Shown: positions 1 to 64,000 of the stretch, piece by piece
Position numbering within the stretch: the first letter of the stretch is position 1
Layout: the number at the start of each line of letters is the position of its first letter
Assembly: GCF_988242995.1 (NCBI RefSeq)
Contig: NZ_OZ547043.1
Reading direction: 5' to 3' (one strand)
Length of the DNA stretch: 64,000 bases
Made by a program: the position numbers and the translations under genes
The notes under the pieces: generated by a model
Database searches by the model: none
What the model saw: only the letters and a program-made list of their open reading frames with translations
Told to the model about the DNA's origin: nothing

Positions 1-200
1 GTGCCAGTTATCGCTATAGTGGCGCTGGAGTCGGTTATCAGGTTGCCAGTGTGGTTGGCGGTGGATTTACACCTTTTATTGCCGCTGCACTCATCACTTA
101 CTTTGCCGGGAACTGGCATAGCGTCGCCATTTATTTGCTGGCTGGATGCCTGATTTCCGCAATGACCGCTTTGTTGATGAAAGACAGTCAACGCGCTTGA
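1..200 (+). CDS. shiA: 3' end of shikimate/MFS transporter gene (partial, start outside window)
   Basis: Frame ending at TGA 198..200 translates to ...AAALITYFAGNWHSVAIYLLAGCLISAMTALLMKDSQRA, a hydrophobic MFS C-terminus; position upstream of amn as in E. coli. Confidence 0.7.
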   Translation, partial: ASYRYSGAGVGYQVASVVGGGFTPFIAAALITYFAGNWHSVAIYLLAGCLISAMTALLMKDSQRA

Positions 201-301
201 TAGCCTGGCGAAGATCATCCGATCTTCGCCTTACACTTTTGTTTCACATTTCTGTGACATACTATCGGATGTGCGGTAATTGTATGGAACAGGAGACACA
301 C

Positions 302-1756
302 ATGAATAATAAGGGCTCCGGTCTGACCCCAGCTCAGGCACTGGATAAACTCGACGCGCTGTATGAGCAATCTGTAGTCGCATTACGCAACGCCATTGGC
401 AACTATATTACAAGTGGCGAATTACCTGATGAAAACGCCCGCAAACAAGGTCTTTTTGTCTATCCATCACTGACCGTAACCTGGGACGGTAGCACAACCA
501 ATCCCCCCAAAACGCGCGCATTTGGTCGCTTTACCCACGCAGGCAGCTACACCACCACGATTACTCGCCCTACTCTCTTTCGTTCGTATCTTAATGAACA
601 ACTTACGTTGCTGTATCAGGATTATGGTGCGCATATCTCTGTGCAACCCTCGCAGCATGAAATCCCCTATCCTTATGTCATCGATGGCTCTGAATTGACA
701 CTTGATCGCTCAATGAGCGCTGGGTTAACTCGCTACTTCCCGACAACAGAACTGGCGCAAATTGGCGATGAAACTGCAGACGGCATTTATCATCCAACTG
801 AATTCTCCCCGCTATCGCATTTTGATGCGCGCCGCGTCGATTTTTCCCTCGCACGGTTGCGCCATTATACCGGTACGCCAGTTGAACATTTTCAGCCGTT
901 CGTCTTGTTTACCAACTACACACGTTATGTGGATGAATTCGTTCGTTGGGGATGCAGCCAGATCCTCGATCCTGATAGTCCCTACATTGCCCTTTCTTGT
1001 GCTGGCGGGAACTGGATCACCGCCGAAACCGAAGCGCCAGAAGAAGCCATTTCCGACCTTGCATGGAAAAAACACCAGATGCCAGCATGGCATTTAATTA
1101 CCGCCGATGGTCAGGGTATTACTCTGGTGAATATTGGCGTGGGACCGTCCAATGCTAAAACCATCTGCGATCATCTGGCAGTGCTACGCCCGGATGTCTG
1201 GTTGATGATTGGTCACTGTGGCGGATTACGTGAAAGTCAGGCCATTGGCGATTATGTACTTGCACACGCTTATTTACGCGATGACCACGTTCTTGATGCG
1301 GTTCTGCCGCCCGATATTCCTATTCCGAGCATTGCTGAAGTGCAACGTGCGCTTTATGACGCCACCAAGCTGGTGAGTGGCAGGCCCGGTGAGGAAGTCA
1401 AACAGCGGCTACGTACAGGTACTGTGGTAACCACAGATGACAGGAACTGGGAATTACGTTACTCAGCTTCTGCACTTCGTTTTAACTTAAGCCGGGCCGT
1501 AGCAATTGATATGGAAAGTGCAACCATTGCCGCGCAAGGATATCGTTTCCGCGTGCCATACGGGACACTACTGTGTGTTTCAGATAAACCATTACATGGT
1601 GAGATTAAACTTCCCGGTCAGGCTAACCGTTTTTATGAAGGTGCTATTTCCGAACACCTGCAAATTGGCATTCGGGCGATCGATTTGCTGCGCGCAGAAG
1701 GCGACCGACTACATTCACGTAAATTACGAACCTTTAATGAGCCGCCGTTCCGATAG
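302..1756 (+). CDS. amn: AMP nucleosidase
   Basis: 484-aa product starting MNNKGSGLTPAQALDKLDALYEQ within ORF 146..1756; the longer N-terminal extension of the ORF is not supported. Confidence 0.9.
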   Translation: MNNKGSGLTPAQALDKLDALYEQSVVALRNAIGNYITSGELPDENARKQGLFVYPSLTVTWDGSTTNPPKTRAFGRFTHAGSYTTTITRPTLFRSYLNEQLTLLYQDYGAHISVQPSQHEIPYPYVIDGSELTLDRSMSAGLTRYFPTTELAQIGDETADGIYHPTEFSPLSHFDARRVDFSLARLRHYTGTPVEHFQPFVLFTNYTRYVDEFVRWGCSQILDPDSPYIALSCAGGNWITAETEAPEEAISDLAWKKHQMPAWHLITADGQGITLVNIGVGPSNAKTICDHLAVLRPDVWLMIGHCGGLRESQAIGDYVLAHAYLRDDHVLDAVLPPDIPIPSIAEVQRALYDATKLVSGRPGEEVKQRLRTGTVVTTDDRNWELRYSASALRFNLSRAVAIDMESATIAAQGYRFRVPYGTLLCVSDKPLHGEIKLPGQANRFYEGAISEHLQIGIRAIDLLRAEGDRLHSRKLRTFNEPPFR

Positions 1757-2098
1757 TAAGTTCTGAACCTTCTTATCAAAAATAGATGTGAAGGATTAAG
1801 TAAGACATCTGGCAAATAACCCGCAATAAACGCGGGCTGTTTGCTTCCTTGGGCGGATACGAGTTTTATTATCGTCTTAATGATTTCCACATATTAAAAG
1901 CAAGTATGCTTTCAAAACACAATTATAAAAAATCCCGCCAACAATATATGTTTTTATAAAAATAAATATATGATTATGGCTTTAGAATATTTTTATTTCT
2001 AATAGACGAGATTTTTCCTGTTATGATATAATATGCCGAATTAACACATGTTAACGATTTACCAGTAATGTAAATAAATTTTCGAGGAGATCATTCCA

Positions 2099-2815
2099 GT
2101 GGGACGTAAATGGGCCAATATTGTTGCTAAAAAAACGGCTAAAGACGGTGCAACGTCTAAAATTTATGCAAAATTCGGTGTAGAAATCTATGCTGCTGCT
2201 AAACAAGGTGAACCCGATCCAGAATTAAACACATCTTTAAAATTCGTTATTGAACGTGCAAAGCAGGCACAAGTTCCAAAGCACGTTATTGATAAAGCAA
2301 TTGATAAAGCCAAAGGCGGCGGAGATGAAACGTTCGTGCAGGGACGTTATGAAGGCTTTGGTCCTAATGGCTCAATGATTATCGCCGAGACATTGACTTC
2401 AAATGTTAACCGTACGATTGCTAACGTTCGCACAATTTTCAATAAAAAAGGCGGCAATATCGGAGCGGCAGGTTCTGTCAGCTATATGTTTGACAATACG
2501 GGTGTGATTGTATTTAAAGGATCAGACCCTGACCATATTTTTGAAATTTTACTTGAAGCTGAAGTTGATGTTCGTGATGTGACTGAAGAAGAAGGTAACA
2601 TTGTTATTTATACTGAACCTACTGACCTTCATAAAGGAATCGCGGCTCTAAAAGCATCTGGAATCACTGAGTTCTCAACAACAGAATTAGAAATGATTGC
2701 TCAATCTGAAGTTGAGCTTTCCCCAGAAGATTTAGAAATCTTTGAAGGGCTTGTTGATGCCCTTGAAGATGACGACGATGTACAAAAAGTTTATCATAAC
2801 GTCGCAAATCTCTAA
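2099..2815 (+). CDS. yeeN: YebC/PmpR-family probable transcriptional regulator
   Basis: 238 aa, GTG start preceded by [23 protein letters not shown]... typical YebC-family N-terminus. Confidence 0.9.
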
Positions 2816-2824
2816 TTATATTTT

Positions 2825-2860
2825 AAAGAAATCTGTCTTTATGGCAGATTTCTTTAATCT
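2825..2860 (+). terminator. putative hairpin terminator after yeeN
   Basis: Inverted repeat aaagaaatctg / cagatttcttt immediately after the yeeN stop. Confidence 0.4.
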
Positions 2861-3269
2861 CATAGAATCCTTATAAAAAATATAATGTTTAACTCATCAT
2901 ATTGCTTATAAAAAATCCCCGTCCCCAGAGAAATAATATTTATTAAAATGGCAGGTCTTCTTTTTCTGATTACCGAAGACAAAGTGGCAATTACGTATAG
3001 TTTCCCGATAAAGACGCGACAGCTACATCCCGCATAAGGCATTTTTCTCTTTATCTTTGTACGGTACTTCATGGAACAGAATTTTTGACCTTGTGAATCG
3101 TGATGTCTGTTGGGGAGGGGCAATTTGCTCACTGAAGCGTGAGACTCAATTAAGCGCACGAAACACAGAAATCAAAAAACCCGGTCACTTTTTTACAAGG
3201 TAACCGGGTAAAAATAATTTTTATTTTTTAACTGCTTTGAGACTCATAGAGATGTCTCAAAACTAAAAT

Positions 3270-3345
3270 TTGGCTCCTCTGACTGGACTCGAACCAGTGA
3301 CATACGGATTAACAGTCCGCCGTTCTACCGACTGAACTACAGAGG
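3270..3345 (-). tRNA. asnW: tRNA-Asn
   Basis: 76 nt, exact reverse complement of the tRNA-Asn sequence found at 5095..5170 and 7504..7579; ends CCA. Confidence 0.95.
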
Positions 3346-3446
3346 AATCGTGAGAACGAGGCGAATATTAGCGATGCCCACCCACAATGTCAAAGCCTGT
3401 TTTTTAAATTTGAAATCGTTTGCTGAAATAATCTGCATTTTGTCGT

Positions 3447-4934
3447 TTATTCCGACACAACTGGCTTTTTTTCACACTTTTGCGACTCGGATCGAGGGTA
3501 TTTCCATAGCCAACGTCCAGTAACCATTCGCCAGTAAAACAGCACGGCCCGCACAGCCCAGTCGGCAAACATTCCCATCCAGACACCAACCACACCCCAG
3601 CCAAGCATGATTCCCAGCACATAACCGACTACAACCCGACAACCCCACATGCTCAACATCGAAACCCACATGGCGTAACGGGCATCACGAGCACCTTTAA
3701 ATCCAGCGGGTAGCACCCATGAGGCGGACCAAATAGGCATAAATAAAGCATTTAGCCAAATCAGAATCACAACGACATGTTTAACCTGTGGATCCTGGGT
3801 GTAAAACGATGCCATAAGCCCGGCAAAGGGAGCCGTTAGCCAGGCGATGGCCGTTAATCCAAGAGTGGACAGCCAGAACACATGCCGCAACTGAATCTCT
3901 GCTTGCGCTATCTGCCCTACCCCCAACCTTCGGCCTGTAATGATCGTAGAAGCAGAGCCGAGCGCACTTCCGGGTAAGTTGATAAGAGCCGCAATTGAAA
4001 ACGCGATAAAATTTCCGGCAATAACACTGGTCCCCATTCCGGCAACGAACATTTGGGTTAATAACCGACCACTGGTAAATAACACTGATTCGACACTCGC
4101 TGGAATACCAATCCCCATGACTTCCCAGATAATGCTAAAATTCAGCGGTTTAAAATAGCTCTTTAACGAAATCCTTAGCGCAGGATTAAAACCTATCGCC
4201 AGCACCCACAAAATTGCAACTGCGCCAATATAACGAGAAATGGTTAAACCCAACCCAGCCCCGACAAATCCCAGTCCCGGCCAGGAGAAAAGGCCGTAAA
4301 TCAATATGCCGCTAATAATAATATTAAGAATATTCAGGCTACCGTTAATCAGTAGCGGTATTTTCGTATTCCCTGCACCACGAAGTGCCCCACTACCAAT
4401 CAAAGTGATGGCAGCTGCTGGATAACTGAGTACCGTCAGCTCCAGATAAGTCAACGCCAGTGCTTTAACTTCTGTCGTGGCATCACCCGCGACGAAATCA
4501 ATAATTTGTTCGCCAAAATGATGAATAAGCGTTGCCAACAGTACGGCAAACAACGTCATGATCACCAATGACTGCCGCGTCGCCACCCTCGCTCGTCGTC
4601 GATCCCGCTTACCGAGACTAAATGCCACAACGACAGTGGTACCAAGATCGATAGCAGCAAAAAAAGCCATAATGACCATATTGAAGCTGTCCGCCAATCC
4701 CACGCCGGCCATCGCATCTTTTCCCAGCCAGCTGACCAGAAAAGTGCTCAGGACACCCATCAACAGGACACAGGCATTCTCCATGAAGATAGGAACAGCA
4801 AGCGGGGTTATCTCGCGCCAGAACAACACTTTGTAGCTCTTGCGTTTAGCGTGCCAGCGAGTGCCGTGAACAACCTGGCGTAAAGCAGAGGAGATATTCA
4901 AAGCCGACCTTAATTGCAGAAAGTGAAACCACAT
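3447..4934 (-). CDS. yeeO: MATE-family efflux transporter (FMN/FAD exporter YeeO)
   Basis: ORF 3447..5087; start chosen at internal Met (MWFHFLQLRS...) giving about 495 aa; multi-pass membrane protein. Confidence 0.8.
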   Translation of the reverse strand: MWFHFLQLRSALNISSALRQVVHGTRWHAKRKSYKVLFWREITPLAVPIFMENACVLLMGVLSTFLVSWLGKDAMAGVGLADSFNMVIMAFFAAIDLGTTVVVAFSLGKRDRRRARVATRQSLVIMTLFAVLLATLIHHFGEQIIDFVAGDATTEVKALALTYLELTVLSYPAAAITLIGSGALRGAGNTKIPLLINGSLNILNIIISGILIYGLFSWPGLGFVGAGLGLTISRYIGAVAILWVLAIGFNPALRISLKSYFKPLNFSIIWEVMGIGIPASVESVLFTSGRLLTQMFVAGMGTSVIAGNFIAFSIAALINLPGSALGSASTIITGRRLGVGQIAQAEIQLRHVFWLSTLGLTAIAWLTAPFAGLMASFYTQDPQVKHVVVILIWLNALFMPIWSASWVLPAGFKGARDARYAMWVSMLSMWGCRVVVGYVLGIMLGWGVVGVWMGMFADWAVRAVLFYWRMVTGRWLWKYPRSESQKCEKKPVVSE

Positions 4935-5094
4935 TTCAAATAATGAGGGAGAATCAGCAAAGCTGCAAAGATTTTCGCCAACAAATTGTCTGCAAATGCA
5001 ACAAACTGTTGATAGAAACGGCAAACAGTTGGGGAATTTAAAAATCGGGTTTGACAAAAGATTTTTCGCCGTTAAGATGTGCCTCAACAGCGAT

Positions 5095-5170
5095 TCCTCT
5101 GTAGTTCAGTCGGTAGAACGGCGGACTGTTAATCCGTATGTCACTGGTTCGAGTCCAGTCAGAGGAGCCA
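5095..5170 (+). tRNA. asnU: tRNA-Asn
   Basis: TCCTCTGTAGTTCAGTCGGTAGAACGGCGGACTGTTAATCCGTATGTCACTGGTTCGAGTCCAGTCAGAGGAGCCA, GTT anticodon loop. Confidence 0.95.
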
Positions 5171-5180
5171 AATTTCTGAA

Positions 5181-5207
5181 AAGCCCGCTTTTATAGCGGG
5201 CTTTTTG
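5181..5207 (+). terminator. rho-independent terminator after asnU
   Basis: aagcccgct ... agcgggctt hairpin followed by TTTTT. Confidence 0.6.
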
Positions 5208-6158
5208 CTATATCTGATAATCAATTTCCTCTTCACTGTTTTCCATCACCTGCCGCTTGATATCCTCAACTGAAAGTCCTGCATTACAAAGTTCCAGAAA
5301 GCGCCAGACATAGTTACGCTGAAGTTGCCCTCGCTTGAGTCCCAACCAGACAGTATTAGCATCGAAAAGATGCCGCGTATCCAGGCGGATTAAATTCTTT
5401 TCCTCTTGTTCACCGCTGGATTGTTCGGCAACTAATCCGATCCCCAGCCCAAGAGCAACATAGGTTTTAATGACATCAGAATCCTGCGCACTTAATACAA
5501 TATCTGCCAGCAAACCTTTGCGGGCAAATGCGTCATCAATACGTGAGCGCCCCGTAATCCCCTGTCGGTAAGTGATTAACGGCCACTTCGCTATTGATTC
5601 CAGCGTCAATGGTGTAATTTGCGTCAAGGGATGATCGAGTGGAACAAGCAAACTATGGTGCCAACGAAACCACGGGAAGGCGACGAGCTGCGGGTCATTA
5701 CTCAAACGCTCGCTGGCGATACCAATATCAGCTTCGCCATTTTGCAACAACGTCGCAATTTCCTGTGGCGTCCCCTGGATTAGCTCGAGCCGAACCTCCG
5801 GGAAAAGTTCGCGAAAAGCTTTAATGACCCCTGGCAAGCTATAACGCGCCTGAGTATGCGTCGTTGCAATAGTGAGAACGCCAGACGTATCGTTGGTAAA
5901 CAGGTCTGCAAGCCGACGAACATTACTGGCTTCATTCAGAATACGTTCTGCAATGACCAGTAATGCTTTGCCCGGTTCAGTCATGCCCAGCAGTCGCTTA
6001 CCTCGTCGAACAAATATTTCGATGCCAAGTTCATCCTCCAGTTCCCGAATATGACGGCTGACGCCTGACTGTGAGGTAAAAAGCATATTCGCAACCTCTG
6101 TCAGGTTGTAATCCTGACGTGCAGCTTCGCGGATTATCTTTAGTTGTTGGAAATTCAC
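5208..6158 (-). CDS. cbl: LysR-family regulator Cbl (CysB-like)
   Basis: 316 aa; N-terminal LysR HTH MNFQQLKIIREAARQDYNLTEVANMLFTSQSGVSRHIRELE. Confidence 0.9.
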   Translation of the reverse strand: MNFQQLKIIREAARQDYNLTEVANMLFTSQSGVSRHIRELEDELGIEIFVRRGKRLLGMTEPGKALLVIAERILNEASNVRRLADLFTNDTSGVLTIATTHTQARYSLPGVIKAFRELFPEVRLELIQGTPQEIATLLQNGEADIGIASERLSNDPQLVAFPWFRWHHSLLVPLDHPLTQITPLTLESIAKWPLITYRQGITGRSRIDDAFARKGLLADIVLSAQDSDVIKTYVALGLGIGLVAEQSSGEQEEKNLIRLDTRHLFDANTVWLGLKRGQLQRNYVWRFLELCNAGLSVEDIKRQVMENSEEEIDYQI

Positions 6159-6259
6159 GGTAAACTCCGGGCAGTTCAGATATCCCGTTATTGTTAAAGT
6201 CTAACGCCCGGCATAACAAATAATAAAAACCCGCATCTTATTCCATCCCGATATAACGC

Positions 6260-7177
6260 TTAGCTCACCAATTGCCACTGCCTTTTTTCCATCACTGGAG
6301 AACTAATCACTGACATTAACAACTCTTTCACTGCCTGTGCCTGTGGCGATAAGTTCGCTCTGGCGGGTAAATTTAATGACAAAGAGAGACTCATTGAAGG
6401 CGTGGTAATGCGTGACATCCACCCATTTACTGCGCCACATAACGAACGCGCGGCCGATTCGGGTAATACTGCAACGCCCATGCCGCTGGCAATCGCTGCG
6501 GTAAGCGTGGCAATAGACTCAATTTCACCAATAACTTTTGCCGTGAGTCGCCGTAGGGAAAAAGCCTCATCAACACGAAGTCTAACAGCGCTGTAATCAC
6601 TGGGGAGAAAGAGGTTCATTTTCGCAATAGCATTCACATCAACGCTTTGCCCCGGGCAATCTTGAGTTCCTACCAGAAAAAGATCTTCTTTCAGCAAAGC
6701 CTGACTGGATACACCAGCCACAGGGGAATGCTCATAAATCACCGCCATATCGAGTTGGTGATTTATCAATTTTTCGTTAAGCACTGCACCACTATTTTCA
6801 TGAAGATAGATAACGATCTCCGGAAATTCAGCGCGAACCGCCTGTAATAAGGGCATGGTGATGGATGACGCAGCGGTTCCTGGTGCAAAGCCAATCGAGA
6901 CTTGCCCCGATAATGCCTGACCAACGTTATGCACCGCCAGTTGGGCCTGTTCACACTGACGTAAAATGGCCCGCGCATGGGTATAGAGAATTTTTCCGGC
7001 GTCTGTTGGCGTAACGCCCCGCTTTGTACGGATCAAAAGTTGTTGATTTAACTCACCTTCCAGTGTGGCAACCTGCTGGCTGAGCGCTGGTTGTGCGATA
7101 TGCAATACTTCAGCAGCCTGGGTCAGGCTACCAATATCTACAATTTTTACGAAGTATTTCAGGCGTCTGAAGTTCAT
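6260..7177 (-). CDS. nac: LysR-family nitrogen assimilation regulator Nac
   Basis: ORF 6260..7207; start placed at MNFRRLKYFVKIVDIGSLTQAAEVLHIAQPALSQQV (305 aa). Confidence 0.9.
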   Translation of the reverse strand: MNFRRLKYFVKIVDIGSLTQAAEVLHIAQPALSQQVATLEGELNQQLLIRTKRGVTPTDAGKILYTHARAILRQCEQAQLAVHNVGQALSGQVSIGFAPGTAASSITMPLLQAVRAEFPEIVIYLHENSGAVLNEKLINHQLDMAVIYEHSPVAGVSSQALLKEDLFLVGTQDCPGQSVDVNAIAKMNLFLPSDYSAVRLRVDEAFSLRRLTAKVIGEIESIATLTAAIASGMGVAVLPESAARSLCGAVNGWMSRITTPSMSLSLSLNLPARANLSPQAQAVKELLMSVISSPVMEKRQWQLVS

Positions 7178-7503
7178 GTTGCCTCCGGTTTTTAAGAATC
7201 GGCCCAAGTGCCGCCATTACTTACAACCAGAAAGCAAGATGCTTGCCAGTTCTATTTTGGCGTTGATGCGCAAGCTAACCAACTGTCAAATAAAAGATTA
7301 TGATAGATTCGTCATTGGCCCTTTTTATCAGCAGTCGCATTCACCTGCCCTATAAAAGGAGGGTATGCACCACGATGGTTCATTACACAATAAGATTGAA
7401 AGCTCACCACTTTGTTGAAATTGGCAGCAAACAAACAAAAAAATACATTTCACCCTTTGACATCACCATGCACTGCCATTAATATGCGCCCCGTTCACAC
7501 GAT

Positions 7504-7579
7504 TCCTCTGTAGTTCAGTCGGTAGAACGGCGGACTGTTAATCCGTATGTCACTGGTTCGAGTCCAGTCAGAGGAGCCA
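7504..7579 (+). tRNA. asnV: tRNA-Asn
   Basis: 76 nt identical to asnU copy. Confidence 0.95.
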
Positions 7580-7587
7580 AATTCAAA

Positions 7588-7615
7588 AAAAGCCTGCTTT
7601 CGAGCAGGCTTTTTA
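7588..7615 (+). terminator. rho-independent terminator after asnV
   Basis: aaagcctgct / agcaggcttt hairpin followed by T-run. Confidence 0.6.
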
Positions 7616-7635
7616 CTTTCTAATTACCAACGCTC

Positions 7636-8568
7636 TTAAAACATCTGTCTTGAACCAGAACTAATTTGCACAGGCATTCCCGATCGACGTTGCAACGCAG
7701 CATTTGCGCGATTTACATCAACTTCTTGCCCGTTGATAAACGCCCGCAAAGATGGGGTTACCGGCAATGGCACTTTTCGGTCAGACTCATATTCTGCACG
7801 ATTGCGCGACAGCGGCTCATGAACTTCCAGCCACTTTGAACCATCCGGTTCCGTTGTGTATTTCACTGGCTGATCAATAATTTGTACACGAGTGCCTACA
7901 GGAACATTATCAAACAGATATTTGATATCGTCATTGCGCAGACGAATACAGCCCTGACTTACCCGGAGCCCAATACCAAAATTGGCATTGGTACCGTGGA
8001 TGGCATACAACCTGCCAATATAAATCGCGTACAGCCCCATGGGGTTATCGGGCCCCGCAGGAACAAATGCGGGCAAACTCTCCCCTCGTTTCGCATATTC
8101 GCGCCGGGTGTTCGGCGTTGGCGTCCAGGTTGGTGCTTCTTGTTTACGTTCAACGGTAGTCACCCAGTTACGCGGGGTTTCTCGCCCAGCCTGGCCGATA
8201 CCAATAGGAAAGACTTCCACTGTGTTACTGTCTGGCGGATAGTAATAAAGACGCATTTCAGCGACGTTAACCACAATCCCTTTACGAACAGTGGCGGGCA
8301 AAATCAGTTGCTGCGGAATGGTGAGTTGTGAGCCAGGCTTCGGCAAAAAAACATCAGCGCCCGGATTCGCTTCCAGCATATTACTTAACCCTTGCCCGTA
8401 TTGTGCGGCAAAAGTCTCCAGCGGCTGAGTATTGTGATCAGGAACAGTTACAGTAAGCGACTGCCCCACTAAACGGCTACCCTCTGGAGGTAATGGATAA
8501 GTTACCGCCAGGCTATTTTGGCTGGCAAAAAGCAGAGCAAATGAGCAAAGAATATTTACACGACGCAT
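7636..8568 (-). CDS. ldtA: L,D-transpeptidase (YkuD/ErfK family)
   Basis: 310 aa with signal peptide ([21 protein letters not shown]) and YkuD-type catalytic region (HGT...GC). Confidence 0.85.
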
Positions 8569-8632
8569 CATGTCCCTTTCCTAAGTCGCGAATACTATCC
8601 GATAAGTATAGCTTTTATCAGACTTTTCGTTT

Positions 8633-9712
8633 TTAGCTGTTCAAATCAGAAGTCGTATTCCCCGGTAGAACAATATTACTGGCAGCAAGTTCGCCCATGT
8701 TGTTGTATATCGCACAAGCAGCTTCGATGATGGGCATCGCCAGAGCTGCACCACTCCCCTCACCTAAACGCATATCCATATTGAGATAAGGCTCCAGCCC
8801 CAAATGCGAGAGCGCTATACGCGCGCCTTTTTCTACCGACAAGTGAGAAGGAATGAGATACGGTTTGATTGCAGGAGACATCTGGCAGGCTGCGAGCGCA
8901 GCAGCATAAGAAAGAAATCCATCCAGCAACACGGGTAAACCGCAGGAAGCAGCACCTAACATCACTCCAGCTATTCCGACCAAATCAAATCCACCCACTT
9001 TTGCCAGGACATCAATACCATCCTGAGGATTTGGTTGATTCAACGTAATCGCCCGACGCACAACATCAATTTTATTAGCCAGTTTATCTGTCGGCAGGTT
9101 TGCGCCAATCCCAACCACTTCTTCAGGATCCCGGCCAGTGATTGTGCTGACTATTGCTGCTGCCGGTGTCGTGTTTGCCATCCCCAGTTCACCTACACCA
9201 AACAGCGTGACACCGTTTTTTGCCAGCTCCTGCGTATAACATATGACGTCCAAAAGCAACTTTTCAGCCTGACGGCGACTCATTGCCGGAGCTGAAGCAA
9301 TATTGCCGCTACCTCGTGCGACACGCATGTTGATAAGCCTGGGGATAGGCTCAGCAGTATCAATACCAACATCAATTACGTGGACGTTAGCGCCCGCTTG
9401 TTCTGCCAGCACACACACGCCGGTTGTTCCACGGGTCATATTTTCAGCCTGTATGGCTGTCACTTCTTTTGGAGAAATAGCGACCCCTTCCTCCCAGACG
9501 CCGTGATCGGCACACATAACCAGTACCGCTTTTTTGCCCACATGCGGTATGCCATTCAACCCCGGCATTCCTGCCAGTTGTATGGCAAGCGCCTCCAGCT
9601 TTCCCAGGCTACCAACAGGTTTGAGTAACCCGTCAATATGCCGTTGTGCACGCGACATAGCGGCAGAATCGATGGCTGGGATCGTATTCAGTAAATCGGC
9701 AAGTATTTGCAT
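8633..9712 (-). CDS. cobT: nicotinate-nucleotide--dimethylbenzimidazole phosphoribosyltransferase
   Basis: 359 aa, [32 protein letters not shown]... Confidence 0.9.
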
Positions 9713-9723
9713 GTCACGTCTCT

Positions 9724-10467
9724 TTATAGCAGTGCCAGCAGGAAGACCAGTTCACCAAGCTCTATGGCTGCTCCCAGCGTATCGCCCGTTTGCCCGCCCA
9801 GCGTACGTTTGAGAAGCTGACCGAGGATGAAAATCGCCACCATCGTCACCACCATAGCAGCCACACCATGCATACCCGGCAATAATACGGCAGCAAAAAT
9901 AGCGGCTAAGCCGAGTGTGACGCAGGTTTGTCGCCCATCAATTTTGCCAATGAACACATTGCCAAGCCCTTCTTCCCGCGCATAACGATGACGATACATC
10001 AATAATGCGGCAGTCCCGCGGCTGACCGCACATGCTGCCGCCAGCGATGCAAGGATCGATTCGCCACGCAGAGCCAACTCGCTTAACACCAGAATCTTTG
10101 CCAGTACCACAAAAATCAATGCCAGACCGCCGTGGGTGCCTAAACGGCTATCACGCATGATTTCCAACATGCGATCGCGGCTACGTGCAGAAAATACGCC
10201 ATCACAGGTATCAGCGAGGCCGTCCAGATGGAATCCCCCGGTCATCAGCACCAGCACAAGCACGCTAAACAGTGCCGCCAGTGGTGCGCCACACCATGCC
10301 TGCAGCACCATGAAGACCAGCCCGCTAATCGCGCCAAGCAATAATCCAATCAAAGGAAAAGTAATAATACCGCGAGAATAATGCTCGAAATCCAGTCCCT
10401 GGGACCAGCGACGCGGTACAGGCAGACGCGTAATAAATGAGAGCATCGCCCAAAATAATTTACTCAT
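9724..10467 (-). CDS. cobS: cobalamin (5'-phosphate) synthase
   Basis: ORF 9724..10503; start at [18 protein letters not shown]; polytopic membrane protein; overlaps cobU stop. Confidence 0.85.
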
Positions 10468-11009
10468 TTGATTTTTACTCCAATACCAGAAACCACCAGC
10501 CATACTTCATTTGCCGCAGCGGCCAACTGCTGATTTACCCGCCCGGCAATATCACGAAAATGTCGTGCCAGACGACTCTCCGGCACAATCCCCATTCCCA
10601 CTTCGTTAGTCACTAATACAACCTTTGCGGGGCAACGTTGGCAGGCAGCAATCAACGACTGAATCTCAGCATTAATCGCCTGTTCCATCGCCTGATAATC
10701 CCATTCATCAGGGTCTTTATCGCCGCCATAATCAAACAACAGATTAGTCACCATTGTGGTAACGCATTCCAGCAACACAACCTCATTCGGGTTAATGTCT
10801 GCATGAATTAATTCATCAAGATGTTGCCAGCGCTCCACTGTGCGCCAGTGCTCCGGGCGGCCTTGCCGATGATGTTCTATCCGTGCAGCCATCTCATCAT
10901 CAAGGATTTGCGAGGTAGCGATATACAGAACCTGTGAAGAGTCCCCAATAAGCGCCTCTGCGTGGCGACTCTTCCCGCTCCGTGCGCCCCCCGTCACCAA
11001 AATCATCAT
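10464..11009 (-). CDS. cobU: adenosylcobinamide kinase/adenosylcobinamide-phosphate guanylyltransferase
   Basis: 181 aa with P-loop GGARSGKS. Confidence 0.9.
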
Positions 11010-12779
11010 ACCGACTCCTGATTCAAATGTATGATGGTATTCATTGAACAGAACAATGGATCCCCCACCGTTGCTGACCGCAAAACATTTACGCGATTAA
11101 TACTGCGCGTAATATAATTAAAAATCCAGCATTCTCAATCCATTACGAAATAAGATGGCATTACGGAATAGCCAGACTTTCTCGTGTTAACGTCCGACAA
11201 AATGCGTCATTGACAGCGGTTTCTGTGGATTGACACATTTCATTCAGATAATGAATTAATGCTACTGCCGGACCAACCAGCAAACGGGCATTGTGTTCTG
11301 AAATCCAGGCTATTGATTCAACGTCAGCGACAGATCTGCGCTGTAAAAGAACTTGTAAAACAACGCAATAGAATTATCCGGAATGGTGGCGACTATGCAC
11401 TAGAACACCACAATTTCGCTCTCTCGGTAAGGCACTGTCACAGCATTCAACAGAATGTGACTTGCCAGATTTATTAGCGCCACCAGATGTTTAACCGGGT
11501 AACCACGACCCAGTCGGGGATATATTCCATCTTCTCGCTGACATCATCAAGAATAAAAAGGTTTATCACACTCAGAGCAACGTTCTTCAGCAGGCGGGAT
11601 AATTCTTCAACATTTAGAAGATGTGTTATTAAAGGCATACAAACTGGACGTATTGTATTTTCTTTTGGTGGTTGACCTAAGGTAGCAGTTTATCCTGATG
11701 CGCTGAGATTTCTGTAATATCTACGTCAACATTCTCCTCGAATAGAAAATGCAGCCCCGGCAAGTGATTCACATTTTTTAACAAAACGTTGTTAGCGTGC
11801 CATTTTCAGAAGCTCTCCAAGAAAGCGAATTCTTTTCTCAAATTCTGCATTCTCAGACACAGCTTTCTACTCCATGGCAATGGCCCAAATACGAAGTTGC
11901 TCAGGATCATTAGTGGTGCTGAGAAGTTAAATAACCATGCGGAGTACCACTCGTCATCACGTATTTATATATCATGAAGCTATTGTTGTGTTTTGTACAT
12001 CAGTAGATGTATTCTGATATACTCCTTTTGCTAGACATAACCTTTCACCTGCTTGCAAAGCTTCTGTGTTCTGACATTGCCAAATTGTTGCAATTCTGTA
12101 TCCAGCCTTCTTTCAGTCATAGCTTCGGGCCGCGATAAGACTCACTGATCTGACCCTGATTCCTCTTGCAGACTTTATAGACCAATTAAAATGCAGTTTC
12201 TGCAGGTCAACGTCTGACCATCATTGTCATCACTCTGGCCATTAGAGTAACCTTCTGCATTCATCCTTTTGTAAAAAGTTTATAGACTGGCCCCCTGAAT
12301 CTCCAGACAACCAATATCACTTAAATAAGTGATAGTCCTGATACAAGTTTTTAGAGTAGTCATTAGTGAACAGATAATTGTTAACTTAGAACCAGTAAAA
12401 TGCAAACGACGCACCACGCTGGGAAAATCGCTGCTATTCAGCAGAGTTTTGTACCGAGAATTGTGGCCAGCCACTTATTGCTCTCGCGTAAGCAGGTATC
12501 CCCATCGTTTACCAGTCCAGCACATCTTGTGGTCAGGCAGAAGAAGAGCAAACTGTTACTGGACTCACTGCATGCATGGTGGAGAAAAATGCCACGCTAT
12601 CCAAAAATCCAGACTGGGAGAATGGTTCAGCTGTGTACTGAATCAGTGGGGCGCACTCTGTTATTACAGTGTTGACGGTCAGGCGGAGGCAGACATAATG
12701 CCGCGGAAAAAGCCCTTTGTGCCATCTGTCTCGGAAATAAAAACTCTTATGACCTTTGTCAAATATTGAGCCCAAAAAG

Positions 12780-14186
12780 ACCTTACGCAGCTCCGGGAGC
12801 TTCGTTATATCGCGGATTAAAGAACCTGAAACAGTCAGACTGTATCTTGGATTTTACAAACTCTTATTCGGGGATTTTAGCCCCATGACGATTTACGCAG
12901 TGAGCTGGCCTCTTTCTATATGCAGGTATTGGCGCATTCTGACCTCCTGAATTCTTTTACGAGGATCACTCATTCCGTGTCTGACTGCTTCAGGGTTTAA
13001 TTTTGCTTCTGCTGACTGAATGATGATTGGGCAGCAAGTGCAATATCCCACATAAATCCAGTCAACTCACGAGCCACCGCCGTAATGGCTACTTGTGATT
13101 TTTTCCCTTTTGCTGTCAGACTTCGGTAACGAGAACACAATCGTTGTTGAGCTTTCCATGCAATATCTTTGGAATATTGTGTTACAGAATCCGGTCGGTA
13201 ATATATAAGCCATGCACCAACTTTTGCAGGTGTACGATAAGACCAGGCGGCTTCGTAAAGCAGACGTCTCAGTTCGCTGTTTCCAACTTTTGTTATTCCC
13301 CTGGGACGAATGCTGTTTCCACTGGAATATTCCCCTGGAACCAGTCCCAGAAAAGCCATGAGTTGTTTGGGACTGGAAAATCGTGAAAAATCACCCAGTT
13401 CAGCAACCAGGGTTATTGCGGTTAGCTGACCAACACCTTTAAGGGCCTGTAACTGGCAGACCAGATTGCACAGAGACCACTCAGGTAACAGGCGGGATAT
13501 TTCCTGGTCGAGTTGAAGTATGCGATCTTCAATCTGCTCCAGACTCTGACAATAGTGTTGAAAAGCAATCTGTTGAGATGGCTGACTAAATGATTGATTG
13601 GCTAACCAGGTTCGATGTTTGCCGGTCCAGTGCTTCCCTGCATAACGTTTGTCTGTTCGCAATAGCATGCTCAGAATTCGCTGTCGGGCAACTCTGCTGT
13701 CTCGTTTAGCTGCTGCACGGGCTCTGATTAGATCCCGCATAGCTTCATGAGTCAGGTCAGGGATCCAGACAGGGGTAAGTTCACCAGCCCGCAGTAACCT
13801 GGCAAGAGAAATTGCGTCCCGATGATCATTTTTGATTCTGTCTGTCGGTGATTTTGGTATCCGGGAAGGGGCAATAACCTGGCATTTTATATTCATCGCT
13901 GTGAGTTGATGATATAGCCCAAAACCACAGGGGCCAGCCTCATAGCAGGAAAGAATGTTTCCGTAAAGTCCCTGCAATTTCTGAAATAATCGACGTACAG
14001 CCTGGGCTTCGTTGTTAATCGTACCATAATAACGAACTTCGCCAAGCCGTTCAGGTGCAGCAATAGCAACCGCCAACGTTTCTTTATGTACATCCAGCCC
14101 GATGTAAGCTGCAATATTTTCCGAATGCATAATGACCTCCTCTGGAATATCCCACCAATGCTATAGTGAGTATATAAAGGTCATAC
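12780..14186 (-). mobile_element. IS110-family insertion sequence (boundaries approximate, 3' end not determinable by eye)
   Basis: Transposase 12997..14130; upstream end abuts a truncated IS66 tnpC remnant at about 14187; no terminal inverted repeats expected for this family. Confidence 0.4.
12997..14130 (-). CDS. IS110-family transposase (DEDD/RuvC-like)
   Basis: 377 aa; N-terminal YIGLDVHKETLAVAI motif typical of IS110-family transposases; RBS GAGGAGG upstream. Confidence 0.8.
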   Translation of the reverse strand: MHSENIAAYIGLDVHKETLAVAIAAPERLGEVRYYGTINNEAQAVRRLFQKLQGLYGNILSCYEAGPCGFGLYHQLTAMNIKCQVIAPSRIPKSPTDRIKNDHRDAISLARLLRAGELTPVWIPDLTHEAMRDLIRARAAAKRDSRVARQRILSMLLRTDKRYAGKHWTGKHRTWLANQSFSQPSQQIAFQHYCQSLEQIEDRILQLDQEISRLLPEWSLCNLVCQLQALKGVGQLTAITLVAELGDFSRFSSPKQLMAFLGLVPGEYSSGNSIRPRGITKVGNSELRRLLYEAAWSYRTPAKVGAWLIYYRPDSVTQYSKDIAWKAQQRLCSRYRSLTAKGKKSQVAITAVARELTGFMWDIALAAQSSFSQQKQN

Positions 14187-14189
14187 CAT

Positions 14190-14412
14190 CTTTATGTTCT
14201 TCGGCGGCGAGCGCAGTGCACTGTTGTATGGGCTTATCGGCACCTGCCGTCTGAACGACATTGATCCGGAAGCGTATCTGCGCCATATCCTGAGCGTACT
14301 GCCGGAATAACCTTCCAACCGTATTGATGAACTCCTGCCATGGAACGTAGTTCTCACCAATAAATAAGCATCAATATGATTCTCCATTAACGCTTACCTT
14401 TTCTCAGGCTAT
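14190..14412 (+). mobile_element. truncated IS66-family 3' end (tnpC C-terminal remnant plus terminal repeat), diverged
   Basis: Translates to FFGGERSALLYGLIGTCRLNDIDPEAYLRHILSVLPE and PSNRIDELLPWNVVLTNK, matching the C-terminus of TnpC at 23289..24902; ends with degenerate IS66 terminal repeat ...cgcttac. Confidence 0.6.
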
Positions 14413-14505
14413 TTTTGCTTTTTTTTGCTTTTCCCCGCCACTTTATGGTGATTATCACATCAATATACATCGATAGATATTAACGTAACTGCAGTGAGGT
14501 GAAGC

Positions 14506-15720
14506 ATGAAATTTGAACGCCATCATGAAATATTGAAACGACTCAGTAAATTCGGTTCTGTAAAAGTATCCGATCTGTCCAATAGCCTCAATGTAACGAA
14601 AGAAACTATTCGTTCAGATCTTAATGAACTTGCCAGGCTTGGCTATCTGACTCGATGTCATGGCGGTGCTTTTATCGTCCTAGACTCGCTTGATACTATT
14701 GCGAAAAATGAAATCGCTTATGCGCTTGAAAATTATGATACAGCCCAGGGAATAAAAAAAGGCCACTCAACTATGAAAAGTCAAGTATGCGTTATTGGTT
14801 CGTTTAATGTTGATATCATCAGTTATTTGCCGAGGCTTCCCACTATCGGAGAATCGCTTCTGGCAAGTAATTTTATATTTTCACCGGGGGGAAAAGACTG
14901 TAACCAGGCGCTGGCAGCAAGCTTTGCCGATACTGATGTTTATTTCATAACAAAAGTAGGTACAGATCACTTTAGTGATTATGCGATCAACTTTATGAAT
15001 TCGTCTAAGATTTATAAAAGTATAATTTATCAAACGAAAGAAACGCAAACCGAAACTGCCACGATCCTTGTTAATGAAGGTACTGGCGATAATGTTATTG
15101 CGATCTATCCCGGTGCCAACATGACAATGTCGCCCGATGAAATAACTATTCAGAAAGAAGCGATTATTAATTCTGATGTCATACTTCTGCAGCTCGAAAC
15201 AAATTATACCGCTCTGCAACAAGCGATCACATTGGCGCAAAAAAACAGTATCCCGGTCATTATTAACCCGGCACCCTATAATGATATCGTCAACGAACTT
15301 ATTCAGGATGTTGATTATATCACCCCCAATGAAACAGAAGCTGGTTTACTGTCCGGCATAGACGTACACGATCTTGAATCAGCTAAACGAGCTGCAGAAG
15401 CTATCCACAATAAAGGGGTAAAAAACACGGTTATCACGCTCGGTAGCAAGGGCTCGCTCGCATTTGATGGCAAAAAATTCATTCATTCGCCAGCGTTTCC
15501 AGCGGTCGTTAAAAATACGGCAGGAGCCGGGGATGCGTTTAACGGCTCTCTGGCATCAGGACTTGCGAAAGGAAAATCACTGGAATCAGCACTGTGTTAT
15601 GCCAGCGCCTTTGCATCCCTAGCGGTGGAGACAAGCAATGCTTCCGACATGCCTGAACATGAATCTGTGATACATCGAATTCAGAGTATACATTATCAGC
15701 AAACTATTTTTACGCATTAA
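14506..15720 (+). CDS. DeoR-type HTH domain fused to PfkB/ribokinase-family carbohydrate kinase
   Basis: 404 aa; N-terminal DeoR-like HTH (VKVSDLSNSLNVTKETIRSDLNELARLGYLTRCHGGA) then PfkB body with GAGDAF signature near C-terminus. Confidence 0.7.
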   Translation: MKFERHHEILKRLSKFGSVKVSDLSNSLNVTKETIRSDLNELARLGYLTRCHGGAFIVLDSLDTIAKNEIAYALENYDTAQGIKKGHSTMKSQVCVIGSFNVDIISYLPRLPTIGESLLASNFIFSPGGKDCNQALAASFADTDVYFITKVGTDHFSDYAINFMNSSKIYKSIIYQTKETQTETATILVNEGTGDNVIAIYPGANMTMSPDEITIQKEAIINSDVILLQLETNYTALQQAITLAQKNSIPVIINPAPYNDIVNELIQDVDYITPNETEAGLLSGIDVHDLESAKRAAEAIHNKGVKNTVITLGSKGSLAFDGKKFIHSPAFPAVVKNTAGAGDAFNGSLASGLAKGKSLESALCYASAFASLAVETSNASDMPEHESVIHRIQSIHYQQTIFTH

Positions 15721-15733
15721 GAAGGGACAGAGA

Positions 15734-16492
15734 ATGAATAACACCAAAAAATCACTAAAAGTGCTCTTTATTGGGGAATCCTGGCATATTCATATGATTC
15801 ATTCAAAAGGATATGACAGTTTTACCTCAAGTAAATATGAAGAAGGTGCGACCTGGTTACTCCAGTGTCTGAAAAATAGTCAGGTAGATGTCACCTATAT
15901 GCCAGCACATACGGTACAAATTGCCTTCCCTGAAGATGTGGCACAGTTAGAACAATATGATGCCATCGTTATTAGTGATATTGGTAGTAATACTTTCCTG
16001 CTACAAAATGATACTTTTTATCAGCTTCGCATAAAACCAAACGCTCTCGAACTGATTAAAGAATATGTGAATAACGGTGGTGGGTTATTGATGATTGGCG
16101 GCTATCTCTCATTCATGGGAATTGAAGCAAAAGCCAATTATAAAAATACAGTTCTGGCTGATGTGCTCCCGGTTACGATGTTAGATGGTGACGATCGTGT
16201 CGAAAAACCAGAGGGTGTTATTGCACAGCCATCACAACCTGAACATCCAGTTATTAAAGGGTTCTCTGAATATCCTTTTTTCCTAGGTTATAACCGGGCG
16301 ATCGCTAAAGAAAATGCTGAGGTGGTATTAACAATAAACAACGCTCCATTACTGGTCTTTGGTAACTATCACAACGGGAAAATAGCCTGCTTTATGAGTG
16401 ACTGTTCACCGCACTGGGGTACACAGCAGTTTATGTCCTGGCCGTTCTATACCGCGTTGTGGGTAAATATACTGACTCATATTGCAAGATAA
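15734..16492 (+). CDS. hypothetical protein, possibly class-I glutamine amidotransferase-like fold
   Basis: 252 aa ORF immediately downstream of the kinase gene (14-nt gap); fold assignment is pattern-based only. Confidence 0.5.
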   Translation: MNNTKKSLKVLFIGESWHIHMIHSKGYDSFTSSKYEEGATWLLQCLKNSQVDVTYMPAHTVQIAFPEDVAQLEQYDAIVISDIGSNTFLLQNDTFYQLRIKPNALELIKEYVNNGGGLLMIGGYLSFMGIEAKANYKNTVLADVLPVTMLDGDDRVEKPEGVIAQPSQPEHPVIKGFSEYPFFLGYNRAIAKENAEVVLTINNAPLLVFGNYHNGKIACFMSDCSPHWGTQQFMSWPFYTALWVNILTHIAR

Positions 16493-16548
16493 TAATAATA
16501 ATGGGGTAACTCCAGTTACTCCATTTACTATAATAGAAGGATTGATGT

Positions 16549-17514
16549 ATGAAAAAGAATAAGTACTCAACTCCCTTATGGATGCTTGCCACGATTCTTG
16601 CGGGTATGCTCTCCCCTATGCAATCAGCGGTGAATGGTCAATTAGGTCACTGGTTACAGGATGGTAATGCATGCGCAGTTATCTCCTTTGCCAGTGGTTT
16701 AGTCGTGATGTTTTTTATTATTATGGCGCGAAAAGAAACCCGGCAACAATTTGCGGCAATTCCTTCTCTGATTAAAAACCGAAAAGTTCCTCTCTGGAAC
16801 TGGTTTGCCGGTCTCTGTGGAGCGATGGTGGTATTTTCTGAAGGCGCATCAGCCAGCGCACTCGGGGTCGCAACGTTTCAAACCGCACTGATCTCCGCGC
16901 TATTGCTGTCTGGTTTACTTTGCGATCGCTTTGGTATCGGTGTCGACGAGAAAAAATACTTTACCCCTTATCGCATCATCGGTGCATTATTTGCGGTTAT
17001 TGCTACGATTTTTGTTGTGTCACCTCAGTGGCATTCTACCTCTTTCATCTTACTTGCCATTCTTCCGTTCTTAGCTGGTTTGCTTGCAGGATGGCAGCCC
17101 GCTGGAAATGCAAAAGTAGCTGAAGCTACGGGATCCATGCTGGTTTCAATCACCTAGAATTTCATCGTTGGATTTTGTGTTTTAGGCACAGCGCTAGCTA
17201 TTCGTGTCGCATTAGGGCACGTCACTGTTCAATTACCAGATGTCTGGTGGATGTATCTTGGCGGCCCGCTTGGACTAATGTCTATCGGTTTAATGGCCAT
17301 TTTGGTCAGAGGTCTGGGGTTACTGATGCTGGGGGTTGCTTCAACGGCGGGCCAGTTACTGGGATCAGTATTGATTGACGTATTAATTCCATCGCTGGGC
17401 AATAGCGTTTATCTGGTCACGATCATCGGAACACTGTTTGCACTGGTCGGTGCAATTGTTACCACTATTCCGGAATACAGAACCTCGAAAACAATGAAGA
17501 AAATGGAGGTATAA
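16549..17514 (+). pseudogene. DMT/DUF606-type membrane transporter with single in-frame amber stop (TAG at 17155..17157)
   Basis: ORFs 16549..17157 and 17251..17514 are in the same frame; only one TAG interrupts a continuous about 320-codon hydrophobic reading frame. Confidence 0.5.
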
Positions 17515-17516
17515 TC

Positions 17517-18551
17517 ATGAAAGATTATCTACAAACTGTGACGGGCCCCGTCGCCCGTGAAGATATGGGGCTAACACTTCCTCATGAACATCTGTTCAAC
17601 GATCTTTCCTCTGTTGTGGATGCTCCTTGCTATCCTTTTTCACAACGGCTTGTTGATAAAAAAGTCACGGCAGAAATCCAGTGGGCATTAAAACACGATC
17701 CTTATTGCTGCGCTGATAATATGGACCGCAAACCTATTGAAGATGTGATCTTCGAAATTAATAACTTTATCTCGCTCGGTGGTCGCACCATTGTTGATGC
17801 CACAGGGTCTGAGTCTATCGGACGAGATGCGCAGGCATTACGAGAAGTCGCATTAAAAACAGGTCTGAATATTGTTGCTTCCTCCGGTCCCTACCTGGAA
17901 AAATTTGAAAGCCAGAGAATTCATAAAACGGTTGATGAACTGGCGACAACGATCGATAAAGAATTGAATCAAGGGATTGGCGATACGGATATTCGTGCCG
18001 GAATGATCGGTGAAATAGGTGTTTCACCGACATTTACCGAAGCCGAGCATAACAGCTTGCGGGCTGCCTCGCTGGCACAGATTAACAATCCTCATGTGGC
18101 GATGAATATTCACATGCCGGGCTGGCTTCGTCGCGGTGATGAAGTACTCGACATTGTGTTAGGTGAAATGGGCGTCTCGCCAAATAAAGTCTCTCTCGCA
18201 CACTCGGATCCGTCAGGAAAAGACGTGGCGTATCAGCGGAAAATGCTTGATAAAGGTGTCTGGCTGGAATTCGACATGATTGGCCTAGACATTACCTTCC
18301 CGAAAGAGGGAATAGCGCCAGGGGTGCAGGAGACTGCCGATGCCGTCGCTCATCTCATTGAGTTGGGTTACGCCGATCAGCTTGTTCTCAGCCACGATGT
18401 CTTCCTTAAACAAATGTGGGCTAAAAATGGCGGTAATGGCTGGGGATTTGTTCCAGATGTTTTTCTGGCCTATCTGGCGGAGCGCGGCGTCGATAAAACG
18501 ATCCTCAAAAAACTCTGTATCGATAATCCCGGACGATTATTGACCGCATAA
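17517..18551 (+). CDS. phosphotriesterase-related protein (PHP/amidohydrolase family)
   Basis: 344 aa; N-terminal GLTLPHEHL metal-binding motif typical of phosphotriesterase homology proteins. Confidence 0.8.
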   Translation: MKDYLQTVTGPVAREDMGLTLPHEHLFNDLSSVVDAPCYPFSQRLVDKKVTAEIQWALKHDPYCCADNMDRKPIEDVIFEINNFISLGGRTIVDATGSESIGRDAQALREVALKTGLNIVASSGPYLEKFESQRIHKTVDELATTIDKELNQGIGDTDIRAGMIGEIGVSPTFTEAEHNSLRAASLAQINNPHVAMNIHMPGWLRRGDEVLDIVLGEMGVSPNKVSLAHSDPSGKDVAYQRKMLDKGVWLEFDMIGLDITFPKEGIAPGVQETADAVAHLIELGYADQLVLSHDVFLKQMWAKNGGNGWGFVPDVFLAYLAERGVDKTILKKLCIDNPGRLLTA

Positions 18552-18595
18552 AACCATTATCCCCCGGCACATTGCGCCGGGGGATGTCAATTAAT

Positions 18596-18957
18596 ACCCC
18601 GCCGTTAAATCATCCACCAAGCGCGAGTCGGATGCGCCGTACAACTCACCATCCGACCCAACCATAATGCTTTGCGTGCTGCCCATCGCCTCATTCAGCG
18701 CCACTTTCTGACCTTTTGCATCCAGCAGCTTGAGCGTATCCGGACTAAACCCTTTTCAACACGCAGCTCGTCCGGCAACCACTGATAGTGGAAACGAGGC
18801 GCATTGGTCGCTTCGGCAACATTCATTCCACAATTGATGCTGTTCACCACCATTTGCAGCACGGTAGTGATGATCCAGCTACCGGTAACAAAGTGAGTAC
18901 ATAAAGGCCATACTGTCACGAACAGTGCAAAAGTGGCTCTTCCGCAACCTGGGTGAA
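18596..18957 (-). pseudogene. 3' remnant of a gamma-glutamyltranspeptidase gene
   Basis: Minus-strand translation gives ...NAPRFHYQWLPDELRVEKG and, after a frameshift, GFSPDTLKLLDAKGQKVALNEAMGSTQSIMVGSDGELYGASDSR, a GGT C-terminus. Confidence 0.6.
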
Positions 18958-20600
18958 GATTTTCATGCCAGTGGACTCATTACCCTCCGCCTAAGTAGTT
19001 CAAGTCCGGCTCGACCATACATCTGGCGTATCAGCACCTTCAGGCGATTTACATGACCTTCGACAACACCAGTACTCCAGCGACTGCTGATTGCCTCACA
19101 TATAGCCGCAGCATCAGCTTCCATCCCCGCAGCTACGCACCGAAGTTCTGCTGAGCCGCTTTCGTGGACCCGAGTGAACCAGCTGCTTAGCTGTGATTTA
19201 TTTTAGGTTTTCAGAATACGGTAGAACTCGAGTACCAGTTGCTGCGCTATTTTCAACTCCGGTTCTTTTTCACACATCAGACTAATAAATCGGAAAGCAT
19301 AATTTTCTTCACCCCTGATTATTCTCCAGGGCATCAACCAGCGGCTTACCCGGGACACTGAAGGAAGTCTTGCGGCAGTAGTAACCGGTGGGATCCAGCC
19401 TTTACGCCATTTGGCAACAGCATCCCTGACGATGGTTTCACTGCCTGTAACCCCCCTGGCCACCATTTCCCGCCATATCCGGCCGGAGTTATAATTACCA
19501 CATTCTCGTTGCTCTTTTAACCACTCCCTCCATGGGTCCAGAAGCCCTCGCTTTGGAGGCCTAGTTGACATTTCAGGGAATGTTCCTGAACCCACCCAGC
19601 GACTGACTGTCACTCGCGACAGGCCTGTAATACGGGATATTTCCCTGAAACTACATCCCTTGTTATGCAGGGCCATAACCTCTGTCCAACGCTGATGCCG
19701 TTTTTTGCGGATGTGCTGTTTAAGGCGTTCCAGACGACGGAGCGATGCTACAGGCACAGATATTTCTGGCTCAGGTGATTTCTTCAGTGATAACTCTCTG
19801 ACAACAAGACGTATCAGAGGCATATGTCTGTACATCATTCGTTCAGGCTCATCACCAATATTTTTTAGCAGGTGCCATCGATCGGCCACCTGTCTGGCCT
19901 GAGGTGCACCTTCACGTGCTGCTGTCGCATAGACTCCACTGCGATCACGCGAGACAACCTGTATTTCCGGATATTTTCTGAACCAGGTCGCCAGCGTACG
20001 CTGATCACGGCCGGGAAGCAGGACGAGGGGACGGTGAGTATCAAGATTGACTATTAACATACCGCAGCAGTGGCCCCGATGCCACGCCCACTCATCAATA
20101 CCGACATGAGGCGCGCCTGACTGTTTCGTCTCCGGGGTATTGATAACCCTGCGAAGAAGAGTATCAGCACTGCAACGGAGACCCGCTGCCGTTGCAGCCC
20201 GTTTTCCAGCCTCACCTCCAGCTATTAATCCCAGTTGACGTTGTAAATTTTGTAACGCCTGTGAAGACTGCTGGTGTGAACCGGCGAAGGGAGCAAGCGA
20301 CTCGGCAAAAATTTTACGTGAACAAGCCGGGTTACGGCAGTACCAGTGGCGGACGGAAAATACAAGCCATAGCGTCTGCCCTGAGCAGGGTAGATGCTGT
20401 ATCCGGCGCCGACGACAACTATGAACAGAGTCGCTACGCTTAAAGCATTCAGGACATTGTGCTGTTTTGCGTTTTCCGTGGAGATGGAGGGTTATACCGT
20501 CAGAGCTAATAATTTGTCGACTGCATCGCCATCCGCAAGGTAACTGTAGAAGTGTCTTAAGAGAGTGCATTGCGTTGCCCATAACTTAAAACAGCTTAGA
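18958..20600 (-). mobile_element. ISL3-family element with disrupted transposase (boundaries approximate)
   Basis: Transposase reading frame broken near 19200; no terminal repeats identified by eye. Confidence 0.4.
19203..20582 (-). CDS. ISL3-family-like transposase (N-terminal and central part)
   Basis: 459-aa ORF with Cys-rich zinc-finger region, GIDEWAWHRGH...LIVNLDTHRPLVLL DDE-like core and VADRWHLLKN; the conserved ISL3 C-terminal motif (STGVVEGHVNRLKVLIRQMYGRAGLELLRRRV) lies in another frame at 18960..19200. Confidence 0.55.
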   Translation of the reverse strand: MGNAMHSLKTLLQLPCGWRCSRQIISSDGITLHLHGKRKTAQCPECFKRSDSVHSCRRRRIQHLPCSGQTLWLVFSVRHWYCRNPACSRKIFAESLAPFAGSHQQSSQALQNLQRQLGLIAGGEAGKRAATAAGLRCSADTLLRRVINTPETKQSGAPHVGIDEWAWHRGHCCGMLIVNLDTHRPLVLLPGRDQRTLATWFRKYPEIQVVSRDRSGVYATAAREGAPQARQVADRWHLLKNIGDEPERMMYRHMPLIRLVVRELSLKKSPEPEISVPVASLRRLERLKQHIRKKRHQRWTEVMALHNKGCSFREISRITGLSRVTVSRWVGSGTFPEMSTRPPKRGLLDPWREWLKEQRECGNYNSGRIWREMVARGVTGSETIVRDAVAKWRKGWIPPVTTAARLPSVSRVSRWLMPWRIIRGEENYAFRFISLMCEKEPELKIAQQLVLEFYRILKT

Positions 20601-20865
20601 TCCTTGTTCGCCAGAAAGTTTCATCCATTTTCTTCCACCCAGGTTGCGGAAGAACCACTTTTCATCCGTCGTTGACAGATGTGAAGTATGCGGGAGAAAA
20701 AGTGAATATCTAACTGTAATAACTCAGACCGGTACGAGTACTCGGAACGTCTACAATCATTCAGGGCAAAGTGCTAAAATTTCTCTATCCCGGGATGCCC
20801 CTACCAACGCAGCACTCCCGGAGATATCATTACAGCTCTGCAACTGATTTCCGCGACTGAACCGC

Positions 20866-21276
20866 TCAGTTCCTATCCTTCCAGTTGCCTTCCTGCAGCC
20901 CCCCCTCCCTGCTGTATACCCCGGTACCACAACGCGGGCAGCACTTTTCTCCTTCATAATCTTCGTCACACATCACACAAAACCACTTTCTCACCTTCAC
21001 CGTATAATCCGGAACCGTCATACCCTGCAGATGCAAACGACGGGCCTCTTTCTCTGCCGGGTCAAGCCAGGTGCATCGCAGCAGGATTTTCTCAGCGACA
21101 GTCATCTGGTCATGTTCAAACCACGGTGGTTGTCCGTCATTGCCCCGCTGAAGTGTTAACGGGCATCCACAGGACACACAGCACAAAACGTCCTGGCGGT
21201 TGTGCTTCGCTGCTTCTTTCGCCGTAACAAAATGGCCTTTGCTGTCATTCGCCATATAACAGTTCAGAATTCGCAT
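20866..21276 (-). CDS. Cys-rich zinc-ribbon protein (paralog 2)
   Basis: Start at MRILNCYMANDSKGH preceded by AGGAGG; CxxC...PWFEH...CxxC...CxxC pattern shared with upstream gene. Confidence 0.5.
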   Translation of the reverse strand: MRILNCYMANDSKGHFVTAKEAAKHNRQDVLCCVSCGCPLTLQRGNDGQPPWFEHDQMTVAEKILLRCTWLDPAEKEARRLHLQGMTVPDYTVKVRKWFCVMCDEDYEGEKCCPRCGTGVYSREGGLQEGNWKDRN

Positions 21277-21671
21277 ATTTCCTCCTGAGTTGTCCGGGGA
21301 ATACTGAATCCTCCGGTCTGGCAGTGTGTGCAGTACCGCTCCCCATAATAATCGTGGTGACATTGTCTGCAGTGCCAGCTGGCTTTACGCACCACGGGTA
21401 AGGCATCCGGTACGAATTGCTGCAGACGTTTAATCAACTGTATTTCTCTGCGCTCCGGCCTGACATAAGGGCACTGTTGACCGTGCTCTGTCAGCCTGTC
21501 GTCAGTGTGTTCAAACCAGGGAAGTTCAGTGTCGTATTGCGGATGGTATCTGAGTGCACTGCCACACAAGTGGCAGGTGTAGTTAGCATAAGGTGCGGCC
21601 TGTGCAGTACGGGCGCCCGTCAGACGTCCGTTGCCATCAAGAGCGATAAAGGATTTTGCGTACATAGTCAT
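21264..21671 (-). CDS. Cys-rich zinc-ribbon protein (paralog 1)
   Basis: 135 aa; CHLCGSAL...PWFEH...CRQCHHDYYGERYCTHCQTG; overlaps the downstream paralog by 13 nt. Confidence 0.5.
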   Translation of the reverse strand: MTMYAKSFIALDGNGRLTGARTAQAAPYANYTCHLCGSALRYHPQYDTELPWFEHTDDRLTEHGQQCPYVRPERREIQLIKRLQQFVPDALPVVRKASWHCRQCHHDYYGERYCTHCQTGGFSIPRTTQEEICEF

Positions 21672-21924
21672 ATTCCTCAGCCGCCAGACGACACGCAGGC
21701 AACAGCCGTCCCGGTACGGGCAGCGTGGTCAGGGTGTGAATGGCGGTTCAGTTAAAATCTGGACTGGAGTTTGGGTAAAGCAGGCTGGTTGCTGTTACAG
21801 CACTGTGGTTGTCACACAATGGAACACTGACGTAAAAAACAGTCAGTGGGCGAGTGGATACATCGTTGCCGCCAGACAACAACCCATACTTTTGGTTTGC
21901 CGGATATTGGCGCGCCAGTCGTGC

Positions 21925-22494
21925 TCAACTCCGGCTACAGCCAAAATTGCGCTCACCGGTGCAGTGAGCTTTGGTATGTTCCTTCGCCAGATAGTCAGCA
22001 CGTTCCAGCACCTGCTGAAAGCCAGTGTCATCATCGCGTTCCAGCCACACCGCCGGCCAGGCCGGAAAATGCACCAGCGTGGCATGGCACCCGACATCCA
22101 CTCCCAGGGCACTGCACCACGCCTGTTTAATCATCCCGGCCAGTGATCCCGGAGCACGGTAATCACCGGCACGACACCAGGTATCCCGGTTAACCAGCAG
22201 CATCAGGTGATAGTGTTTTTTACCTTTGCACTCCCCAAACTCCCGGGCCCAGACGTAATGCAGGGTGGTGGGATGCACGCGTTTACCTTCCCGATGCTTA
22301 CGTTTCTGGTAAGCGTCGATTCGGGCTTTCAGGGCATTGATGAAGCGGGATATCACAGCTGCGTCCGTTGCTGCCGGTACATCCGGGAAACGCAGGTCAA
22401 CCCGCAATGCCGTCAGGCGGGGATGAACATTCAGTGCGTGCCGCACCGTCTCACGAATACGTTGCTGCCAGAAGGGGTTGTATTTGTAGGTCAT
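21925..22494 (-). CDS. YfjJ/YagK-like (inovirus Gp2-type) prophage protein
   Basis: Start at MTYKYNPFWQQRIRETV with GGAG RBS; resembles YagK/YfjJ family of CP4-type prophages (recognition from memory). Confidence 0.55.
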   Translation of the reverse strand: MTYKYNPFWQQRIRETVRHALNVHPRLTALRVDLRFPDVPAATDAAVISRFINALKARIDAYQKRKHREGKRVHPTTLHYVWAREFGECKGKKHYHLMLLVNRDTWCRAGDYRAPGSLAGMIKQAWCSALGVDVGCHATLVHFPAWPAVWLERDDDTGFQQVLERADYLAKEHTKAHCTGERNFGCSRS

Positions 22495-22690
22495 GGTTAA
22501 ATCTCCGTATGGTTCATACGGAATAGCCACGTCGTAAAAAATGCGCAGAGTCCCTGAAGTGACCTCCGGCAGGACACTGTCTCAGGCACTCTGTGATAAC
22601 CCGAACGGTCGTCTCCGGACTGACGGTTGAATTTTCAGCGTTGTTTTTTTAATGTAAAAAACCGGTTACGGGTAAGGCTGTGAGGAGGGA

Positions 22691-22894
22691 GTGATGGTGA
22701 TACGCAAAAAGAAGTGCAGGGACTGTGGAAACGCGATTACTCATAATACAGTGTGTTGCCCGTATTGTGGTTCTGTCGACCCCTTCGGCTATTACCGGAA
22801 TACAGACCGTATCGTTACCATACTGCTGGCACTGATTATTGTGGTCCTGCTGACTACTGTCAGCGTCAGTGTGTATATACTGTGTAGCTGGTGA
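22691..22894 (+). CDS. small zinc-ribbon protein with C-terminal transmembrane helix
   Basis: 67 aa; CRDCGN...CPYCGS followed by hydrophobic ILLALIIVVLLTTVSVSVYIL. Confidence 0.4.
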   Translation: MMVIRKKKCRDCGNAITHNTVCCPYCGSVDPFGYYRNTDRIVTILLALIIVVLLTTVSVSVYILCSW

Positions 22895-23250
22895 GATAAC
22901 GGTTCATGTATCCCCTGAGCTGACAGTGTACCGGGTATATTAAGCGTAACCGACAGGTTCTCCTTCATACCATATTAAATTTTTCCAGGTATTGCCGCTG
23001 CCTTATTTCGTCCCATACAGGAAAACTCGTCTGGGTTTCTGACAAATACGCGAAACTCACAGCCCCTCAATATCAACCACACGCTGTAAGCCGGTAATAC
23101 CTGAAAATCAGCCTATTACCGCCCGCGCCTCCGTTACCGAACGCTCAGGTGACCAGACTGAAGCCCAGCACGCACTCGTAAAATTTGCGGTCAGTTCCGT
23201 CAGTCAGTGGGCAACCGCAGAGTTACGGGCTTCCAGGTCCACAGGAGTGA

Positions 23251-23258
23251 GTCTATAA
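23251..23258. repeat. target-site duplication (GTCTATAA) of IS66 copy 1, left
   Basis: Identical octamer at 25791..25798 directly abutting the other IS end. Confidence 0.8.
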
Positions 23259-23288
23259 GTAAGCGTCAACGGAGCACCGTATTGACGC

Positions 23289-24902
23289 TTATTTATTGGT
23301 GAGTACTACGTTCCATGGCAGGAGTTCGCCAACTCGGTTGGAAGGCCATTCCGGCAGTACGCTCAGAATATGGCGCAGATACGCTTCCGGATCGATACCG
23401 TTCAGACGGCAGGTGCCGATCAGCCCGTACAGCAGTGCACCACGCTCGCCGCCGTGATCGCTACCGAAGAACACGTAATTTTTCTTTCCGAGACAGACTG
23501 CACGAAGCGCTCTTTCCGCTGTGTTATTGTCCGCCTCCGCCAGACCGTCATCACAGAAGTTGCACAACGCAACCCAGTGCTTCCTGATATACCGGAACGC
23601 ATCTCTCAGACGGCATTTTTTCGATAACGTGTGTTCTTTCTCCTGCATCAGCTTATACAGGGAAGTCAGTAGCGGTTTACTCTGCATTTGCCTGACCGCC
23701 AGGCGTTCAGACACCGGCAACCCGCGTATTTCGTGCTCAATGGCGTACAGTTCACCGATTAGTTTCAGTGCTTCTTCCGCCGTCGCGCTTTTGGTACTGA
23801 TATATACATCGTGGATTTTGCGCCGTGCATGAGCCCAGCATCCTGCTTCCGTCAACGCGCCGCCTTCACGTTCGGCACTGAACAGCCGATCGTAACCTGC
23901 GAACGCATCTGCCTGCAGGATACCCCGGAAGGGACGAAGGTGTTGCTCCGGATGTTTACCCTGATGGTCCGGTGAGTAGGCGAACCAGACCGCCGGAGGT
24001 TCTGGCGAACCGGCATTTCGGTCATCCCGGACATACGTCCAGATATATCCTGTTTTCGCCTTCTTCCTGCCCGGTGCCAGTACTTTTACTGGTGTGTCAT
24101 CAGTGTGAACCTTGCGGGTGTTCATCACATAACTGTACAGGGCATCATTCAGCGGAGTCATTAACTGGCAGCACGCATCAACCCAGTTGGAGAGTAAGGC
24201 ACGGCTCAGTTCGACACCCTGGCGGGCAAAGATTTCACTCTGACGATACAGTGGCAGATGTTCGCAGTATTTTCCCGTTAACACGCGGGCAAGTAACTCC
24301 GGGCCCGCGATACCACGCTCTATCGGACGGGATGGTGCCGGTGCTTCAACGATGCAGTCACATTTTGTACAGGCTTTTTTTACCCGTTCTGTGCGGATCA
24401 CTTTCAGGGCGCTGCTCACCAGTTCCAGTTGTTCTGCACTGACTTCCCCCAGATAATCCAGCTCACCGCCACACTCCGGGCAACAGCTTTCTTCAGGCTC
24501 CAGGCGGTTTATTTCGCGGGGCAGAAGCTCCGGTAACGGACGACGATGGCGTGACTGTCGCAACTGGCGGGGAACCTGCGGGTCATCCTCTCGCCCACTG
24601 TAACGATCGCTGTCCTGTTCGCGTTGCTTCAGCAGGGCCTCAGCCTGTTCAACTTCACGACGCAGTTTTTCAGAACGGGTACCGAACAGCATCCGGCGCA
24701 GTTTTTCTATCTGAGCCCGCAGATGTTCTATTTCCCGTTCATCTTCTTCGATCTTTTCTTCGGCACGTGCCAGCACAGAACGCAGGAAGGCCTCCGTCTC
24801 TTCAACCAGACTCAGTTGTTGGTCTTTCTGACGGAGGGCTTCAGCCTGCTCAGAGAGCAACCTTTCCAGCTCTGCGATGCGAATGAGGTATTTCTGACTC
24901 AT
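23289..24902 (-). CDS. IS66-family transposase TnpC
   Basis: 537 aa; N-terminal coiled coil, CPECGG zinc motif, DDE region; C-terminus LYGLIGTCRLNGIDPEAYLRHILSVLPEWPSNRVGELLPWNVVLTNK. Confidence 0.85.
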   Translation of the reverse strand: MSQKYLIRIAELERLLSEQAEALRQKDQQLSLVEETEAFLRSVLARAEEKIEEDEREIEHLRAQIEKLRRMLFGTRSEKLRREVEQAEALLKQREQDSDRYSGREDDPQVPRQLRQSRHRRPLPELLPREINRLEPEESCCPECGGELDYLGEVSAEQLELVSSALKVIRTERVKKACTKCDCIVEAPAPSRPIERGIAGPELLARVLTGKYCEHLPLYRQSEIFARQGVELSRALLSNWVDACCQLMTPLNDALYSYVMNTRKVHTDDTPVKVLAPGRKKAKTGYIWTYVRDDRNAGSPEPPAVWFAYSPDHQGKHPEQHLRPFRGILQADAFAGYDRLFSAEREGGALTEAGCWAHARRKIHDVYISTKSATAEEALKLIGELYAIEHEIRGLPVSERLAVRQMQSKPLLTSLYKLMQEKEHTLSKKCRLRDAFRYIRKHWVALCNFCDDGLAEADNNTAERALRAVCLGKKNYVFFGSDHGGERGALLYGLIGTCRLNGIDPEAYLRHILSVLPEWPSNRVGELLPWNVVLTNK

Positions 24903-24932
24903 GACCGTTTTTATAATGCGGTCAGGAGTTTT

Positions 24933-25283
24933 TTACAACATTGTCAGTGAGTTAAGGCGGGATGTTTTTGGCTGACGCCAGTCCAGCTTATCGAGGAGCA
25001 TTACCAGTTGCGAACGGGTAATGGATACCTTGCCGTCACGTACCGCAGGCCAGATAAACTGGCCTTCCTCCAGGCGTTTGGTGAACAGGCACAGACCATC
25101 AGCATCAGCCCAAAGAATTTTAACGGTGTCACCCCGTCGGCCACGGAAGATAAACAGGTGGCCGGAGAAGGGATTATCATTCAGCACATGTTGTACCTGT
25201 TCTCCCAGTCCGTTGAAGGATTTACGCATATCGGTAACGCCGGCAACGAGCCAGATACGGGTACCTGATGGGAGTGAAATCAT
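24933..25283 (-). CDS. IS66 Orf2 (TnpB)
   Basis: 116 aa MISLPSGTRIWLVAGVTDMRKSFNGLGEQV..., typical IS66 orf2. Confidence 0.85.
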   Translation of the reverse strand: MISLPSGTRIWLVAGVTDMRKSFNGLGEQVQHVLNDNPFSGHLFIFRGRRGDTVKILWADADGLCLFTKRLEEGQFIWPAVRDGKVSITRSQLVMLLDKLDWRQPKTSRLNSLTML

Positions 25284-25705
25284 CTTCCCCTCCCGCTCAG
25301 TTCGCGGATCAACACCGTGAGCAGCTCTGGCGATGGATTTTCCAGCGTCATGTTACCGTGACGGAACTCCACCTTGCAGGAACTGGCACTGACTCTGGTC
25401 TGAGTGGAAGTGGATAAAGACGGCGCAATGGCCGCCACAGGTTTTTTCTGCTCATCCGGCGTTATTTCTACAGGTAATAATTCAACGCCAGTGTCAGAAG
25501 AGGTCGTTACCGGAAGACGCCGCGAAACACGCCCTTCGTTCTGCCAGAGCCTGAGCCATTTGAAAATAACATTATCATTGACGCCATTTTCACGTGCAAT
25601 CTGTGCAACACAAGCTCCAGGTTGTGATGCCAGTTCCACCATACGAAGTTTGAATTCATTCGAATAGTTTTTACGAGGTTCTTTTCGCCAGTCCTGTAAT
25701 TCCAT
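25280..25705 (-). CDS. IS66 Orf1 (TnpA, HTH)
   Basis: 141 aa; overlaps orf2 start by 4 nt. Confidence 0.8.
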   Translation of the reverse strand: MELQDWRKEPRKNYSNEFKLRMVELASQPGACVAQIARENGVNDNVIFKWLRLWQNEGRVSRRLPVTTSSDTGVELLPVEITPDEQKKPVAAIAPSLSTSTQTRVSASSCKVEFRHGNMTLENPSPELLTVLIRELSGRGR

Positions 25706-25790
25706 ACTTAGATGTCCGTCTATATCAGATGGGCGTCTAAGTTACCAATTTTCGTCTGATGGCTACATACGGCGGTCAGTTTACGCTTAC

Positions 25791-25798
25791 GTCTATAA
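25791..25798. repeat. target-site duplication (GTCTATAA) of IS66 copy 1, right
   Basis: Identical octamer at 23251..23258. Confidence 0.8.
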
Positions 25799-26560
25799 CG
25801 CGTGTGGGAAATCATTTTTTCTGGCGTTGACAGAACGCCTTACGGGCTGCTACTTACCCGGTGTCCCGCAATACAGCCTTAGTGTTCCGTTATCGGGGAT
25901 CCGGACGCACCGCAACAACCGGGGAAGTATTTCTGGTTAGAGCTGTGTCAAGAGGGATTTCTCAGCCCCTCACTCACCGGCTCAGTCTCAGGGCAGAAGC
26001 ATTAATACACTCAGTTCATGTCTTATACAGGAATGGGCATAGGGGGAGCTGGCGTGTCACTGCTGATTTTACGCATCAGCGTTCATGTATCTGCACTCTG
26101 ATACAGAATGCTTCACAGCGCTCTGTTACCGGAGAGATTTACTCTCTTAGGTTATTCTGGCAAATCCTTTACGTTACTCTCTGATGACTTCTTATATTTA
26201 TAATACCAATCAGACAACCTTATCCCATCGGTGATATCAGTCTCCTGCTCGCCAGGAACGGGCTGACTCACTGTAACCACCTCCGAAAACAACTCTGCAA
26301 TTATCAGAACGCCTGCTTCTCTCCCTGTCCTCACGAAAACTATCCCCTCTTTATCGCGCGTGCGTGCGGAAGCATCTTTTCGCAACACCCCCCTCCGGGA
26401 TTCCGCTACGGCTCTGCCATCGCAATCCCCCCGTTTATCTCCGGACAGCCACATTCCCGATTATTTTTTACGTTTCTCCCCGGTTGTTATGCCGGTGAAG
26501 GTGGCGCGCTGTTTTCATGACCACACCGGCTGGTTTAACAACATCCGGAGGAACATTCTC

Positions 26561-26767
26561 ATGGCTACCCCAGTTTCGCTGATGGATGACCAGATGGTCG
26601 ACATGGCGTTTATCACTCAACTGACCGGCCTAACCGATAAGTGGTTTGACAAACTCATCAAAGATGGGGGCTTTCCTGCGCCCATCAAAATGGGGCGCAG
26701 CTCCCGCTGGCTGAAAAGTGAAGTGGAAGCCTGGCTGCAGGCGCGTATTGCACAGTCCCGTCCGTAA
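26561..26767 (+). CDS. AlpA-family prophage transcriptional regulator
   Basis: 68 aa from MATPVSLMDDQMVDMAFITQLTGLTDKWFDKLIKDGGFPAPIKMGRSSRWLKSEVEAWL; GGAGG RBS 10 nt upstream. Confidence 0.65.
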   Translation: MATPVSLMDDQMVDMAFITQLTGLTDKWFDKLIKDGGFPAPIKMGRSSRWLKSEVEAWLQARIAQSRP

Positions 26768-26860
26768 TTTTTAACCACTAACCCTTCGCCCACAGCAGAC
26801 GCAATCTCCGGCCTGCCGGCGGCGCTCTGCTGCCTGTTATCCCCCGTGAGGAATATGAAA

Positions 26861-27463
26861 ATGAAACAACAGTATCAGACCCGTTACGAGCTGCTCCATG
26901 AAAACTACCAGAAATGGCTGACCGGCTTCACCCGGCACGCCGTATCATGGGGCGTGTGTCATCCGAATATCTACTATTTCCATAATCTGACGCCCGGGTG
27001 GGTGTCATTCAATGGCGAAAAACCGGAGATTGCCATCGTTCCCCAGAGTCTGCACCGGCTGATTTATGGTCCGGACAAACGGAGCTCCCCGTCCCTAGAT
27101 GATGATCTGGTGGTGAATTTATGCACCAGCGAACACCTGCTGGTTCATCATCCGATGCTGGAAGGGATCCTGCTGTCTGAATGTGAACGCCTGAAGCAAC
27201 ATTCTCTGGCAAACAAACTGATCAGCCTCTTCCGTCAGTTTGGCGGCACGGAGTTACGTCTCAAACTGGTCTGGCTCTGCTGGCTTGACTTAATGACCGG
27301 AAACAGCCTTGACGACTGGACGAAAAACCTGAAACACAAATCAGAAAAAGATCTGGAGCAATGGATCATTGCACGTCAGGGTCAGAGTGAACCACTGACA
27401 AATCTGATGGATCAGTACGTGCTTATGGCATACCGTACATCGGTTGATGCCGCTCACAGTTGA
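26861..27463 (+). CDS. hypothetical protein
   Basis: About 200 aa ORF downstream of alpA-like gene with GAGGAA RBS; no recognisable motif. Confidence 0.4.
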   Translation: MKQQYQTRYELLHENYQKWLTGFTRHAVSWGVCHPNIYYFHNLTPGWVSFNGEKPEIAIVPQSLHRLIYGPDKRSSPSLDDDLVVNLCTSEHLLVHHPMLEGILLSECERLKQHSLANKLISLFRQFGGTELRLKLVWLCWLDLMTGNSLDDWTKNLKHKSEKDLEQWIIARQGQSEPLTNLMDQYVLMAYRTSVDAAHS

Positions 27464-28372
27464 TGTCTGAGAACCACAGGGCTGGCAGCAGAAAACCAGC
27501 CCTGTGGTAAAATACAGTAATAGCGGCGTACATCAGGCACGCCGCTCACTCGTCCACAGATCATATACGTCATTATACTGCGCGATAACGGAGGGCTTCA
27601 GCACCCGGTCATTTCTGAGCGGGTATGAATACCATTGATGATGCGAAGCAGCCACGGGCAGAAACGTTCTTCACAACCAGGTGCCTCCATCTTCACTGCA
27701 GTCTGAATGTGCCGGCTTGTTATCCACCAGAAATGGTATGCTCCGGTACATGCATACCCCGGAGACTATAAACGCACTGAATCATAGCCTCCCACCTCAG
27801 CAGGAGGCAGTCAGCTTTCAGGCGGAAAAACGTTGCAGTTAAAGATCGTGAGAATCGCTGTTTCGTTGCATAGCAACCCGAACAGTTGTAGTGAAACATT
27901 TTACCTGCATCAGCACATGGTCAGGCGCCGTCTGTATGGCGTGGAATACTGATGTTTCGGCTGATGGCAAGCCTCATTCTCTGTGGAAACAGGGGCGCGC
28001 ATTAGCTTCTCAACCAGAGAGTGTCACAAAGACAAATATTGCTGAAAATCGCATTCATCGTTCAGGCGTGAATGCCCGGAGACAAAAGCCGCTGTCCACA
28101 CAGTCCCCCTCTGACCTGAACAAAAAGCATACACACAACAGGCTCACCTGACCCCGAAAAACCATAACTTCAGCAATACCAGTGACACCAGCACGTTACC
28201 TCAGTGCCACATCTTCAGACCGCGATCAATCTGAAATGTGACTATCGGGGCAATATCCCTGCTTTGTGGTACACGATAACCAGAAAACATCCCCTGAACC
28301 GCCAGCCAGAAAGACTGGCCACAAAAGGGGTAAGCTGAAATCGTTTATGGATTACATCGACATATGCCTGGC

Positions 28373-28380
28373 AGAGAATG
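28373..28380. repeat. target-site duplication (AGAGAATG) of IS66 copy 2, left
   Basis: Identical octamer at 30817..30824. Confidence 0.8.
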
Positions 28381-28421
28381 GTAAGCGTGCAGTGAGAACC
28401 GTATTGACGAAGTGAAGCTGG

Positions 28422-29990
28422 TCAGGCAGGCAGAGTAACCCGCCACGGGAGCAGAGCACCCACCCGGTTCACAGGCCAGTCGGCGATGACATCAAGTACA
28501 TGATGCAGATAGCGTTCCGGATCCACGCCGTTTAATTTGCACGTCCCGATAAGACTGTACAGTGACGCACCGCGCTCACCACCATGATCCGAGCCGAAGA
28601 ACAGCCAGTTTTTTCTCCCCAGACTGACCAGTCGTAGGGCGTTTTCGGCAATGTTATTATCCACCTCCACCCAGCCATCTTCTGCATAGCGGGTCAGCGC
28701 CGGCCACTGGTTCAGCGCATACCCGAACGCCTTCGCCAGTTCTGAGTGCCTTGAGAGGGTTTTCTGTTTCTCCCGCAGCCACCCCTCCAGTGACGCCAGC
28801 AGCGGCAGCACTTTTTGGTGCCGGACTGCCTGCCGTTCCTCTGCTCTTTTACCTCTGAGCTCCGACTCGATGGCATACAGCTCGCCGATCCGTTTCAGCG
28901 CCTCCTCCGTCAGGGCTGACGGGGTACGGACGTGAACATCGTGGATTTTTCGGCGGGCATGGGCCCAGCACGTGGCTTCCTTTATATGGCCGTCGCGGTA
29001 GAGCTCGTTGAACCCGGCGTAGGCATCAGCCTGCAGTACGCCACTGAAGCCTGCAAGATGGGTCTGAGGGTGGATACCTTTTCTGTCCGGGCTGTAAGCG
29101 AACCACACTGCGGGGGCCAGCGCTGATCCGGCGTTGCGGTCGTCTCGAACGTACGTCCATAAGCGCCCGGTCTTCGTCTTCTTATTGCCCGGCAACAGCA
29201 CCGGGACAGGCATATCGTCAGCATGGAGTTTGCCGTCGGTCAGGACATAGTGCTGAAGGGCTTCATCCAGCGGTGCCAGCAGACGACAACACGCATCCAC
29301 CCAGCCCGACAGTACAGAACGACTCAACACTACACCCTGGCGGGCATAGATCTCCGACTGGCGATACAGCGGTATGTGCTCTGCATACTTTGAGGTCAGC
29401 ACTCGGGCCAGCAGCCCCGGTCCGGCGATCCCCCGTTCGATGGGGCGCGAAGGAGCCGGGGCCTGAACGATGCGATCGCACCGACGGCAGGCATGCTTTT
29501 CACGGACTGTCCGGATAACCCGGAAGGCGCTGCGCATCAGCTCCAGCTGTTCGGCGGCATCCTCACCCAGGTAACTCAGCGAACCACCGCACTCCGGGCA
29601 ACACGGCTCAGTCGGCAGCAGCCGCTTCTCATCCCGTGGGAGTGACTCAGGGAACGGTTTGCGGGTGCGGGTCTGACGCAGCGGGCGCTGCACTGCCGGG
29701 TCATCCACCCGGCCGGTCAGCGTATCGCTTTCCTGCTGCAGCAGGTTCAGGTCAGCTTCCATTTGCGCGATACGGCGGGATACCTTTTCGGAACGACTGC
29801 CGAAGTTCATCCGGCGCAGCTTATCCAGTTGCGCCTGCAGATGGTCTATTTCGCGTTCCCGGTTGCTCAGCTTTTCCTGCAGGGCGTGGATCAACGCTTC
29901 CTGTTCGGCCAGGCGCTGTTTCAGCAGAAGGATGTCGTCAGAAGAGGTGTCGTTCATAAGCCTGTATTTTCCAGGCTTATTCTGCGACAA
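28422..29990 (-). CDS. IS66-family transposase TnpC
   Basis: 522 aa; same architecture as 23289..24902 but clearly diverged in sequence. Confidence 0.85.
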   Translation of the reverse strand: MSQNKPGKYRLMNDTSSDDILLLKQRLAEQEALIHALQEKLSNREREIDHLQAQLDKLRRMNFGSRSEKVSRRIAQMEADLNLLQQESDTLTGRVDDPAVQRPLRQTRTRKPFPESLPRDEKRLLPTEPCCPECGGSLSYLGEDAAEQLELMRSAFRVIRTVREKHACRRCDRIVQAPAPSRPIERGIAGPGLLARVLTSKYAEHIPLYRQSEIYARQGVVLSRSVLSGWVDACCRLLAPLDEALQHYVLTDGKLHADDMPVPVLLPGNKKTKTGRLWTYVRDDRNAGSALAPAVWFAYSPDRKGIHPQTHLAGFSGVLQADAYAGFNELYRDGHIKEATCWAHARRKIHDVHVRTPSALTEEALKRIGELYAIESELRGKRAEERQAVRHQKVLPLLASLEGWLREKQKTLSRHSELAKAFGYALNQWPALTRYAEDGWVEVDNNIAENALRLVSLGRKNWLFFGSDHGGERGASLYSLIGTCKLNGVDPERYLHHVLDVIADWPVNRVGALLPWRVTLPA

Positions 29991-30005
29991 CCAGGATAAA
30001 GAGCG

Positions 30006-30353
30006 CTACAACATGGTCAGGGATGTCAGTAACCGCTTTGGCTGTCGCCAGTCGATACCTTCCATCAGCATCGCCAGTTGCGCCGGCGTCAGGAACACTT
30101 TGCCATCGCGGGCTGAGGGCCAGGCGAAGCGACCACGTTCTAGTCGCTTTGTCAGCAGGCACAGACCATCGCCGGTGGACCAGAGCAGTTTTACCTGACT
30201 GCCGCTGCGTCCCCGGAAGATGAAGACGTGGCCGGACATCGGGTCATCTTTCAGCGCGGTCTGCACCTTTGCGGCGAGGCCATTGAAGCCGTTGCGCATA
30301 TCGGTGATACCGGCAACCAGCCAGATTTTTGTGCCTGCGGGAAGATTTATCAT
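30006..30353 (-). CDS. IS66 Orf2 (TnpB)
   Basis: 115 aa MINLPAGTKIWLVAGITDMRNGFNGLAAKV... Confidence 0.85.
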   Translation of the reverse strand: MINLPAGTKIWLVAGITDMRNGFNGLAAKVQTALKDDPMSGHVFIFRGRSGSQVKLLWSTGDGLCLLTKRLERGRFAWPSARDGKVFLTPAQLAMLMEGIDWRQPKRLLTSLTML

Positions 30354-30733
30354 ACAGGCCCCCGCATCAGTTCGCGCAGGACAGTGCTCATGAGTTCAGC
30401 AGAGGGATGAGTCAGTGTTATTTCTCCTCCCCGACATTTTATGTGGCAGGTAGCGGGAGGAGAGCAGGATGGTAGTTCGAAGGTTGGGAGAGAAGAGCCC
30501 GCCTGAAGCTGCACGGGTATCAGGGCAGGAAGCGACGATGAGTTTTTTCGGGGCCGACAGACCCGCCCTTCACGCTGCCAGAGCCTTATCCATTTAAAGA
30601 GCAGGTTATCATTGACGTCATGTTTCCGGGCCAGTGCGGCAATACTGCCTTCTTCTTCAAGAGCCAGCCTGACCAGTTCCATTTTGAATTCAGGGGAATA
30701 GTGTTTCCGGGGAAGTCTTTCTTTAGCGCGCAT
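30350..30733 (-). CDS. IS66 Orf1 (TnpA, HTH)
   Basis: 127 aa; overlaps orf2 by 4 nt. Confidence 0.8.
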   Translation of the reverse strand: MRAKERLPRKHYSPEFKMELVRLALEEEGSIAALARKHDVNDNLLFKWIRLWQREGRVCRPRKNSSSLPALIPVQLQAGSSLPTFELPSCSPPATCHIKCRGGEITLTHPSAELMSTVLRELMRGPV

Positions 30734-30816
30734 GAGGTGTCCACCTGCAAAATAAGTGGGTGCTTAAGTTACAGGATCCTGGATTCGGGACCAGACGGTA
30801 CTCAGACGACGCTTAC

Positions 30817-30824
30817 AGAGAATG
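30817..30824. repeat. target-site duplication (AGAGAATG) of IS66 copy 2, right
   Basis: Identical octamer at 28373..28380. Confidence 0.8.
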
Positions 30825-39825: not shown

Positions 39826-40236
39826 ATGAAAACTTTTATCAAAACTTTACTCGTTGCTGTAACTATTCTGTTCTCTGTCTTCGCTACTGCGAAACAAGTA
39901 AAACTGCCAAATAACATCAAATACGTTAATACTACAGAAGCGTTTTCCTGTACCGAAATTGACGGTATGAATTGCCAGACAAAGAATCAGTTCAACTATA
40001 AAGATAACAGCTATGTTTTCGTGCTTGAACGTGGTGGTGCCTGGTGCTACGACTACACTGTCTCGGTAGTTAACCTGAAAACCGGGAAAGCACAAATGAT
40101 TGAATACGGGGACAATCAACTGTGCTCAGGTAGCAACAAACCGTTCTTCGAAATCAAAAATGGCGTACCGACGGTAGGAGTCATCGACACATCCGGAAAA
40201 CCTGTCGTTGTAGCCCAGGACAAACTTAAAATCTAA
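39826..40236 (+). CDS. secreted hypothetical protein (signal peptide, four Cys)
   Basis: 136 aa; strong RBS TAAGGAG; N-terminal MKTFIKTLLVAVTILFSVFATA signal peptide. Confidence 0.6.
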   Translation: MKTFIKTLLVAVTILFSVFATAKQVKLPNNIKYVNTTEAFSCTEIDGMNCQTKNQFNYKDNSYVFVLERGGAWCYDYTVSVVNLKTGKAQMIEYGDNQLCSGSNKPFFEIKNGVPTVGVIDTSGKPVVVAQDKLKI

Positions 40237-40379
40237 GGAGTAAACCATGCGTTTCTCTGCACATTATTAATATCAAAGGTAAATACAGCCCCAGCCATTG
40301 TTACCGGAAAGCCGCTTAATGCGTGGCTCGCCAGTGAAAGGCCTCTCAGACAATAAACCTTATTCATTTCACCCGTCAG

Positions 40380-40411
40380 GCCGCGTCTTCTCCGGGAGAC
40401 GCGGCTTTTTT
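40380..40411 (+). terminator. rho-independent terminator
   Basis: gccgcgtct ... agacgcggc hairpin followed by TTTTTT. Confidence 0.7.
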
Positions 40412-40456
40412 CATTTATTGCACCAGTAAATCTTAACCACCGATAAGGAGCAAAGT

Positions 40457-41278
40457 ATGCGATTAGCCAGTCGTTTTGGTTATGCTGCAAACCAGATACG
40501 CCGTGACCGTCCGCTGACACATGAAGAACTGATACGCCATGTACCCAGTATTTTTGGGGAAGACCGGCACACCTCCCGCAGTGAACGGTATGCGTACATT
40601 CCCACCATTACCGTCCTGGAAAATCTGCAGCGGGAAGGCTTTCAGCCGTTCTTCGCCTGCCAGACCCGTGTGCGCGACCCGGGCCGCCGGGGATACACAA
40701 AACACATGCTGCGTCTGCGGCGGGCCGGAGAGATAAACGGAGAACATGTCCCTGAAATTATTCTGCTCAACTCTCATGACGGTACCTCCAGCTACCAGAT
40801 GCTGCCGGGTTACTTCAGGTTCGTCTGCCAGAACGGGTGCGTCTGTGGCCAGTCTCTGGGGGAAGTGCGTGTTCCACACCGGGGAAATGTAGTGGAGAAA
40901 GTTATCGAAGGGGCTTACGAGGTGGTGGGCGTGTTTGACCGGATAGAGGAGAAGCGTGATGCCATGCAGTCGCTGGTCCTGCCGCCACCGGCACGCCAGG
41001 CGCTGGCACAGGCGGCACTGACTTACCGTTATGGTGACGAACATCAGCCCGTCACCACCGCCGACATTCTGACGCCGCGACGCCGGGAGGATTACGGTAA
41101 GGACCTGTGGAGCGCATATCAGACCATCCAGGAGAATATGCTGAAAGGCGGGATTTCCGGTCGCAGTGCAAAAGGAAAACGTATCCATACCCGGGCCATT
41201 CACAGCATTGATACCGACATTAAGCTCAATCGCGCATTGTGGGTGATGGCAGAAACGATGCTGGAGAGCCTGCGCTGA
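40457..41278 (+). CDS. DUF932-family prophage protein (YfjQ/YafZ-like)
   Basis: 273 aa; RBS AAGGAG; family typical of CP4-type islands downstream of the GTPase/cargo region (recognition from memory). Confidence 0.65.
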   Translation: MRLASRFGYAANQIRRDRPLTHEELIRHVPSIFGEDRHTSRSERYAYIPTITVLENLQREGFQPFFACQTRVRDPGRRGYTKHMLRLRRAGEINGEHVPEIILLNSHDGTSSYQMLPGYFRFVCQNGCVCGQSLGEVRVPHRGNVVEKVIEGAYEVVGVFDRIEEKRDAMQSLVLPPPARQALAQAALTYRYGDEHQPVTTADILTPRRREDYGKDLWSAYQTIQENMLKGGISGRSAKGKRIHTRAIHSIDTDIKLNRALWVMAETMLESLR

Positions 41279-41359
41279 TGCCGTTTCCCTGGGTGAGGGA
41301 ATCATTCAGCTTTCGTTCCTGAAAAACACACATTTATTTGTTATTTAAGGAGTTATCTC

Positions 41360-41839
41360 ATGAAAACCGTTTCTCAGAATACCCCCACAATTTATTCAGC
41401 TACAACACCAGAGAATAATCCGCCTCAGTTGGTTGCCAGCCTCGTCCCTGATGAACAGCGCATCAGCTTCTGGCCGCAGCATTTTGGCCTCATTCCACAG
41501 TGGGTGACCCTGGAGCCCCGTGTCTTCGGCTGGATGGACCGTCTGTGCGAAGACTACTGCGGTGGTATCTGGAATCTGTACACCCTGAACAACGGCGGGG
41601 CATTTATGGCACCCGAACCGGATGACGATGATGACGAAACATGGGTACTGTTCAATGCCATGAACGGTAACCGCGCAGAAATGAGCCCGGAAGCCGCCGG
41701 TATTGCCGCCTGTCTGATGACGTACAGTCATCATGCCTGTCGTACGGAGAATTATGCCATGACGGTCCATTATTACCGGTTGCGGGATTACGCCCTGCAG
41801 CATCCGGAATGCAGCGCCATTATGCGCATCATCGACTGA
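41360..41839 (+). CDS. antirestriction protein (KlcA/ArdB-like, YfjX/YeeR-position)
   Basis: 159 aa with acidic stretch PEPDDDDDETW; RBS AAGGAG. Confidence 0.7.
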   Translation: MKTVSQNTPTIYSATTPENNPPQLVASLVPDEQRISFWPQHFGLIPQWVTLEPRVFGWMDRLCEDYCGGIWNLYTLNNGGAFMAPEPDDDDDETWVLFNAMNGNRAEMSPEAAGIAACLMTYSHHACRTENYAMTVHYYRLRDYALQHPECSAIMRIID

Positions 41840-41854
41840 ATGGAGAGAAGCACA

Positions 41855-42331
41855 ATGCAACAACTTTCCTTTCTGCCCGGAGAGATGACGCCCGGCGAGC
41901 GCAGCCTCATTCAGCGGGCCCTGAAAACCCTGGACCGCCATCTTCATGAACCCGGCGTGGCCTTCACCTCCACCCGTGCAGCACGGGAATGGCTGATTCT
42001 GAACATGGCGGGACTGGAGCGTGAAGAATTCCGGGTGCTGTATCTGAACAACCAGAATCAGCTGATTGCCGGTGAAACCCTCTTCACCGGCACCATCAAC
42101 CGCACGGAAGTCCATCCCCGGGAAGTGATTAAACGCGCCCTGTACCACAATGCCGCTGCCGTGGTACTGGCACACAATCACCCGTCCGGTGAAGTCACAC
42201 CCAGTAAGGCAGACCGGCTTATCACCGAACGTCTGGTACAGGCACTGGGCCTGGTGGATATCCGGGTGCCGGACCATCTGATAGTCGGTGGCAACCAGGT
42301 TTTCTCCTTTGCCGAACATGGTCTGCTTTAA
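41855..42331 (+). CDS. yeeS: RadC-like JAB-domain protein
   Basis: Start at MQQLSFL with GGAGAG RBS; JAMM motif HNHPSGEVTPSKAD. Confidence 0.8.
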   Translation: MQQLSFLPGEMTPGERSLIQRALKTLDRHLHEPGVAFTSTRAAREWLILNMAGLEREEFRVLYLNNQNQLIAGETLFTGTINRTEVHPREVIKRALYHNAAAVVLAHNHPSGEVTPSKADRLITERLVQALGLVDIRVPDHLIVGGNQVFSFAEHGLL

Positions 42332-42393
42332 CCCTTCACAACCACATCACACCTGTTTTCACTTTTATCTTCTGTCTTCAGAGGTATCCCATT

Positions 42394-42615
42394 ATGAAAA
42401 TTATCACCCGTGGTGAAGCCATGCGTATTCACCAACAACATCCGACATCCCGTCTTTTTCCGTTCTGTACCGGTAAATACCGCTGGCACGGCAGTGCTGA
42501 AGCGTATACCGGTCGTGAAGTGCAGGATATTCCCGGTGTGCTGGCCGTGTTTGCTGAACGCCGTAAGGACAGTTTTGGTCCGTATGTCCGGCTGATGAGC
42601 GTCACCCTGAACTGA
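42394..42615 (+). CDS. yeeT: DUF987 protein YeeT
   Basis: 73 aa MKIITRGEAMRIHQQHPTSRLFPFCTGKYRWHG... Confidence 0.75.
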   Translation: MKIITRGEAMRIHQQHPTSRLFPFCTGKYRWHGSAEAYTGREVQDIPGVLAVFAERRKDSFGPYVRLMSVTLN

Positions 42616-42688
42616 GTGGGAATTCTGATGAGCAGAATTATCGCCACTACCGGACCATTCTTAGCCGATTTTCTGTAAGGATTTTATC

Positions 42689-43057
42689 GTGTCAGACACA
42701 CTCCCCGGGACAACACTTCCCGACGACAATCACGACCGCCCCTGGTGGGGGCTGCCCTGCACCGTGACGCCCTGTTTCGGGGCACGTCTGGTGCAGGAGG
42801 GTAACCGGTTGCATTACCTTGCCGACCGCGCCGGTATCAGAGGCCTGTTCAGCGATGCAGATGCGTACCACCTGGACCAGGCCTTTCCGCTGCTGATGAA
42901 ACAACTGGAACTCATGCTCACCAGCGGTGAACTGAATCCCCGCCATCAGCATACCGTCACGCTGTATGCAAAAGGGCTGACCTGCAAAGCCGATACCCTC
43001 AGCAGTTGTGGTTACGTTTATCTGGCTGTTTATCCGACGCCCGAAATGAAAAATTAA
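42689..43057 (+). CDS. cbeA: type IV toxin-antitoxin antitoxin CbeA (YeeU)
   Basis: 122 aa, intact. Confidence 0.8.
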   Translation: MSDTLPGTTLPDDNHDRPWWGLPCTVTPCFGARLVQEGNRLHYLADRAGIRGLFSDADAYHLDQAFPLLMKQLELMLTSGELNPRHQHTVTLYAKGLTCKADTLSSCGYVYLAVYPTPEMKN

Positions 43058-43145
43058 CTCTCCAGAATAGCCTTCTGCTACGGCCTGGTGTTTTCACCAC
43101 GCCACTTTTCCATTTTTATATCTGCATATCAGGAAAATCTTCAGT

Positions 43146-43519
43146 ATGAAAACATTACCTGTATTACCCGGGCAGGCGGCCAGTTCTCGCCCGTCTCCTG
43201 TTGAAATCTGGCAGATACTGCTGTCCCGACTGCTGGACCAGCACTATGGCCTCACACTGAATGACACACCTTTTGCCGATGAACGTGTGATTGAGCAGCA
43301 TATTGAGGCAGGCATTTCACTGTGTGATGCGGTGAACTTTCTCGTGGAAAAATACGCGCTGATGCTACCGACCAGCCGGGATTCAGCGCCTGTACCCGCT
43401 CTCAGTTAATAAACAGCATCGATATCCTCCGGGCTCGCAGGGCGACCGGCCTGATGACCCGCGACAATTACAGAACGGTAAATAACATTACCCTGGGTAA
43501 GTATCCGGAGGCGAAATGA
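43146..43519 (+). pseudogene. cbtA: CbtA (YeeV) toxin gene with frameshift
   Basis: N-terminal 73 aa typical of CbtA, then frame shifts ([19 protein letters not shown] stop); the expected C-terminus NSIDILRARRATGLMTRDNYRTVNNITLGKYPEAK is encoded in another frame ending at 43519. Confidence 0.7.
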
Positions 43520-43710
43520 TGACACTGGAAGCCGACAGCGTTAACGTACAGGCGCTGGATATGGGGCACATTGTCGTTGACATTGATGGTGTTAATATCA
43601 CTGAACTGATTAATAAGGCCGCTGAAAACGGTTATTCACTCCGCGTGGTGGATGACCGTGACTCTACCGAAACACCGGCAACTTATGCCAGCCCTCACCA
43701 GTTGCTGTAA
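43516..43710 (+). CDS. yeeW: YeeW-like small protein
   Basis: 64 aa; start overlaps cbtA stop (ATGA). Confidence 0.6.
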   Translation: MMTLEADSVNVQALDMGHIVVDIDGVNITELINKAAENGYSLRVVDDRDSTETPATYASPHQLL

Positions 43711-43865
43711 GACAATGCAGTGATGCAGGGTATAGTGCCATTAACCACAGAAACAGCACTGTTGTCCTGTATTAAGCAGGCAAGAGAAGATGTCCTTACC
43801 CTGCGCCATCTGCAGCTTCTGCACCAGAACCGGTGAATCTCACTCAACAGGCTTCATTTCCCCTG

Positions 43866-43895
43866 ACGCCAGCCTGAATACAGCTGGCGTTTTCA
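43866..43895 (+). terminator. rho-independent terminator
   Basis: acgccagc ctgaataca gctggcgt hairpin followed by tttcattt. Confidence 0.55.
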
Positions 43896-44094
43896 TTTAT
43901 AAACAGAAAGGAAAACCGATAATAATGGAATGGACGCCCCGACCATGAAGCAACGGTAGGATATTACTGATAAACCTTCCAGTGGAGGTGCGTTATGGCC
44001 GTTTTAACGATTAGCATTGACCTGACAAAAAATGAATTCCAAATCCACGGTCTGGGTAGGAACAGAAAAATCTAAGCTCAGAAAACGGATTAAA

Positions 44095-44253
44095 GTAAGC
44101 GTCAACGGAGCACCGTATTGACGCTTATTTATTGGTGAGAACTACGTTCCATGGCAGGAGTTCGTCAACACGGTTGGAGGGCCATTCCGGCAGTATGCTC
44201 AGAATATGGCGCAGATACGCTTCCGGATCGATACCGTTCAGACGGCAGGTGCC
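44095..44253 (-). mobile_element. truncated IS66-family 3' end fragment (near-identical to end of IS66 copy 1)
   Basis: 159 bp matching 23259..23417 with a few mismatches; ends abruptly at 44253. Confidence 0.7.
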
Positions 44254-44507
44254 TGCTTTTCCGGCAACAAGCAGGAATCTCAGTGCTGAAGCAGGAATTA
44301 GAGGTAAAAACGCCCTACCGGGCCATGAATCACCCGGTCATTGGAGTAGTAACCAAAGCAGATTTAGCCAGCATGGAACAAATATCTTTGGTGAAAAGTT
44401 GGTTACGGGAAGCTGGAGCGCACAACGTGTTAGTAACCAGTGCAGTTAATAACAATGGAGTTACAGAACTTTTTGCCTTGCTGCATACAGAAGAAGGCTG
44501 TTGTTAA
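44254..44507 (+). pseudogene. C-terminal fragment of a EutP/PduV-like GTPase gene (yoeF-like remnant)
   Basis: Encodes ...NHPVIGVVTKADLASMEQISLVKSWLREAGAHNVLVTSAVNNNGVTELFALLHTEEGCC; 5' part replaced by the IS66 fragment. Confidence 0.4.
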
Positions 44508-44565
44508 TTTCGATTGGTTCTCAGATGAGAATGATGACGGTGATACACAGATAAGAATCAATGAG

Positions 44566-44594
44566 CAATGAGGGTTGCCGGGCAACCCTCATTG
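44566..44594. terminator. bidirectional hairpin terminator (yoeF remnant / yeeX)
   Basis: Perfect inverted repeat caatgagggttgcc g ggcaaccctcattg. Confidence 0.6.
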
Positions 44595-44607
44595 AATAAA
44601 ACGGGAA

Positions 44608-44937
44608 TTACTTCGCTTCGCCGTTTTTCATTTCGCCCATAGCTTTCAGCTTTTTGGAGATATCGCGGCGTTCTTTGGAGAGCTCGGCATTTTTGATGAT
44701 GTAATCGTCAACGCGATCTTCATAGTCACCTTTCATGCTGGCGATGATGCCCTGGATTGCTTCAACGCTCATCCCAGGCTTGATGTAATCGCTCAGGTTG
44801 TCCAGCAGCAGGACGCGCTTCTGGTTGTCACGGATCTTTTTCTCAACGTCCTGAATTTCACGTTGCAGTTTGTTCTTACGACGGAACAGACGAACAAATT
44901 CCAGTACGTCCTGGAATGAAGGCTTGGTAGTTTCCAT
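44608..44937 (-). CDS. yeeX: DUF496 protein YeeX
   Basis: Start at [30 protein letters not shown] (109 aa) within ORF 44608..45003. Confidence 0.85.
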
Positions 44938-45108
44938 TTTTATACCCCTGATAATGTGAGAGTCGGATTCGTTTAAGCAACCGCTATTCGTTAGGGCCAA
45001 CATTACTCATAGCTGCCGCAGATGACAATGCTTTTATCCCTTTTCACTATCATACCCTTTATCCTTGCTGAATCGAAGCAGCAGCAAGATGATTCTGAAG
45101 TTCAGGAA

Positions 45109-46167
45109 TTATTTGCGCAAGGCCCGGCAAATCAGATTCGATAGCAACTCAAGCTGATGTGCCGTTTCCATGTTCAGCCACACATAACCATAGATTGGTG
45201 TTTCCACAACCTTCAGGTCATGGTGGTTATTGAGCAACTGACGCAGCTCTTCCACAGCATCGTTCAATTTTTCCGTATTGGCAAAAACCGGCTGCGGATT
45301 ACCTTCGTACAACGCATGAACAAGGCTCAGCAGTATTTGCTGCATCATGTGCTGGGTATCACGAAGTTTTTGCGCGTTCAATAACACGAAATGGCTGGGG
45401 CGCGTGGCCCAGTACGCATTGATTTGCAACTCCAGCATACAAACCAGATTGCGGTTAATGGTCTGGATACCTTCATATATCGATTTTGGAATACGGGTTT
45501 CTTTGCTGGCGGGCGCAATCAGCCCACGCATTTTCACGGCATCGGTCAGGAGTTTTTGTAGATGGCTTTCCAGACGTGGGCGTTCGAGTAAGTTCGGTGA
45601 GAATGCAGATTGATAGACCCGATTATACTCGGTCAGACTTTTCGCCAGTTGAATGCGCCAGTGGATGAACGCCCGTTGTGGCCAGATACCGGTAAACAAC
45701 ATTGCCAGTAAAGAGCCGAGGATCACATCGCCGCTTCGCCATAACGCCGTATCAATTTCACCTGTCGGGGAACCAACAACAATTGCCAGCGTCACCCCAA
45801 TCAATAATCCTTGATACGGTTTCTTGCCCAGCGCCAGCCAACCGCAAAGAAACATAGCCGCCGCGCACCAGACTAACATCAGCGGTAACGAGATTAACTC
45901 CAGTTGCAGAGCGATAAGACCTAATATCGAACCCAACACCGTACCGCCAATACGTTCGAAGGCGCGAGGGACAACGTTACCCCAGAACGAGATTGGCCCC
46001 ATAATCACCACCATGGTGACCAGCGGCCAGGTACTTTCCGGGATAGTAAACAGGCGGATAATGAGAAAAGTGAGCAGGAATGCCAGCGCGACCCGAGTAC
46101 CATGCACAATGCGGTAATGGCGGTATACCCGGATTTCAAACGGGCTTAATGACTTATCGGCACGCAC
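45109..46167 (-). CDS. yeeA: inner membrane protein YeeA (FUSC-like)
   Basis: 352 aa, multi-pass membrane N-terminus. Confidence 0.85.
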   Translation of the reverse strand: MRADKSLSPFEIRVYRHYRIVHGTRVALAFLLTFLIIRLFTIPESTWPLVTMVVIMGPISFWGNVVPRAFERIGGTVLGSILGLIALQLELISLPLMLVWCAAAMFLCGWLALGKKPYQGLLIGVTLAIVVGSPTGEIDTALWRSGDVILGSLLAMLFTGIWPQRAFIHWRIQLAKSLTEYNRVYQSAFSPNLLERPRLESHLQKLLTDAVKMRGLIAPASKETRIPKSIYEGIQTINRNLVCMLELQINAYWATRPSHFVLLNAQKLRDTQHMMQQILLSLVHALYEGNPQPVFANTEKLNDAVEELRQLLNNHHDLKVVETPIYGYVWLNMETAHQLELLSNLICRALRK

Positions 46168-46365
46168 GCAGAAACTCCGTAATGAAGATTAAAAGCGCTC
46201 ATAACTCATCTGTCGGCCAGAAGGCGCGCCTCTGAATTATCCGACGGACAAACCGGGAACAGTGTAATTTCCCGGCAGGAGCGAAAAATTTGAAAGGCGC
46301 ATCTTACTCTTTTCGCTTTCAAAAAAAAGAGTGGTCATCGCGTTAACACACCGCCCTGAGATGAA

Positions 46366-46839
46366 TTAGTGATGTTTTGGCTGCACCGCAACATACATTT
46401 CGATATCCCAGTACCCATCTTCCGCGCCATTGTTCAAATAAACCTCGAAGCAGGGCTTTGGTAACATTTCATAAGCACTGTCCTGCAAGAGGCTATTAAA
46501 GAACTGATACCAGGGTTTAGCAAAATCATCACCGACTACACGAGCCACCGCAACCGCATACTGACCACCTGAAATTTCTGTCAGAATGACGCCCTCACTG
46601 TTTTCGGGGAGCGTAAAGTTATTCGGTACCGTCACGACGGTGTCGCAGCGTAATTTTTCGGCGGGTGTTTCATCTGGATTGTCGTAATAGACAGCAACCC
46701 ACTCCTTCGGCACAATATTTTGGCTATCTACCCACATCATCAACTGCTCAAAACCTTTCTTTACCGTCTGTTCCCACGGGCCAACGAGATGGAAACCTGC
46801 AACGGTACGTTTATCTTCCTGCTTAATCTCGTAGTTCAT
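46366..46839 (-). CDS. sbmC: DNA gyrase inhibitor SbmC (GyrI)
   Basis: 157 aa [26 protein letters not shown]... Confidence 0.9.
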
Positions 46840-46852
46840 GACGCCTCCATTA

Positions 46853-46872
46853 ATACTGTTTTTATATACAGT
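46853..46872 (-). promoter_or_regulatory. LexA (SOS) box upstream of sbmC
   Basis: tactgtttttatatacagta, matching CTGT-N8-ACAG consensus, 14 nt upstream of sbmC start codon. Confidence 0.6.
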
Positions 46873-46957
46873 ATAGTTGCAATATTAAAACCACAAGGAA
46901 TGAGTGTTGATTATGCGAGCAGACTCGCACTCCTGCCAGTCTGCTGCAAAAGAAAGG

Positions 46958-48130
46958 TCAGGCCTTATGGTGGAAATAATCACTCAGGCGAGAAAACATG
47001 CTGCCTTCCCCGACAGATTCCAGGGTAACCAGCGGCCAGTGCGCCACCTGTTTATCACGGTCGTAAAGTTCAATTTCCCCTACCCGCTGATGGGCGCTAA
47101 TTGGCGCGGTGAGTTCTTTACCATCAAGGGTATATTTGGCTTTGATATGTGGAATTTCGGCTTTCGGTAGCACCATCCAGAACTCTTGTTCCGTTCCCAG
47201 GGCGATATTTTCTTTATCGCCATACCAGATGCGTTCCGTACCGACCTTTTTCCCACGGTGCAAAATTTGCACCGTAGTAAAGTTTTGTTGCCCCCAACGC
47301 AGTAATTTTCTTGCCTCTTCCTCACGACCTTTTGCGCTGTCAGCACCCATTACCACTGCAATGAGACGACGCTGCCCATCTACAGCCGAAGCAATGAGAT
47401 TAAACCCGGCACCAGAAGTATGACCCGTTTTCAGGCCGTCAACATTCATGGTTTTATCCCACAATAACCCGTTACGGTTTTGCTGGGTGATACCGTTCCA
47501 GGTGAGGCTTTTCTCACTGTACATATGATAAAACTCGGGCTCGCCGTGGATGATAGCACGAGAAAGCACAGCTAAATCATAAGCCGAGCTATGCTGACCT
47601 GGCGCATCCAGGCCATGCACTGTTTCAAAATGCGTATCCTTGAGATGCAGCTTCTCGGCATAGTTGTTCATCATTTCAACAAACTGCCGTTGCCCACCGG
47701 CAATATAGTCAGCCAGAGCAACACAAGCGTCATTTCCGGAATCAACAATTAAACCACGGCTTAAATCACGTACCGATACGCGATCGCCCTCTTTCAAAAA
47801 CATCAGTGAAGAACCGACAAACACCGGATTATCTTTCGCCCACGCATCGCGCCCCACGGTGACAATATCGTCTGGCGTAATGCGATGACTATCGATAGCG
47901 CGATCCACGACATAGCCCGTCATCAGCTTTGTCAGGCTGGCGGGATTGCGCTGTTGATGCTCATTACCCGCGGTGAGAATCTGACCGGTGGTGTAATCCA
48001 TCAGTACCCAGGACCCGGCTTGAATCTGTGGAGGCTGAGGTGAAAAAGGAATGTTTTCCGCCGCAAAACCAGACGATAAGTTAAAAACGAACAAAGAAGC
48101 AGCAATAATAAGACGGCGTTTCAACAGCAA
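46958..48130 (-). CDS. dacD: D-alanyl-D-alanine carboxypeptidase (PBP6b)
   Basis: About 390 aa; signal peptide, SxxK (SLTKLM), SGN (SGND) and KTG (KTGHT) motifs. Confidence 0.9.
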   Translation of the reverse strand: MLLKRRLIIAASLFVFNLSSGFAAENIPFSPQPPQIQAGSWVLMDYTTGQILTAGNEHQQRNPASLTKLMTGYVVDRAIDSHRITPDDIVTVGRDAWAKDNPVFVGSSLMFLKEGDRVSVRDLSRGLIVDSGNDACVALADYIAGGQRQFVEMMNNYAEKLHLKDTHFETVHGLDAPGQHSSAYDLAVLSRAIIHGEPEFYHMYSEKSLTWNGITQQNRNGLLWDKTMNVDGLKTGHTSGAGFNLIASAVDGQRRLIAVVMGADSAKGREEEARKLLRWGQQNFTTVQILHRGKKVGTERIWYGDKENIALGTEQEFWMVLPKAEIPHIKAKYTLDGKELTAPISAHQRVGEIELYDRDKQVAHWPLVTLESVGEGSMFSRLSDYFHHKA

Positions 48131-48332
48131 ACCCTCAGGAGTTTCAAATAGCTGTTCTTTTTACGGAAATACTTATGAACTGGCTGGAATAAAGTGCAAG
48201 AAAATGTGACTACTCTCTCATTTTTATCTGACATGATCTGTTGCCACTCGCTGTCAAATTGTCGCGCTAAAGCTGATTAGCACGGTGATATTTGATACTC
48301 TGGCAGACAGCAGAAATAACGGATTTAACCTA

Positions 48333-49760
48333 ATGATGAATGACGGTAAGCAACAATCTACCTTTTTGTTTCACGATTACGAAACCTTTGGCACGCACCC
48401 CGCGTTAGATCGCCCTGCACAGTTCGCAGCCATTCGCACCGATAGCGAATTCAATGTCATCGGCGAACCCGAAGTCTTTTACTGCAAGCCCGCGGATGAC
48501 TATTTACCCCAGCCTGGAGCAGTATTAATTACCGGTATTACCCCGCAGGAAGCACGGGCGAAAGGAGAAAACGAAGCCGCGTTTGCCGCCCGTATTCACT
48601 CGCTTTTTACCGTACCGAAGACCTGTATTCTGGGCTACAACAATGTGCGTTTCGACGACGAAGTCACACGCAACGTTTTTTATCGTAATTTCTACGATCC
48701 TTACGCCTGGAGCTGGCAGCATGATAACTCGCGCTGGGATTTACTGGATGTTATGCGTGCCTGTTATGCCCTGCGCCCGGAAGGAATACACTGGCCTGAA
48801 AATGATGACGGTCTACCGAGCTTTCGCCTTGAGCATTTAACCAAAGCGAATGGTATTGAACATAGCAACGCCCACGATGCGATGGCTGATGTGTACGCCA
48901 CTATTGCGATGGCAAAGCTGGTAAAAACGCGTCAGCCACGCCTGTTTGATTATCTCTTTACCCATCGTAATAAACACAAACTGATGGCGTTGATCGATGT
49001 TCCGCAGATGAAACCCCTGGTGCACGTTTCCGGAATGTTTGGAGCATGGCGCGGCAATACCAGCTGGGTGGCACCGCTGGCGTGGCATCCTGAAAATCGC
49101 AATGCCGTAATTATGGTGGATTTGGCAGGAGACATTTCGCCATTACTGGAACTGGATAGCGACACATTGCGCGAGCGTTTATATACCGCAAAAACCGATC
49201 TTGGCGATAACGCCGCCGTTCCGGTTAAGCTGGTGCATATCAATAAATGTCCGGTGCTGGCCCAGGCGAATACGCTACGCCCGGAAGATGCCGACCGACT
49301 GGGAATTAATCGTCAGCATTGCCTCGATAACCTGAAAATTCTGCGTGAAAATCCGCAAGTGCGCGAAAAAGTGGTGGCGATATTCGCGGAAGCCGAACCG
49401 TTTACGCCTTCAGATAACGTGGATGCACAGCTTTATAACGGCTTTTTCAGTGACGCCGATCGTGCAGCAATGAAAATTGTGCTGGAAACCGAGCCGCGTA
49501 ATTTACCGGCACTGGATATCACTTTTGTCGATAAACGGATTGAAAAGCTGTTGTTCAATTATCGGGCGCGCAACTTCCCGGGGACGCTGGATTATGCCGA
49601 GCAGCAACGCTGGCTGGAGCACCGCCGCCAGGTCTTCACGCCAGAGTTTTTACAGGGTTATGCAGATGAATTGCAGATGCTGGCACAACAATATGCCGAT
49701 GACAAAGAGAAAGTGGCGCTGTTAAAAGCGCTTTGGCAGTACGCGGAAGAGATCGTCTAA
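48333..49760 (+). CDS. sbcB: exodeoxyribonuclease I
   Basis: Start at MMNDGKQQSTFLFHDYETFGTHPALDRPAQFAAIRTD (475 aa) within ORF 48285..49760. Confidence 0.9.
   Translation: MMNDGKQQSTFLFHDYETFGTHPALDRPAQFAAIRTDSEFNVIGEPEVFYCKPADDYLPQPGAVLITGITPQEARAKGENEAAFAARIHSLFTVPKTCILGYNNVRFDDEVTRNVFYRNFYDPYAWSWQHDNSRWDLLDVMRACYALRPEGIHWPENDDGLPSFRLEHLTKANGIEHSNAHDAMADVYATIAMAKLVKTRQPRLFDYLFTHRNKHKLMALIDVPQMKPLVHVSGMFGAWRGNTSWVAPLAWHPENRNAVIMVDLAGDISPLLELDSDTLRERLYTAKTDLGDNAAVPVKLVHINKCPVLAQANTLRPEDADRLGINRQHCLDNLKILRENPQVREKVVAIFAEAEPFTPSDNVDAQLYNGFFSDADRAAMKIVLETEPRNLPALDITFVDKRIEKLLFNYRARNFPGTLDYAEQQRWLEHRRQVFTPEFLQGYADELQMLAQQYADDKEKVALLKALWQYAEEIV

Positions 49761-64000: not shown

Follow-up and report, generated by a model that had tools for sequence, protein, structure and literature searches.

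The window analysed here, a stretch of 64,000 nucleotides, contains exactly three tRNA genes according to ARAGORN, all of them tRNA-Asn with the anticodon GTT: asnW (3271-3346, minus strand), asnU (5095-5170, plus strand) and asnV (7504-7579, plus strand), which form a cluster of 4,309 bp (3271-7579). The three genes are identical to each other over their 76 nt and match the K-12 copies exactly. Each scores 72.6 bits against Rfam RF00005 (gathering score 29), as expected of the cloverleaf that this covariance model describes, and each carries gtt at position 34 and a 3' end (...GGAGCCA) that encodes the CCA. Exact identity runs on into the flanks, reaching 85 nt between asnW and asnU, 86 nt between asnW and asnV and 84 nt between asnU and asnV, and three exact copies of this kind cannot be of chance origin. 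The sequence-only reading had described three identical 76-nt asn tRNA genes in mixed orientation among yeeO, cbl and nac, which ARAGORN, Rfam and the sequence identity bear out; its coordinates stand apart from the start, placed at 3270 and thus one base away from 3271. The gene names that it used are likewise right by synteny, as order and orientation match those of K-12 MG1655. We take these genes to be three of the four tRNA-Asn(GUU) genes of E. coli. All four asn tRNA genes are treated as expressed operons in the literature (PMC1183518).

The segment between asnW and asnU holds yeeO (3447-4934, minus strand), which encodes a MATE efflux transporter of 495 amino acids (NCBIfam NF007562, score 909 versus a cut-off of 465; RefSeq). 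Between asnU and asnV lie cbl (5208-6158, minus strand), for a LysR/CysB-family regulator (NF009324, 684 bits versus 491), and nac (6260-7177, minus strand), for the nitrogen assimilation control regulator (NF008410, 600 bits versus 309). The cut-offs used for YeeO, Cbl and Nac are equivalog cut-offs, and the three annotations agree with RefSeq in near-identical genomes. On the left, the cluster is flanked by yeeN (2099-2815, plus strand), encoding a YebC/PmpR family regulator (NF009044, 351 bits versus 196; RefSeq), and on the right by ldtA, also called erfK (7636-8571, minus strand), encoding an L,D-transpeptidase (NF007563, 693 bits versus 517). The genes found at the 3' ends of the three tRNA genes are thus yeeN, cbl and ldtA. 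Elsewhere in the window, a cluster of GTPase, dynamin-like and patatin genes, unrelated to the locus, gave weak PADLOC hits only.

Every asn tRNA gene comes with a promoter-like site matching the consensus at 10 of 12 positions in a promoter scan and with a hairpin that begins 7 nt downstream; these are sequence matches, and expression is thus predicted. The site of asnW (TTGACA-17-TAATAT, 3365-3393, minus strand) is a conserved block in the alignment and sits inside the invertible segment, as does that of asnU (TTGACA-16-TAAGAT, 5051-5078, plus strand), which falls within the segment bounded by asnW and asnU; that of asnV (TTGACA-17-TAATAT) occupies 7457-7485 on the plus strand. Downstream of asnW, the three-copy alignment and a ViennaRNA fold of -14.7 kcal/mol place a hairpin at 3234-3263 (minus strand) with no clear T-run, unlike the terminators of asnU and asnV. 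The former is a GC-rich hairpin with a T-run between the convergent asnU and cbl (5178-5206, no strand assigned; -19.5 kcal/mol), its sequence being akin to that of the asnV terminator in the alignment of the three copies. The latter, between the convergent asnV and ldtA (7587-7614, no strand assigned; -17.2 kcal/mol), resembles a bidirectional terminator, as it was found by the terminator scan on both strands. On these grounds, each asn tRNA gene would form a separate transcription unit with a sigma-70-type promoter and a downstream hairpin. Upstream of nac, a candidate sigma-54-type motif, TGGCAAGCATCTTGC (7234-7248, minus strand), can be read as a match to the sigma-54 promoter consensus TGGCAC-N5-TTGC.

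The locus is ordinary, textbook E. coli backbone and already known. It finds a match in 5,424 of 5,426 E. coli genomes, all of 'complete genome' level, and is collinear over at least 80% of the 5.9-kb query in 4,860 of the 5,424, so that about 90% share one orientation; here and below, genome counts are search tallies of genomes with at least 80% query coverage, individual genomes having been inspected for a subset only. These numbers agree with the earlier description of the arrangement as a known backbone feature, and the comparison of gene orientation across related genomes that was proposed along with it shows that the standard order predominates and that rearranged forms exist. In the yeeO segment, the genomes nearest to the window are H7 and mip270_04, both with 0 SNPs.

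Rearranged forms were sought with synthetic recombinant-junction queries. The sequence-only reading had proposed that the inverted pair asnW/asnU could invert yeeO and that the direct pair asnU/asnV could delete cbl-nac, and both outcomes occur in nature. One junction of the asnW/asnU inversion is present in 34 of the 5,426 genomes and the reciprocal junction in 32, and in five inverted loci that we fetched yeeO has switched strands and is bounded by intact tRNA genes. This inversion is seen in at least five haplotype backgrounds. Furthermore, the inverted genome PSJ-36 differs from the standard-orientation K-12 by 0, 1, 0 and 1 SNPs across four segments and from other inverted genomes by 12-20 SNPs in the yeeO segment alone; being nearly identical to an uninverted genome and distant from inverted ones, it indicates that the inversion is recurrent.

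A clean yeeO-tRNA-ldtA junction, with cbl and nac absent, was likewise found in 34 of the 5,426 genomes. They fall into three haplotypes, one of which accounts for 30 of the 34, and all three of its typed members belong to ST457. We count this deletion, too, towards recurrence, since the YeeO, LdtA and CobT proteins of the deleted genome Esc20 are the same as those of SCU-313, which has the standard orientation and is undeleted. Unequal exchange of asnU with asnV should also yield, as its reciprocal product, a tandem cbl-nac duplication; the corresponding junction query found this in 0 genomes. SL112, a further candidate for the deletion, retains both tRNA genes and a 150-bp remnant of cbl, which makes it an internal deletion rather than a tRNA-tRNA exchange, and it was left out of the count.

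The asnW and asnV genes form a further inverted pair, and inversion of the whole 4.3-kb block between them is the commonest rearrangement, with 265 genomes. Neither this pair nor the role of these tRNA genes in island integration figured in the sequence-only reading. For all three pairs, then, natural recombinants exist (34/32, 265 and 34 genomes) with breakpoints within the repeats. With the exception of SL112, the outer breakpoints lie at tRNA genes in all twelve rearranged genomes that were fetched, where the yeeO segment (1,748 nt) aligns over its full length as far as the tRNA genes, and so does the cbl-nac segment (2,333 nt) where present, save in SE15, in which it aligns over 2,316 nt. 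Besides SL112, two of these genomes show more than a simple exchange between tRNA genes. The rearrangement in KL53 is larger, and SE15, the sole match for an asnW/asnV inversion free of an island, keeps asnW and a 922-bp yeeO fragment in place and has a second, inverted copy.

As repeats are classic sites of misassembly, the variant arrangements might be assembly errors, an explanation that we regard as extremely improbable. The repeat measures only 76-86 bp, below ordinary read length, all searched genomes are complete, and one and the same variant appears in numerous assemblies produced independently by different laboratories; for the asnW/asnV inversion, PCR confirmation is reported (PMC6458436).

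Indeed, the asnW/asnV inversion is already published. Three papers (Auvray 2021, PMC8209727; Wami 2021, PMC8461471; mSphere 2019, PMC6458436) connect inversion of the asnW-asnU-asnV block in B2 E. coli with the pks (colibactin) island; the passages found in them by term search mention neither the yeeO-only inversion nor the cbl-nac deletion. Auvray 2021 describes the inverted orientation from pks-positive B2 strains alone, and suggests that the inversion accompanied pks acquisition (PMC8209727). The pks island of UTI89 sits at asnV (PMC6458436, PMC8209727), and the inversion arises within cultures of this strain, independently of the Fim recombinases (PMC6458436). Among the genomes considered here, Nissle 1917, which carries the pks island, shows the inverted block.

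These observations lend weight to a site-specific alternative, in which P4-like tyrosine integrases (those of pks, HPI and their relatives) recombine the att cores at the identical tRNA 3' ends and so invert or delete the DNA between them. Such integrases target exactly these tRNA genes: in Nissle, H7, 2016C-3878 and KL53, an island with a tyrosine integrase adjoins one of the asn tRNA genes at its 3' end, and different strains carry islands at asnW-, asnV- and asnT-side sites. The 265 asnW/asnV inversions, moreover, equal in number the pks-type integrase junctions (265, that is, 367 in total less 102 in the 80-90% identity band), a match of totals rather than of genomes one by one, which together with the reports of pks-positive strains only fits an integrase- or island-linked origin of this inversion. 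The association may, however, simply stem from a single ancestral event passed on in ST73/ST95-type lineages. Against the alternative also stand the asnW/asnU inversions and asnU/asnV deletions of genomes whose annotation shows no integrase within about 3-6 kb of the tRNA genes (PSJ-36, Santai, PigCaeca_1, LD27-1, Esc20 and AH20K059), although these may carry one elsewhere, for example at asnT. Moreover, P4-like integrases do not normally recombine two full attB-type sites with each other, as is generally known. We consider the alternative unlikely. As the crossover has no definable place within 84-86 identical bp, general homologous recombination and integrase action leave the same sequence, and we infer that the crossover most likely proceeds by RecA-type homologous recombination rather than through an integrase.

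Taken together, we consider it highly probable that this is a standard tRNA-Asn cluster that provides tRNA from multiple gene copies, and that its identical copies also serve as short substrates of homologous recombination and as interchangeable attachment sites for islands. The main role of the cluster would be the supply of tRNA-Asn from several genes. Exact identity over 84-86 bp would allow the copies to recombine, at rates expected to be low because repeats of this length are short for efficient RecA-dependent exchange. Crossover within an inverted pair, asnW with asnU or asnW with asnV, would flip the intervening block, whereas crossover within the direct pair would remove cbl and nac together with one copy of the tRNA gene. 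The identical 3' ends, in turn, would offer islands with P4-like integrases, such as pks, HPI and others, equivalent sites of entry.

As the inverted block includes the promoters of the end tRNA genes but leaves the terminators outside, each position would regain a full promoter-tRNA-terminator unit after inversion, the outer tRNA genes would keep their orientation and yeeO would stay with its upstream region. Inversions should thus be structurally silent, which bears on the idea that the yeeO segment, or the whole yeeO-cbl-nac block, is a programmed phase-variation switch whose orientation controls how yeeO, cbl/nac or the tRNA genes are expressed. The recurrence of inversion, the position of the promoters within the invertible block and the detection of the asnW/asnV inversion in a single culture (PMC6458436) are in keeping with such a switch. 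However, the inverted repeats consist of functional tRNA genes rather than dedicated recombination sites, the window has no recombinase gene like those of fimS- or hin-type switches within the block or next to it, either orientation rebuilds identical units so that nothing is switched on or off, and a single orientation holds in 90% of genomes, all of which makes a programmed switch very improbable.

If homologous recombination between the tRNA genes is the source of these forms, an identity of 84-86 bp suffices for recurrent natural rearrangement, and our survey provides frequencies for all simple recombination outcomes across 5,426 complete genomes. Both Nac and Cbl are missing from about 0.6% of these genomes, most of which share the haplotype with the ST457 strains, and this matters when nitrogen- or sulfur-starvation regulation is extended from K-12 to other strains. 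Were the deletion fixed in ST457, a multidrug-resistant lineage whose strains in our set were sampled from humans, livestock, pets and wastewater, the lineage would have lost its regulator of nitrogen limitation, Nac, and that of sulfonate-sulfur use, Cbl. A literature search of limited scope found no paper that treats ST457 together with nac, cbl or asnV. The yeeO-only flip and the cbl-nac deletion are recurrent natural polymorphisms; it is a speculative and rather doubtful proposal that, given fixation, ST457 represents a natural nac/cbl double knockout, perhaps adaptive rather than neutral. For the islands, a practical consequence is that 'asnW' and 'asnV' exchange places upon inversion, so that the insertion site of the pks or the yersiniabactin (HPI) island can be named correctly only if the orientation of the block is known.

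In comparison with known systems, the window is closest to K-12 MG1655, whose yeeN-asnW-yeeO-asnU-cbl-nac-asnV-ldtA locus, at a map position of about 44 min, has the same genes, order, strands and spacing and identical tRNA genes; segment identities of 94-99% reflect strain-level SNPs only. The published pks-linked inversion concerns the same 4,309-bp block with the same identical tRNA boundaries, whereas the window holds the standard, uninverted and island-free form. Related genomes use these tRNA genes as interchangeable attachment sites for HPI and pks islands with P4-like integrases, while all three sites are empty in the window, where there is no adjoining integrase and a search at 16-30 nt found no partial tRNA direct repeat or att-like remnant of at least 16 nt. 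Homologous recombination between repeated genes, such as rrn operons or IS copies, inverts or deletes chromosomal DNA, and the asn cluster follows the same logic, by which inverted copies yield inversions and direct copies deletions. Its repeats measure 84-86 bp compared with the kilobases of rrn operons and IS copies, so that events should be rare, and the rearranged block is small (1.7-4.2 kb).

The 64-kb window contains exactly three tRNA genes, all predicted by ARAGORN as tRNA-Asn with anticodon GTT: asnW (3271–3346, minus strand), asnU (5095–5170, plus) and asnV (7504–7579, plus), each scoring 72.6 bits against the Rfam tRNA model (gathering score 29). They are identical over all 76 nt, and exact identity, including a few flanking bases, extends to 85 nt for asnW/asnU, 86 nt for asnW/asnV and 84 nt for asnU/asnV. 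The block between the outermost tRNA bases (4,309 bp inclusive) encloses the minus-strand open reading frames of YeeO (3447–4934), Cbl (5208–6158) and Nac (6260–7177) and is bordered by YeeN and LdtA, all five above their NCBIfam equivalog or subfamily cut-offs and annotated identically by RefSeq in near-identical genomes. Gene order and strands match K-12 MG1655, and this synteny bears out the names asnW, asnU and asnV. Together, these data confirm the sequence-only reading of three identical tRNA-Asn genes interleaved with yeeO, cbl and nac; its span of 3270–7579 holds, with a start that is one base off.

This arrangement, asnW-yeeO-asnU-cbl-nac-asnV, is standard for the species. Of 5,426 complete genomes of E. 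coli, 5,424 matched a 5.9-kb query (window 2800–8700) and 4,860 were collinear with it over at least 80% of its length, as expected of the known backbone feature it had been taken for. In the non-collinear genomes among the matches listed, the 3′ end of a tRNA is exactly where the alignment stops, which indicates that an island has integrated at asnW or asnV. Recombinants were sought with synthetic 976-nt junction queries (450 nt of flank, the tRNA and 450 nt of the recombination partner's flank); because no single place in a standard genome covers more than about 54–59% of a junction query, 80% coverage or more marks a recombinant. Inversion between asnW and asnU, which flips yeeO, was found in 34 of the 5,426 genomes by its first junction and in 32 by the reciprocal one, and inversion between asnW and asnV, which flips the whole block, in 265. 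Deletion between asnU and asnV, with loss of cbl, nac and one tRNA, gave 35 matches, 34 of them clean, and the junction of an asnU/asnV tandem duplication matched none of the 5,426. The earlier proposal that the inverted pair could flip yeeO and the direct pair could delete cbl–nac is therefore supported.

Annotated genomes illustrate each outcome. The gene yeeO lies on the opposite strand, with both tRNAs intact, in O157:H16 Santai, PigCaeca_1, KL53, PSJ-36 and LD27-1; Nissle 1917 reads yeeN, tRNA(−), nac(+), cbl(+), tRNA(−), yeeO(+), tRNA(+), integrase and clb genes; and 2016C-3878, Esc20 and AH20K059 read tRNA(−), yeeO(−), tRNA(+), ldtA. In the genomes fetched, alignments of the yeeO segment, and of the cbl–nac segment where kept, run their full length to the tRNAs (slightly short in SE15 cbl–nac, 2,316 of 2,333 nt, and 2016C-3878 yeeO, 1,745 of 1,748 nt), which places the breakpoints in or at the tRNA genes. 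Assembly errors are an unlikely source of the variants: single reads are longer than the repeat, the variants recur in many independent assemblies, and a passage of the literature reports PCR support for the asnW/asnV inversion (PMC6458436). Two genomes are more complex. SE15 (L005, 2074–7526) has an inverted yeeO-asnU-cbl-nac block whose right end lacks an island, and also keeps asnW and a 922-bp yeeO 3′ fragment at the original place; we therefore rejected it as a simple tRNA–tRNA exchange and regard it as an inverted partial duplication. KL53 (L009, 1672–9940) carries, besides the yeeO flip, an integrase island adjoining the left tRNA, and its yeeN, inverted and disrupted by an IS, lies downstream of asnV, a sign of another, larger rearrangement among asn tRNA genes.

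The yeeO flip arose repeatedly, because the yeeO segments of PSJ-36 and LD27-1 are closest to those of standard genomes. Genomes with this inversion fall into five classes of identity to the window (99.1, 98.6, 98.5, 98.2 and 97.1%). PSJ-36 differs from standard-orientation K-12 by no SNP in yeeO (1,748 nt), one in cbl–nac, none in the left flank and one in the right, and from other inverted genomes by 12–20 SNPs in the yeeO segment; the closest relative of the LD27-1 segment is the standard genome M7424. Such segment counts are decisive for recurrence in at least one case, PSJ-36. The deletion occurs in three haplotypes, one common to 30 genomes; among these, the published type of MRY15-117, MRY15-131 and CREC-544 is ST457 (PMC5430464, PMC9860340). 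Esc20 represents a separate deletion event, since its YeeO, LdtA and CobT proteins are identical to those of standard-orientation SCU-313. Nissle, with the whole block inverted, differs from SCU-313 by 4 and 2 SNPs in the two inner segments.

Each tRNA gene is predicted to form its own transcription unit. A promoter scan found a sigma-70-type match at 10 of 12 positions before each (TTGACA, 16–17 nt, TAATAT or TAAGAT), ending 16–19 nt upstream of the gene, and the three upstream regions share a −35 box, a −10 box, a GC-rich stretch ahead of the tRNA and little beyond. A stable hairpin begins 7 nt 3′ of every gene (−14.7, −19.5 and −17.2 kcal/mol for asnW, asnU and asnV); those of asnU and asnV are alike, both with T-runs, and lie between convergent asnU/cbl and asnV/ldtA, and that of asnW is unlike them. 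Transcription of asnW and asnU diverges, away from yeeO, and both promoters therefore lie inside the yeeO block. Upstream of nac, a sigma-54-type motif (7234–7248) is a consensus match only. Plus-strand GC skew is negative across backbone parts of the window, which fits the published view that asnW lies on the leading strand and asnU, asnV and asnT on the lagging one (PMC1183518).

On inversion, the predicted promoters move with the block and the terminators remain where they were, both ends rebuild a full promoter–tRNA–terminator unit, and the outer tRNAs keep their orientation relative to replication. The asnW/asnU event changes the strand of yeeO alone, and the asnW/asnV event that of yeeO, asnU, cbl and nac together. 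The inversions are thus structurally neutral, which would account for the persistence of inverted variants. A programmed invertible switch is unlikely, given that the block comes with no recombinase and that the predicted expression units are the same in either orientation. The deletion is viable, although it removes a pair of regulators, neither of them essential, and a single tRNA-Asn copy out of four. An unexplained tRNA-Asn gene dosage effect has been described (PMC7648144).

General homologous recombination within the 84–86 bp of identity is the best explanation, because breakpoints fall at the repeats, events recur, and the genomes that show them include some whose annotation lists no integrase within about 3–6 kb of the tRNAs. 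The main rival is that P4-like integrases targeting the tRNA 3′ end make the crossovers, which fits the association of the asnW/asnV inversion with pks; sequence cannot separate the two, as a crossover leaves no trace of its position within identical DNA. In the window itself, no partial tRNA copy of at least 16 nt occurs and no integrase adjoins asnW, asnU or asnV, so all three island-integration sites are empty here.

Elsewhere these sites are occupied. Annotation places an RHS core protein, together with an 'integrase domain-containing protein', on the yeeJ/asnT side in mip270_04 (L001, 1–6738) and beside asnV in H7 (L007, 12944–20788), and a pseudogenised tyrosine integrase with an 'integrase domain-containing protein' adjoins asnW in 2016C-3878 (L003, 1244–4465); on annotation, such related content at different sites fits identical tRNAs serving as interchangeable attachment sites. 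In GPEC1222 (L006, 1–6000), an AAA ATPase, an HNH endonuclease and a YobI-family NTPase replace the asnW-yeeO-asnU side up to cbl, and the annotation has no asnU; the replacement resembles a defence-type island accompanied by backbone loss. In O157:H7 ECP19-198 (L013, 942–2429), yeeO is an annotated pseudogene with an internal stop. A 145-kb record labelled plasmid (NZ_CP126949.1, APEC E14033) has nac and tRNA-Asn sequence in three places (around 5778–6353), which could be captured chromosomal DNA or an assembly problem.

The remainder of the window differs from otherwise collinear mip270_04 by a 1.4-kb insertion downstream of cobU (12751–14190), containing an IS110-family transposase frame (12997–14130, minus; 280 bits, cut-off 140), and by a 25-kb IS-rich stretch (18031–43093) located where K-12 has its CP4-44-type element, with ISL3 (19203–20582) and IS66-family (23289–24902 and 28422–29990) transposases. 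Within the latter, six co-oriented genes (32289–39615, plus) encode a 387-aa protein with no assigned name, a small GTPase (303 aa), a CrfC/dynamin-like protein (798 aa; 558 bits, short of the 1146 cut-off), an unnamed 301-aa protein, a patatin-like phospholipase (356 aa) and an unnamed 198-aa protein. PADLOC gave only weak matches (LeoBC, phospholipase effector), GC skew becomes positive at 36–40 kb, and the cluster may be an uncharacterised defence-type module. Further on, the sRNA STnc240 (52786–52860, minus; 68 bits) lies beside a frame (52906–53835) that is the counterpart of yeeY in mip270_04, and a histidine operon leader (55600–55723, plus; 130 bits) precedes a co-oriented run of frames that we take to be the his operon.

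The tRNA-Asn trio belongs to the E. coli backbone as already described, and our work adds only the frequency of every simple recombination outcome in 5,426 genomes, evidence for a recurrent yeeO-only flip and a haplotype, including ST457 strains, that lacks cbl–nac. [quoted passage not shown] Our pks-type query (asnW upstream region, tRNA and Nissle integrase) matched 367 genomes, 102 of them in an 80–90% identity band that suggests other, related integrases; the 265 left equal the asnW/asnV junctions in number, an agreement of counts and not of individual genomes, and both counts agree with the published pks association. Neither the yeeO-only inversion nor the cbl–nac deletion is mentioned in the literature passages searched, which is not proof of novelty, and both are direct corollaries of the known asnW/asnV inversion.

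What the first reader, a model, noticed from the sequence alone, without database searches (positions are those of the whole stretch)
12700..14186. IS110-family element nested in an IS66 remnant, with a non-coding flank that could encode a guide (bridge) RNA
The IS110-family transposase (12997..14130, minus) begins about 55 bp from the junction with the IS66 tnpC remnant, so the element inserted into another IS. IS110-family recombinases are established to use an element-encoded non-coding bridge RNA located in a non-coding end; here the region downstream of the transposase stop (roughly 12700..12996) has only short, weak ORFs. Boundaries cannot be set by eye because this family lacks inverted repeats and target duplications.
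Basis: partly seen in the sequence, partly recalled or inferred. Interest (0 to 1): 0.45.

Follow-up and report, generated by a model that had tools for sequence, protein, structure and literature searches.

The report
ISEc45 with 3' bridge RNA in IS66
This is an intact copy of the catalogued E. coli insertion sequence ISEc45, sitting precisely in a conserved codon block of an IS66 transposase remnant. Its 3' non-coding end encodes a conserved, structured guide ("bridge"/"seek") RNA whose loops match that target, which is correct but already expected for this family.

Summary
Window 12746..14191 (minus strand) is a complete 1,446-bp ISEc45. The ORF 12997..14130 is an intact 377-aa DEDD/Ser IS110-family recombinase.

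An orthologous empty site in other E. coli genomes fixes the junctions to the base. The element sits in the K-N|F-M-F codons of an IS66 tnpC remnant.

The left end is 61 nt and the right non-coding end is 251 nt. Within the right end, 12825..12994 (minus) folds into a closed three-way RNA (z = -4.3). The fold is conserved downstream of the recombinase gene in 38 related loci from Vibrio to Planctomycetes, with 17 compensatory pairs.

Loop 1 carries a right target guide (UAAAAGAAUU) and a left target guide (CAUAUAG). Both match, and co-vary with, the IS66 target. Loop 2 carries AUAAGAG, which equals the right element end plus core. The right donor guide is unresolved.

Durrant et al. 2024 (Suppl. 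Table 5) already list ISEc45 as IS1111 group with the bridge RNA detected in the right end.

The extras here are modest: exact ends, guide assignment, clade-wide IS66 targeting, and variation concentrated in the target loop. RNA expression and function were not tested.

The parts
12746..14191 (-). ISEc45 insertion sequence, 1,446 bp. The ends are ambiguous by the shared dinucleotide; the alternative is 12744..14189.
   Evidence: Empty-site comparison with L008/L009. 99.9-100% identical copies are annotated ISEc45 in E. coli genomes.
12997..14130 (-). Recombinase (tnp) gene, 377 aa, intact, with DEDD RuvC-like and Tnp (Ser) domains.
   Evidence: The closest solved structure is the IS621 transposase 8wt6.
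14131..14191 (-). Left end (LE), 61 nt including the terminal AG. It carries a Shine-Dalgarno GGAGG at 14136-14140.
14176..14185 (-). Left subterminal inverted repeat, TATGACCTTT (tnp orientation).
   Evidence: The ATGACC core is conserved in relatives.
12748..12757 (-). Right subterminal inverted repeat, AAAGGTCATA.
   Evidence: GGTCATAAG is conserved at the right ends of relatives.
12746..12996 (-). Right non-coding end (RE), 251 nt.
12825..12994 (-). Predicted bridge/seek RNA domain, 170 nt. It is a closed three-way junction: closing stem P1 (12979-12994 with 12825-12840) and two arms.
   Evidence: MFE -53.9 kcal/mol, z = -4.26, 0 of 200 shuffles as stable. P1 is kept in every lineage with different sequence. 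The covariance model gives a single hit in the window at 12842-12974 (-) with 101 bits.
12950..12959 (-). Right target guide (RTG), UAAAAGAAUU, the 5' strand of the loop-1 interior. [quoted passage not shown]
   Evidence: It pairs at 8 of 9 positions with the window target AGTTTTTAT (two G.U). The same RTG segment AAAAGAAUU gives 9 contiguous pairs with the L004 target AATTCTTTT, and the variant actually inserted there (AAAAAGAAUU) gives 10.
12923..12949 (-). P4 hairpin that caps loop 1.
   Evidence: A hairpin is present in every relative with different sequence. 7 of its 8 pairs show compensatory changes.
12916..12922 (-). Left target guide (LTG), CAUAUAG, the 3' strand of the loop-1 interior. 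It has the same sense as left target plus core, so it pairs with the bottom strand.
   Evidence: Window left flank is CATAAAG (6/7). It co-varies in relatives: CAGCCAG with (C/G)AGCCAG, CAGGUAG with GAGGTAG, and CACGUAG with CACGTAG (7/7 in L005/L007).
12909..12913 (-). P3 3' strand (AGAGG). It pairs with CCUCG at 12960-12964 and closes loop 1. P2 is 12968-12972 with 12901-12905.
   Evidence: L041 shows the compensatory pair CCCCG/CGGGG.
12870..12884 (-). P6 hairpin (GGGG-CUAAAAU-CCCC) that caps loop 2.
   Evidence: 98% of cells are paired, and 3 pairs show compensatory changes.
12861..12867 (-). Left donor guide (LDG), AUAAGAG, the 3' strand of loop 2. It equals the last 5 nt of RE plus the AG core.
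   Evidence: The motif sits at the same place in relatives.
12885..12895 (-). 5' strand of loop 2 (UAAAUCGUCAU), the candidate right donor guide. The assignment is unresolved.
   Evidence: Only 5-nt complements to the left end were found (GUCAU with ATGAC). In Vibrio and Nitrosomonas, A(C/U)CAU tracks ATG(G/A)T.
12757..12762 (-). TTGACA, a conserved -35-like box in RE. In the circle junction it lies 17 nt upstream of TATGAC (14180-14185).
   Evidence: TTGAC/TTGAT is conserved at this place in relatives. The -10 is weak, so this is inferred only.
12526..12745 (+). IS66-family tnpC remnant, upstream part (frameshifted pseudogene). 12732-12745 is the right half of the target in tnp orientation (AGTTTTTATTTCCG).
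   Evidence: RefSeq annotation of the identical locus L001.
14192..14310 (+). IS66-family tnpC remnant, C-terminal part. 14192-14202 (TTATGTTCTTC) is the left half of the target in tnp orientation.

Best explanation
The region is an intact ISEc45, an IS110-family element with the IS1111-type layout, inserted site-specifically in an IS66 tnpC remnant.

Its 251-nt right end encodes a roughly 170-nt guide RNA (bridge RNA / seekRNA) transcribed in the same sense as the recombinase gene. The RNA folds into a three-way junction closed by a 16-19-bp stem.

Arm 1 has an internal loop with two guide strands:
[quoted passage not shown] Together they read the codons G-(R/K/N)-K-N-(W/Y/F)-(L/M/V)-F of IS66-family transposase genes.

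Arm 2 has a second internal loop. Its 3' strand (AUAAGAG) matches the element's right end plus core, so it is the donor side.

By homology with IS621 and ISEc11, the DEDD/Ser recombinase bound to this RNA would join the excised circle (RE-AG-LE) to the target at the core.

Shown here: the ends, the target specificity, the conserved RNA fold with covariation, and the complementarity and covariation between guides and targets.

Inferred: transcription and processing of the RNA, its binding to the recombinase, its requirement for transposition, the circle-junction promoter, and the identity of the right donor guide.
For: - **Identity and ends.**
- **Target specificity.** Every ISEc45 copy examined (8 distinct sites on chromosomes and plasmids) sits at the same point of IS66-family tnpC genes. 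So do 14-plus relatives from other phyla. Removing the element restores full-length DDE_Tnp_IS66 ORFs reading ...GRKN|WLF....
- **RNA fold.** z = -4.26. On the MAFFT alignment, 88% of cells are paired against 32-55% when partners are slid, with 13 compensatory pairs and a covariation score of 0.296 against 0.134 (0 of 500 shuffles). On the model-fitted alignment of 39 loci, 89.5% are paired with 17 compensatory pairs. The closing stem P1 averages -41 kcal/mol with its own partner and -21 cross-lineage.
- **Strand.** G.U pairs, for example 31 of 35 sequences at one P6 pair, fit only the tnp-sense strand.
- **Position.** The covariance model finds one hit per element, always 3' of tnp and on the same strand, including 11 loci not used to build it.
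- **Guides.** The LTG co-varies with the left flank in four states: CAGCCAG, CAGGUAG, CACGUAG and CAUAUAG. RTG complementarity reaches 8-10 bp. The LDG 7-mer equals the RE end plus core.
- **Variation within ISEc45.** Differences in the NCR cluster in the loop-1 interior (7 of 9 in 46 nt).
- **Literature.** IS1111-type elements carry the guide RNA in the right end, with the top-strand match 5' of the bottom-strand match (PMC11187229). Durrant et al. define LTG/RTG/LDG/RDG and list ISEc45 as 'RE, IS1111' (PMC11208160).
Against: - No expression, binding or transposition data exist for ISEc45. No RNA-seq was available here.
- The promoter scan finds nothing on the minus strand in 12600..14350.
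- Rfam has no family that matches.
- The right donor guide could not be identified; only 5-nt matches were found.
- Stem P5 is weak in ISEc45 (4 bp, two of them G.U).
- The resident guide does not match the resident target perfectly (LTG 6/7; RTG 8/9 with two wobbles).
- The inferred junction promoter has a poor -10 (TATGAC).
- The model-fitted alignment leans towards the model structure.
Confidence: 0.85

Rival explanations
1. The conserved 3' structure is a cis-regulatory or stabilising 3' UTR or terminator of the recombinase mRNA, or an antisense or regulatory sRNA as once proposed for ISPpu9. On this view the target is read by the protein, not by the RNA.
For: A hairpin followed by a U-rich run lies distal to the domain (12789-12801, 12772-12782). 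No expression data exist. Small RNAs next to IS110-family genes were first interpreted as regulators (cited in PMC11208160).
Against: The loop strands are single-stranded in the conserved fold. They match and co-vary with target flanks in four independent states. The loop-2 strand equals the element end plus core. Homologous systems have been shown experimentally to need the RNA for targeting (PMC11187229, PMC11208160).
Confidence: 0.05
2. The conservation of the right end reflects DNA-level protein-binding sites (subterminal repeats and accessory sites) rather than an RNA.
For: The subterminal repeats and a TTGAC box are conserved as DNA motifs.
Against: The conserved block lies 75-250 nt inside the end. 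It shows compensatory changes that keep pairs while the sequence changes, and strand-specific G.U pairs, which double-stranded DNA sites would not produce.
Confidence: 0.04
3. This particular copy is a fixed, no longer mobile resident. The guide-RNA reading is right for the family, but this copy is inert.
For: The copy is shared at this locus by about 500 complete genomes. Two unoccupied IS66 target sites lie 10-15 kb away in the same window. The resident guides fit them only partly (LTG 4/7).
Against: The ORF, both ends and the RNA domain are intact. The same variant (identical protein and loop 1) sits in two other IS66 sites elsewhere (L047, L048). The same site carries a different variant in UTI89, while the flanks are three times less diverged.
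Confidence: 0.15

Closest known systems
IS1111-group elements with a 3' seekRNA / bridge RNA (ISEc11, ISPa11, ISKpn4; Siddiquee et al. 2024, PMC11187229; Durrant et al. 2024 Fig. 6)
   Same: Short left end, long right end, subterminal inverted repeats, guide RNA 3' of the gene, top-strand match 5' of the bottom-strand match, and strict site specificity. ISfinder places ISEc45 in the IS1111 group, and Durrant's Table S5 lists the bridge RNA in its right end.
   Different: The recombinase is 377 aa, against 330-350 aa for that clade. It is only 28-35% identical to IS1111A, ISEc11 and ISPa11, about as far as it is from Piv, IS110 or IS621, and 15-25% in Siddiquee's identity matrix. The RNA here is a roughly 170-nt closed three-way junction, not the 82-96-nt seekRNAs reported.
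IS621 bridge RNA system (Durrant et al. 2024; Hiraizumi et al. 2024; PDB 8wt6)
   Same: A DEDD plus Ser recombinase. Two internal loops each carry two guide strands that pair with opposite DNA strands and include a dinucleotide core. The element has a circular intermediate.
   Different: In IS621 the RNA lies in the left end, is driven by the junction promoter, and forms two tandem stem-loops with the LTG 5' of the RTG. Here it lies in the right end, the order is RTG then LTG, and both arms are enclosed by a long closing stem. The core is AG in tnp orientation (CT on the other strand). Protein similarity is confined to the C-terminal domain (E = 8e-10).
ISEc21 (IS110 family), which targets the DDE-coding region of IS3-family transposase genes (PMC11187229, Suppl. 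Fig. 11)
   Same: It is an RNA-guided IS that inserts in a conserved coding motif of another IS family's transposase gene.
   Different: ISEc21 carries its guide RNA upstream and targets IS3. ISEc45 and its clade carry it downstream and target the GRKN(W/Y)LF codons of IS66 tnpC.
IS1533, ISSfr2, ISPye17/19 (ISfinder entries that share the GLDVHKE...CYEAG...KNDxRDA motifs; seen in Durrant's tables)
   Same: They appear to belong to the same deep branch as ISEc45. IS1533 is also listed as 'RE, IS1111'.
   Different: They were not analysed here, and their targets were not checked.

Membership tests
IS110 family (sensu lato) recombinase | An N-terminal DEDD RuvC-like domain (PF01548) plus a C-terminal Tnp domain (PF02371) with a conserved Ser | tested here: met
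   PF01548 E = 1.4e-15 and PF02371 E = 1.2e-24. NF033542 scores 280 bits against a cut-off of 140. D13, E64, D102/D105 and S269-S270-G271 are invariant or nearly so among 19 homologues.
IS1111 group | Subterminal inverted repeats of 7-17 bp | tested here: met
   10-bp TATGACCTTT / AAAGGTCATA, starting 6 nt (left) and 2 nt (right) inside the ends, excluding the core. The ATGACC/GGTCAT core is conserved in relatives.
IS1111 group | Right non-coding end much longer than the left, with the guide RNA in the right end | tested here: met
   LE is 61 nt and RE is 251 nt. The covariance-model hit lies 3' of tnp in all loci. Durrant Table S5 reads 'RE, IS1111'.
IS1111 family sensu Siddiquee et al. (tight transposase clade, 330-350 aa) | A transposase related over its full length to that of IS1111, and of that size | tested here: inconclusive
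   The protein is 377 aa and 28% identical to IS1111A over 242 aa (E = 2e-16). This is barely better than Piv (1e-15) or IS110 (9e-13). Identities to IS1111-clade members in their matrix are 15-25%. No phylogeny was built.
Bridge RNA / seekRNA | A structured ncRNA in a non-coding end, conserved with covariation | tested here: met
Bridge RNA / seekRNA | A target-binding internal loop whose two strands pair with opposite strands of the left and right target halves, core included | tested here: met
   RTG and LTG assignments with complementarity and covariation.
Bridge RNA / seekRNA | A donor-binding loop with LDG and RDG matching the element ends | tested here: inconclusive
   The LDG AUAAGAG equals the RE end plus core. 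For the RDG, only 5-nt and possibly discontiguous matches were found.
Bridge RNA / seekRNA | The RNA is expressed, binds the recombinase and is required for recombination | not testable with these tools
   No RNA-seq or biochemical data were available, and no paper on ISEc45 function was found.
Rfam RNA families | A match to a curated covariance model | tested here: not met
   No hit at E <= 1 in 11000-16000, and none at gathering score in the region. Rfam 15 appears to hold no model for this RNA.

The most novel reading that the evidence does not exclude
ISEc45 and its relatives (47-86% identical recombinases in Gamma- and Alphaproteobacteria, Nitrosomonas and Planctomycetes) may form a distinct deep lineage of RNA-guided recombinases, neither the canonical IS1111 clade nor the IS110/IS621 type.

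Its guide RNA is a closed three-way junction. The lineage as a whole appears specialised as a hyperparasite of IS66-family transposase genes, inserting at the GRKN|WLF codons.

The target loop looks like the fast-evolving module that retunes the element to local IS66 variants. Three loop-1 variants were seen within E. coli. In addition, the same chromosomal site was hit by two different variants, or one replaced the other.
Probability: 0.5. Interest if true: 0.4.

Novelty: already known. Interest (0 to 1): 0.25.

Why it matters

The practical value is modest. It gives a fully annotated natural bridge-RNA system of the right-end type, with ends, core, RTG, LTG, LDG and a covariance model. It also gives a clear natural target, a conserved motif of IS66 transposase genes across phyla. 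Finally, it gives a small natural experiment in retargeting: loop-1 variants within one species. These could help anyone who wants orthogonal bridge recombinases, or who studies ISs that parasitise other ISs. No open question is resolved by it.

Tried and rejected
- **Rfam.** The 'evalue' scan of 11000-16000 and the gathering scan of the whole window found nothing in the element.
- **Promoter and terminator scan of 12600-14350.** It found no minus-strand promoter and only an intragenic terminator-like site. An own promoter for the RNA is therefore not supported.
- **Right donor guide.** Only 5-nt matches were found, in inconsistent registers across relatives, so it is left unresolved.
- **RNAalifold on the raw MAFFT alignment.** It recovered only P2, P3 and P6. 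P1, P4 and P5 needed anchored per-sequence folding and a hand-written structure.
- **Guide change versus resident target.** I asked whether the window variant's guide change is explained by its resident target. It is only a trend: type A scores 6/7, 6/7 and 5/7, while type B/C scores 7/7, 6/7, 6/7 and 4/7, and UTI89's type C sits in the 4/7 site. It is not decisive.
- **Ends of the delta/spirochaete subgroup (L033-L036).** L035 and L036 share 517 nt upstream and 398 nt downstream of tnp. The ends were not found, so I abandoned this.
- **Literature.** 'ISEc45' appears only in resistome and mobilome lists. No paper linking IS110-family elements to IS66 tnpC was found.
- **Not run.** I did not run a structure prediction of the protein or a phylogeny.
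Full report
**What is there.** The window is E. coli chromosome: cobU, cobS and cobT, then an IS4 and an IS66 remnant, then rikA. The ORF 12997..14130 on the minus strand encodes a 377-aa protein. It has the two domains of IS110-family recombinases (PF01548 and PF02371). It also scores 280 bits against NCBIfam NF033542, 'IS110 family RNA-guided transposase'. Megablast against complete E. coli genomes gives 99.9-100% matches annotated 'IS110-like element ISEc45 family transposase', flanked on both sides by IS66-family pseudogene fragments. The protein is identical to WP_000555380.1.

**Exact ends.** Strains that have the same cob-rikA locus without the element (L008 CP025903; L009 O104:H4) read ...GGAAATAAAAA-CT-TTATGTTCTTCGG....
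- In the window the left junction is ...AAAAA-CT|CTTATGACC... and the right junction is ...GGTCATACCAT|CT-TTATGTTC... So a CT dinucleotide (AG in the gene's orientation) is present at both junctions (12744-12745 and 14190-14191).
- The element is 1,446 bp.
- In the gene's orientation the left end is AG-ATGGTATGACCTTTATATAC..., 61 nt up to the ATG. The right end is 251 nt and finishes ...TTGACAAAGGTCATAAG(-AG).
- The ends carry a 10-bp subterminal inverted repeat.
- Across ISEc45 copies the left-junction dinucleotide is always AG. The right-junction one is AG, AA, CG or AT. I therefore assign 14190-14191 to the element and 12744-12745 to the target.

**Target.** Eight distinct ISEc45 sites were read, on chromosomes and plasmids, in ISEc22-, ISEc23- and IS682-like elements and in remnants. 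All lie at the same point of an IS66-family tnpC gene. Related elements found with a protein profile in one genome per species have recombinases 47-72% identical. They come from Vibrio, Nitrosomonas, Rhizobium, sphingomonads, Rhodobacteraceae and Planctomycetes.
- They have the same ends (ATG..ATGACC / GGTCATAAG) and lengths of 1,433-1,504 bp.
- They have flanks ...GAA(C/G)AGCC-AG | AG-TTCTT(G/C)C....
- Joining the flanks restores full-length ORFs with DDE_Tnp_IS66 (E = 1e-91 and 2e-94) that read ...IGRKN|WLFAGS... across the join.

So the whole clade inserts in the GRKN(W/Y/F)(L/M/V)F codons of IS66 transposase genes. ISEc21 is a published precedent for an IS110-family element that targets a conserved coding motif of another IS family's transposase gene, in that case IS3.

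**The RNA.** The right end is conserved far beyond what the protein divergence would predict. The conserved block is a closed three-way junction.
- **P1** is a 16-28-bp closing stem whose sequence differs in every lineage. Duplex energy averages -41 kcal/mol with its own partner and -21 with partners from other lineages.
- **Arm 1** is P2, then P3 (CCUCG/CGAGG), then an internal loop, then the P4 hairpin.
- **Arm 2** is P5, then an internal loop, then the P6 hairpin (GGGG...CCCC).

On the MAFFT alignment of 21 sequences, 88% of cells pair, against 32-55% when partners are slid by 1-3 columns. Thirteen pairs have changes on both sides, and the covariation score is 0.296 against 0.134 in shuffles (0 of 500).

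A covariance model built from this alignment finds exactly one hit in the window (12842-12974, minus strand, 101 bits). It finds one hit per related locus, always 3' of the gene and on the gene's strand. This includes 11 loci that were not used to build it. On that alignment 89.5% of cells pair and 17 pairs are compensatory; this alignment leans towards the model. Frequent G.U pairs fit only the gene-sense strand. The 170-nt domain 12825-12994 folds on its own into exactly this architecture, at -53.9 kcal/mol and z = -4.26. Rfam has no matching family.

- **RTG.** The 5' strand of loop 1, UAAAAGAAUU (12950-12959), is complementary to core plus right flank. It pairs at 8 of 9 positions with the window's AGTTTTTAT, two of them G.U. 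The same RTG segment AAAAGAAUU gives 9 contiguous pairs with the L004 target AATTCTTTT; the common variant inserted there (AAAAAGAAUU) gives 10. In relatives, (G)CAAGAAUU pairs with A(A/G)TTCTTG(C).
- **LTG.** The 3' strand, CAUAUAG (12916-12922), has the sense of left flank plus core; the window has CATAAAG. It co-varies with the flank: CAGCCAG with (C/G)AGCCAG in most relatives, CAGGUAG with GAGGTAG in L027, and CACGUAG with CACGTAG (7/7) in L005/L007.
- **Order.** The top-strand match lies 5' of the bottom-strand match. This is the order reported for IS1111-type seekRNAs and the reverse of IS110-type ones.
- **LDG.** In loop 2 the 3' strand holds AUAAGAG (12861-12867), which equals the last five bases of the right end plus AG.
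- **RDG.** The 5' strand of loop 2 should hold the right donor guide. I found only 5-nt complements to the left end (GUCAU with ATGAC; A(C/U)CAU tracking ATG(G/A)T in Vibrio and Nitrosomonas), and the register differs between relatives. Durrant et al. describe discontiguous RDG pairing, and donor-binding bases in multiloops for many IS1111 elements. This part remains open.

**What is inferred rather than shown.** Transcription is not shown. No minus-strand promoter was found. A conserved TTGACA in the right end would lie 17 nt from TATGAC of the left end in the excised circle, but that -10 is weak. The RNA would then be the 3' part of the recombinase transcript or be processed from it. Binding to the recombinase and the requirement for transposition rest on homology with ISEc11, ISPa11, ISKpn4 and IS621 (PMC11187229, PMC11208160).

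**Comparison with what is known.** ISEc45 is an ISfinder entry. Durrant et al. 2024, Supplementary Table 5, list it as 'Detected Bridge RNA End: RE; IS110 Group: IS1111'. Siddiquee et al. 2024 include its protein in their data set.

I found no paper that describes ISEc45's ends, target or guides. The recombinase is a deep branch. It is 28% identical to IS1111A, 26% to Piv, 22% to IS110, and about 30% to IS621 over the C-terminal domain only. At 377 aa it is outside the 330-350 aa of the tight IS1111 clade. Membership in the IS1111 group holds by layout and by ISfinder usage, but not clearly by protein clade.

**Side observations.**
- **Variation in the target loop.** The window variant differs from the common ISEc45 variant at 9 positions of the non-coding end. 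Seven of them lie in the 46-nt interior of loop 1 (first RTG base, P4, two LTG bases). P1, P2, P3 and arm 2 are identical.
- **One site, two variants.** The same cob-rikA site carries the window variant in this strain and a different variant in UTI89. The elements differ at 35 of 1,448 bases, while the flanks differ at 14 of 1,920. This points to two insertions or to an allelic replacement.
- **Unoccupied targets nearby.** The window also holds two intact IS66-family elements with unoccupied target sites (23469-23483 and 28599-28613). The first matches the common variant's LTG perfectly over the five left-target bases (CACGT; 6 of 7 with the core) but matches the resident variant's only 4 of 7.

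**Verdict.** It is a known element of a known kind, so interest is low to moderate. The added value is a base-level annotation and the clade-wide IS66 target.

Noticed in passing
window 23289..25705 (-) and 28422..30733 (-); sites 23469-23483 and 28599-28613: There are two intact IS66-family elements (tnpA-tnpB-tnpC) with unoccupied ISEc45-type target sites (K-N-Y-V-F and K-N-W-L-F codons). The first site's left half, CACGT, matches the LTG of the common ISEc45 variant (CACGUAG). The resident variant's LTG (CAUAUAG) matches it only 4/7.
   Followed up: partly
window 12913..12959 (loop 1 of the RNA) compared with L002-L007: Within ISEc45, 7 of the 9 differences in the non-coding end between the window variant and the common variant fall in the 46-nt loop-1 interior (RTG base 1, the P4 hairpin, LTG bases 3-4). 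The rest of the RNA is identical. Three loop-1 variants were seen.
   Followed up: partly
window 12744..14191 compared with L006 (UTI89, same cob-rikA site): The same chromosomal site holds two different ISEc45 variants. The elements are 97.5% identical (35/1448) while the flanks are 99.2-99.3% identical (14/1920). This suggests independent insertions into one site or replacement by recombination. Other strains have the empty site.
   Followed up: partly
window 12744-12745 and 14190-14191; L004, L005, L007, L047, L048 junctions: In the gene's orientation the left-junction dinucleotide is always AG, whereas the right-junction one is AG, AA, CG or AT. The 'core' at the right junction therefore looks target-derived, and the target core need not equal the donor core.
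   Followed up: partly
L035:1192-3222 and L036:1966-3996: A delta/spirochaete subgroup carries the same RNA fold but different loop sequences (LTG region CUACUAG, LDG AUAUCAG). Copies in a Spirochaete MAG and in Halanaerobium congolense share 517 nt upstream and 398 nt downstream of tnp. Neither the ends nor the target were found.
   Followed up: partly
L041:3688-3819 (Cupriavidus necator) and L043:1329-1457 (Limosilactobacillus oris): L041 has the otherwise invariant P3 changed on both sides (CCCCG/CGGGG). L043, whose recombinase is only 30% identical, still gives a weak model hit (36 bits) 3' of its gene.
   Followed up: no
window 3274-3346 (-), 5095-5167 (+), 7504-7576 (+), 52786-52860 (-), 55600-55723 (+): Rfam gathering-score hits elsewhere in the window: three tRNA genes with identical scores, the sRNA STnc240, and the histidine operon leader.
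   Followed up: no
window 11100..12525: Between cobU and the IS66 remnant lies about 1.4 kb with only short ORFs. In the identical RefSeq locus it is annotated as a cobalamin-biosynthesis pseudogene fragment plus an IS4-family fragment, followed by roughly 1 kb with no annotation.
   Followed up: no

What the first reader, a model, noticed from the sequence alone, without database searches (positions are those of the whole stretch)
11010..12996. About 2 kb degraded, ORF-poor segment downstream of cobU
Only short ORFs with no recognisable products between cobU and the IS110-family transposase; in K-12 this position carries pseudogene remnants (yoeG/yoeH/yoeA region, from memory). Marks the backbone-island junction.
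Basis: partly seen in the sequence, partly recalled or inferred. Interest (0 to 1): 0.25.

Follow-up and report, generated by a model that had tools for sequence, protein, structure and literature searches.

The report
IS graveyard beside cobU, plus ISEc45
The roughly 2 kb next to cobU is an ordinary, largely already-annotated pile of broken insertion-sequence fragments at the edge of a variable E. coli island, except for its last 251 bases, which are the intact guide-RNA-encoding end of a live IS110/IS1111-family element (ISEc45).

Summary
It is not unrecognisable. Reading upward from cobU (minus strand), it holds:
- the cobU leader;
- the last 144 bp of a 145-aa CbiG-N-like "cobalamin biosynthesis" gene, which is intact in pdu+ E. 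coli;
- the backbone/island breakpoint at 11305/11306;
- an IS4-family fragment;
- an IS66 tnpB-3'/tnpC-5' fragment, which together with the IS4 piece is K-12 yeeH+yoeG, here without K-12's IS5H;
- 226 bp that I could not assign;
- an IS2-like left end;
- an IS66 tnpC-3' fragment.

ISEc45 (12746-14189) splits that last fragment. K-12 yoeH and yoeA are absent, and no outer-membrane receptor fragment is present.

The final 251 bp of the finding (12746-12996) belong to intact ISEc45. They fold into an RNA supported by covariation. A 7-nt block in that RNA tracks the left flank of each insertion across relatives. ISEc45 always sits in the same conserved motif of IS66 tnpC.

The block 11306-12282 is at least 99% identical in 4033 of 5426 complete E. 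coli genomes. Everything belongs to known kinds, so interest is low.

The parts
10464..11009 (-). cobU (context; the finding starts at its start codon)
   Evidence: ORF of 181 aa. RefSeq annotates cobU in 100%-identical genomes.
11010..11160 (-). cobU 5' leader/intergenic DNA, conserved backbone. A sigma-70-like site runs 11138->11111 (TTGAGA-16-TATATT).
   Evidence: 97.6% identical over window 10410-11197 to island-free strain C21. About 93% identical to pdu+ E. coli. The promoter-like match comes, where the number of sites was no higher than in shuffles, so this is an inference only.
11161..11304 (-). 3' remnant (about 47 codons, with a premature stop and a 3-codon deletion) of a 145-aa 'cobalamin biosynthesis protein' that resembles the CbiG N-terminal part
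   Evidence: PGAP marks it as a pseudogene. It aligns to the intact 145-aa ORF of NZ_CP027351.1. That ORF hits NF004463, cobalt-precorrin-5A hydrolase, positions 1-125 of 351, E=1.6e-19. Intact 144-145-aa homologues occur in E. albertii, E. marmotae and other Escherichia.
11305..11312 (.). Backbone/island breakpoint (11305/11306)
   Evidence: The alignment with the pdu+ strain loses all similarity after 11305. The megablast match to those strains stops at query position 296, which is window 11305.
11313..11501 (-). Internal fragment of an IS4-family transposase gene with an in-frame stop (K-12 yeeH plus the 3' end of yoeG). It contains the unoccupied IS5H target CTAG at 11400-11403.
   Evidence: PGAP annotation. 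NF033592 transpos_IS4_1, profile positions 134-191 of 332, E=5.3e-5. The K-12 alignment breaks exactly where IS5H sits, with a 4-bp overlap.
11495..11938 (-). IS66-family tnpC 5' fragment (TnpC aa 1-151, with stops), which is the bulk of K-12 yoeG. The 54-aa 'hypothetical protein' ORF at 11474-11638 is an in-frame piece of it.
   Evidence: tblastn with a plasmid IS66 TnpC gives 47% identity, E=1e-23. DNA is about 71% identical to many plasmid IS66 copies. The 54-aa ORF has no family hit.
11981..12056 (-). IS66 tnpB 3' end (last 18 codons at 11981-12034). DNA homology with IS66 elements continues to about 12056.
12057..12282 (.). Unassigned 226 bp, shared with K-12 up to 12284
   Evidence: No hit to Pfam or NCBIfam, to IS66 or IS2 proteins, to Rfam, or to phages. 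Plasmids gave nothing beyond near-identical copies. 99.8% identical to K-12.
12283..12498 (+). IS2-like (IS3-family) left end: a terminal inverted repeat starting TAGACTGGCCCCCTGAATCTCCAGACAACC, followed by a decayed insC/orfA start
   Evidence: 83% identical to IS2F positions 1-175 and 90% to positions 218-246. 88.7% identical to a second IS2-like remnant next to K-12 yeeP. InsC aa 18-52 gives a weak tblastn hit.
12531..12745 (+). IS66-family tnpC 3' fragment, left half (remnant B), ending at the ISEc45 insertion point
   Evidence: 71% DNA identity to the intact ISEc43 copy at window 23697-23479. TnpC aa 421-458 hits by tblastn. PGAP calls it an IS66 fragment. It is contiguous with 14190 onward in genomes lacking ISEc45.
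12746..12996 (-). ISEc45 right end: a 251-nt non-coding region downstream of the transposase gene, with the subterminal IR TATGACCTTT at 12748-12757
   Evidence: Limits come from the empty site in NZ_CM169472.1 and from four independent insertions. The subterminal IR is shown. Durrant et al. 2024 supplementary data list ISEc45 as IS1111 group with the bridge RNA in the RE.
12825..12994 (-). Structured RNA core of the ISEc45 non-coding region (closing stem 12825-12840 with 12979-12994). The candidate left-target guide is at 12916-12922 (CAUAUAG on the minus strand). The candidate left-donor guide is at 12861-12868 (AAUAAGAG).
   Evidence: Inverted repeat I4. RNAalifold and pair counts on 5 sequences: 95.4% of cells paired against 42% or less when partners are slid, and 10 of 52 pairs with compensatory change. 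An unbiased scan of 11,180 column/offset/strand combinations ranks this guide block first.
12997..14130 (-). ISEc45 transposase gene (377 aa, intact), outside the finding but part of the same element
   Evidence: ORF. PF01548 DEDD_Tnp_IS110 E=1.4e-15 and PF02371 Transposase_20 E=1.2e-24. RefSeq WP_000555380.1.
14131..14189 (-). ISEc45 left end (59 bp) with the subterminal IR AAAGGTCATA at 14176-14185 (plus strand)
14190..14400 (+). IS66 remnant B, right half (tnpC 3' end and terminal region). The core CT at 14190-14191 repeats 12744-12745.
   Evidence: 88.8% identical to window 23454-23259. TnpC aa 472-537 shows 79% identity. Empty-site comparison.

Best explanation
The segment is the left edge of the variable island that in most E. 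coli occupies the place of the lost cbi-pdu region between cobU and tmaR(yeeX).

What is shown:
- The backbone ends at 11305, inside the 3' remnant of a small CbiG-N-like gene.
- To the right lie successive, mutually truncated insertion-sequence fragments: IS4 family; IS66 tnpB/tnpC 5' part; an IS2-like left end; IS66 tnpC 3' part.
- None of them keeps a complete coding frame or both of its ends. They are inert fossils, and most of them are shared at 99% identity or more with K-12 (yeeH/yoeG) and with thousands of other genomes.
- The only live component is ISEc45, an IS1111-group DEDD-transposase element at 12746-14189. It is inserted without target duplication at a CT core inside the last IS66 fragment.
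- Its 251-nt non-coding right end makes up the last eighth of the finding.

What is inferred, by analogy with published bridge/seekRNA systems: that end is transcribed into a guide RNA that directs ISEc45 into the conserved G-(K/R)-K-N-(Y/F/W)-x-F-x-G coding motif of IS66-family tnpC genes. A 7-nt loop segment, identical to the left target flank plus the core, would pair with the target's bottom strand. An AAUAAGAG segment in the multiloop would pair with the element's own right end.
For: Locus identity and annotation:
- 100% match to E. coli chromosomes, with PGAP pseudogene calls.
- The K-12 alignment shows yeeH/yoeG and the unoccupied IS5H site.

Fragment identities:
- IS66 fragment A.
- IS4 fragment.
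- IS2-like end.
- IS66 fragment B and the ISEc45 limits, from an empty site.

Ancestral state and island extent:
- cobU, a 145-aa ORF, the B12 riboswitch, pocR and pdu.
- Breakpoint at 11305/11306.
- An island-free strain lacks window 11198-44333.

Spread:
- 11010-11320 is present in 4868 of 5426 genomes.
- 11306-12282 is present in 4033 of 5426 genomes at 99% or more.

ISEc45:
- DEDD and Transposase_20 domains.
- Subterminal IRs and the CT core.
- The same site and orientation in four different IS66 contexts, plus the Enterobacter and Photorhabdus relatives.
- RNA structure with 10 compensatory pairs.
- Guide block compared with the element's own left flank: 7/7 in L009, 6/7 in the window, 6/7 in Enterobacter, 6/7 in Photorhabdus. 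It ranks first of 11,180 combinations.

Literature:
- IS1111 elements carry the guide RNA in the downstream non-coding region (PMC11187229; PMC11208160).
- ISEc45 is listed as 'RE, IS1111'.
Against: - 226 bp (12057-12282) remain unassigned.
- The IS4 call rests on a weak HMM hit (22.5 bits) plus PGAP.
- The link from the window remnant to CbiG is transitive, through the intact 145-aa ORF. The 47-aa window peptide alone hits nothing.
- I could not find a right-target guide or a right-donor guide that includes the core.
- One ISEc45 copy (L010) sits in a CATAAAG site with a CACGTAG guide, only 4/7.
- The structure rests on five sequences from about three lineages.
- Rfam has no matching family.
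- No expression data were available.
Confidence: 0.85

Rival explanations
1. The segment hides an intact, overlooked protein-coding gene. The candidates are the 54-aa ORF at 11474-11638(-), which some RefSeq genomes annotate as a hypothetical protein, and the 146-aa ORF at 12329-12769(+).
For: The ORFs exist. WP_001128468.1 is annotated in several genomes.
Against: The 54-aa ORF lies in frame inside the IS66 TnpC N-terminal fragment and is just a Met-started piece of it. The 146-aa ORF runs across three unrelated fragments (IS2-like, IS66-B, ISEc45), and its end changes in genomes without ISEc45. Neither hits any Pfam or NCBIfam family.
Confidence: 0.03
2. The segment is the decayed end of a prophage (the K-12 label 'cryptic prophage CP4-44') rather than an accumulation of insertion sequences.
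For: K-12 annotates CP4-44 from the equivalent of window ~11265 onward. The island further right carries integrative-element-type genes such as yeeP, cbtA/yeeU-type toxin-antitoxin genes and an Inovirus Gp2-family protein.
Against: Every assignable piece inside the finding is IS-derived. There was no similarity to any of 50,697 phage records for 11980-12300. No integrase, att site or phage structural fragment was found here.
Confidence: 0.08
3. The fossil block persists because it now supplies the promoter or regulatory leader of cobUST, which lost its B12 riboswitch and its original promoter when the region upstream was replaced.
For: In pdu+ strains the riboswitch and the 145-aa ORF precede cobU. 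Here both are gone: Rfam finds no riboswitch in 10000-15000. A sigma-70-like site lies at 11138->11111. The block is 99% or more identical in about 4000 genomes.
Against: The promoter-like count is no higher than in shuffled sequence. The candidate promoter lies in backbone DNA, not in the IS fossils. Identity of 99% is ordinary for E. coli core-linked DNA and needs no selection. The island-free strain keeps cobUST with only 188 bp upstream.
Confidence: 0.1

Closest known systems
E. coli K-12 cobU / CP4-44 junction (pseudogenes yeeH b4639 and yoeG b4640, IS5H)
   Same: Window 10001-11403 and 11400-12284 are 99.6-99.8% identical to K-12 either side of IS5H. The cbi-type remnant, IS4 fragment, IS66 fragment and unassigned block are the same.
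   Different: There is no IS5H here; the CTAG target at 11400-11403 is unoccupied. K-12 yoeH and yoeA::IS2F are absent. Beyond 12284 the window goes straight into the IS2-like remnant, which in K-12 lies next to yeeP. In the window that remnant is 21 kb from the yeeP homologue.
IS1111-group elements with a seekRNA/bridge RNA in the downstream non-coding region (ISEc11, ISKpn4, ISPa11: Siddiquee et al. 2024, PMC11187229; Durrant et al. 2024, PMC11208160)
   Same: A DEDD transposase, subterminal inverted repeats, short left end and long right end, no target duplication, a fixed target and a structured RNA in the right end. The segment identical to the target's top strand lies on the 3' side of a loop. 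The donor-matching nucleotides lie in a multiloop, as reported for many IS1111 members. ISEc45 is listed there as IS1111 group with the RNA in the RE.
   Different: The transposase is 377 aa, longer than the 330-350 aa quoted for typical IS1111 members. The top-strand-pairing guide was not found here.
ISEc21 (IS110 family) targeting a conserved coding motif of IS3-family transposase genes (PMC11187229)
   Same: An IS110-family element whose natural target is a conserved codon block inside another IS family's transposase gene. ISEc45 does the same to IS66 tnpC.
   Different: ISEc21 has its non-coding region upstream and lacks long subterminal IRs. The victim IS family is different.
Salmonella-type cbi-cob-pdu region and its loss in E. 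coli (Lawrence and Roth, from my own knowledge; not read here)
   Same: cobUST is retained alone, with scars of neighbouring cobalamin and pdu genes: a cbi-type remnant at 11161-11304 and a pduV 3' remnant from 44334.
   Different: About 840 records in the E. coli collection still carry pdu, pocR, the riboswitch and an intact 145-aa CbiG-N-like ORF next to cobU. The remnant is therefore not a cbiP tail, which was my first guess.

Membership tests
IS110/IS1111 family element with guide (bridge/seek) RNA, applied to 12746-14189 | DEDD (RuvC-like) N-terminal domain and a Transposase_20 C-terminal domain in one intact protein | tested here: met
   PF01548 E=1.4e-15 and PF02371 E=1.2e-24 on the 377-aa ORF.
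IS110/IS1111 family element with guide (bridge/seek) RNA, applied to 12746-14189 | Subterminal inverted repeats of 7-17 bp (IS1111 group) | tested here: met
   TATGACCTTT at 12748-12757 and its complement at 14176-14185. They are conserved in all relatives that retain the corresponding end; the Photorhabdus left-end copy is diverged and the Trabulsiella left end is lost.
IS110/IS1111 family element with guide (bridge/seek) RNA, applied to 12746-14189 | Insertion without target-site duplication, with a shared core dinucleotide on both sides | tested here: met
   The empty site reads AAAA-CT-TTATG. The occupied site has CT at 12744-12745 and at 14190-14191.
IS110/IS1111 family element with guide (bridge/seek) RNA, applied to 12746-14189 | Long non-coding region downstream of tnp (IS1111 group) and a short left end | tested here: met
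   Right end 251 nt, left end 59 nt. The published catalogue agrees.
IS110/IS1111 family element with guide (bridge/seek) RNA, applied to 12746-14189 | One specific target sequence | tested here: met
   The same position and orientation in IS66 tnpC in the window, L009, L010, L011 and L016, and in the Enterobacter and Photorhabdus relatives. Only a handful of sites were inspected.
IS110/IS1111 family element with guide (bridge/seek) RNA, applied to 12746-14189 | Conserved RNA secondary structure in the non-coding region | tested here: met
   95.4% of cells paired, 10 of 52 pairs compensatory, and slid controls at 42% or less. Only five sequences.
IS110/IS1111 family element with guide (bridge/seek) RNA, applied to 12746-14189 | Loop segments complementary to both strands of the target and of the donor | tested here: inconclusive
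   The bottom-strand target guide was found and covaries with the flank. A donor-left match, AAUAAGAG, was found. The guides that pair with the top strand and include the core were not identified.
IS110/IS1111 family element with guide (bridge/seek) RNA, applied to 12746-14189 | The RNA is expressed, binds the transposase and is required for transposition | not testable with these tools
   Needs RNA-seq or RIP and transposition assays.
IS66 family (fragments 11495-12056 and 12531-12745 plus 14190-14400) | Homology to TnpC / TnpB | tested here: met
   TnpC aa 1-151 at 47% identity, E=1e-23. TnpC aa 472-537 at 79% identity. The TnpB tail also matches. DNA identity is 71-89%.
IS66 family (fragments 11495-12056 and 12531-12745 plus 14190-14400) | Complete tnpA-tnpB-tnpC with terminal IRs and an 8-bp duplication (that is, a functional element) | tested here: not met
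   Only partial, stop-ridden pieces remain, in opposite orientations. They are fragments, not elements.
IS4 family (fragment 11313-11501) | Match to an IS4 DDE transposase profile | tested here: inconclusive
   NF033592 gives E=5.3e-5 and 22.5 bits against a cut-off of 115, over 58 residues with an internal stop. PGAP makes the same call.
IS2 / IS3 family (fragment 12283-12498) | IS2 terminal inverted repeat and the start of orfA | tested here: met
   83-90% DNA identity to IS2F positions 1-246, starting exactly at the IS2 terminus. The reading frame is broken.
CbiG (cobalt-precorrin-5A hydrolase) N-terminal region (remnant 11161-11304) | Profile match to CbiG | tested here: inconclusive
   The intact 145-aa homologue matches NF004463 positions 1-125 of 351, E=1.6e-19 and 70 bits, far below the equivalog cut-off of 546. 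The window's 47-aa remnant alone gives no hit. There is no PDB relative by sequence.
K-12 pseudogenes yoeH / yoeA (TonB-dependent receptor fragment) | Sequence similarity to K-12 2068261-2070474 | tested here: not met
   No blastn match anywhere in the 64-kb window.

The most novel reading that the evidence does not exclude
ISEc45 and its relatives are dedicated, RNA-guided 'hunters' of IS66-family transposase genes. Their 7-nt left-target guide (window 12916-12922) is naturally re-written to follow different tnpC alleles: CACGUAG, CAUAUAG, CAGGUAG, CAGCCAG. The copy in this window carries a two-base guide variant (CG to UA) that fits the degenerate IS66 allele it occupies (CATAAAG). If so, natural guide reprogramming is visible within a single E. 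coli IS.
Probability: 0.5. Interest if true: 0.35.

Novelty: already known. Interest (0 to 1): 0.15.

Why it matters
It matters little for biology at large.

- The segment documents, at base resolution, how the cobU-tmaR locus of E. coli was rebuilt: loss of the pdu genes and part of a small cbi-type gene, followed by layered IS insertions and truncations.
- It corrects two annotation habits. K-12 yeeH and yoeG are an IS4 fragment and an IS66 TnpC N-terminus split by IS5H. The 'cobalamin biosynthesis protein' stub is the tail of a CbiG-N-like ORF, not of cbiP.
- The one point of wider use is a reminder that the 'non-coding' DNA next to an IS110/IS1111 transposase gene belongs to the element and probably encodes its guide RNA. 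Here that gives a natural example of an IS that targets a conserved motif of another IS family.

Tried and rejected
- Rfam at E<=1 on 10000-15000: nothing, so no riboswitch, sRNA or catalogued bridge-RNA family.
- Pfam on stop-bridged six-frame translations of the whole segment: nothing. Short fragments and X residues defeat the filters.
- Pfam and NCBIfam on individual peptides: only the IS4 hit.
- Word-indexed protein search with the 47-aa cbi remnant: it returned only E. coli fragments carrying the same circular name. My first guess, a cbiP tail, was dropped after the 145-aa homologue matched CbiG-N.
- Search for yoeH, yoeA or an outer-membrane receptor: absent.
- Phage similarity for 11980-12300: none.
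- Exact and one-mismatch searches for ISEc45 guides in a single sequence: ambiguous. They became informative only after relatives were added.
- The idea that the 3' tail after the closing stem mimics the right target flank: own-versus-other alignment scores do not separate, so it was rejected.
- Right-target and right-donor guides: not identified. The loop's 5' side is identical in the Enterobacter and Photorhabdus relatives even though their right flanks differ.
- Viral-contig scan for the non-coding-region motif: no hits.
- Promoter and terminator scan: no more sites than in shuffles.
Full report
**Observation.** The window is E. coli chromosome and is 100% identical over 10500-13500 to NZ_CP145634.1 and NZ_CP166713.1. 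cobU is 10464-11009 on the minus strand. The next intact gene is the ISEc45 transposase at 12997-14130, also on the minus strand. Between them the longest ORF is 146 aa and the others are 91 aa or shorter. GC drops to 0.39-0.46, against 0.49-0.55 in cobTSU. The 'ORF-poor, lower-GC' observation therefore holds. Two details do not. The segment lies upstream of cobU in the transcriptional sense. And its content is recognisable.

**Anatomy of the left part.**
- RefSeq annotation of identical genomes places a 'cobalamin biosynthesis protein' 3' fragment at 11161-11304(-). It places an IS4-family fragment at 11313-11501(-), an IS66 fragment at 12526-12744(+) and another IS66 C-terminal fragment at 14203-14310(+).
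- Alignment with K-12 MG1655 shows window 10001-11403 equal to K-12 up to the left end of IS5H (99.6%). Window 11400-12284 equals K-12 from the right end of IS5H (99.8%). The two matches overlap by the 4-bp CTAG at 11400-11403. The window is therefore the unoccupied IS5H site, and K-12's yeeH and yoeG are adjacent pieces of one fossil stretch.
- K-12 homology stops at 12284. yoeH and yoeA have no counterpart anywhere in the 64 kb.
- A distant DNA search against plasmids shows 11496-12056 to be about 71% identical to IS66-family elements, across the tnpB-tnpC junction.
- tblastn places TnpC residues 1-151 at 11938-11495 (47% identity, E=1e-23) and the last 18 TnpB residues at 12034-11981. yoeG is thus mostly an IS66 TnpC N-terminus.
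- The 54-aa 'hypothetical protein' that some genomes annotate at 11474-11638 is an in-frame piece of that N-terminus.
- The peptide under the PGAP IS4 call hits NF033592 weakly (E=5.3e-5).

**Anatomy of the right part.**
- From 12283 the sequence begins exactly with the IS2 terminal repeat. It follows IS2 positions 1-246 at 83-90% identity, with a broken insC-like frame.
- Positions 12531-12745 and 14190-14400 are the two halves of an IS66 tnpC 3' end. They are 71% and 89% identical to the intact ISEc43 copy elsewhere in the window, and TnpC residues 421-458 and 472-537 match them.
- The 146-aa ORF at 12329-12769 crosses three of these unrelated pieces and has no family hit.
- Positions 12057-12282 stay unassigned.

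**The backbone/island junction.**
- About 840 records in the collection match 11010-11305 at only 90-95% identity.
- In one of them (NZ_CP027351.1), cobU is preceded by an intact 145-aa ORF, a cobalamin riboswitch, pocR, pduF and the pdu operon.
- That ORF matches the N-terminal 125 positions of the CbiG profile NF004463 (E=1.6e-19). It has intact 144-145-aa homologues at 68-77% identity in other Escherichia species.
- The window keeps only its last ~47 codons, with a 3-codon deletion and an early stop. Similarity to the pdu+ strain ends at 11305/11306.
- An island-free strain (C21) joins window 11197 directly to window 44334, where a pduV 3' remnant and tmaR follow.
- The junction is old and widespread. 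11010-11320 is present in 4868 of 5426 complete genomes. 11306-12282 is present in 4033 genomes at 99% identity or more.

**ISEc45: limits and target.**
- Genomes with the same locus but no ISEc45 (for example NZ_CM169472.1) give the empty site ...GGAAATAAAAA-CT-TTATGTTCTTCGG.
- The element is 12746-14189 (1444 bp), with the core CT on both sides and no duplication. It has 10-bp subterminal inverted repeats, a 59-bp left end and a 251-bp right end downstream of the transposase gene.
- The transposase has the DEDD and Transposase_20 domains.
- Copies in three other IS66 contexts (L009, L010, L011), a plasmid copy (L016), a 72%-diverged Enterobacter relative (L012) and a Photorhabdus relative (L013) all sit at the same codon position. 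That position is in the tnpC motif L-G-K-K-N-Y-V-F-F-G, or A-K-D-W-L-F-A-G in Photorhabdus. All are antisense to tnpC.

**ISEc45: the non-coding RNA.**
- The five available non-coding regions share a structure with 95.4% of cells paired, against 42% or less when partners are slid. Ten of 52 pairs show compensatory change, five of them in the 15-pair closing stem at 12825-12840 / 12979-12994.
- On the 3' side of the main internal loop, a 7-nt block is the most variable stretch between invariant flanks. In each element it equals the last five bases of its own left flank plus the core.

| Element | Guide block | Left flank + core | Match |
|---|---|---|---|
| L009 | CACGTAG | CACGTAG | 7/7 |
| window | CATATAG | CATAAAG | 6/7 |
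| Enterobacter (L012) | CAGGTAG | CAGGAAG | 6/7 |
| Photorhabdus (L013) | CAGCCAG | AAGCCAG | 6/7 |

- In a scan of all 11,180 column/offset/strand combinations, this block is first both by total identity (25/28) and by own-minus-other score.
- An invariant AAUAAGAG in the multiloop equals the element's right end plus the core (CATAAG+AG).
- This is the arrangement published for IS1111-group seekRNA/bridge RNAs: the RNA sits in the downstream non-coding region, the bottom-strand match lies 3' of the top-strand match, and the donor-binding bases lie in a multiloop (PMC11187229; PMC11208160). The Durrant et al. supplementary data already list ISEc45 as 'RE, IS1111'.

**ISEc45: what I could not establish.**
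- I did not find the top-strand guides.
- One copy (L010) has a guide that fits its site at only 4/7.
- Rfam has no matching family.
- I had no expression data.

**Verdict.** The finding is real but ordinary. It is a species-wide, largely annotated IS graveyard at the cobU edge of the CP4-44-type island. The last 251 bp were wrongly included, because they belong to an intact IS1111-group element and probably encode its guide RNA. Nothing here lies outside known kinds.

Noticed in passing
L015 (NZ_CP027351.1) 5134-5964; window 11161-11304 is the remnant: In pdu+ E. coli a conserved 145-aa ORF resembling only the N-terminal third of CbiG sits between a cobalamin riboswitch and cobU. It is intact in several Escherichia species at 68-77% identity. 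This looks more like a kept gene than a deletion scar. Its function is unknown.
   Followed up: partly
window 11194-11197 and 44334-44337; L008 6185-6188: Island-free strain C21 joins window 11197 to 44334 with a 4-nt overlap, removing 33.1 kb. From 44334 the window carries a pduV 3' remnant followed by tmaR, yeeA, sbmC and dacD. The variable island in this window is therefore about 11306-44333.
   Followed up: partly
window 12296-12498 and 33856-34411: The IS2-like remnant and the yeeP homologue are contiguous in K-12 but 21 kb apart here. The interval carries genes for a PfkB kinase, a glutamine amidotransferase, a DMT transporter (annotated as a pseudogene with an internal stop), a phosphotriesterase-related protein and more IS copies. 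The window island is a K-12 CP4-44-like skeleton with a large extra insert.
   Followed up: partly
window 12934-12948 and 14127-14141: In this ISEc45 copy only, the variable inner hairpin of the non-coding region reads AGGAGGTCAGAATGC on the minus strand. That nearly repeats the transposase ribosome-binding site and start, AGGAGGTCATTATGC. Other ISEc45 copies have GGGAAGCCAGAATGC. I do not know if this means anything.
   Followed up: no
L013 (Photorhabdus australis NZ_JONO01000058.1) 10097-10798: An ISEc45-like element with both ends and the full non-coding RNA region, but with the transposase gene internally deleted after codon ~115. It is a possible non-autonomous derivative, inserted in a different IS66 allele and carrying a matching guide block.
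   Followed up: partly
L009 left junction: In one insertion the left copy of the core reads TT and the right copy CT. This is the pattern expected if the target had AAT-TAC rather than AAC-TAC, and the two core copies derive from target and donor respectively.
   Followed up: no
window 12861-12874 (minus strand GAATAAGAGTTTGT): The donor-matching block continues into a sequence resembling the element's own right junction with the flank (TCATAAG-AG-TTTTT), 11 of 14 identical. In the Photorhabdus relative the block reads AGTCTGT against its flank AGTCTTT. It was second-ranked in the unbiased scan, and its role is unclear.
   Followed up: partly

Follow-up and report, generated by a model that had tools for sequence, protein, structure and literature searches.

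The IS66 family of insertion sequences, which includes ISEc43, ISEc23 and IS682, is characterized by the genes tnpA, tnpB and tnpC, terminal repeats of the GTAAGCG type, and an 8-bp target duplication. A fragment of such an element is annotated in Escherichia coli K-12 as the pseudogene yoeD (b4642), a neighbor of yoeF (b4538) where the cryptic prophage CP4-44 ends on its right side, in the order yeeW ... yoeD, yoeF, tmaR. Inverted copies of an insertion sequence are also known to support inversions by homologous recombination. Members of the IS1111/IS110 group, for their part, are known to home on other mobile elements, as in the case of IS4321/IS5075, found in the terminal repeats of the Tn21 family, and ISEc21, which occupies conserved codons of IS3-family transposases, both described in PMC11187229 and its reference 1. 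The stretch of 64,000 nucleotides analyzed here (the window) carries two inverted IS66 pieces in a CP4-44-type island, and can be compared with each of these systems.

A preliminary description of the window had recognized two tnpC 3' pieces, on opposite strands and facing inward, and their presence is confirmed by BLAST, Pfam, a repeat search and the tip sequences. In comparison with the intact ISEc43 found inside the window (23259-25790), which served as the reference for the relics, the right fragment (44093-44253) is 96.9% identical over 161 nt (E=4e-73), and the left fragment (14202-14397) is 88.8% identical over 196 nt (E=2.5e-69). The repeat search of the window paired inverted arms at 14239-14400 and 44092-44253, with 90% complementarity over 162 nt and 29,691 nt between them, and the C-terminal element of TnpC (PF13817) is recognized in both relic translations, at 37.9 bits on the left and 58.8 bits on the right (cut-off 30). 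The tips, CGCTTAC at 14397 and GTAAGCG at 44095, are in register with those of the intact ISEc43, and the terminal repeats point inward across an interior of approximately 29.7 kb. Chance would be far too weak an explanation for both fragments, which can be regarded as relics of IS66-family members, rather than functional members. In common with the family, they have a right terminal repeat and the C-terminal domain of TnpC, but tnpA, tnpB and the greater part of tnpC are gone from both, along with the left end. The left relic is further damaged by frameshifts, a deletion of 12 bp and a premature stop, and neither can therefore transpose. They have no demonstrable function, and their present-day activity is passive only, as a 162-nt inverted repeat and as target sequences for IS110-family elements.

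The right relic (44095-44253, minus strand; tip at 44095) consists of the last 42 codons of tnpC followed by the right terminal repeat, and its near identity to "copy 1" of the preliminary description, which is the intact ISEc43, holds at the 96.9% given above. It is the K-12 pseudogene yoeD, from which it does not differ in sequence, junctions or neighbors, and the window matches K-12 at 99.2% over 5.7 kb across this junction, which is present in 3323 of the 5426 complete E. coli genomes (61%). At 44253, the truncated end adjoins the probable tail of a fossil element, apparently of the IS110 family and here termed ISx, rather than the remnant of pduV/yoeF. The 5' stub of ISx lies on the other side of the relic, at 43938-44094 (plus strand), with a start codon at 43996, position 43938 being where the alignment with the genome GN4554 starts, rather than a defined limit of the element. 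In the genomes GN4554 and 7_14_47A, which represent a class of 533, this stub runs on into a further 1311 bp of ISx, a degraded IS110-like gene that stands in place of the 159-bp IS66 piece, between identical flanks. This comparison with genomes without the right fragment, proposed in the preliminary description, recovered the ancestral, IS66-free state of the right site. The stitched ISx translation from 7_14_47A matches PF02371 (Transposase_20) at 51.8 bits (cut-off 21.3) and PF01548 at 25.3 bits, below the cut-off of 29, and the element is annotated by PGAP as an IS110 family pseudogene. Given that the IS66-free genomes carry these 1311 bp between identical flanks, the IS66 element probably entered ISx, and a deletion with both endpoints internal would subsequently have removed most of both.

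The preliminary description had also proposed that the 44253 junction replaces the 5' part of the yoeF-like gene, which does not hold. At this point, the IS66 sequence joins a segment of 68 bp (44254-44321, plus strand) that is neither IS66 nor pduV, and that forms one stretch with the non-coding sequence 3' of ISx in the IS66-free genomes; it may be ISx sequence or a spacer. Homology to PduV begins only at residue 57-58 of the yoeF reading frame, at approximately nt 44322, where the K-12 annotation also sets the right end of CP4-44. What follows (44322-44507, plus strand) is a pduV 3' remnant of the last 60 codons, the sole PduV-like part of the K-12 "yoeF" frame, with 56 of the 60 residues identical to residues 87-146 of the intact PduV of strain SWHEFF_69, in which pduV is the last gene of an intact pdu operon and adjoins tmaR. 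The PduV/EutP profile PF10662 covers only residues 57-112 of the 118-aa frame, which correspond to profile positions 86-142 of 143, and does not extend over the whole frame, the N-terminal half of which is composed of antisense IS66 and ISx-flank sequence. The truncation of pduV is common to the IS66-free genomes, and is therefore independent of the IS66 piece.

The junction at 44253 has no microhomology between its IS66 side (GGTGCC|GATCAG) and its ISx side (TCTATA|TGCTTT). An exact-pattern scan of one genome per bacterial species, covering exact matches in representative genomes only, returned 0 matches each for the tip and truncation junctions of the right relic, the right junction being documented within the E. 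coli collection. The preliminary description would have taken intact IS66 copies at the same sites, with no rearrangement, as evidence against its reading; at the right site, none was found in the 5426 genomes, where a query composed of the flank, the relic and the continuing ISEc43 sequence gave no one-piece match, and recovered only independent IS66 insertions elsewhere in ISx or in the truncated pduV. Two of these, full ISEc23/ISEc43 copies in the same orientation, lie 113 bp and 509 bp deeper in ISx, in strains C288 and 17-07187, and are the basis for an alternative in which the 44094|44095 tip junction arose by an IS66 tip-adjacent deletion that started from a deeper insertion, in which case the transposase shaped this junction. 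Both copies, however, are flanked by perfect 8-bp target duplications (ATAATGTC and CAACGAAC, respectively), and are hence primary insertions, and the 17-07187 copy is identical to the relic at only 150 of 159 positions. An independent insertion is simpler, and the tip-adjacent deletion appears improbable.

The left relic has a different anatomy. The preliminary description had placed it at 14190-14412, truncated at 14190, and although the plus-strand tnpC 3' end is real, the IS66 tip lies at 14397, the remaining positions (14398-14412) being flank, and position 14190 is the right junction of an insertion rather than a truncation point. The inserted element is ISEc45, an IS110-family member of 1444 bp (12746-14189, minus strand; named by PGAP in strain E2), which has the Pfam domains DEDD_Tnp_IS110 and Transposase_20, and splits the relic, with the core dinucleotide CT at each of its two junctions; strain 07-4299 has the empty site, AAAAACT|TTATG. 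Part B of the relic (14190-14397, plus strand) comprises the 3' end of tnpC, interrupted by a premature stop at 14308-14310, together with the right terminal repeat; the 12-bp internal deletion reported previously is present (TAGCGATCACGG, four codons). The relic resumes upstream of ISEc45 in part A (12520-12745, plus strand), which consists of degraded tnpC codons with frameshifts and stops, and has an approximate 5' limit (12499-12531). Positions 12531-12743 of this part match ISEc43 at 71% in BLAST (E=4e-22), and its translation aligns to TnpC, frameshifts included, with weak matches to PF03050 and PF13817 when it is joined to part B. In total, the left relic keeps approximately the last 143 tnpC codons and one end, and its identity to the intact E. 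coli IS66 members examined is no more than about 84-89% (about 84% to its best intact relatives, such as IS682/ISEc23). It is contiguous, without ISEc45, in 1777 genomes, and bears ISEc45 in 170 more, for a total of 1947 of the 5426 (~36%).

On its left side, the relic abuts the internal end of an IS2-like (IS3-family) 5' remnant (12283-12498, plus strand; tip at 12283), which is 83% identical to the end of K-12 IS2F and 89% identical to the K-12 sequence upstream of yeeP. An additional 740-bp insert beside the left relic in strain S88 proved to be another IS fragment, and does not account for the IS2-like/IS66 junction. CP4-44 sequence common to K-12 (11264-12498) stands to the left of the relic, which is thus located inside the island, and does not form its edge, as had been supposed.

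The relics also differ from one another. They are 89.9% identical over 159 nt, in comparison with the 96.9% between the right relic and ISEc43, although gene conversion with active IS66 copies could have distorted this comparison; at only about 90% identity, they derive from different elements, and this divergence of some 10%, together with their unlike distributions (61% vs. 36% of the genomes, with only the right relic in K-12), indicates that they did not arise in one event. No target duplication links them, the flanks of the left tip (CTTTTCTC) and the right tip (GGATTAAA; reverse complement TTTAATCC) being unrelated, and the left end of each has been deleted, and its target duplication with it.

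These observations bear on the possibility that one or a few events driven by the IS66 transposase (intramolecular transposition resulting in a deletion or inversion) produced both inward ends, the island boundaries and the 5' loss of yoeF/pduV. The inverted geometry with inward tips is real, and the IS66 family is plainly active at the locus, given that the window alone contains two intact copies and that, among strains, ISx has received three independent insertions. The intact ISEc43 (23259-25790, minus strand) is a simple insertion with an 8-bp target duplication (GTCTATAA), absent from strains 07-4299 and RMDEC465, and a second intact element, approximately 65% identical to it (28381-30816, minus strand), is also bounded by an 8-bp duplication (AGAGAATG); the duplications are clean, and the two elements are unrelated recent insertions. 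Against this reading, the truncation junctions of the relics are internal to IS66, the right one lying 159 bp away from the tip and the left one about 430 bp of IS66 sequence away from its own, not counting ISEc45, and as neither endpoint is at an IS66 terminus, they do not point to the IS66 transposase as the agent. The right junction, moreover, is with ISx sequence rather than pduV, whose truncation is shared by IS66-free genomes, the relics are 10% divergent and unlike in distribution, the left one is internal to the island, and the interior is collinear with that of K-12. This alternative is already largely refuted, and must be considered very unlikely.

The comparison with K-12, proposed as a check in the preliminary description, found yeeP, and yeeS through dacD, to be collinear with the window, so that no inversion has occurred here. 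The left relic and 21 kb of the island interior are missing from K-12, where a 21.4-kb deletion that corresponds to window positions 12499-33855, and shows GTA microhomology, removed them. The earlier suggestion of past IS66-mediated deletion or inversion thus stands only in part: deletions did cut both IS66 copies short, and the inverted repeat can frame an inversion, but no endpoint lies at an IS66 terminus, the two copies do not reflect one event, and the window is not inverted. The same comparison bears on whether the intervening segment arrived in an IS66 composite transposon, whose arms have since decayed into the two relics, as might be suggested by two inverted IS66-family pieces on either side of approximately 30 kb of accessory DNA. 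The termini that were kept face inward, however, with the IS bodies outside, the reverse of what a unit delimited by its outer ends would show, and the arms, at 89.9% identity, are not copies of one element. The interior contains ordinary CP4-44 backbone that is common to K-12, which has no left arm, and to 7_14_47A, which carries the same backbone without either relic, and no IS66-bounded 30-kb unit was found at any other chromosomal or plasmid site. Of the alternatives considered here, this is the least credible.

The locus is very probably best explained, as a whole, by two dead relics, each derived independently from a different IS66-family element, in a heavily IS-scarred island of the CP4-44 type, which stands where the lost cbi-pdu region was, between cobU and tmaR. 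On the right, an ISEc43/ISEc23-like element would have entered the pre-existing ISx, between the yeeW/DUF957 end of the island and the already truncated pduV remnant. A later deletion of approximately 3.7 kb, with one endpoint inside tnpC, the other inside ISx, and no microhomology, would then have taken 1311 bp of ISx, leaving the last 159 bp of the IS66 element. On the left, a more diverged IS66-family element would have inserted inside the island, by the rikA sugar-kinase module, and would have lost its 5' part at the junction with the IS2-like remnant, ISEc45 probably splitting the relic later, in this lineage. The order and age of these events are inferred from the presence/absence counts and the divergence of the sequences, and the deletions would be the product of illegitimate recombination rather than of a transposase.

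An inverted interior was found by a chimeric junction query in one of the 5426 genomes, that of RMDEC465, which is not the genome of this window. The inversion runs between two 100% identical, inverted 1518-bp copies of ISSso6, one in each IS66 tip, and thus through ISSso6 rather than IS66 itself. This inversion of the 29.7-kb interior resembles those produced by homologous recombination between inverted IS copies, but it is seen in one genome only, and the window is not inverted; it may also reflect misassembly over a repeat of 1.5 kb.

In many replicons, ISSso6, which has subterminal inverted repeats, sits 4-5 bp inside IS66 tips, and ISEc45 occupies, at other loci as well as here, a stretch of tnpC that is conserved in IS66 elements. 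Like IS4321/IS5075 and ISEc21, both lie in mobile-element sequence, but with IS66 as the apparent target, which is not mentioned in two IS110/IS1111 papers searched for that term; nothing specific was found in the literature on yoeD, ISSso6, or the targeting of IS66 by IS110-family elements. Tentatively, and with somewhat less than even confidence, the dead IS66 ends may not be inert, the tip being a homing site for ISSso6 and the tnpC stretch for ISEc45, both RNA-guided members of the IS110 family, such that inverted relics with twin ISSso6 copies might make about 30 kb invertible, as in RMDEC465.

The two inverted IS66 leftovers are old, independently acquired scars, and not the footprints of one IS66-driven rearrangement, a finding that is ordinary and of a known kind. 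On its own, it carries little weight, given that the IS relics of CP4-44 are already annotated, as yoeD in K-12 and as PGAP pseudogenes elsewhere. It does, however, correct the anatomy of the region, with the K-12 "yoeF" reading frame being a chimera in which 60 codons of pduV are preceded by antisense IS66 and IS110-flank sequence, and the right edge of the island being the junction of ISx with the truncated pduV, rather than an IS66 junction. The locus is also a record of nested IS-into-IS insertions that can be placed in order, and may be of interest to the field of bridge/seek-RNA recombinases, given that two IS110-family elements appear to target IS66, and one pair of these frames a 30-kb inversion.

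Two remnants of the 3' end of an IS66-family tnpC gene lie in inverted orientation near the sides of the island, as claimed in the preliminary description, and both align to the intact ISEc43 of the window (23259-25790, with the 8-bp duplication GTCTATAA), albeit with corrected limits. The right relic (44093-44253) is 96.9% identical to this element (BLAST, E=4e-73), and the left relic (14202-14397) is 88.8% identical (E=2.5e-69), with both encoding the IS66 C-terminal domain PF13817 at Pfam scores above the cut-off. The relics form inverted arms of 162 nt that are 90% complementary and have 29.7 kb between them. Both bear the GTAAGCG family tip, directed inward as described, and the 12-bp deletion reported in the left copy is confirmed by the sequence. 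The left fragment had been placed at 14190-14412, but the IS66 tip is at 14397, and 14190 is the edge of an insertion of ISEc45 (IS110 family; 12746-14189, CT core on both sides). Given this edge, and the uninterrupted site in strain 07-4299, the left relic extends to ~12520-12745, where it is 71% identical to ISEc43, contains frameshifts and stops, and is far more decayed.

The left and right relics do not stem from one event, since they are 89.9% identical to each other over their common 159 nt (against the higher identity of the right relic to ISEc43), differ in their distribution (61% of the genomes for the right relic, 36% for the left), and have unrelated tip flanks, with no related target duplication being found beside the two tips when these flanks were compared. 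The alignment with K-12, in which the island interior is collinear, the inward tips, and the presence of the same island backbone in 7_14_47A with neither relic all argue for the same conclusion. A composite transposon is made very unlikely by the inward tips, which are the wrong geometry. The proposal of IS66-mediated deletion or inversion thus stands in part, in that both copies were cut short by deletions and their arrangement is one that can frame an inversion. The events were, however, separate, they are not demonstrably the work of the IS66 transposase, and the interior is collinear with K-12. Nor did these events set the island boundaries, as had been suggested, given that the left relic is at least 1.2 kb inside the island, and the end of CP4-44 is at ~44322.

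The right relic is the K-12 pseudogene yoeD, with the window and K-12 being 99.2% identical over 5.7 kb and the junctions identical. A 521-bp probe, comprising this relic and both flanks, was recovered in 3323 of 5426 complete genomes (counted at a coverage of at least 80%), and the genomes without the relic fall into two classes. In some E. coli, such as SWHEFF_69, an intact pdu operon persists at this locus, its last gene, a 147-codon pduV, lying directly beside tmaR. In the other class (533 genomes, including GN4554 and 7_14_47A), the flanks correspond to window 43938-44094 and 44254 onward, and what links them is 1311 bp from a decayed transposase gene of the IS110 family, denominated ISx here, in place of the 159-bp IS66 piece of the window. 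The ISx gene matches Transposase_20 at 51.8 bits, while its DEDD domain scores below the Pfam cut-off. The fact that ISx fills identical flanks in relic-free genomes points to the insertion of an IS66 element into the fossil ISx, with a later deletion, internal at either end, that would have taken 1311 bp of ISx along with the remaining IS66. No microhomology was found when the sequences of the deletion junction were compared, and a full IS66 at the exact site of the relic is present in none of the 5426 genomes searched. Full copies of ISEc23 and ISEc43, with their own 8-bp duplications, occur deeper in ISx, at 113 bp (C288) and 509 bp (17-07187), and another full IS66-family copy lies within the pduV remnant of NR1441. 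Across ISx (window 43938-44321; loci L010, L012, and L005 of other strains), IS66-family elements occupy three positions in different strains, always in the same orientation, with intact 8-bp duplications in two.

The homology with PduV starts at residue 57-58 of the yoeF ORF (~nt 44322), exactly where the end of CP4-44 is placed in K-12, and the 68-bp stretch separating this point from 44253 would, by sequence comparison, belong to the ISx side. As pduV is also truncated in IS66-free genomes, its truncation is independent of IS66, and the junction at 44253 did not, therefore, replace the 5' part of yoeF. The yoeF ORF annotated in K-12 (window 44151-44507) has 118 codons, the first 57 being antisense IS66 and ISx flank, and only the last 60 PduV, and it is thus a chimera.

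The window is E. coli DNA with the gene order shiA/amn, asnW-asnU-asnV, ldtA, cobTSU, the island, and tmaR-yeeA-sbmC-dacD. Its left part matches strain E2 and its right part S88, while it is identical to neither; the orthologous surrounding DNA is ~99% identical between strains. A cobalamin-biosynthesis gene stub (11161-11304) adjoins cobU and a pduV stub (44322-44507) adjoins tmaR, and these are the two edges of a lost cbi-pdu region. In K-12, the island interval corresponds to the cryptic prophage CP4-44, whose annotated range is 2066020-2078748 (window 11264-44325). The yoeG region of K-12 aligns with window 11400-12284 at 99.8% identity, whereas window 12499-33855 is deleted in K-12, which is why the left relic is missing there. 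The IS2-like 5' stub that adjoins this relic on the left (12283-12498) is joined in K-12 to mid-yeeP with a GTA microhomology (position 12660 of the K-12 locus), and the sequences indicate that CP4-44 derives from a window-like island through a 21.4-kb deletion.

On its right, the left relic adjoins a low-GC module of the rikA kinase, an amidotransferase, a DMT transporter, and a phosphotriesterase. This module (14398-18551; ~42% GC versus ~50% around it) starts exactly at the IS66 tip; rikA encodes a PfkB kinase whose N-terminal part is regulator-like, and the amidotransferase is a glutamine amidotransferase. The DMT-family gene (16549-17514) is broken into two ORFs in the window (16549-17157 and 17251-17514), is intact in S88, and has an IS3 insertion in E2. 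The uninterrupted relic with both neighbours is found in 1777 of the 5426 genomes, and a further 170 carry it split by ISEc45. Among intact elements, the nearest relatives of the relic are IS682 and ISEc23, at only ~84% identity.

The whole 29.7-kb interior, from rikA through the ISx stub, is inverted in RMDEC465, and in this strain only (1/5426 genomes). Two ISSso6 copies of 1518 bp, 100% identical and inverted (6769-8286 and 38525-40074 of the RMDEC465 locus, L008), lie 4-5 bp within both IS66 tips, which are exchanged. The simplest reading is that two site-specific ISSso6 insertions were followed by homologous recombination between the copies, although the inversion may instead reflect misassembly at the 1.5-kb repeat. 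The subterminal inverted repeats of ISSso6 are ATGACTTTCCGTG, and a 31-bp tandem duplication of target flank and IS66 tip, AAATCTAAGCTCAGAAAACGGATTAAAGTAA twice, is found at one ISSso6 junction (L008 38495-38555). In RMDEC465, IS100 (L008 21014-23018) also stands in place of window 28326-30815, a second IS66-family element plus 55 bp, the same spot being occupied by two different IS elements.

Further ISSso6 copies, on plasmids and chromosomes, adjoin the 3' end of IS66 tnpC, with the CTTAC tip on the opposite side. The ISEc45 site in the window is the conserved tnpC stretch AAAAACT/TTATG, and eight of the 10 full ISEc45 copies sampled from other loci and plasmids are inside IS66-family tnpC genes, which suggests that IS66 tnpC is a natural target of this element. 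The homing of IS110/IS1111 elements on mobile elements is established, with IS4321/IS5075 targeting the ends of Tn21 and ISEc21 the DDE codons of the IS3 family (PMC11187229), whereas ISEc45 and ISSso6 are found here in IS66, a target for which no mention was found in the literature open to searching. The locus is otherwise an ordinary, largely annotated IS graveyard, and its only mildly new thread is the apparent homing of IS110 into IS66, together with the single inversion that it frames.

Follow-up and report, generated by a model that had tools for sequence, protein, structure and literature searches.

Four genes lie on the plus strand at positions 14506-18551 of the window, the 64,000-nucleotide stretch of contig NZ_OZ547043.1 (assembly GCF_988242995.1) that was analysed. 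The first (14506..15720) is a rikA orthologue encoding a 404-aa HTH-PfkB fusion (Pfam), and it is followed by the genes for a PF07090 (GATase1_like) protein (15734..16492; Pfam E 1e-111), a DMT/YdcZ-family transporter with two DMT_YdcZ repeats in Pfam (16549..17514) and a PTE-family hydrolase of the amidohydrolase superfamily (17517..18551; Pfam E 7.5e-47). The four coding regions are separated by 13, 56 and 2 nt. The list of open reading frames and the Pfam matches confirm the same-strand genes with short gaps that an earlier note, made from the sequence alone, had described; the in-frame TAG of the transporter gene was overlooked there. The locus therefore consists of three intact genes and one nonsense-interrupted gene, which PGAP annotates as a pseudogene ('internal stop').

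IS remnants flank the cluster, as the note had also said (Pfam, PGAP). On the left, remnants of an IS66-family transposase (12526..14310, comprising 12526-12744 and 14203-14310) are split by an intact IS110-family element, ISEc45 (transposase 12997-14130, minus strand), whose insertion is missing in strains PC-NDM34 and Ecol_542. On the right, a terminator scan found a terminator-like G+C-rich hairpin with a 12-bp stem (18559..18585), which sits between the hydrolase gene and a convergent 3' fragment of ggt, the gamma-glutamyltransferase gene (18591..18883, minus strand; PGAP). The latter is truncated by an ISL3-family element (18913..20678, minus strand), recognized from inverted repeats, Pfam and PGAP, with terminal inverted repeats of 43 nt and a transposase pseudogene at 18963-20582 (PGAP 'internal stop').

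The note's view that K-12 lacks the cluster at this site proved right: in MG1655 no trace of it adjoins cobU, and blastn gave no match. This absence, together with a G+C content of 0.39-0.47 in the cluster versus about 0.52 in the flanks, supports the view that the cluster is accessory and was gained by horizontal transfer. Homology with Salmonella and Citrobacter forms one colinear block of 76% nucleotide identity, starting at 14411 and ending at 18874-18884, which takes in about 330 nt of ggt as well as a cis element upstream of the kinase gene. The ggt fragment is identified, by this comparison, as a leftover of the donor locus, in which cluster and full-length ggt converge. The cluster would have been acquired horizontally as a single 4.5-kb block, still joined to the 3' end of the ggt gene that adjoins it in the donor, and IS elements would later have trapped it at the edge of a CP4-44-type island adjoining cobU.

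Orthology with the enterobacterial rikA module

From its sequence and gene order, the locus is recognizable as the E. coli copy of an already known cluster, the enterobacterial rikA module (STM3547-STM3550 in Salmonella). In June 2026 STM3547 was described as the ribose kinase RikA, in a study that already records its DeoR-type N-terminal domain, the four-gene neighbourhood and the occurrence in Escherichia (McCormick, Jabbar and Escalante-Semerena, Mol Microbiol 2026, PMC13432705). Since the cluster is orthologous to this one, and PGAP moreover names the E. coli gene rikA, the novelty implied by the earlier note does not hold. Aligned over 100% of its length, the window kinase has 80-82% identity to Salmonella RikA and shares its 404-aa architecture, and kinase, PF07090, DMT_YdcZ and PTE genes are all present in its neighbourhood; it is assigned by homology to the RikA group, ribose kinase activity having been shown for the Salmonella orthologue.

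In Salmonella enterica LT2 the genes have the same order and strand (rikA-PF07090-DMT-PTE) and are likewise convergent with ggt, and the PF07090 protein is about 83% identical to that of the E. coli copy. However, the Salmonella cluster belongs to the core chromosome, between yhhY and a full ggt, whereas the E. coli copy is IS-bounded, beside cobU and with a ggt stub. Furthermore, the W203* transporter and the G131D/G183E kinase distinguish the allele of this window from the LT2 cluster.

The cluster is found in about a third of complete E. coli genomes (about 1,900 of 5,426). Budvicia and Providencia have these four genes between unrelated flanks, and a genome scan detected the four-gene set in 19 species; because of this recurrence, it can be regarded as a self-contained module. 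A more distant counterpart is the SPI-2 'orf408-orf245' cluster of Salmonella and Citrobacter, which includes STM1381 (PDB 3SOZ). It likewise starts with an HTH_DeoR-PfkB fusion (408 aa), followed on one strand by a PF07090 protein, a hydrolase and a transporter (four species in the locus scan), but it has an alpha/beta hydrolase instead of PTE and an APC amino-acid permease instead of DMT, and its kinase and PF07090 protein are only about 47-51% and about 65% identical, respectively, to those of the window. Among other relatives, a 59%-identical RikA paralogue adjoins a nucleoside hydrolase and a NupC-type transporter, and an HTH-PfkB protein of Rahnella is grouped with a DHDPS-family lyase and DUF386, a non-ribose context.

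The HTH-kinase fusion and its upstream element

The rikA orthologue is composed of an HTH (codons 1-57, 14506-14676), a linker (14677-14772) and a PfkB domain from Met90 (14773), all on the plus strand; in Pfam, HTH_DeoR (PF08220) matches residues 5-56 above its cutoff (E 2.6e-15) and PfkB residues 92-382 (E 1.3e-63). The HTH is of the DeoR type, with putative DNA binding. The usual C-terminal sugar-phosphate sensor and oligomerisation domain of DeoR proteins gave no DeoRC match in Pfam, and the PfkB kinase stands in its place.

The fusion proposed in the earlier note, with the proviso that it might be a misannotated pair of genes, is genuine, judging from its dN/dS, its Shine-Dalgarno and its conservation in homologues. 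Essentially every full-length homologue has it, down to 44% identity, and 14 HTH residues are invariant over this range. The dN/dS of codons 1-57 is 0.05-0.18, comparable to that of the kinase domain, with synonymous sites saturated, which points to a real fusion under purifying selection. Comparison of orthologues places the Shine-Dalgarno GAGGT for Met1 at 14496..14500 (plus strand), and every type-A orthologue, in all genera examined, has GAGGT shortly 5' of its first ATG. Moreover, the N-terminal 89 codons contain no stop or frameshift in any of 19 species, and Proteus has GCA (Ala) at the position of Met90.

All of this weighs against the idea that the fusion is an artefact or a vestige, with the true start at Met90 and the first 89 codons not functionally translated, which we consider very unlikely. 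This idea draws on the recovery of a C-terminally tagged Salmonella protein at about 35 kDa, consistent with a Met90 start, and on the finding that RikA(90-404) is fully active and sufficient for growth on ribose (PMC13432705), as well as on a purine-rich AAAAAGG located 10-11 nt 5' of the Met90 ATG in the group formed by E. coli, Salmonella, Citrobacter, Budvicia and Klebsiella. However, the 35-kDa species could be a product of linker proteolysis or a second isoform.

Upstream of the gene, alignment of 12 species delineates a T-rich element, TTTTTGCTTTTTTTTGCTTT (14412..14431, plus strand), with two TTTTTG units 10 nt apart. It is near-invariant across these species, unique in the window (0.05 chance matches expected) and marks the left edge of the homology with Salmonella and Citrobacter. 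It forms one half, the first, of a bipartite cis element. The second half, TTTATGGTGATTATCACA (14442..14459, plus strand; cross-genus alignment), contains the palindrome GTGATTATCAC (14448-14458), and its ATCACA and TATG are constant or nearly so from genus to genus. The second half is a candidate operator overlapping the promoter; alternatively, the bipartite element could be a promoter/UP element. A regular expression for the whole element has 17 matches in 3.66 Mb of fetched DNA, including paralogous clusters with other downstream genes, and 17/17 lie 48-52 nt before an HTH-PfkB start; the pattern was built from the sequences counted, and therefore its sensitivity is circular, while its specificity is not.

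In Bacillales clusters the kinase is unfused and a separate LacI gene occupies the regulator slot. A regulatory role of the HTH is suggested by this replacement, by the retention of the fusion with low dN/dS, by the preserved Shine-Dalgarno, by the Proteus GCA codon and by the 17/17 placement of the bipartite element. An N-terminal DNA-binding domain fused to an enzyme that binds a pathway metabolite is the design of the bifunctional enzyme-repressors BirA, NadR and PutA and of the K-12 HTH-PfkB protein YeiI. RikA may share this logic, by analogy, and the window kinase matches the YeiI-type model in a profile search.

Kinase motifs and the state of the allele

The C-terminal PfkB motif of the kinase is intact (TAGAGDAF, with D343), the codon of the catalytic Asp343 being located at 15532-15534 (plus strand), and the positions aligned to the ribose-binding residues of E. 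coli RbsK are retained. The N-terminal motif reads GGKD, versus GGKG in RbsK and in 28/28 other homologues. RikA resembles RbsK in its PfkB fold, both signature motifs (with GGKD at the N-terminal one in this window), the ribose-binding positions, the catalytic Asp and, for the Salmonella orthologue, a similar Km for ribose. In contrast, the repressor that goes with RbsK, RbsR, is a separate LacI-family protein, whereas in RikA the regulator part is fused to the kinase; in addition, the window kinase scores below the ribokinase equivalog cutoffs (TIGR02152, 276.3 bits vs 299.65; PRK11142, 246.6 vs 341). In Salmonella, chromosomal rikA alone is enough for growth on ribose; the kcat/Km of the enzyme is about 50-fold below that of RbsK at an equal or similar Km, and its turnover is about 50-fold lower (PMC13432705).

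The GGKD motif results from G131D (14896-14898, plus strand), which together with G183E (15052-15054, plus strand) is a lineage-specific substitution; both positions are glycine in 28/28 other aligned homologues, and both changes are predicted to be damaging. In the transporter gene, the W203 codon is an in-frame TAG (17155-17157), so that the two recognizable PF04657 repeats are separated by a stop at codon 203, while other E. coli alleles have an uninterrupted gene. Codon 203 is TAG in 599 and TGG in 1,429 E. coli records or genomes, the 55-mer carrying G183E occurs in 111 genomes and that carrying G131D in 5, and PC-NDM34 has the intermediate haplotype (TAG, E183, G131). These numbers, 599 then 111 then 5, suggest that damaging changes accrued stepwise: the transporter nonsense codon would have come first, followed by G183E and G131D in the kinase. 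Further strains carry a kinase frameshift or Q81*.

Because of the transporter stop codon and the two damaging-looking kinase substitutions, the known cluster is probably defunct in this strain; we infer loss of function of the window allele, and the putative operon of the earlier note is not supported as a working one here. It is unlikely that the cluster still functions, with another permease or the first 202 residues of the transporter sufficing and D131 and E183 tolerated. Only one gene of the four is interrupted, 599 genomes still carry the TAG allele and the truncated transporter keeps one full repeat, but both glycines are invariant in 28 homologues, G131 belongs to the GGKG sugar-binding motif, the allele counts look stepwise and independent frameshift and nonsense alleles exist in other strains. 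There are also YdcZ proteins with a single repeat, about 150 aa long, which counts in favour of continued function. The 202-residue fragment, with its one complete YdcZ repeat, might keep some function.

A proposed ribose-conjugate pathway

The PF07090 protein, an orthologue of STM3548 (crystal structure PDB 2GK3), has a full-length match above the gathering score and is close to STM3548. Outside its own family, the structures most similar to it are those of ThuA-like proteins, and a ThuA-like fold is assigned to it on this basis. A reading of 'GATase1-like' as a glutamine amidotransferase is not supported, nor are the implied novelty and the working operon, while the accessory status and the genuine fusion remain from the earlier interpretation. 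The family travels across phyla with a PfkB kinase, a hydrolase and a transporter: among 80 PF07090 loci, a PfkB kinase is present in 69 and a hydrolase in 76 (same strand, within 9 kb). In Bacillales it is accompanied by a PfkB kinase, by hydrolases of the M20 or PTE type and by sugar ABC importers that depend on binding proteins. A ureidoglycolate-lyase-like gene is added to the cluster in 23 Paenibacillaceae and related loci, and in Succinivibrionaceae loci PF07090, DMT and PTE are retained, but the kinase is either displaced or missing.

The hydrolase is an orthologue of STM3550 and of Pmi1525, which in Proteus mirabilis is encoded within the same four-gene cluster, and it aligns end to end with Pmi1525 (crystal structure PDB 3RHG/4QSF; E 3.4e-174). 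The HxH, bridging Glu/Lys, His, His and Asp ligands of the binuclear metal centre of the PTE family (COG1735) are present in the motifs PHEHL (residue 22), GEIGVS (165), NIHMPG (197), LAHSD (227) and LSHDV (291), common to the window enzyme, Pmi1525, Rsp3690 (3K2G) and animal PTER (9EFA), which hydrolyses N-acetyltaurine. The enzyme does not reach the cutoffs of the models for phospho-furanose lactonase (NF045706, 42 bits vs 630), OPH (NF041153, 83 vs 500) or Php (NF007373, 108 vs 486).

Pmi1525 and Rsp3690 are reportedly methylphosphonate and carboxylate esterases, and the only activities reported for them are in vitro, with methylphosphonates and model esters. This, and the Pfam label of YdcZ as 'putative inner membrane exporter', would fit a detoxification device in which xenobiotic esters or organophosphonates are cleaved by the PTE enzyme and the products leave the cell through the YdcZ protein. 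Such a function is very improbable, given the consistent linkage to a sugar kinase, the Firmicutes linkage to binding-protein-dependent ABC importers and LacI-type sugar regulators, and the APC-family permease used by the SPI-2 paralogue.

On balance, the intact form of the cluster is rather probably a self-regulated ribose-conjugate salvage or catabolic module, acquired horizontally and decaying in this strain. The YdcZ-type DMT protein would import a ribose-containing conjugate, the PTE-family metal hydrolase and the ThuA-like PF07090 protein would cleave off an ester-, amide- or ureide-linked moiety, and the PfkB kinase of RikA would convert the freed D-ribose into ribose-5-phosphate. Full-length RikA would be both enzyme and regulator, its DeoR-type HTH binding the bipartite element 48 nt before its own start until sugar bound by the kinase domain lifts repression. 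We infer the direction of transport, the order of the steps, the nature of the conjugate and the binding of DNA by the HTH; catabolic import is suggested by the sugar ABC importers of the Bacillales PF07090 loci and by the kinase and hydrolase linkage, and ribose by the RbsK ribose-binding positions and by the paralogue next to a nucleoside hydrolase and a NupC-type transporter. Points that weigh against this reading are the exporter label of YdcZ in Pfam, the model substrates of Pmi1525, the 35-kDa Salmonella protein and the low kcat/Km for ribose.

A clearly less probable alternative is that ribose is an off-target substrate, and that the kinase phosphorylates the imported conjugate or a ribose-like intermediate (a sugar lactone or a glycated amine) on which the PTE hydrolase and PF07090 act afterwards, a logic resembling that of the frl/fra Amadori pathways and of PTE-family phospho-sugar lactonases. 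The RikA authors themselves consider that ribose phosphorylation may be an off-target activity and favour moonlighting, in line with the about 50-fold lower kcat/Km (PMC13432705). The TIGR02152 score below cutoff, the non-ribose settings of HTH-PfkB relatives such as that of Rahnella and the existence of phospho-furanose lactonases within the PTE family (NF045706) are also compatible with it. Conversely, the ribose Km is the same as that of RbsK (PMC13432705), the conserved ribose-binding positions would leave no obvious space for a substituent, and the hydrolase is far below the NF045706 cutoff. Its closest characterised relatives cleave unphosphorylated esters and N-acetyl amides, and the Succinivibrionaceae loci dispense with an adjoining kinase or displace it.

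Beyond the ribose-conjugate module itself, a broader reading can be put forward tentatively: the PF07090 protein could be a new kind of enzyme rather than an amidotransferase. With a PfkB kinase, a transporter and an exchangeable hydrolase of the PTE, M20 or alpha/beta type, it would form an unrecognised cross-phylum pathway for a conjugate that is a ribosyl amide or ureide. Enterobacterial RikA could be a true kinase-repressor acting through the bipartite operator, and a kinase-only isoform initiated at Met90 might modulate the full-length repressor. What is new for this family is the purifying selection on the fusion, the bipartite element before every such gene tested, and the ThuA-like affinity of PF07090 together with its cross-phylum company.

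An accessory cluster with a published Salmonella orthologue

The four plus-strand coding regions proposed in the earlier note are borne out by the ORF list and by Pfam. They encode a kinase of 404 aa (14506-15720), in which an HTH_DeoR domain (residues 5-56) precedes a PfkB domain (residues 92-382) carrying the motif TAGAGDAF, a PF07090 (GATase1_like) protein of 252 aa (15734-16492), a transporter with two DMT_YdcZ repeats (16549-17514) and a hydrolase of the PTE family of 344 aa (17517-18551). The intergenic gaps, described as short, measure 13, 56 and 2 nt. In the 56-nt gap ahead of the transporter (16493-16548) there are a run of TAA repeats and a short inverted repeat, GTAACTCCAGTTAC; at this gap BioCyc reportedly divides the Salmonella genes into two predicted operons, and scanning it supported neither a promoter nor a terminator. 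A known riboswitch or leader is absent from 14100-19000, since an Rfam scan of that interval (E<=1) returned no match. The G+C content of the cluster is mostly 0.39-0.47, versus about 0.52 in cobU and downstream of the cluster.

The flanks are made of insertion sequence remnants, as had been noticed from the sequence. Upstream lies an IS66-family remnant (12526-14310) split by ISEc45, whose intact IS110-family transposase gene (12997-14130, minus strand) is located about 375 nt upstream of the kinase gene; the insertion of ISEc45 is recent, because strains PC-NDM34 and Ecol_542 keep the IS66 remnant unsplit. Downstream, the hydrolase gene is directly followed by a 293-nt 3' fragment of ggt (18591-18883, minus strand), with a G+C-rich hairpin of 12-bp stem between the two (18559-18585), and what truncates ggt is an ISL3-family element (18913-20678), which contains a transposase pseudogene and has 43-nt inverted repeats (18913-18955 and 20636-20678). 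K-12 indeed lacks the cluster at this position, as the earlier note stated: beside cobU, MG1655 carries IS5, yoeG/yoeH and CP4-44, and blastn of MG1655 gave no match. The remainder of the island (20866-22530 and about 22500-43000) resembles CP4-44-type elements, with two zinc-ribbon proteins, an inovirus Gp2-family protein, IS66 copies, GTPase, dynamin and RdcB-family genes, DUF932, an antirestriction fragment and cbeA/cbtA, followed by tmaR-yeeA and the his operon. Strain CEA601S, otherwise near-identical, has a frameshifted cbtA and lacks a counterpart of two stretches of about 0.8-0.9 kb each (37970-38868 and 41673-42467).

The cluster is already known in substance, having a named and published orthologue. 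The kinase gene is called rikA by PGAP in part of the carrier E. coli genomes, a name that derives from the study of Salmonella STM3547 (McCormick, Jabbar, Escalante-Semerena, Mol Microbiol June 2026; PMC13432705). In that work RikA was described as a ribose kinase whose Km for ribose is 2.0 mM and whose kcat/Km is about 50-fold lower than that of RbsK; in RikA D343 is essential and the N-terminus carries a DeoR-type extension of 90 residues; chromosomal rikA alone supported growth on ribose, and the rikA-STM3548-STM3549-STM3550 arrangement was found to be kept in Citrobacter, Escherichia, Budvicia and Proteus, the substrate of the pathway not being identified (PMC13432705). Salmonella RikA and the window kinase share 80-82% identity, and the PF07090 protein matches the crystal structure of STM3548 (2GK3; E 7e-145). 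Over its whole length the hydrolase can be aligned with Proteus mirabilis Pmi1525 (3RHG/4QSF; E 3.4e-174), and its metal motifs HxH/E/H/H/D are complete. The novelty suggested by the earlier note is thus lost to STM3547-STM3550, published in 2026, and to the existing E. coli gene name, while its picture of an accessory module with a substrate still to be identified stands.

By megablast, at least 80% of the segment is present in 1,908 of 5,426 complete E. coli genomes, each full-length copy among the matches listed being at least 99% identical, and many more E. coli genomes retain just the last 950 bp and the ggt stub. In Salmonella the cluster is placed between yhhY and a complete, convergent ggt, whereas the E. 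coli copy has only the stub. A block colinear with Salmonella and Citrobacter (14411-18884, 76% nucleotide identity) extends from 95 nt upstream of the rikA start to about 330 nt into ggt; since it runs into ggt, the stub is a relic of a donor locus of the Salmonella/Citrobacter type, cut short by the ISL3 element. Moreover, the module is self-contained, as the four genes recur together amid unrelated flanking DNA in Budvicia and Providencia.

Probable decay of the allele in the window

The cluster is not intact: the window copy contains an in-frame TAG in the transporter gene, missed at first reading, and substitutions in the kinase. The TAG (17155-17157) occupies codon 203 (W203*), and PGAP annotates the transporter as a pseudogene. 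In the 5,426 E. coli genomes, codon 203 is TAG in 599 records and TGG (Trp) in 1,429, counts that were taken from identity bands, as the 55-mer seed let the other allele through. Recoding of the TAG, by readthrough or by a non-standard amino acid, is ruled out by the TGG records, which make W203* a plain nonsense transition.

The substitutions G131D, G183E, S210P and A348S distinguish the window kinase from the common E. coli allele. G131 is the final glycine of the GGKG motif and aligns with RbsK G44, adjoining K43 and N46; both G131 and G183 are glycine in 28 of 28 other aligned homologues, down to 44% identity. The exact 55-mers with G183E and G131D, whose counts cover the window's allele only, occur in 111 and five of the 5,426 genomes, respectively, and PC-NDM34 has an intermediate haplotype (TAG, E183, G131). 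This allele pattern is consistent with a stepwise decay that would have followed the loss of the transporter, the nesting being unproven. Considering the stop codon and the kinase substitutions, it is rather unlikely that the window allele still functions. Inactivation of the kinase has occurred independently in other lineages: by a frameshift in E. coli N63 (locus L005), by Q81* in E. coli B19 (L006), and by truncation to 352 codons in Providencia stuartii (L022) and to 171 in P. alcalifaciens (L026), where the hydrolase gene is likewise disrupted.

The HTH-kinase fusion and its candidate operator

The fusion of the HTH to the kinase proved genuine. C-terminally tagged Salmonella RikA was recovered at 35 kDa, leading the authors to write that the product "appears to begin at Met90" (PMC13432705). 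From an evolutionary perspective, PF08220 is present in nearly all full-length homologues (best 120) and 14 HTH residues, R36 and D38 among them, are invariant in the homologue alignment. The dN/dS of codons 1-57 is 0.05-0.18 wherever synonymous sites are unsaturated, and between Proteus mirabilis and P. penneri it is 0.064 for the HTH codons and 0.057 for the kinase domain. Furthermore, GAGGT precedes Met1 in each genus examined, and none of the species examined has a stop or frameshift in the N-terminal 89 codons. Codon 90 is GCA in Proteus, so that an internal start at this position is impossible there. In the group of E. coli, Salmonella, Citrobacter, Budvicia and Klebsiella a purine-rich AAAAAGG lies 10-11 nt upstream of the Met90 ATG, and two isoforms are therefore possible in these organisms. 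Evolutionary evidence thus says that the N-terminal domain is probably made and used despite the 35-kDa product, and the chance that the HTH is a vestige appears very slight.

In the upstream DNA of 12 species only one block can be aligned, a bipartite element composed of TTTTTGCTTTTTTTTGCTTT (14412-14431) and TTTATGGTGATTATCACA (14442-14459), the second part holding the palindrome GTGATTATCAC. This signature also stands ahead of paralogous HTH-PfkB genes with differing downstream genes, for example in a DHDPS/DUF386 cluster of Rahnella (locus L011) and in a nucleoside hydrolase/NupC cluster of Salmonella (locus L008). The latter (8001-14123) has a plasmid-like setting with ccdAB and a resolvase; its 59%-identical HTH-PfkB gene, with the element 50 nt ahead of the start codon, is followed by genes for an inosine-uridine nucleoside hydrolase, a NupC-type nucleoside transporter, an MFS transporter and an M20 peptidase. 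A regular expression for the element, informative on specificity only because the pattern was derived from the same sequences, gave 17 matches on both strands of 3.66 Mb of fetched DNA, all 17 at 48-52 nt ahead of an HTH-PfkB start codon and none elsewhere. As the HTH-PfkB gene is the sole gene common to the element-bearing loci, the simplest reading is that the element is a candidate autoregulatory operator and promoter. The best NCBIfam regulator match of the HTH is AgaR, a DeoR-family protein whose operators have T-rich repeats. No -35/-10 assignment is claimed, a sigma-70 consensus scan having found nothing at the element and eight matches versus 9.9 expected by chance. Selection and the cis element together argue that the published Met90 start is incomplete and that full-length RikA may be a DNA-binding kinase.

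Relatives of the module and its proposed substrate

Using one genome per species, relatives were found in 241 stretches, and the best 80 loci were classified, counting same-strand genes up to 9 kb away. In these 80, PF07090 is accompanied by a PfkB kinase in 69 and by a hydrolase in 76 (PTE 32, M20 44, alpha/beta 4; PTE and M20 both in four), and the transporters are a sugar-type ABC importer (about 49), DMT (25) or an APC permease (four). The HTH is fused to the kinase in 24 loci, all from Enterobacterales, and a separate LacI gene goes with an unfused kinase in 46, from Bacillales. The arrangement of the cluster in the window (HTH-PfkB, PF07090, DMT, PTE) occurs in 19 enterobacterial species. 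Bacillales present either LacI, PfkB, PF07090, M20, ABC, BtpA, PfkB and M20, or LacI, PfkB, PF07090, ABC and a PTE 36-41% identical to the E. coli hydrolase. A Bacillales-like form is found in 23 of the 80 loci, in Paenibacillaceae, Cohnella and Halalkalibacter, with a ureidoglycolate-lyase-family gene (PF04115; for instance 8017-8526 of locus L064) directly upstream of M20-PF07090, a hint that the substrate may carry a ureido or carbamoyl group. In a Succinivibrio MAG (locus L050, 10769-12784) DMT_YdcZ and PTE form one 671-aa reading frame adjoining PF07090, with a divergent AraC-type regulator and no kinase beside it; stop-codon loss or an assembly error may be the cause, and the frame is given little weight because the two are separate in three related Succinivibrionaceae loci.

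A further arrangement, in SPI-2 of Salmonella and Citrobacter, was reached via the PF07090 paralogue and comprises the orf408 and orf245 of the literature. In the Salmonella locus L012 (6763-11055), between ttrA and pykF, the gene for a paralogous HTH_DeoR-PfkB fusion of 408 aa is followed, in this order, by those for the PF07090 protein STM1381 (PDB 3SOZ), a hydrolase of the alpha/beta type and an amino-acid permease; the kinase and PF07090 pair is conserved, and the hydrolase and transporter are replaced by non-homologous proteins. The paralogue P0037 of Salmonella, at 59% identity, is not orf408, its context being plasmid-like with a nucleoside hydrolase.

Conservation of the PF07090 protein is unusually high: the E. 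coli and Bacillales proteins share 59-66% identity, and about 70 columns are invariant, including H20, H23, K25, D28, E36, E37, Y124, E131, K133, D154, R155, D223, C224 and H227. A true glutamine amidotransferase is supported neither by Pfam nor by its nearest structural neighbours outside its own family, which are ThuA-like proteins and then GATase1-like domains of glycoside hydrolases, and no functional study turned up in literature searches on PF07090/DUF1355, STM3548, STM3550 and STM1381. For the hydrolase, NCBIfam scores rule out a phospho-sugar lactonase, OPH or Php; the relatives closest to it among characterised enzymes hydrolyse esters and N-acetyl amides.

From these relatives, from the conservation in the window kinase of the positions aligned with the ribose-binding residues of RbsK, from the link to a nucleoside hydrolase in the plasmid-like Salmonella locus and from the RbsK-like Km of RikA for ribose (PMC13432705), we infer a module that would import a ribose conjugate, hydrolyse it to release ribose and phosphorylate the ribose. 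Our best guess, held with low confidence, is an amide- or ureide-linked ribosyl compound. The kinase might instead act on the conjugate itself, ribose being an off-target substrate, as suggested by the authors of the RikA study (PMC13432705); we regard this as a less probable but serious alternative. A role in detoxification or export seems improbable.

For annotation purposes, the result is ordinary: a widespread E. coli accessory cluster, already named and decaying in the window strain. The module is found in Salmonella (twice, once within SPI-2), Citrobacter, Proteus, Providencia and about one third of E. coli genomes, with the PF07090 protein standing out as its conserved, unexplained core. 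Besides the probable DNA-binding role of full-length RikA and the PF07090 core, the residual value lies in the physiological substrate of this four-gene module, for which the comparative data restrict the candidates to ribose conjugates that carry a hydrolysable amide, ester or ureide.

Follow-up and report, generated by a model that had tools for sequence, protein, structure and literature searches.

An amber allele of a DMT-family transporter gene in a decaying, horizontally acquired island of Escherichia coli

Here we analyse a gene of the DMT transporter family that a single amber codon interrupts in a 64,000-nucleotide stretch of Escherichia coli DNA (contig NZ_OZ547043.1 of RefSeq assembly GCF_988242995.1; the whole stretch is called the window below). 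The interruption, W203amber, is a genuine and common natural polymorphism that is already known from standard annotation, and the locus is an unremarkable nonsense pseudogene, annotated as such before, in an island that was acquired horizontally and is decaying. We hold it highly probable that the amber codon ends the transporter, that the fragment left behind is non-functional, that the allele had one origin and then spread, and that the gene cluster around it is drifting.

The interrupted frame and its ancestral codon

Translation of the locus (Table 1) gave 322 codons in a single plus-strand frame, in which the TAG at codon 203 is the sole internal stop and a TAA (17512-17514) is the terminal one. 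The listing of open reading frames contains two ORFs in this frame, one of 202 aa (16549..17157, stop included) and one of 87 aa; no stop interrupts the frame from 17158 up to its end at 17514, and the ATG at 17251 is the first ATG, GTG or TTG past the TAG. An earlier note on this DNA had claimed that the two ORFs share one frame parted only by the TAG and that their combined product would be a polytopic protein of about 320 aa. Both claims stand, as the joined product has 321 aa and a hydropathy scan returned hydrophobic helices along its whole length, the interrupted hydrophobic stretch being residues 195-223 (GSMLVSIT[W]NFIVGFCVLGTALAIRVALG). The pairing of the two ORFs is not due to chance because both flanks of the TAG align without gaps to single full-length proteins with identities of 92-99%, and because RefSeq has a 966-nt pseudogene at exactly these coordinates in a genome that is identical to the window over 14400-18600. 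Residues N204-W234 would be missing even if translation restarted downstream.

Table 1. Positions of the transporter locus, its parts and its neighbours in the window
Feature	Position	Strand	Remarks
rikA homologue, DeoR-HTH and PfkB kinase	14506..15720	+	Pfam HTH_DeoR and PfkB; first gene of the cluster; intact
GATase1_like protein, STM3548 homologue	15734..16492	+	PF07090, E 1e-111; PDB 2gk3, E 7e-145; intact
DMT family transporter pseudogene	16549..17514	+	321 sense codons; two DMT_YdcZ repeats; one internal stop
Predicted truncated product, 202 aa	16549..17154	+	Whole repeat 1, first helix of repeat 2 and beginning of the next
Synonymous SNP at P159, CCT versus CCG	17025	+	T in 9/9 TAG sequences, G in 7/7 TGG sequences
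Amber codon TAG, W203*	17155..17157	+	Derived G-to-A at 17156; W in homologues, TGG in relatives
31 codons (N204-W234) without in-frame ATG, GTG or TTG	17158..17250	+	Rest of the interrupted helix; hydrophobic over 204-223
Residual C-terminal ORF, 87 aa	17251..17514	+	Second half of repeat 2 only
PTE-family hydrolase (STM3550/Pmi1525 homologue)	17517..18551	+	PF02126; PDB 3rhg/4qsf (Pmi1525), E 3e-174; intact
G+C-rich hairpin, 12 pairs	18559..18585	.	Terminator-like consensus match only; directly after the PTE gene
Gamma-glutamyltransferase 3' remnant, 293 bp	18591..18883	-	RefSeq pseudogene; an intact 580-aa ggt lies there in Salmonella
cbtA	about 43146-43519		Annotated 'frameshifted' in CEA601S (L016 41448-41821); block 100% identical to the window

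The joined protein was matched by the Pfam family PF04657 (DMT_YdcZ) in two stretches of the one polypeptide (E 9.8e-46), with a score of 155.9 bits against a gathering cut-off of 24. When the pieces were scanned separately against Pfam, repeat 1 fell at residues 10-154 and repeat 2 at about residues 169-303; the alignment of the two halves to each other was weak, with 23% identity. The TAG at residue 203 lies 34 residues into repeat 2, the boundary between the repeats being at about 154-169, and the Pfam match is limited to residues 10-154 in the 202-aa fragment and to profile positions 69-139 of 140 in the 87-aa ORF. No NCBIfam family was found for the joined protein. The STM3549 orthologue group is characterized by an unbroken frame of about 315-333 codons, whereas the frame of the window copy breaks at codon 203, and the window copy is best read as a pseudogene of this group rather than as a functional member of it.

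Searching a large protein collection with the DMT protein yielded 299 matches at E <= 1e-10, the full-length ones being single proteins of 306-342 aa, with identities of 99% in E. coli, 93% in Citrobacter, 92% in Salmonella, 86% in Klebsiella and 84% in Proteus and, among the more distant ones, of 79% in Anaerobiospirillum, 67% in Bifidobacterium and 64-67% in Lactobacillaceae; Pectobacterium was also matched. In an alignment of 20 sequences, the site is spanned by 17 full-length homologues (309-395 aa) and by a 285-aa partial E. coli sequence, and the column of the TAG holds W in 17/17 of the former and in the latter, within the near-invariant motif GSMLVSITWNFIVGF. The aligned sequences with this W include those of Citrobacter, Salmonella, Klebsiella, Pectobacterium, Proteus, Anaerobiospirillum, Bifidobacterium and Lactobacillaceae. 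The sole aligned sequence that ends at the stop (P0110, 202 aa, 99% identical, 685 member sequences) is the same E. coli amber allele called as an ORF. Besides P0110, no homologue split at codon 203 was found among the best 120 of the 299 matches, the rest of these being single ORFs of 306-342 aa or partial sequences. The codon opposite the TAG is TGG in Salmonella, in Proteus and in seven E. coli genomes of the sample. Because the homologues carry W and TGG here, the lesion is W203amber, a change from TGG to TAG through a single G-to-A transition at 17156. The locus hence combines a single in-frame stop, gap-free alignment to orthologues and an identifiable ancestral sense codon, as a nonsense pseudogene does. 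Aligning the gene to intact homologues was the check that the earlier note had proposed, and the single proteins of 309-333 aa with W at the stop, together with the position of that stop inside repeat 2, support its view that one amber codon pseudogenised the transporter gene.

Comparison with Salmonella gave pN values of 0.036 upstream and 0.062 downstream of the TAG, with pS at 0.77, and pN/pS values of 0.047 (codons 1-202) and 0.080 (codons 204-321); these ratios are raw, with no JC-corrected dS, since the synonymous sites are saturated in this comparison. Such values indicate that both sides of the TAG belong to one gene that was under strong purifying selection until recently.

Frequency and origin of the amber allele

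Of 5426 complete genomes, 2740 contain a match to the 2.9-kb region, with identities of 95-100% that reach 99% or more in nearly all of them. We counted the alleles by exact 81-mers centred on the stop: 2038 complete records of E. coli contain the site, and of these 596 (29%) have the TAG form and 1418 (70%) the TGG form, and about 24 have other variants. Public assemblies give a similar ratio, with 685 members in the cluster of the 202-aa protein and 1648 in that of the intact 321-aa protein. The genomes with the amber allele come from humans, pigs, cattle, poultry, wild birds, frogs, wastewater and seawater in many countries. In the eight TAG genomes that we fetched (CEA601S, 07-4299, 720632, YJ4, CE0011b, FDN-9, Nord122 and 405) PGAP labels the gene "DMT family transporter, pseudo, internal stop" in 8/8 cases, and where the codon is TGG it gives an intact protein (WP_000739821.1, WP_000739816.1 or WP_000739817.1), so that standard annotation already captures the finding.

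To trace its origin, the segment 14400-18600 of the window was aligned to 15 fetched genomes (16 sequences in total, with 62 variable sites). In this sample, the synonymous 17025T is fully linked to 17156A at a distance of 131 nt, and TAG occurs on three flanking haplotypes, namely the window type, which carries T286S at a position that is mostly T in the homologues; the YJ4/CE0011b type, which carries M12V and T64I and has flanks like those of the TGG haplotype PEC178; and the Nord122/405 type. The same pair of markers on differing backgrounds argues for one mutational origin followed by spread rather than for recurrent mutation, and the 16 sequences thus suggest that the amber allele arose a single time and was spread through descent and recombination. 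Within the DMT frame, the nine TAG alleles sampled are free of disabling lesions other than the stop, meaning either that the allele is young or that the frame is not drifting freely. At codon 286, which lies in the conserved motif GNTVY and is Thr in most homologues, the window-type TAG haplotypes have AGC (Ser, 17405) and the other E. coli alleles ACC (Thr). The changes T286S, M12V and T64I on TAG haplotypes may be a faint sign, from few sites, of constraint being relaxed after the stop.

The gene cluster and its island

The transporter gene sits between the GATase1_like and PTE genes in the window, as it does in Salmonella, in Proteus and in an Anaerobiospirillum-like contig, and Salmonella and Proteus also share the order of all four genes, their transporter being a single intact ORF. 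The name rikA is used for the first gene in some RefSeq records. Ribose kinase activity was recently shown for STM3547 (RikA) by authors who found no functional studies of STM3548-3550 and who suggested a pathway for an unknown substrate (PMC13432705).

Among the loci compared, a unit composed of the GATase1_like gene, a two-repeat DMT_YdcZ gene and a hydrolase gene, in this order, is conserved across phyla (L019 4186-7003, L020 4132-7000, L023 5237-8013, L021 5061-8223 and L022 5172-8110). The hydrolase of the unit is of the PTE family in Salmonella, Proteus and the Anaerobiospirillum-like contig, and in Bifidobacterium and Lentilactobacillus an enzyme of the choloylglycine hydrolase family (CBAH, PF02275) replaces it. 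This swap of unrelated hydrolases hints that the substrate of the transporter cluster could be an amide or an ester. The DeoR-PfkB kinase RikA occurs in Enterobacterales only among these loci, which suggests that the kinase may be a late addition to the cluster. Pmi1525 has esterase activity, and our literature search returned no more than one passing mention of this protein. The PTE enzyme of the window is also matched by PDB 9efa, a 'phosphotriesterase-related protein' (E 1e-36), and mammalian PTER is an N-acetyltaurine hydrolase (PMC11374699).

The spacer between the GATase and DMT genes opens with the run TAATAATAATAAT (16490-16503), which overlaps the GATase stop codon, and it measures 56 nt in window-type genomes and 53 nt in SE15, PG20180057 and R6. 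A scan of 14200-18900 for promoter consensus returned 8 promoter-like sites against a shuffle expectation of 9.3, the hairpin after the PTE gene, which is likely the end of the operon, being the only noteworthy element. Scanning 14000-19200 against Rfam (E <= 0.1) gave no match, and no RNA element consequently accounts for the TAG. The PTE gene has a GGAGG of its own (17505-17509) within the 3' end of the DMT frame, 7 nt ahead of its ATG, and should for this reason still be translatable despite the TAG upstream; Rho-dependent polarity over the 357 untranslated nt is possible.

The cluster is located in an island between cobU and tmaR, a site that in K-12 MG1655 holds the CP4-44 cryptic prophage and lacks the cluster. 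In the colinear genome CEA601S we counted 15 pseudogenes or fragments among the 40 annotated CDS features from cobU to tmaR, including transposases of IS4, IS66 and ISL3, an antirestriction protein, DUF987, DUF957 and the frameshifted cbtA, so that pseudogenisation does extend across the island, as had been proposed from the window's own sequence. The window is 100% identical to CEA601S over the operon and 99.5% identical over the first 38 kb, and this difference of about 0.5% outside the operon shows that its strain is not CEA601S. Two segments (37971-38867, about 0.9 kb, and 41674-42466, about 0.8 kb) are present in the window and absent from CEA601S.

The genes flanking the DMT pseudogene are intact in the window. 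Further lesions in the operon were found in five of the eight fetched TAG genomes, with an internal stop in rikA in YJ4, rikA::IS2 in CE0011b, frameshifts in both rikA and the GATase gene in Nord122 and 405, and a rearrangement of the PTE gene in FDN-9. Among the seven TGG genomes, four are fully intact and three have operon lesions: in 675SK2 and ET745 a deletion associated with IS1 has removed rikA, the GATase gene and the first 11 transporter codons, and in CUVET17 an IS66-family insertion (ISEc23) truncates the PTE gene. Since lesions occur in TGG genomes as well, the additional decay of the operon is not specific to the TAG allele. E. coli can evidently do without the whole cluster, which is eroding in this species by several routes, the amber codon among them. 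In 675SK2 and ET745 the IS1 directly adjoins cobU (1539-3199 in both L010 and L013), and PGAP takes an internal start and predicts an 'intact' DMT protein of 310 aa (WP_000881502.1), so that a further inactivated allele probably goes unflagged in the annotation.

The blastn alignment between the window and the Salmonella locus (75.9% identity, 14411-18874) extends into the ggt remnant, which is present in 14 of the 15 fetched E. coli genomes; in CUVET17-1418 ISEc23 is inserted at its position. This segment of the island was apparently excised from a chromosomal context like that of Salmonella or Citrobacter, with the ggt remnant as a putative relic of the donor.

Mechanism, alternatives and known systems

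The course of events that we favour starts from a gene for an inner-membrane transporter of one polypeptide with two DMT_YdcZ repeats, in which the G-to-A change at 17156 turned the near-invariant W203 codon TGG into TAG. Translation would stop at codon 203 and leave a 202-aa fragment without most of repeat 2. In DMT proteins with ten helices and two repeats, the two five-helix repeats have opposite orientations, and a single fragment of fixed topology should for that reason not rebuild the transporter; the fragment would presumably be unable to form a two-repeat transporter, and transport of the substrate, be it uptake or export, would be lost. The remaining genes of the cluster would then drift under weak or absent selection, and the allele, born once, would reach several haplotype backgrounds through descent and recombination.

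A sequencing or assembly error in a gene that is really intact, an alternative raised together with the original observation, could in principle produce a difference of one base such as this one. However, 596 independent records of complete E. coli genomes, which stem from many laboratories, hosts and countries, share the very same TAG 81-mer, the synonymous change at 17025 goes together with TAG over a distance of 131 nt, and the 202-aa ORF has its 685-member cluster in public assemblies. The 81-mer and the cluster effectively exclude error at the population level, and we give this explanation a vanishingly small probability. It is just as improbable that two separate half-size DUF606/YdcZ genes naturally lie side by side here, with the TAG as the normal end of the first, the circumstance under which the earlier note would have given up its reading. 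Single-repeat YdcZ proteins do exist and the Pfam model describes one repeat of 140 positions, but the stop falls past the repeat boundary and inside repeat 2, no more than the second half of the profile is matched by the downstream ORF, the 31 codons after the stop offer no start codon, each homologue in Enterobacterales, Bifidobacterium and Lactobacillaceae consists of one ORF that has W at the site, and 70% of the E. coli genomes that carry the site have TGG.

That the gene still works, either through amber suppression or low-level readthrough of UAG or through an N-terminal single-repeat fragment acting as a dimer, is in our view very unlikely. In its favour, the downstream frame is free of lesions in 9/9 sampled TAG alleles, the neighbouring genes are intact in the window, the N-terminal fragment retains one whole repeat, and transporters can be needed in small amounts only. 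Against this, the stop is derived and is conserved in no other species compared; other genera and 70% of the E. coli genomes with the site have TGG, a distribution that differs from the conservation among orthologues that marks programmed readthrough. No suppressor tRNA gene was found in the window, whose tRNA genes are three tRNA-Asn(GUU) genes. Of 5423 genomes, 155 have an exact match to the supE-type glnV(CUA) allele, and among the 40 of these that were listed, 39 can be recognised as laboratory strains of K-12 or their derivatives; MG1655 does not have the DMT locus. Moreover, a fragment of fixed topology plus an extra helix would not reproduce repeats of opposite orientation, TAG haplotypes have the private amino acid changes M12V, T64I and T286S, and five of the eight fetched TAG genomes carry the further operon lesions described above. 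We also dismissed pyrrolysine insertion or another recoding of TAG, as the relatives have TGG and E. coli is not known to have such a system. Loss of the transporter might instead be adaptive, with lost uptake being advantageous in some niches and the allele having for this reason reached 29% and several haplotypes. The high frequency, the one origin combined with three flanking backgrounds and the independent inactivations of the cluster in other lineages (IS1 deletion, IS2 and IS66-type insertions, frameshifts) speak for it, yet neutral decay of a dispensable acquired island on successful clones predicts the same pattern, IS remnants and pseudogenes abound in the island, and the sample comprises only 16 sequences. 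Taking both sides into account, we consider adaptive loss unlikely, and we regard as similarly doubtful the wider proposal that the allele is not merely neutral, being instead an old loss-of-function variant of one origin that recombination carried to at least three backgrounds and that rose to about 29% because lost uptake is advantageous in some hosts, with other lineages having disabled the cluster independently by IS elements and frameshifts.

Beyond correct annotation, the importance of W203amber, which we take to be a loss-of-function allele in a drifting cluster, is slight. It confirms the cobU-tmaR island as an eroding, horizontally acquired segment, and the roughly 600 TAG and 1400 intact complete genomes form a natural knock-out set at one and the same site, which has modest practical value for finding the substrate of the rikA/STM3548-3550 cluster.

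Placing the locus among known systems, the sequence in the window is identical to that of the RefSeq/PGAP 'internal stop' pseudogene and receives the same call, with no difference between them. The intact E. coli alleles WP_000739821.1, WP_000739816.1 and WP_000739817.1 lie at this very locus and at these coordinates, are more than 99% identical to the window in nucleotides, and differ from it at codon 203 (TGG instead of TAG), codon 159 (CCG instead of CCT) and residue 286 (T instead of S). YdcZ, the founder of PF04657 in K-12, is a half-size protein with a single repeat; it belongs to the same Pfam family, whose full 140-position model is matched by either half of the window protein, but the window gene encodes a fused two-repeat protein whose truncation point yields no clean single-repeat protein. 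The closest parallel in another genus is STM3549 of Salmonella enterica, which shares 92% amino acid identity over the full length and the same two-repeat DMT_YdcZ architecture, and which is intact (323 aa) with TGG at the position where the window copy has W203amber. The Salmonella cluster from rikA (STM3547) to STM3550 also has the composition of that in the window, with the DeoR-PfkB kinase, the GATase1_like protein, the DMT protein and the PTE hydrolase followed by ggt on the opposite strand, and differs in its location, as it adjoins ggt/ugpQ whereas the cluster of the window lies in the mobile cobU-tmaR island. Judged by gene order and similarity, the window cluster is the E. coli counterpart of STM3547-STM3550, and its interrupted DMT gene is the counterpart of STM3549.

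Follow-up and report, generated by a model that had tools for sequence, protein, structure and literature searches.

A short 3' piece of ggt lying beside a damaged insertion sequence (IS) raises the question of whether a second, functional ggt once resided at this position in Escherichia coli and was broken by the insertion, or whether the piece reached the locus as a fragment. The stretch of DNA analysed, referred to here as the window, is 64,000 nucleotides long (contig NZ_OZ547043.1 of NCBI RefSeq assembly GCF_988242995.1). A first-pass annotation had proposed that an ISL3 element truncated a resident ggt paralogue and thereafter decayed itself. Our analysis leads to a different answer, as the locus is probably a junction scar without function inside an E. 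coli genomic island, with the ggt stub as a passenger of a captured module.

The ggt remnant occupies 18591..18884 on the minus strand and comprises 97 codons and a stop, corresponding to residues 484-580 of K-12 GGT. The first-pass annotation had correctly seen a frameshifted GGT-like remnant on this strand but drew it too long, at about 120 codons (18596..18957), and the part of that span at 18914..18957 is in fact the left inverted repeat region of the IS. The TAA stop codon of the stub (18591..18593) is the same as that of E. coli ggt. Over 295 nt the stub shares 92.2% DNA identity with the 3' end of K-12 ggt, and E. coli ggt was the nearest sequence found; identity to Citrobacter and Salmonella ggt is 81-82%. 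The frameshift is a deletion of one nucleotide in a run of T at 18753..18756, where the plus strand has four T compared to five in native ggt (GTCGAAAAAGGG in K-12 ggt aligning with GTTG-AAAAGGG in the stub). Adding one base is enough to regain a continuous GGT C-terminus, and the translation repaired in this way matches K-12 GGT residues 477-580 by BLASTP with E=4e-60. The PF01019 profile recognises the stub with E=3.7e-10 and 39.7 bits (cutoff 27) over profile positions 420-465 of 512. Since homology begins only at residue 484 of 580, the stub is not a complete GGT proenzyme: signal peptide and large subunit are absent, as is the catalytic Thr391, which we take to be the autoprocessing nucleophile of the enzyme (E. 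coli numbering). Further GGT-like sequence, including the 5' part of ggt, was not found anywhere in the window. RefSeq annotates the identical sequence as a pseudogene, 'gamma-glutamyltransferase, frameshifted, missing N-terminus'. A 74-aa open reading frame at 18695..18919 was considered as a gene and rejected, being a chance frame that runs from the spacer described below through the ggt stub as far as its frameshift.

The stub ends tail-to-tail with a gene for a phosphotriesterase-related (PTE) protein. A GC-rich hairpin with a 13-bp stem (18559..18585) lies between the stop codons of this convergent PTE gene (18549..18551) and of the stub; its arms, 18559-18571 and 18573-18585, are 92% complementary. 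Judging from position alone, it is probably a bidirectional terminator shared by the two. An Rfam scan of the whole window gave no match in or near the stub or the IS, and its hits (three tRNAs, the His leader and STnc240) are all elsewhere.

What stands next to the stub is a complete, 1764-bp ISEc38-like element of the ISL3 family on the minus strand (18914..20677), with TGTCA...TGACA at its ends. Its limits are the positions at which homology to plasmid copies of ISEc38 starts and stops, and the alignment to ISEc38 (a name we use as in the NCBI annotation of intact copies) is free of gaps over 1764 nt with 95.52% DNA identity. By ISfinder convention, elements of about 95% DNA identity are the same IS, and the copy in the window would thus count as ISEc38, although as a borderline case. 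Both terminal inverted repeats, at 18914..18955 on the left and 20636..20677 on the right (plus-strand coordinates), have one mismatch each to those of ISEc38. When the arms are paired with each other (18913-18955 with 20636-20678), they are 81% complementary over 43 nt.

The transposase gene of the element (18963..20582, minus strand) has 1620 nt and 540 codons in one frame, interrupted by one internal stop, and it equals in length the intact ISEc38 transposase of 539 aa. Compared codon by codon with WP_072003777.1, it differs at 74 nucleotides and has no indel; of the codon changes, 31 are synonymous and 38 non-synonymous, and the protein is 93% identical, differing by Q460* and 37 other amino-acid changes. 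The premature stop is the sole lesion of the gene and lies at 19203..19205, with TAA in the place of the CAA found in all six aligned plasmid copies of ISEc38. What the first-pass annotation had read as a C-terminal motif out of frame is consequently a nonsense mutation, as 18963..20582 is a single frame when set against intact ISEc38. The 79 in-frame codons beyond the stop (18966..19202, minus strand) encode the conserved ISL3 C-terminus (...TGVVEGHVNRLKVLIRQMYGRAG...), and the 53-aa open reading frame at 18963..19124, which matches PF01610 profile positions 196-239 of 240, is in the frame of the main one.

The remaining open reading frame of 459 aa (19206..20582 on the minus strand, or 19203..20582 with the stop) has a usual ATG start. 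The assignment of an ISL3-family transposase made in the first-pass annotation holds for it, as it exceeds the cutoffs of three profiles: the PF14690 zinc ribbon at residues 40-84 (29.2 bits, cutoff 25.5), PF01610 at residues 160-257 (E=5e-16, 59.7 bits, cutoff 23, profile positions 1-105 of 240) and NF033550 (259.5 bits, cutoff 180, profile positions 1-287 of 370). If the stop is read through, the NF033550 match rises to 347.6 bits against the same cutoff of 180 and extends over profile positions 1-368 of 370. The frame retains the Zn ribbon, the putative catalytic residues D163 and D213, and an IS21-like HTH insert at residues 303-394, where NF033546 matches. The last 79 residues are lost, including the putative catalytic E508 (VVEGHVNRLK); D163, D213 and E508 were all assigned by motif. 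An uninterrupted transposase with the full DDE triad is thus not encoded, the EG.N...K motif (profile positions 288-370) lying past the stop. Judged from its sequence, the element is a pseudogene member of the ISL3 family, and RefSeq describes the identical sequence as 'ISL3 family transposase, internal stop'.

The nonsense mutation is not particular to this window. The first base of codon 460 was T in all 13 chromosomal copies checked, which include lineages about 1.6-2% divergent; twelve have TAA and one (L102) has TAT. In other E. coli lineages the gene has collected additional lesions (stops at residues 88 or 113, indels of 1-2 nt and a deletion of 457 bp), in agreement with the earlier claim that the IS has decayed. 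A long open reading frame with a normal start, all of its predicted DNA-binding parts and a widespread Q460* allele might suggest that the truncated transposase has been kept as a working protein, which could inhibit incoming ISEc38 by binding DNA or act as a regulator. We give this reading next to no probability, since the stops, frameshifts and large deletion arose in independent lineages and dN/dS among the island copies is near neutral at 0.54-0.78 (on few changes); the value against ISEc38 is 0.33.

How the IS came to its present position can be approached from its flanks, GGCCATAC and GATGTGAA. The adjoining 5-mers are CATAC and GATGT, and no shared repeat indicating a target-site duplication was found at any length between 2 and 8 bp. 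Most ISL3 members duplicate 8 bp of their target. At two independent plasmid copies of ISEc38 we found duplications of 5 bp (ATTAC and GTACT), and the missing duplication bears on the history of this copy, not on its family membership. In the literature, ISEc38 appeared only in listings by MGE-finding programs, with no account of its ends or of a target duplication, and a search for the target duplication length of ISL3 elements returned nothing useful. An empty site, with the right flank free of the IS, was not found either: a related island (L100) loses homology left of 20891, so that, compared to it, the island studied here has 213 bp of its own at 20678..20890. In another genome (L099) the copy is the same module in a relocated position.

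The IS does not adjoin the ggt stub immediately, as had been thought, but is separated from it by a spacer of 29 bp (18885..18913, plus strand), counted from the end of ggt homology to the IS end. The spacer shows no ggt homology, although its positions 18885..18889 could be residual ggt, provided that 12 bp were deleted between two GGTAGC repeats. Its final 22 nt (18892..18913, AGTGAGTACATAAAGGCCATAC) match, on the same strand and at 20 of 22 positions, the sequence at 14165..14186, which is the end of an intact copy of ISEc45 in the window; the boundaries of that element were fixed using an empty site. The match ends 3 bp before the ISEc45 terminus and includes no coding part. Shuffled sequence gave no match. 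When the whole 1452-nt ISEc45 was used as a BLAST query, the 22-nt match with its two mismatches had E=0.29, and for the 29-nt spacer compared to the window the chance estimate was about 1e-4, for a match that was first spotted by eye. With an artificial ISEc45-ISEc38 junction as megablast query, the island copies align 22 nt into the junction, and a complete ISEc45 abutting ISEc38 was found at no place with at least 80% coverage. It is probable, albeit not proven, that 18892..18913 was left over from the right end of an element of the ISEc45 type (IS110 family). An ISEc45-related element (L105) was considered as a nearer source of the spacer and rejected, its end being no closer.

These observations bear on the idea that a functional second ggt lived here, was split by an ISL3 insertion and was left with an IS that decayed later. 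Genes are commonly truncated by IS insertion, the IS here is defective, and the stub is only 29 bp away from it. A simple insertion should, however, have left a target duplication, as ISEc38 makes ones of 5 bp, and the missing 5' part of ggt would be expected past the IS, whereas it is present neither there nor elsewhere in the window. The spacer resembling an IS110-family end intervenes between stub and IS, and conserved synteny with the neighbouring cluster, to which we return below, accounts for the stub. In addition, the 5' 1425 nt of ggt behave as a single-copy sequence in E. coli, with 5,433 places in 5,425 genomes, and the search with this region indicated a second ggt in none of them. 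An intact ggt paralogue beside the PTE gene, with which the first-pass annotation had hoped to compare the locus, was likewise not found in a spread sample of complete E. coli genomes or in a context look-up by exact protein; the sampled strains with the PTE gene have the same ggt truncation or larger deletions. We consider it unlikely that a resident paralogue was split in this manner. In a variant of the idea, ISEc38 may have inserted into ggt within the donor, with rearrangements following later.

The neighbouring genes point to the preferred reading, the arrival of the stub as a passenger. The stub closes a module of 4.47 kb (14411..18884, plus strand) which encodes a DeoR-PfkB kinase, a GATase1-like protein, a DMT transporter (carrying W203* in this window) and the PTE protein, to whose gene the stub is convergent. 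The whole of 14411..18884 is colinear, with about 76% DNA identity, with loci in Salmonella enterica subsp. diarizonae and three Citrobacter genomes, and the homology to these loci stops exactly at 18884. In the three Citrobacter genomes the same cluster lies tail-to-tail with a full-length ggt, which is the native gene, with yhhA and ugpQ after it. In S. diarizonae the cluster and a convergent ggt are seen in a partial view of the locus. Because the cluster lies tail-to-tail with ggt in both groups, the stub most likely arrived together with the pfkB-GATase-DMT-PTE cluster. A scan that covered, outside E. coli, one genome per species yielded no donor whose ggt exceeds 95% identity to the stub. 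At its left end the module is bounded, within about 13 bp, by the 3' part of an IS66-family element (14190..14397, plus strand), which includes a C-terminal fragment of tnpC. RefSeq marks an IS66 transposase fragment at these coordinates, and their terminal sequence, ...ACGCTTAC, is presumably an IS66 inverted repeat and the apparent end of the element. The host site is the E. coli genomic island adjoining cobU, where K-12 has CP4-44.

As the closest relative found for the stub is E. coli ggt itself, at 92%, and native ggt alleles are diverse (94-100% identical to K-12), the stub might also be the 3' end of the strain's own ggt, brought here by ectopic recombination or by IS-mediated duplication within E. 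coli. This origin seems very unlikely to us. Every native allele sampled differs from the stub by 7.5-9.5%, and the sequence past the stop codon of the stub leads directly into the PTE cluster, an arrangement shared exactly with Citrobacter and Salmonella but not with the native E. coli locus.

A passenger origin would thus start from a relative of E. coli with a ggt about 8% different from that of E. coli, at whose ggt locus the module would have been excised or captured. The stub would then be a carried fragment rather than what is left of a paralogue that formerly functioned here. The break in ggt would have been joined by illegitimate recombination to the scrap of about 22 nt from an IS110-family, ISEc45-like end, a step that is probable. 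The lack of a target duplication suggests that at least one flank of the IS was replaced after its insertion, and either a neighbouring deletion or recombination of IS copies with each other could account for such a replacement. With the last 79 residues removed by Q460*, among them the putative E508, the IS would be unable to move itself. A transposase from a plasmid-borne ISEc38 could in principle mobilise it in trans, since both of its ends are intact. That the 459-aa product acts in some lineages as a chromosomal trans-acting inhibitor of plasmid ISEc38, or that the dead copy is a hidden non-autonomous element carried by roughly half of the complete E. coli genomes, would be highly improbable.

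The arrangement at 18400..21000 was found in 2,580 of 5,426 genomes, and the region is 100% identical in E. coli 55989, O104:H4, S88 and others. The junction is old and neutral, because it is common to about half of complete E. coli genomes and decays further in some lineages. It is an ordinary record of past DNA shuffling with no working function, and both pseudogenes are already annotated in RefSeq. Its importance beyond correct annotation is small. It can nevertheless be read as a stack of IS scars and hence as a small worked example of island assembly, in which the ggt piece marks the edge of the imported four-gene module and gives no evidence for a former second E. coli ggt. The Q460* allele together with the junction sequence offers a stable marker for tracing the island across the many genomes that carry it. 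Furthermore, ISEc38 is routinely reported in E. coli genomes by MGE-finding pipelines, and some of these reports may reflect this dead chromosomal copy.

Among known systems, the locus resembles that of Citrobacter and S. enterica subsp. diarizonae, which has the pfkB, GATase1-like, DMT and PTE genes and the convergent ggt in the same order and orientation; here, in contrast, the module sits in an island beside cobU and is flanked by IS remnants. The IS agrees with ISEc38 of E. coli plasmids in its length, ends, 540-codon frame and domain layout, including the IS21-like HTH insert, but whereas the plasmid copies are scattered, the copy in the window is chromosomal and fixed at one island position. 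ISEc45, an IS110-family element with an RNA-guided transposase, is present intact in the window at a distance of 4.7 kb, although the scrap in the spacer may derive from a related element rather than from ISEc45 itself. Finally, compared to E. coli ggt (b3447, glutathione hydrolase proenzyme or gamma-glutamyltranspeptidase), the stub holds just 17% of the gene, is followed beyond its stop codon by sequence unlike that 3' of the native stop, and is not a second functional copy.

The transposase frame in the window lies between the arms of an imperfect 43-nt inverted repeat (18913-18955 and 20636-20678), and BLAST against plasmids gave homology across 18914..20677, at 95.5% identity, to elements whose transposase carries the NCBI name 'ISL3-like element ISEc38 family transposase'. 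The ends read TGTCA...TGACA, the window copy has no indel when aligned to two plasmid copies, and its length of 1764 bp is shared by all plasmid copies and most chromosomal ones. The intact ISEc38 gene has 1620 nt and encodes 539 aa, and the window equivalent also has exactly 1620 nt (18963..20582, minus strand), with one internal stop in single-frame translation, at codon 460, which is TAA in the window (19203..19205) versus CAA in ISEc38. The window carries a pseudogene copy of ISEc38 itself or of an element very closely related to it, and the ISL3 family proposed in the first-pass annotation agrees with both this match and the NCBIfam ISL3 model, of which the truncated ORF covers positions 1-287 of 370 and the read-through translation 1-368. 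The conserved C-terminal motif (...VVEGHVNRLKVLIRQMYGRAG..., PF01610 profile positions 196-239), thought at first to be out of frame, is in the same frame as the 459-aa ORF (19206..20582), and the stop is the sole interruption. Judging from motifs, D163 and D213 are putative catalytic residues, and the part lost to the stop would include the putative third, E508, and then K515. No function is expected of the transposase because its C-terminal catalytic part is gone. As each inverted repeat is only one base off ISEc38, a plasmid ISEc38 could perhaps move the window copy in trans.

Among 13 aligned chromosomal copies (the window, L001, L005, L007, L008, L010-L014, L099, L101 and L102), codon 460 is TAA in 12, including copies 98.1% and 98.4% identical to that of the window, and the remaining one, L102, has TAT together with frameshifts. 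Extra lesions occur in single lineages (a stop at residue 88 or 113, 1-2-nt indels, a 457-bp deletion). This distribution indicates that the stop predates the spread of the island in E. coli and that decay has gone least far in the window copy, and the earlier suggestion that the IS itself had decayed holds, with further lesions in other lineages. All six plasmid copies have CAA and four are intact, the other two having a 1-nt deletion (L003) or a stop at residue 345 (L098). The dN/dS values, 0.33 for the window copy against ISEc38 and 0.54-0.78 among island copies, rest on few changes and fit relaxed constraint. It is unlikely that the 459-aa product has been retained as an inhibitor, since earlier stops exist in other lineages.

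Beside the element lies a fragment of a ggt (gamma-glutamyltransferase) orthologue. The Pfam domain G_glu_transpept was matched within a 74-aa ORF (18695..18919, E=3.7e-10), and DNA alignment to K-12 ggt gave 92.2% identity over 295 nt, only from the stop codon (18591..18593) to 18884 on the minus strand. The stub thus has 97 codons, not the roughly 120 estimated before, and the former upper limit, 18957, falls in the IS inverted repeat. It is frameshifted, as had been noted, by the loss of a single nucleotide from an A-run on the coding strand (plus-strand T-run 18753..18756), and repairing the base gives an unbroken peptide matching GGT residues about 484-580. Everything that activity requires is missing, the nucleophile Thr391 included, and with 17% of the gene left and a frameshift no function is expected. 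On the minus strand, 18885..18895 (GTTACCGGTAGC followed by TGGATC) can be read as native ...GTTACCGGTAGCCCAGGCGGTAGCCGGATC... minus 12 bp between two GGTAGC repeats; assuming such a deletion, 18885..18889 could still be ggt and the homology would extend 5 nt further, to 18889.

The stub and the IS are both real, while the coordinates and the out-of-frame claim of the first-pass annotation were not upheld. Of its history, an ISL3 insertion that truncated a resident ggt paralogue, only the decayed ISL3 element is supported. Perfect 5-bp repeats (ATTAC and GTACT) flank the plasmid copies L003 and L098, but the window copy has no target duplication (left flank CATAC, right GATGT), and tblastn with K-12 GGT found no other GGT-like sequence in the 64-kb window. 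The 5' 1425 nt of ggt occur 5,433 times in 5,425 genomes, that is, as a single copy, and 29 bp separate the end of ggt homology from the IS. Taken together, these sequence features argue against a simple insertion into ggt. Strains with an intact paralogue at the locus did not appear either: all sampled genomes bearing the phosphotriesterase-related (PTE) gene share the truncation, because their match runs up to the IS boundary at 18913, and look-ups of exact-protein context agreed. The native E. coli ggt (reference L004:1082-2824) falls into distinct allele classes, with 1,898 of 5,425 genomes reaching only 90-95% identity to K-12 across the 5' 1425 nt, a high divergence for a core gene that may reflect recombination at the locus.

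The last 22 nt of the spacer are probably a scrap of an IS110 element end. This stretch, 18892..18913 (AGTGAGTACATAAAGGCCATAC), agrees in 20 of 22 positions with 14165..14186 (AGTGAGTATATAAAGGTCATAC), same strand, where an intact IS110-family element (12745..14196) has its right end, with an RNA-guided 377-aa transposase (12997..14130, minus strand; 279.9 bits on NF033542; ISEc45 family in RefSeq). An empty site in strain P13-6 set its limits at 12745/12752..14189/14196 (1445 bp, 7-nt CTTTATG at both junctions), and the match stops 3 bp before the terminus, directed outward to ISEc38. With the whole ISEc45 as BLAST query the match has E=0.29, and for the 29-nt spacer alone against the window we estimate about 1e-4; shuffled window sequence gave no comparable match. 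No genome was found with a whole ISEc45 directly adjoining ISEc38. The ISEc45 insertion interrupts an IS66-family tnpC remnant in its 3' part and is polymorphic, the site being empty in P13-6 and 55989. Several further ISEc45 copies adjoin IS66 transposase genes, which suggests a preference for targets inside IS66 elements, and about 250 nt of non-coding sequence downstream of the ISEc45 gene could hold a guide RNA.

With one genome per species searched, the nearest PTE relatives were in Citrobacter (87-88% aa) and S. enterica subsp. diarizonae (85%), and 14411..18884 aligns colinearly to these loci (DNA identity about 76%), the homology ending exactly at 18884. In three Citrobacter loci a convergent full-length ggt follows 50 bp after the PTE gene, and the available Salmonella sequence stops within ggt. 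In Citrobacter this is the native ggt, with yhhA and ugpQ after it in the same order as in K-12 (81.6% identity over 2.9 kb). For the stub, identity is 92% to E. coli ggt and only 81-82% to Citrobacter and Salmonella ggt, and the cluster genes share 74-79% identity with their counterparts there. In the simplest reading, the donor would be a lineage whose ggt has diverged by about 8% from that of E. coli, in which the cluster lay tail-to-tail with ggt and shared with it the hairpin 18559..18585, and a segment from just upstream of pfkB into ggt would then have been transferred to the island. Both module edges are IS ends, as the left lies about 13 bp past an apparent IS66-family end (...ACGCTTAC at 14397) and the right meets the IS110-like scrap and ISEc38; this fits IS-mediated capture or deletion, whichever element made the cut.

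The cluster (14411..18551) comprises genes for a DeoR-PfkB kinase, a GATase1-like protein, a DMT transporter and the PTE protein. Among the PTE relatives (loci L015-L093; whole-cluster conservation checked in a few Enterobacterales), those 72-88% identical are from Citrobacter, Salmonella diarizonae, Klebsiella, Budvicia, Providencia and Proteus, and those 44-64% identical include many Actinobacteria (Georgenia, Actinotignum, Streptomyces, Pseudonocardia). The cluster seems to be decaying differently by lineage, since the DMT transporter (16549..17514), intact (321 aa) in other strains such as L008, carries W203* in the window (TGG to TAG, 17155..17157), whereas in strain K99S it is the neighbouring GATase gene that has a frameshift.

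Many complete E. coli chromosomes (e.g. 55989, O104:H4 outbreak strains, S88, O145:H28) match the stretch 18400..21000 at 100% identity, and 2,580 of 5,426 complete genomes cover at least 80% of it. In 55989, RefSeq lists, in this order, a PfkB-family kinase, a glutamine amidotransferase, a DMT transporter (internal stop), a phosphotriesterase-related protein, 'gamma-glutamyltransferase, frameshifted, missing N-terminus', 'ISL3 family transposase, internal stop', two zinc-ribbon proteins and an inovirus-Gp2-family (YagK/YfjJ-like) protein. Both pseudogenes are already annotated. The wider order is asn-tRNA genes, cobUST, the island, cbtA/cbeA, yeeS/T/W, yeeA, sbmC and dacD, and the island occupies the position of CP4-44 in K-12. 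Two adjacent overlapping paralogues (20866..21671), each with DUF7828 and Zn_ribbon_11 domains, and then the YagK/YfjJ-like gene (21925..22530) belong to the typical cargo of CP4-type islands; these genes recur in a related island, L100, whose homology to the window is lost left of 20891.

For a member of the ISL3 family, the ISEc38 transposase (intact in L002:1550-3169) is unusually long at 539 aa. Residues 303-398, which follow the second putative catalytic Asp and precede the Glu, form an insert of about 100 aa with a match to the N-terminal HTH module of IS21-family transposases (NF033546, 60.7 bits, below cutoff). ISL3 elements usually duplicate 8 bp of their target, and ISEc38 differs from them in making 5-bp duplications at two independent copies.
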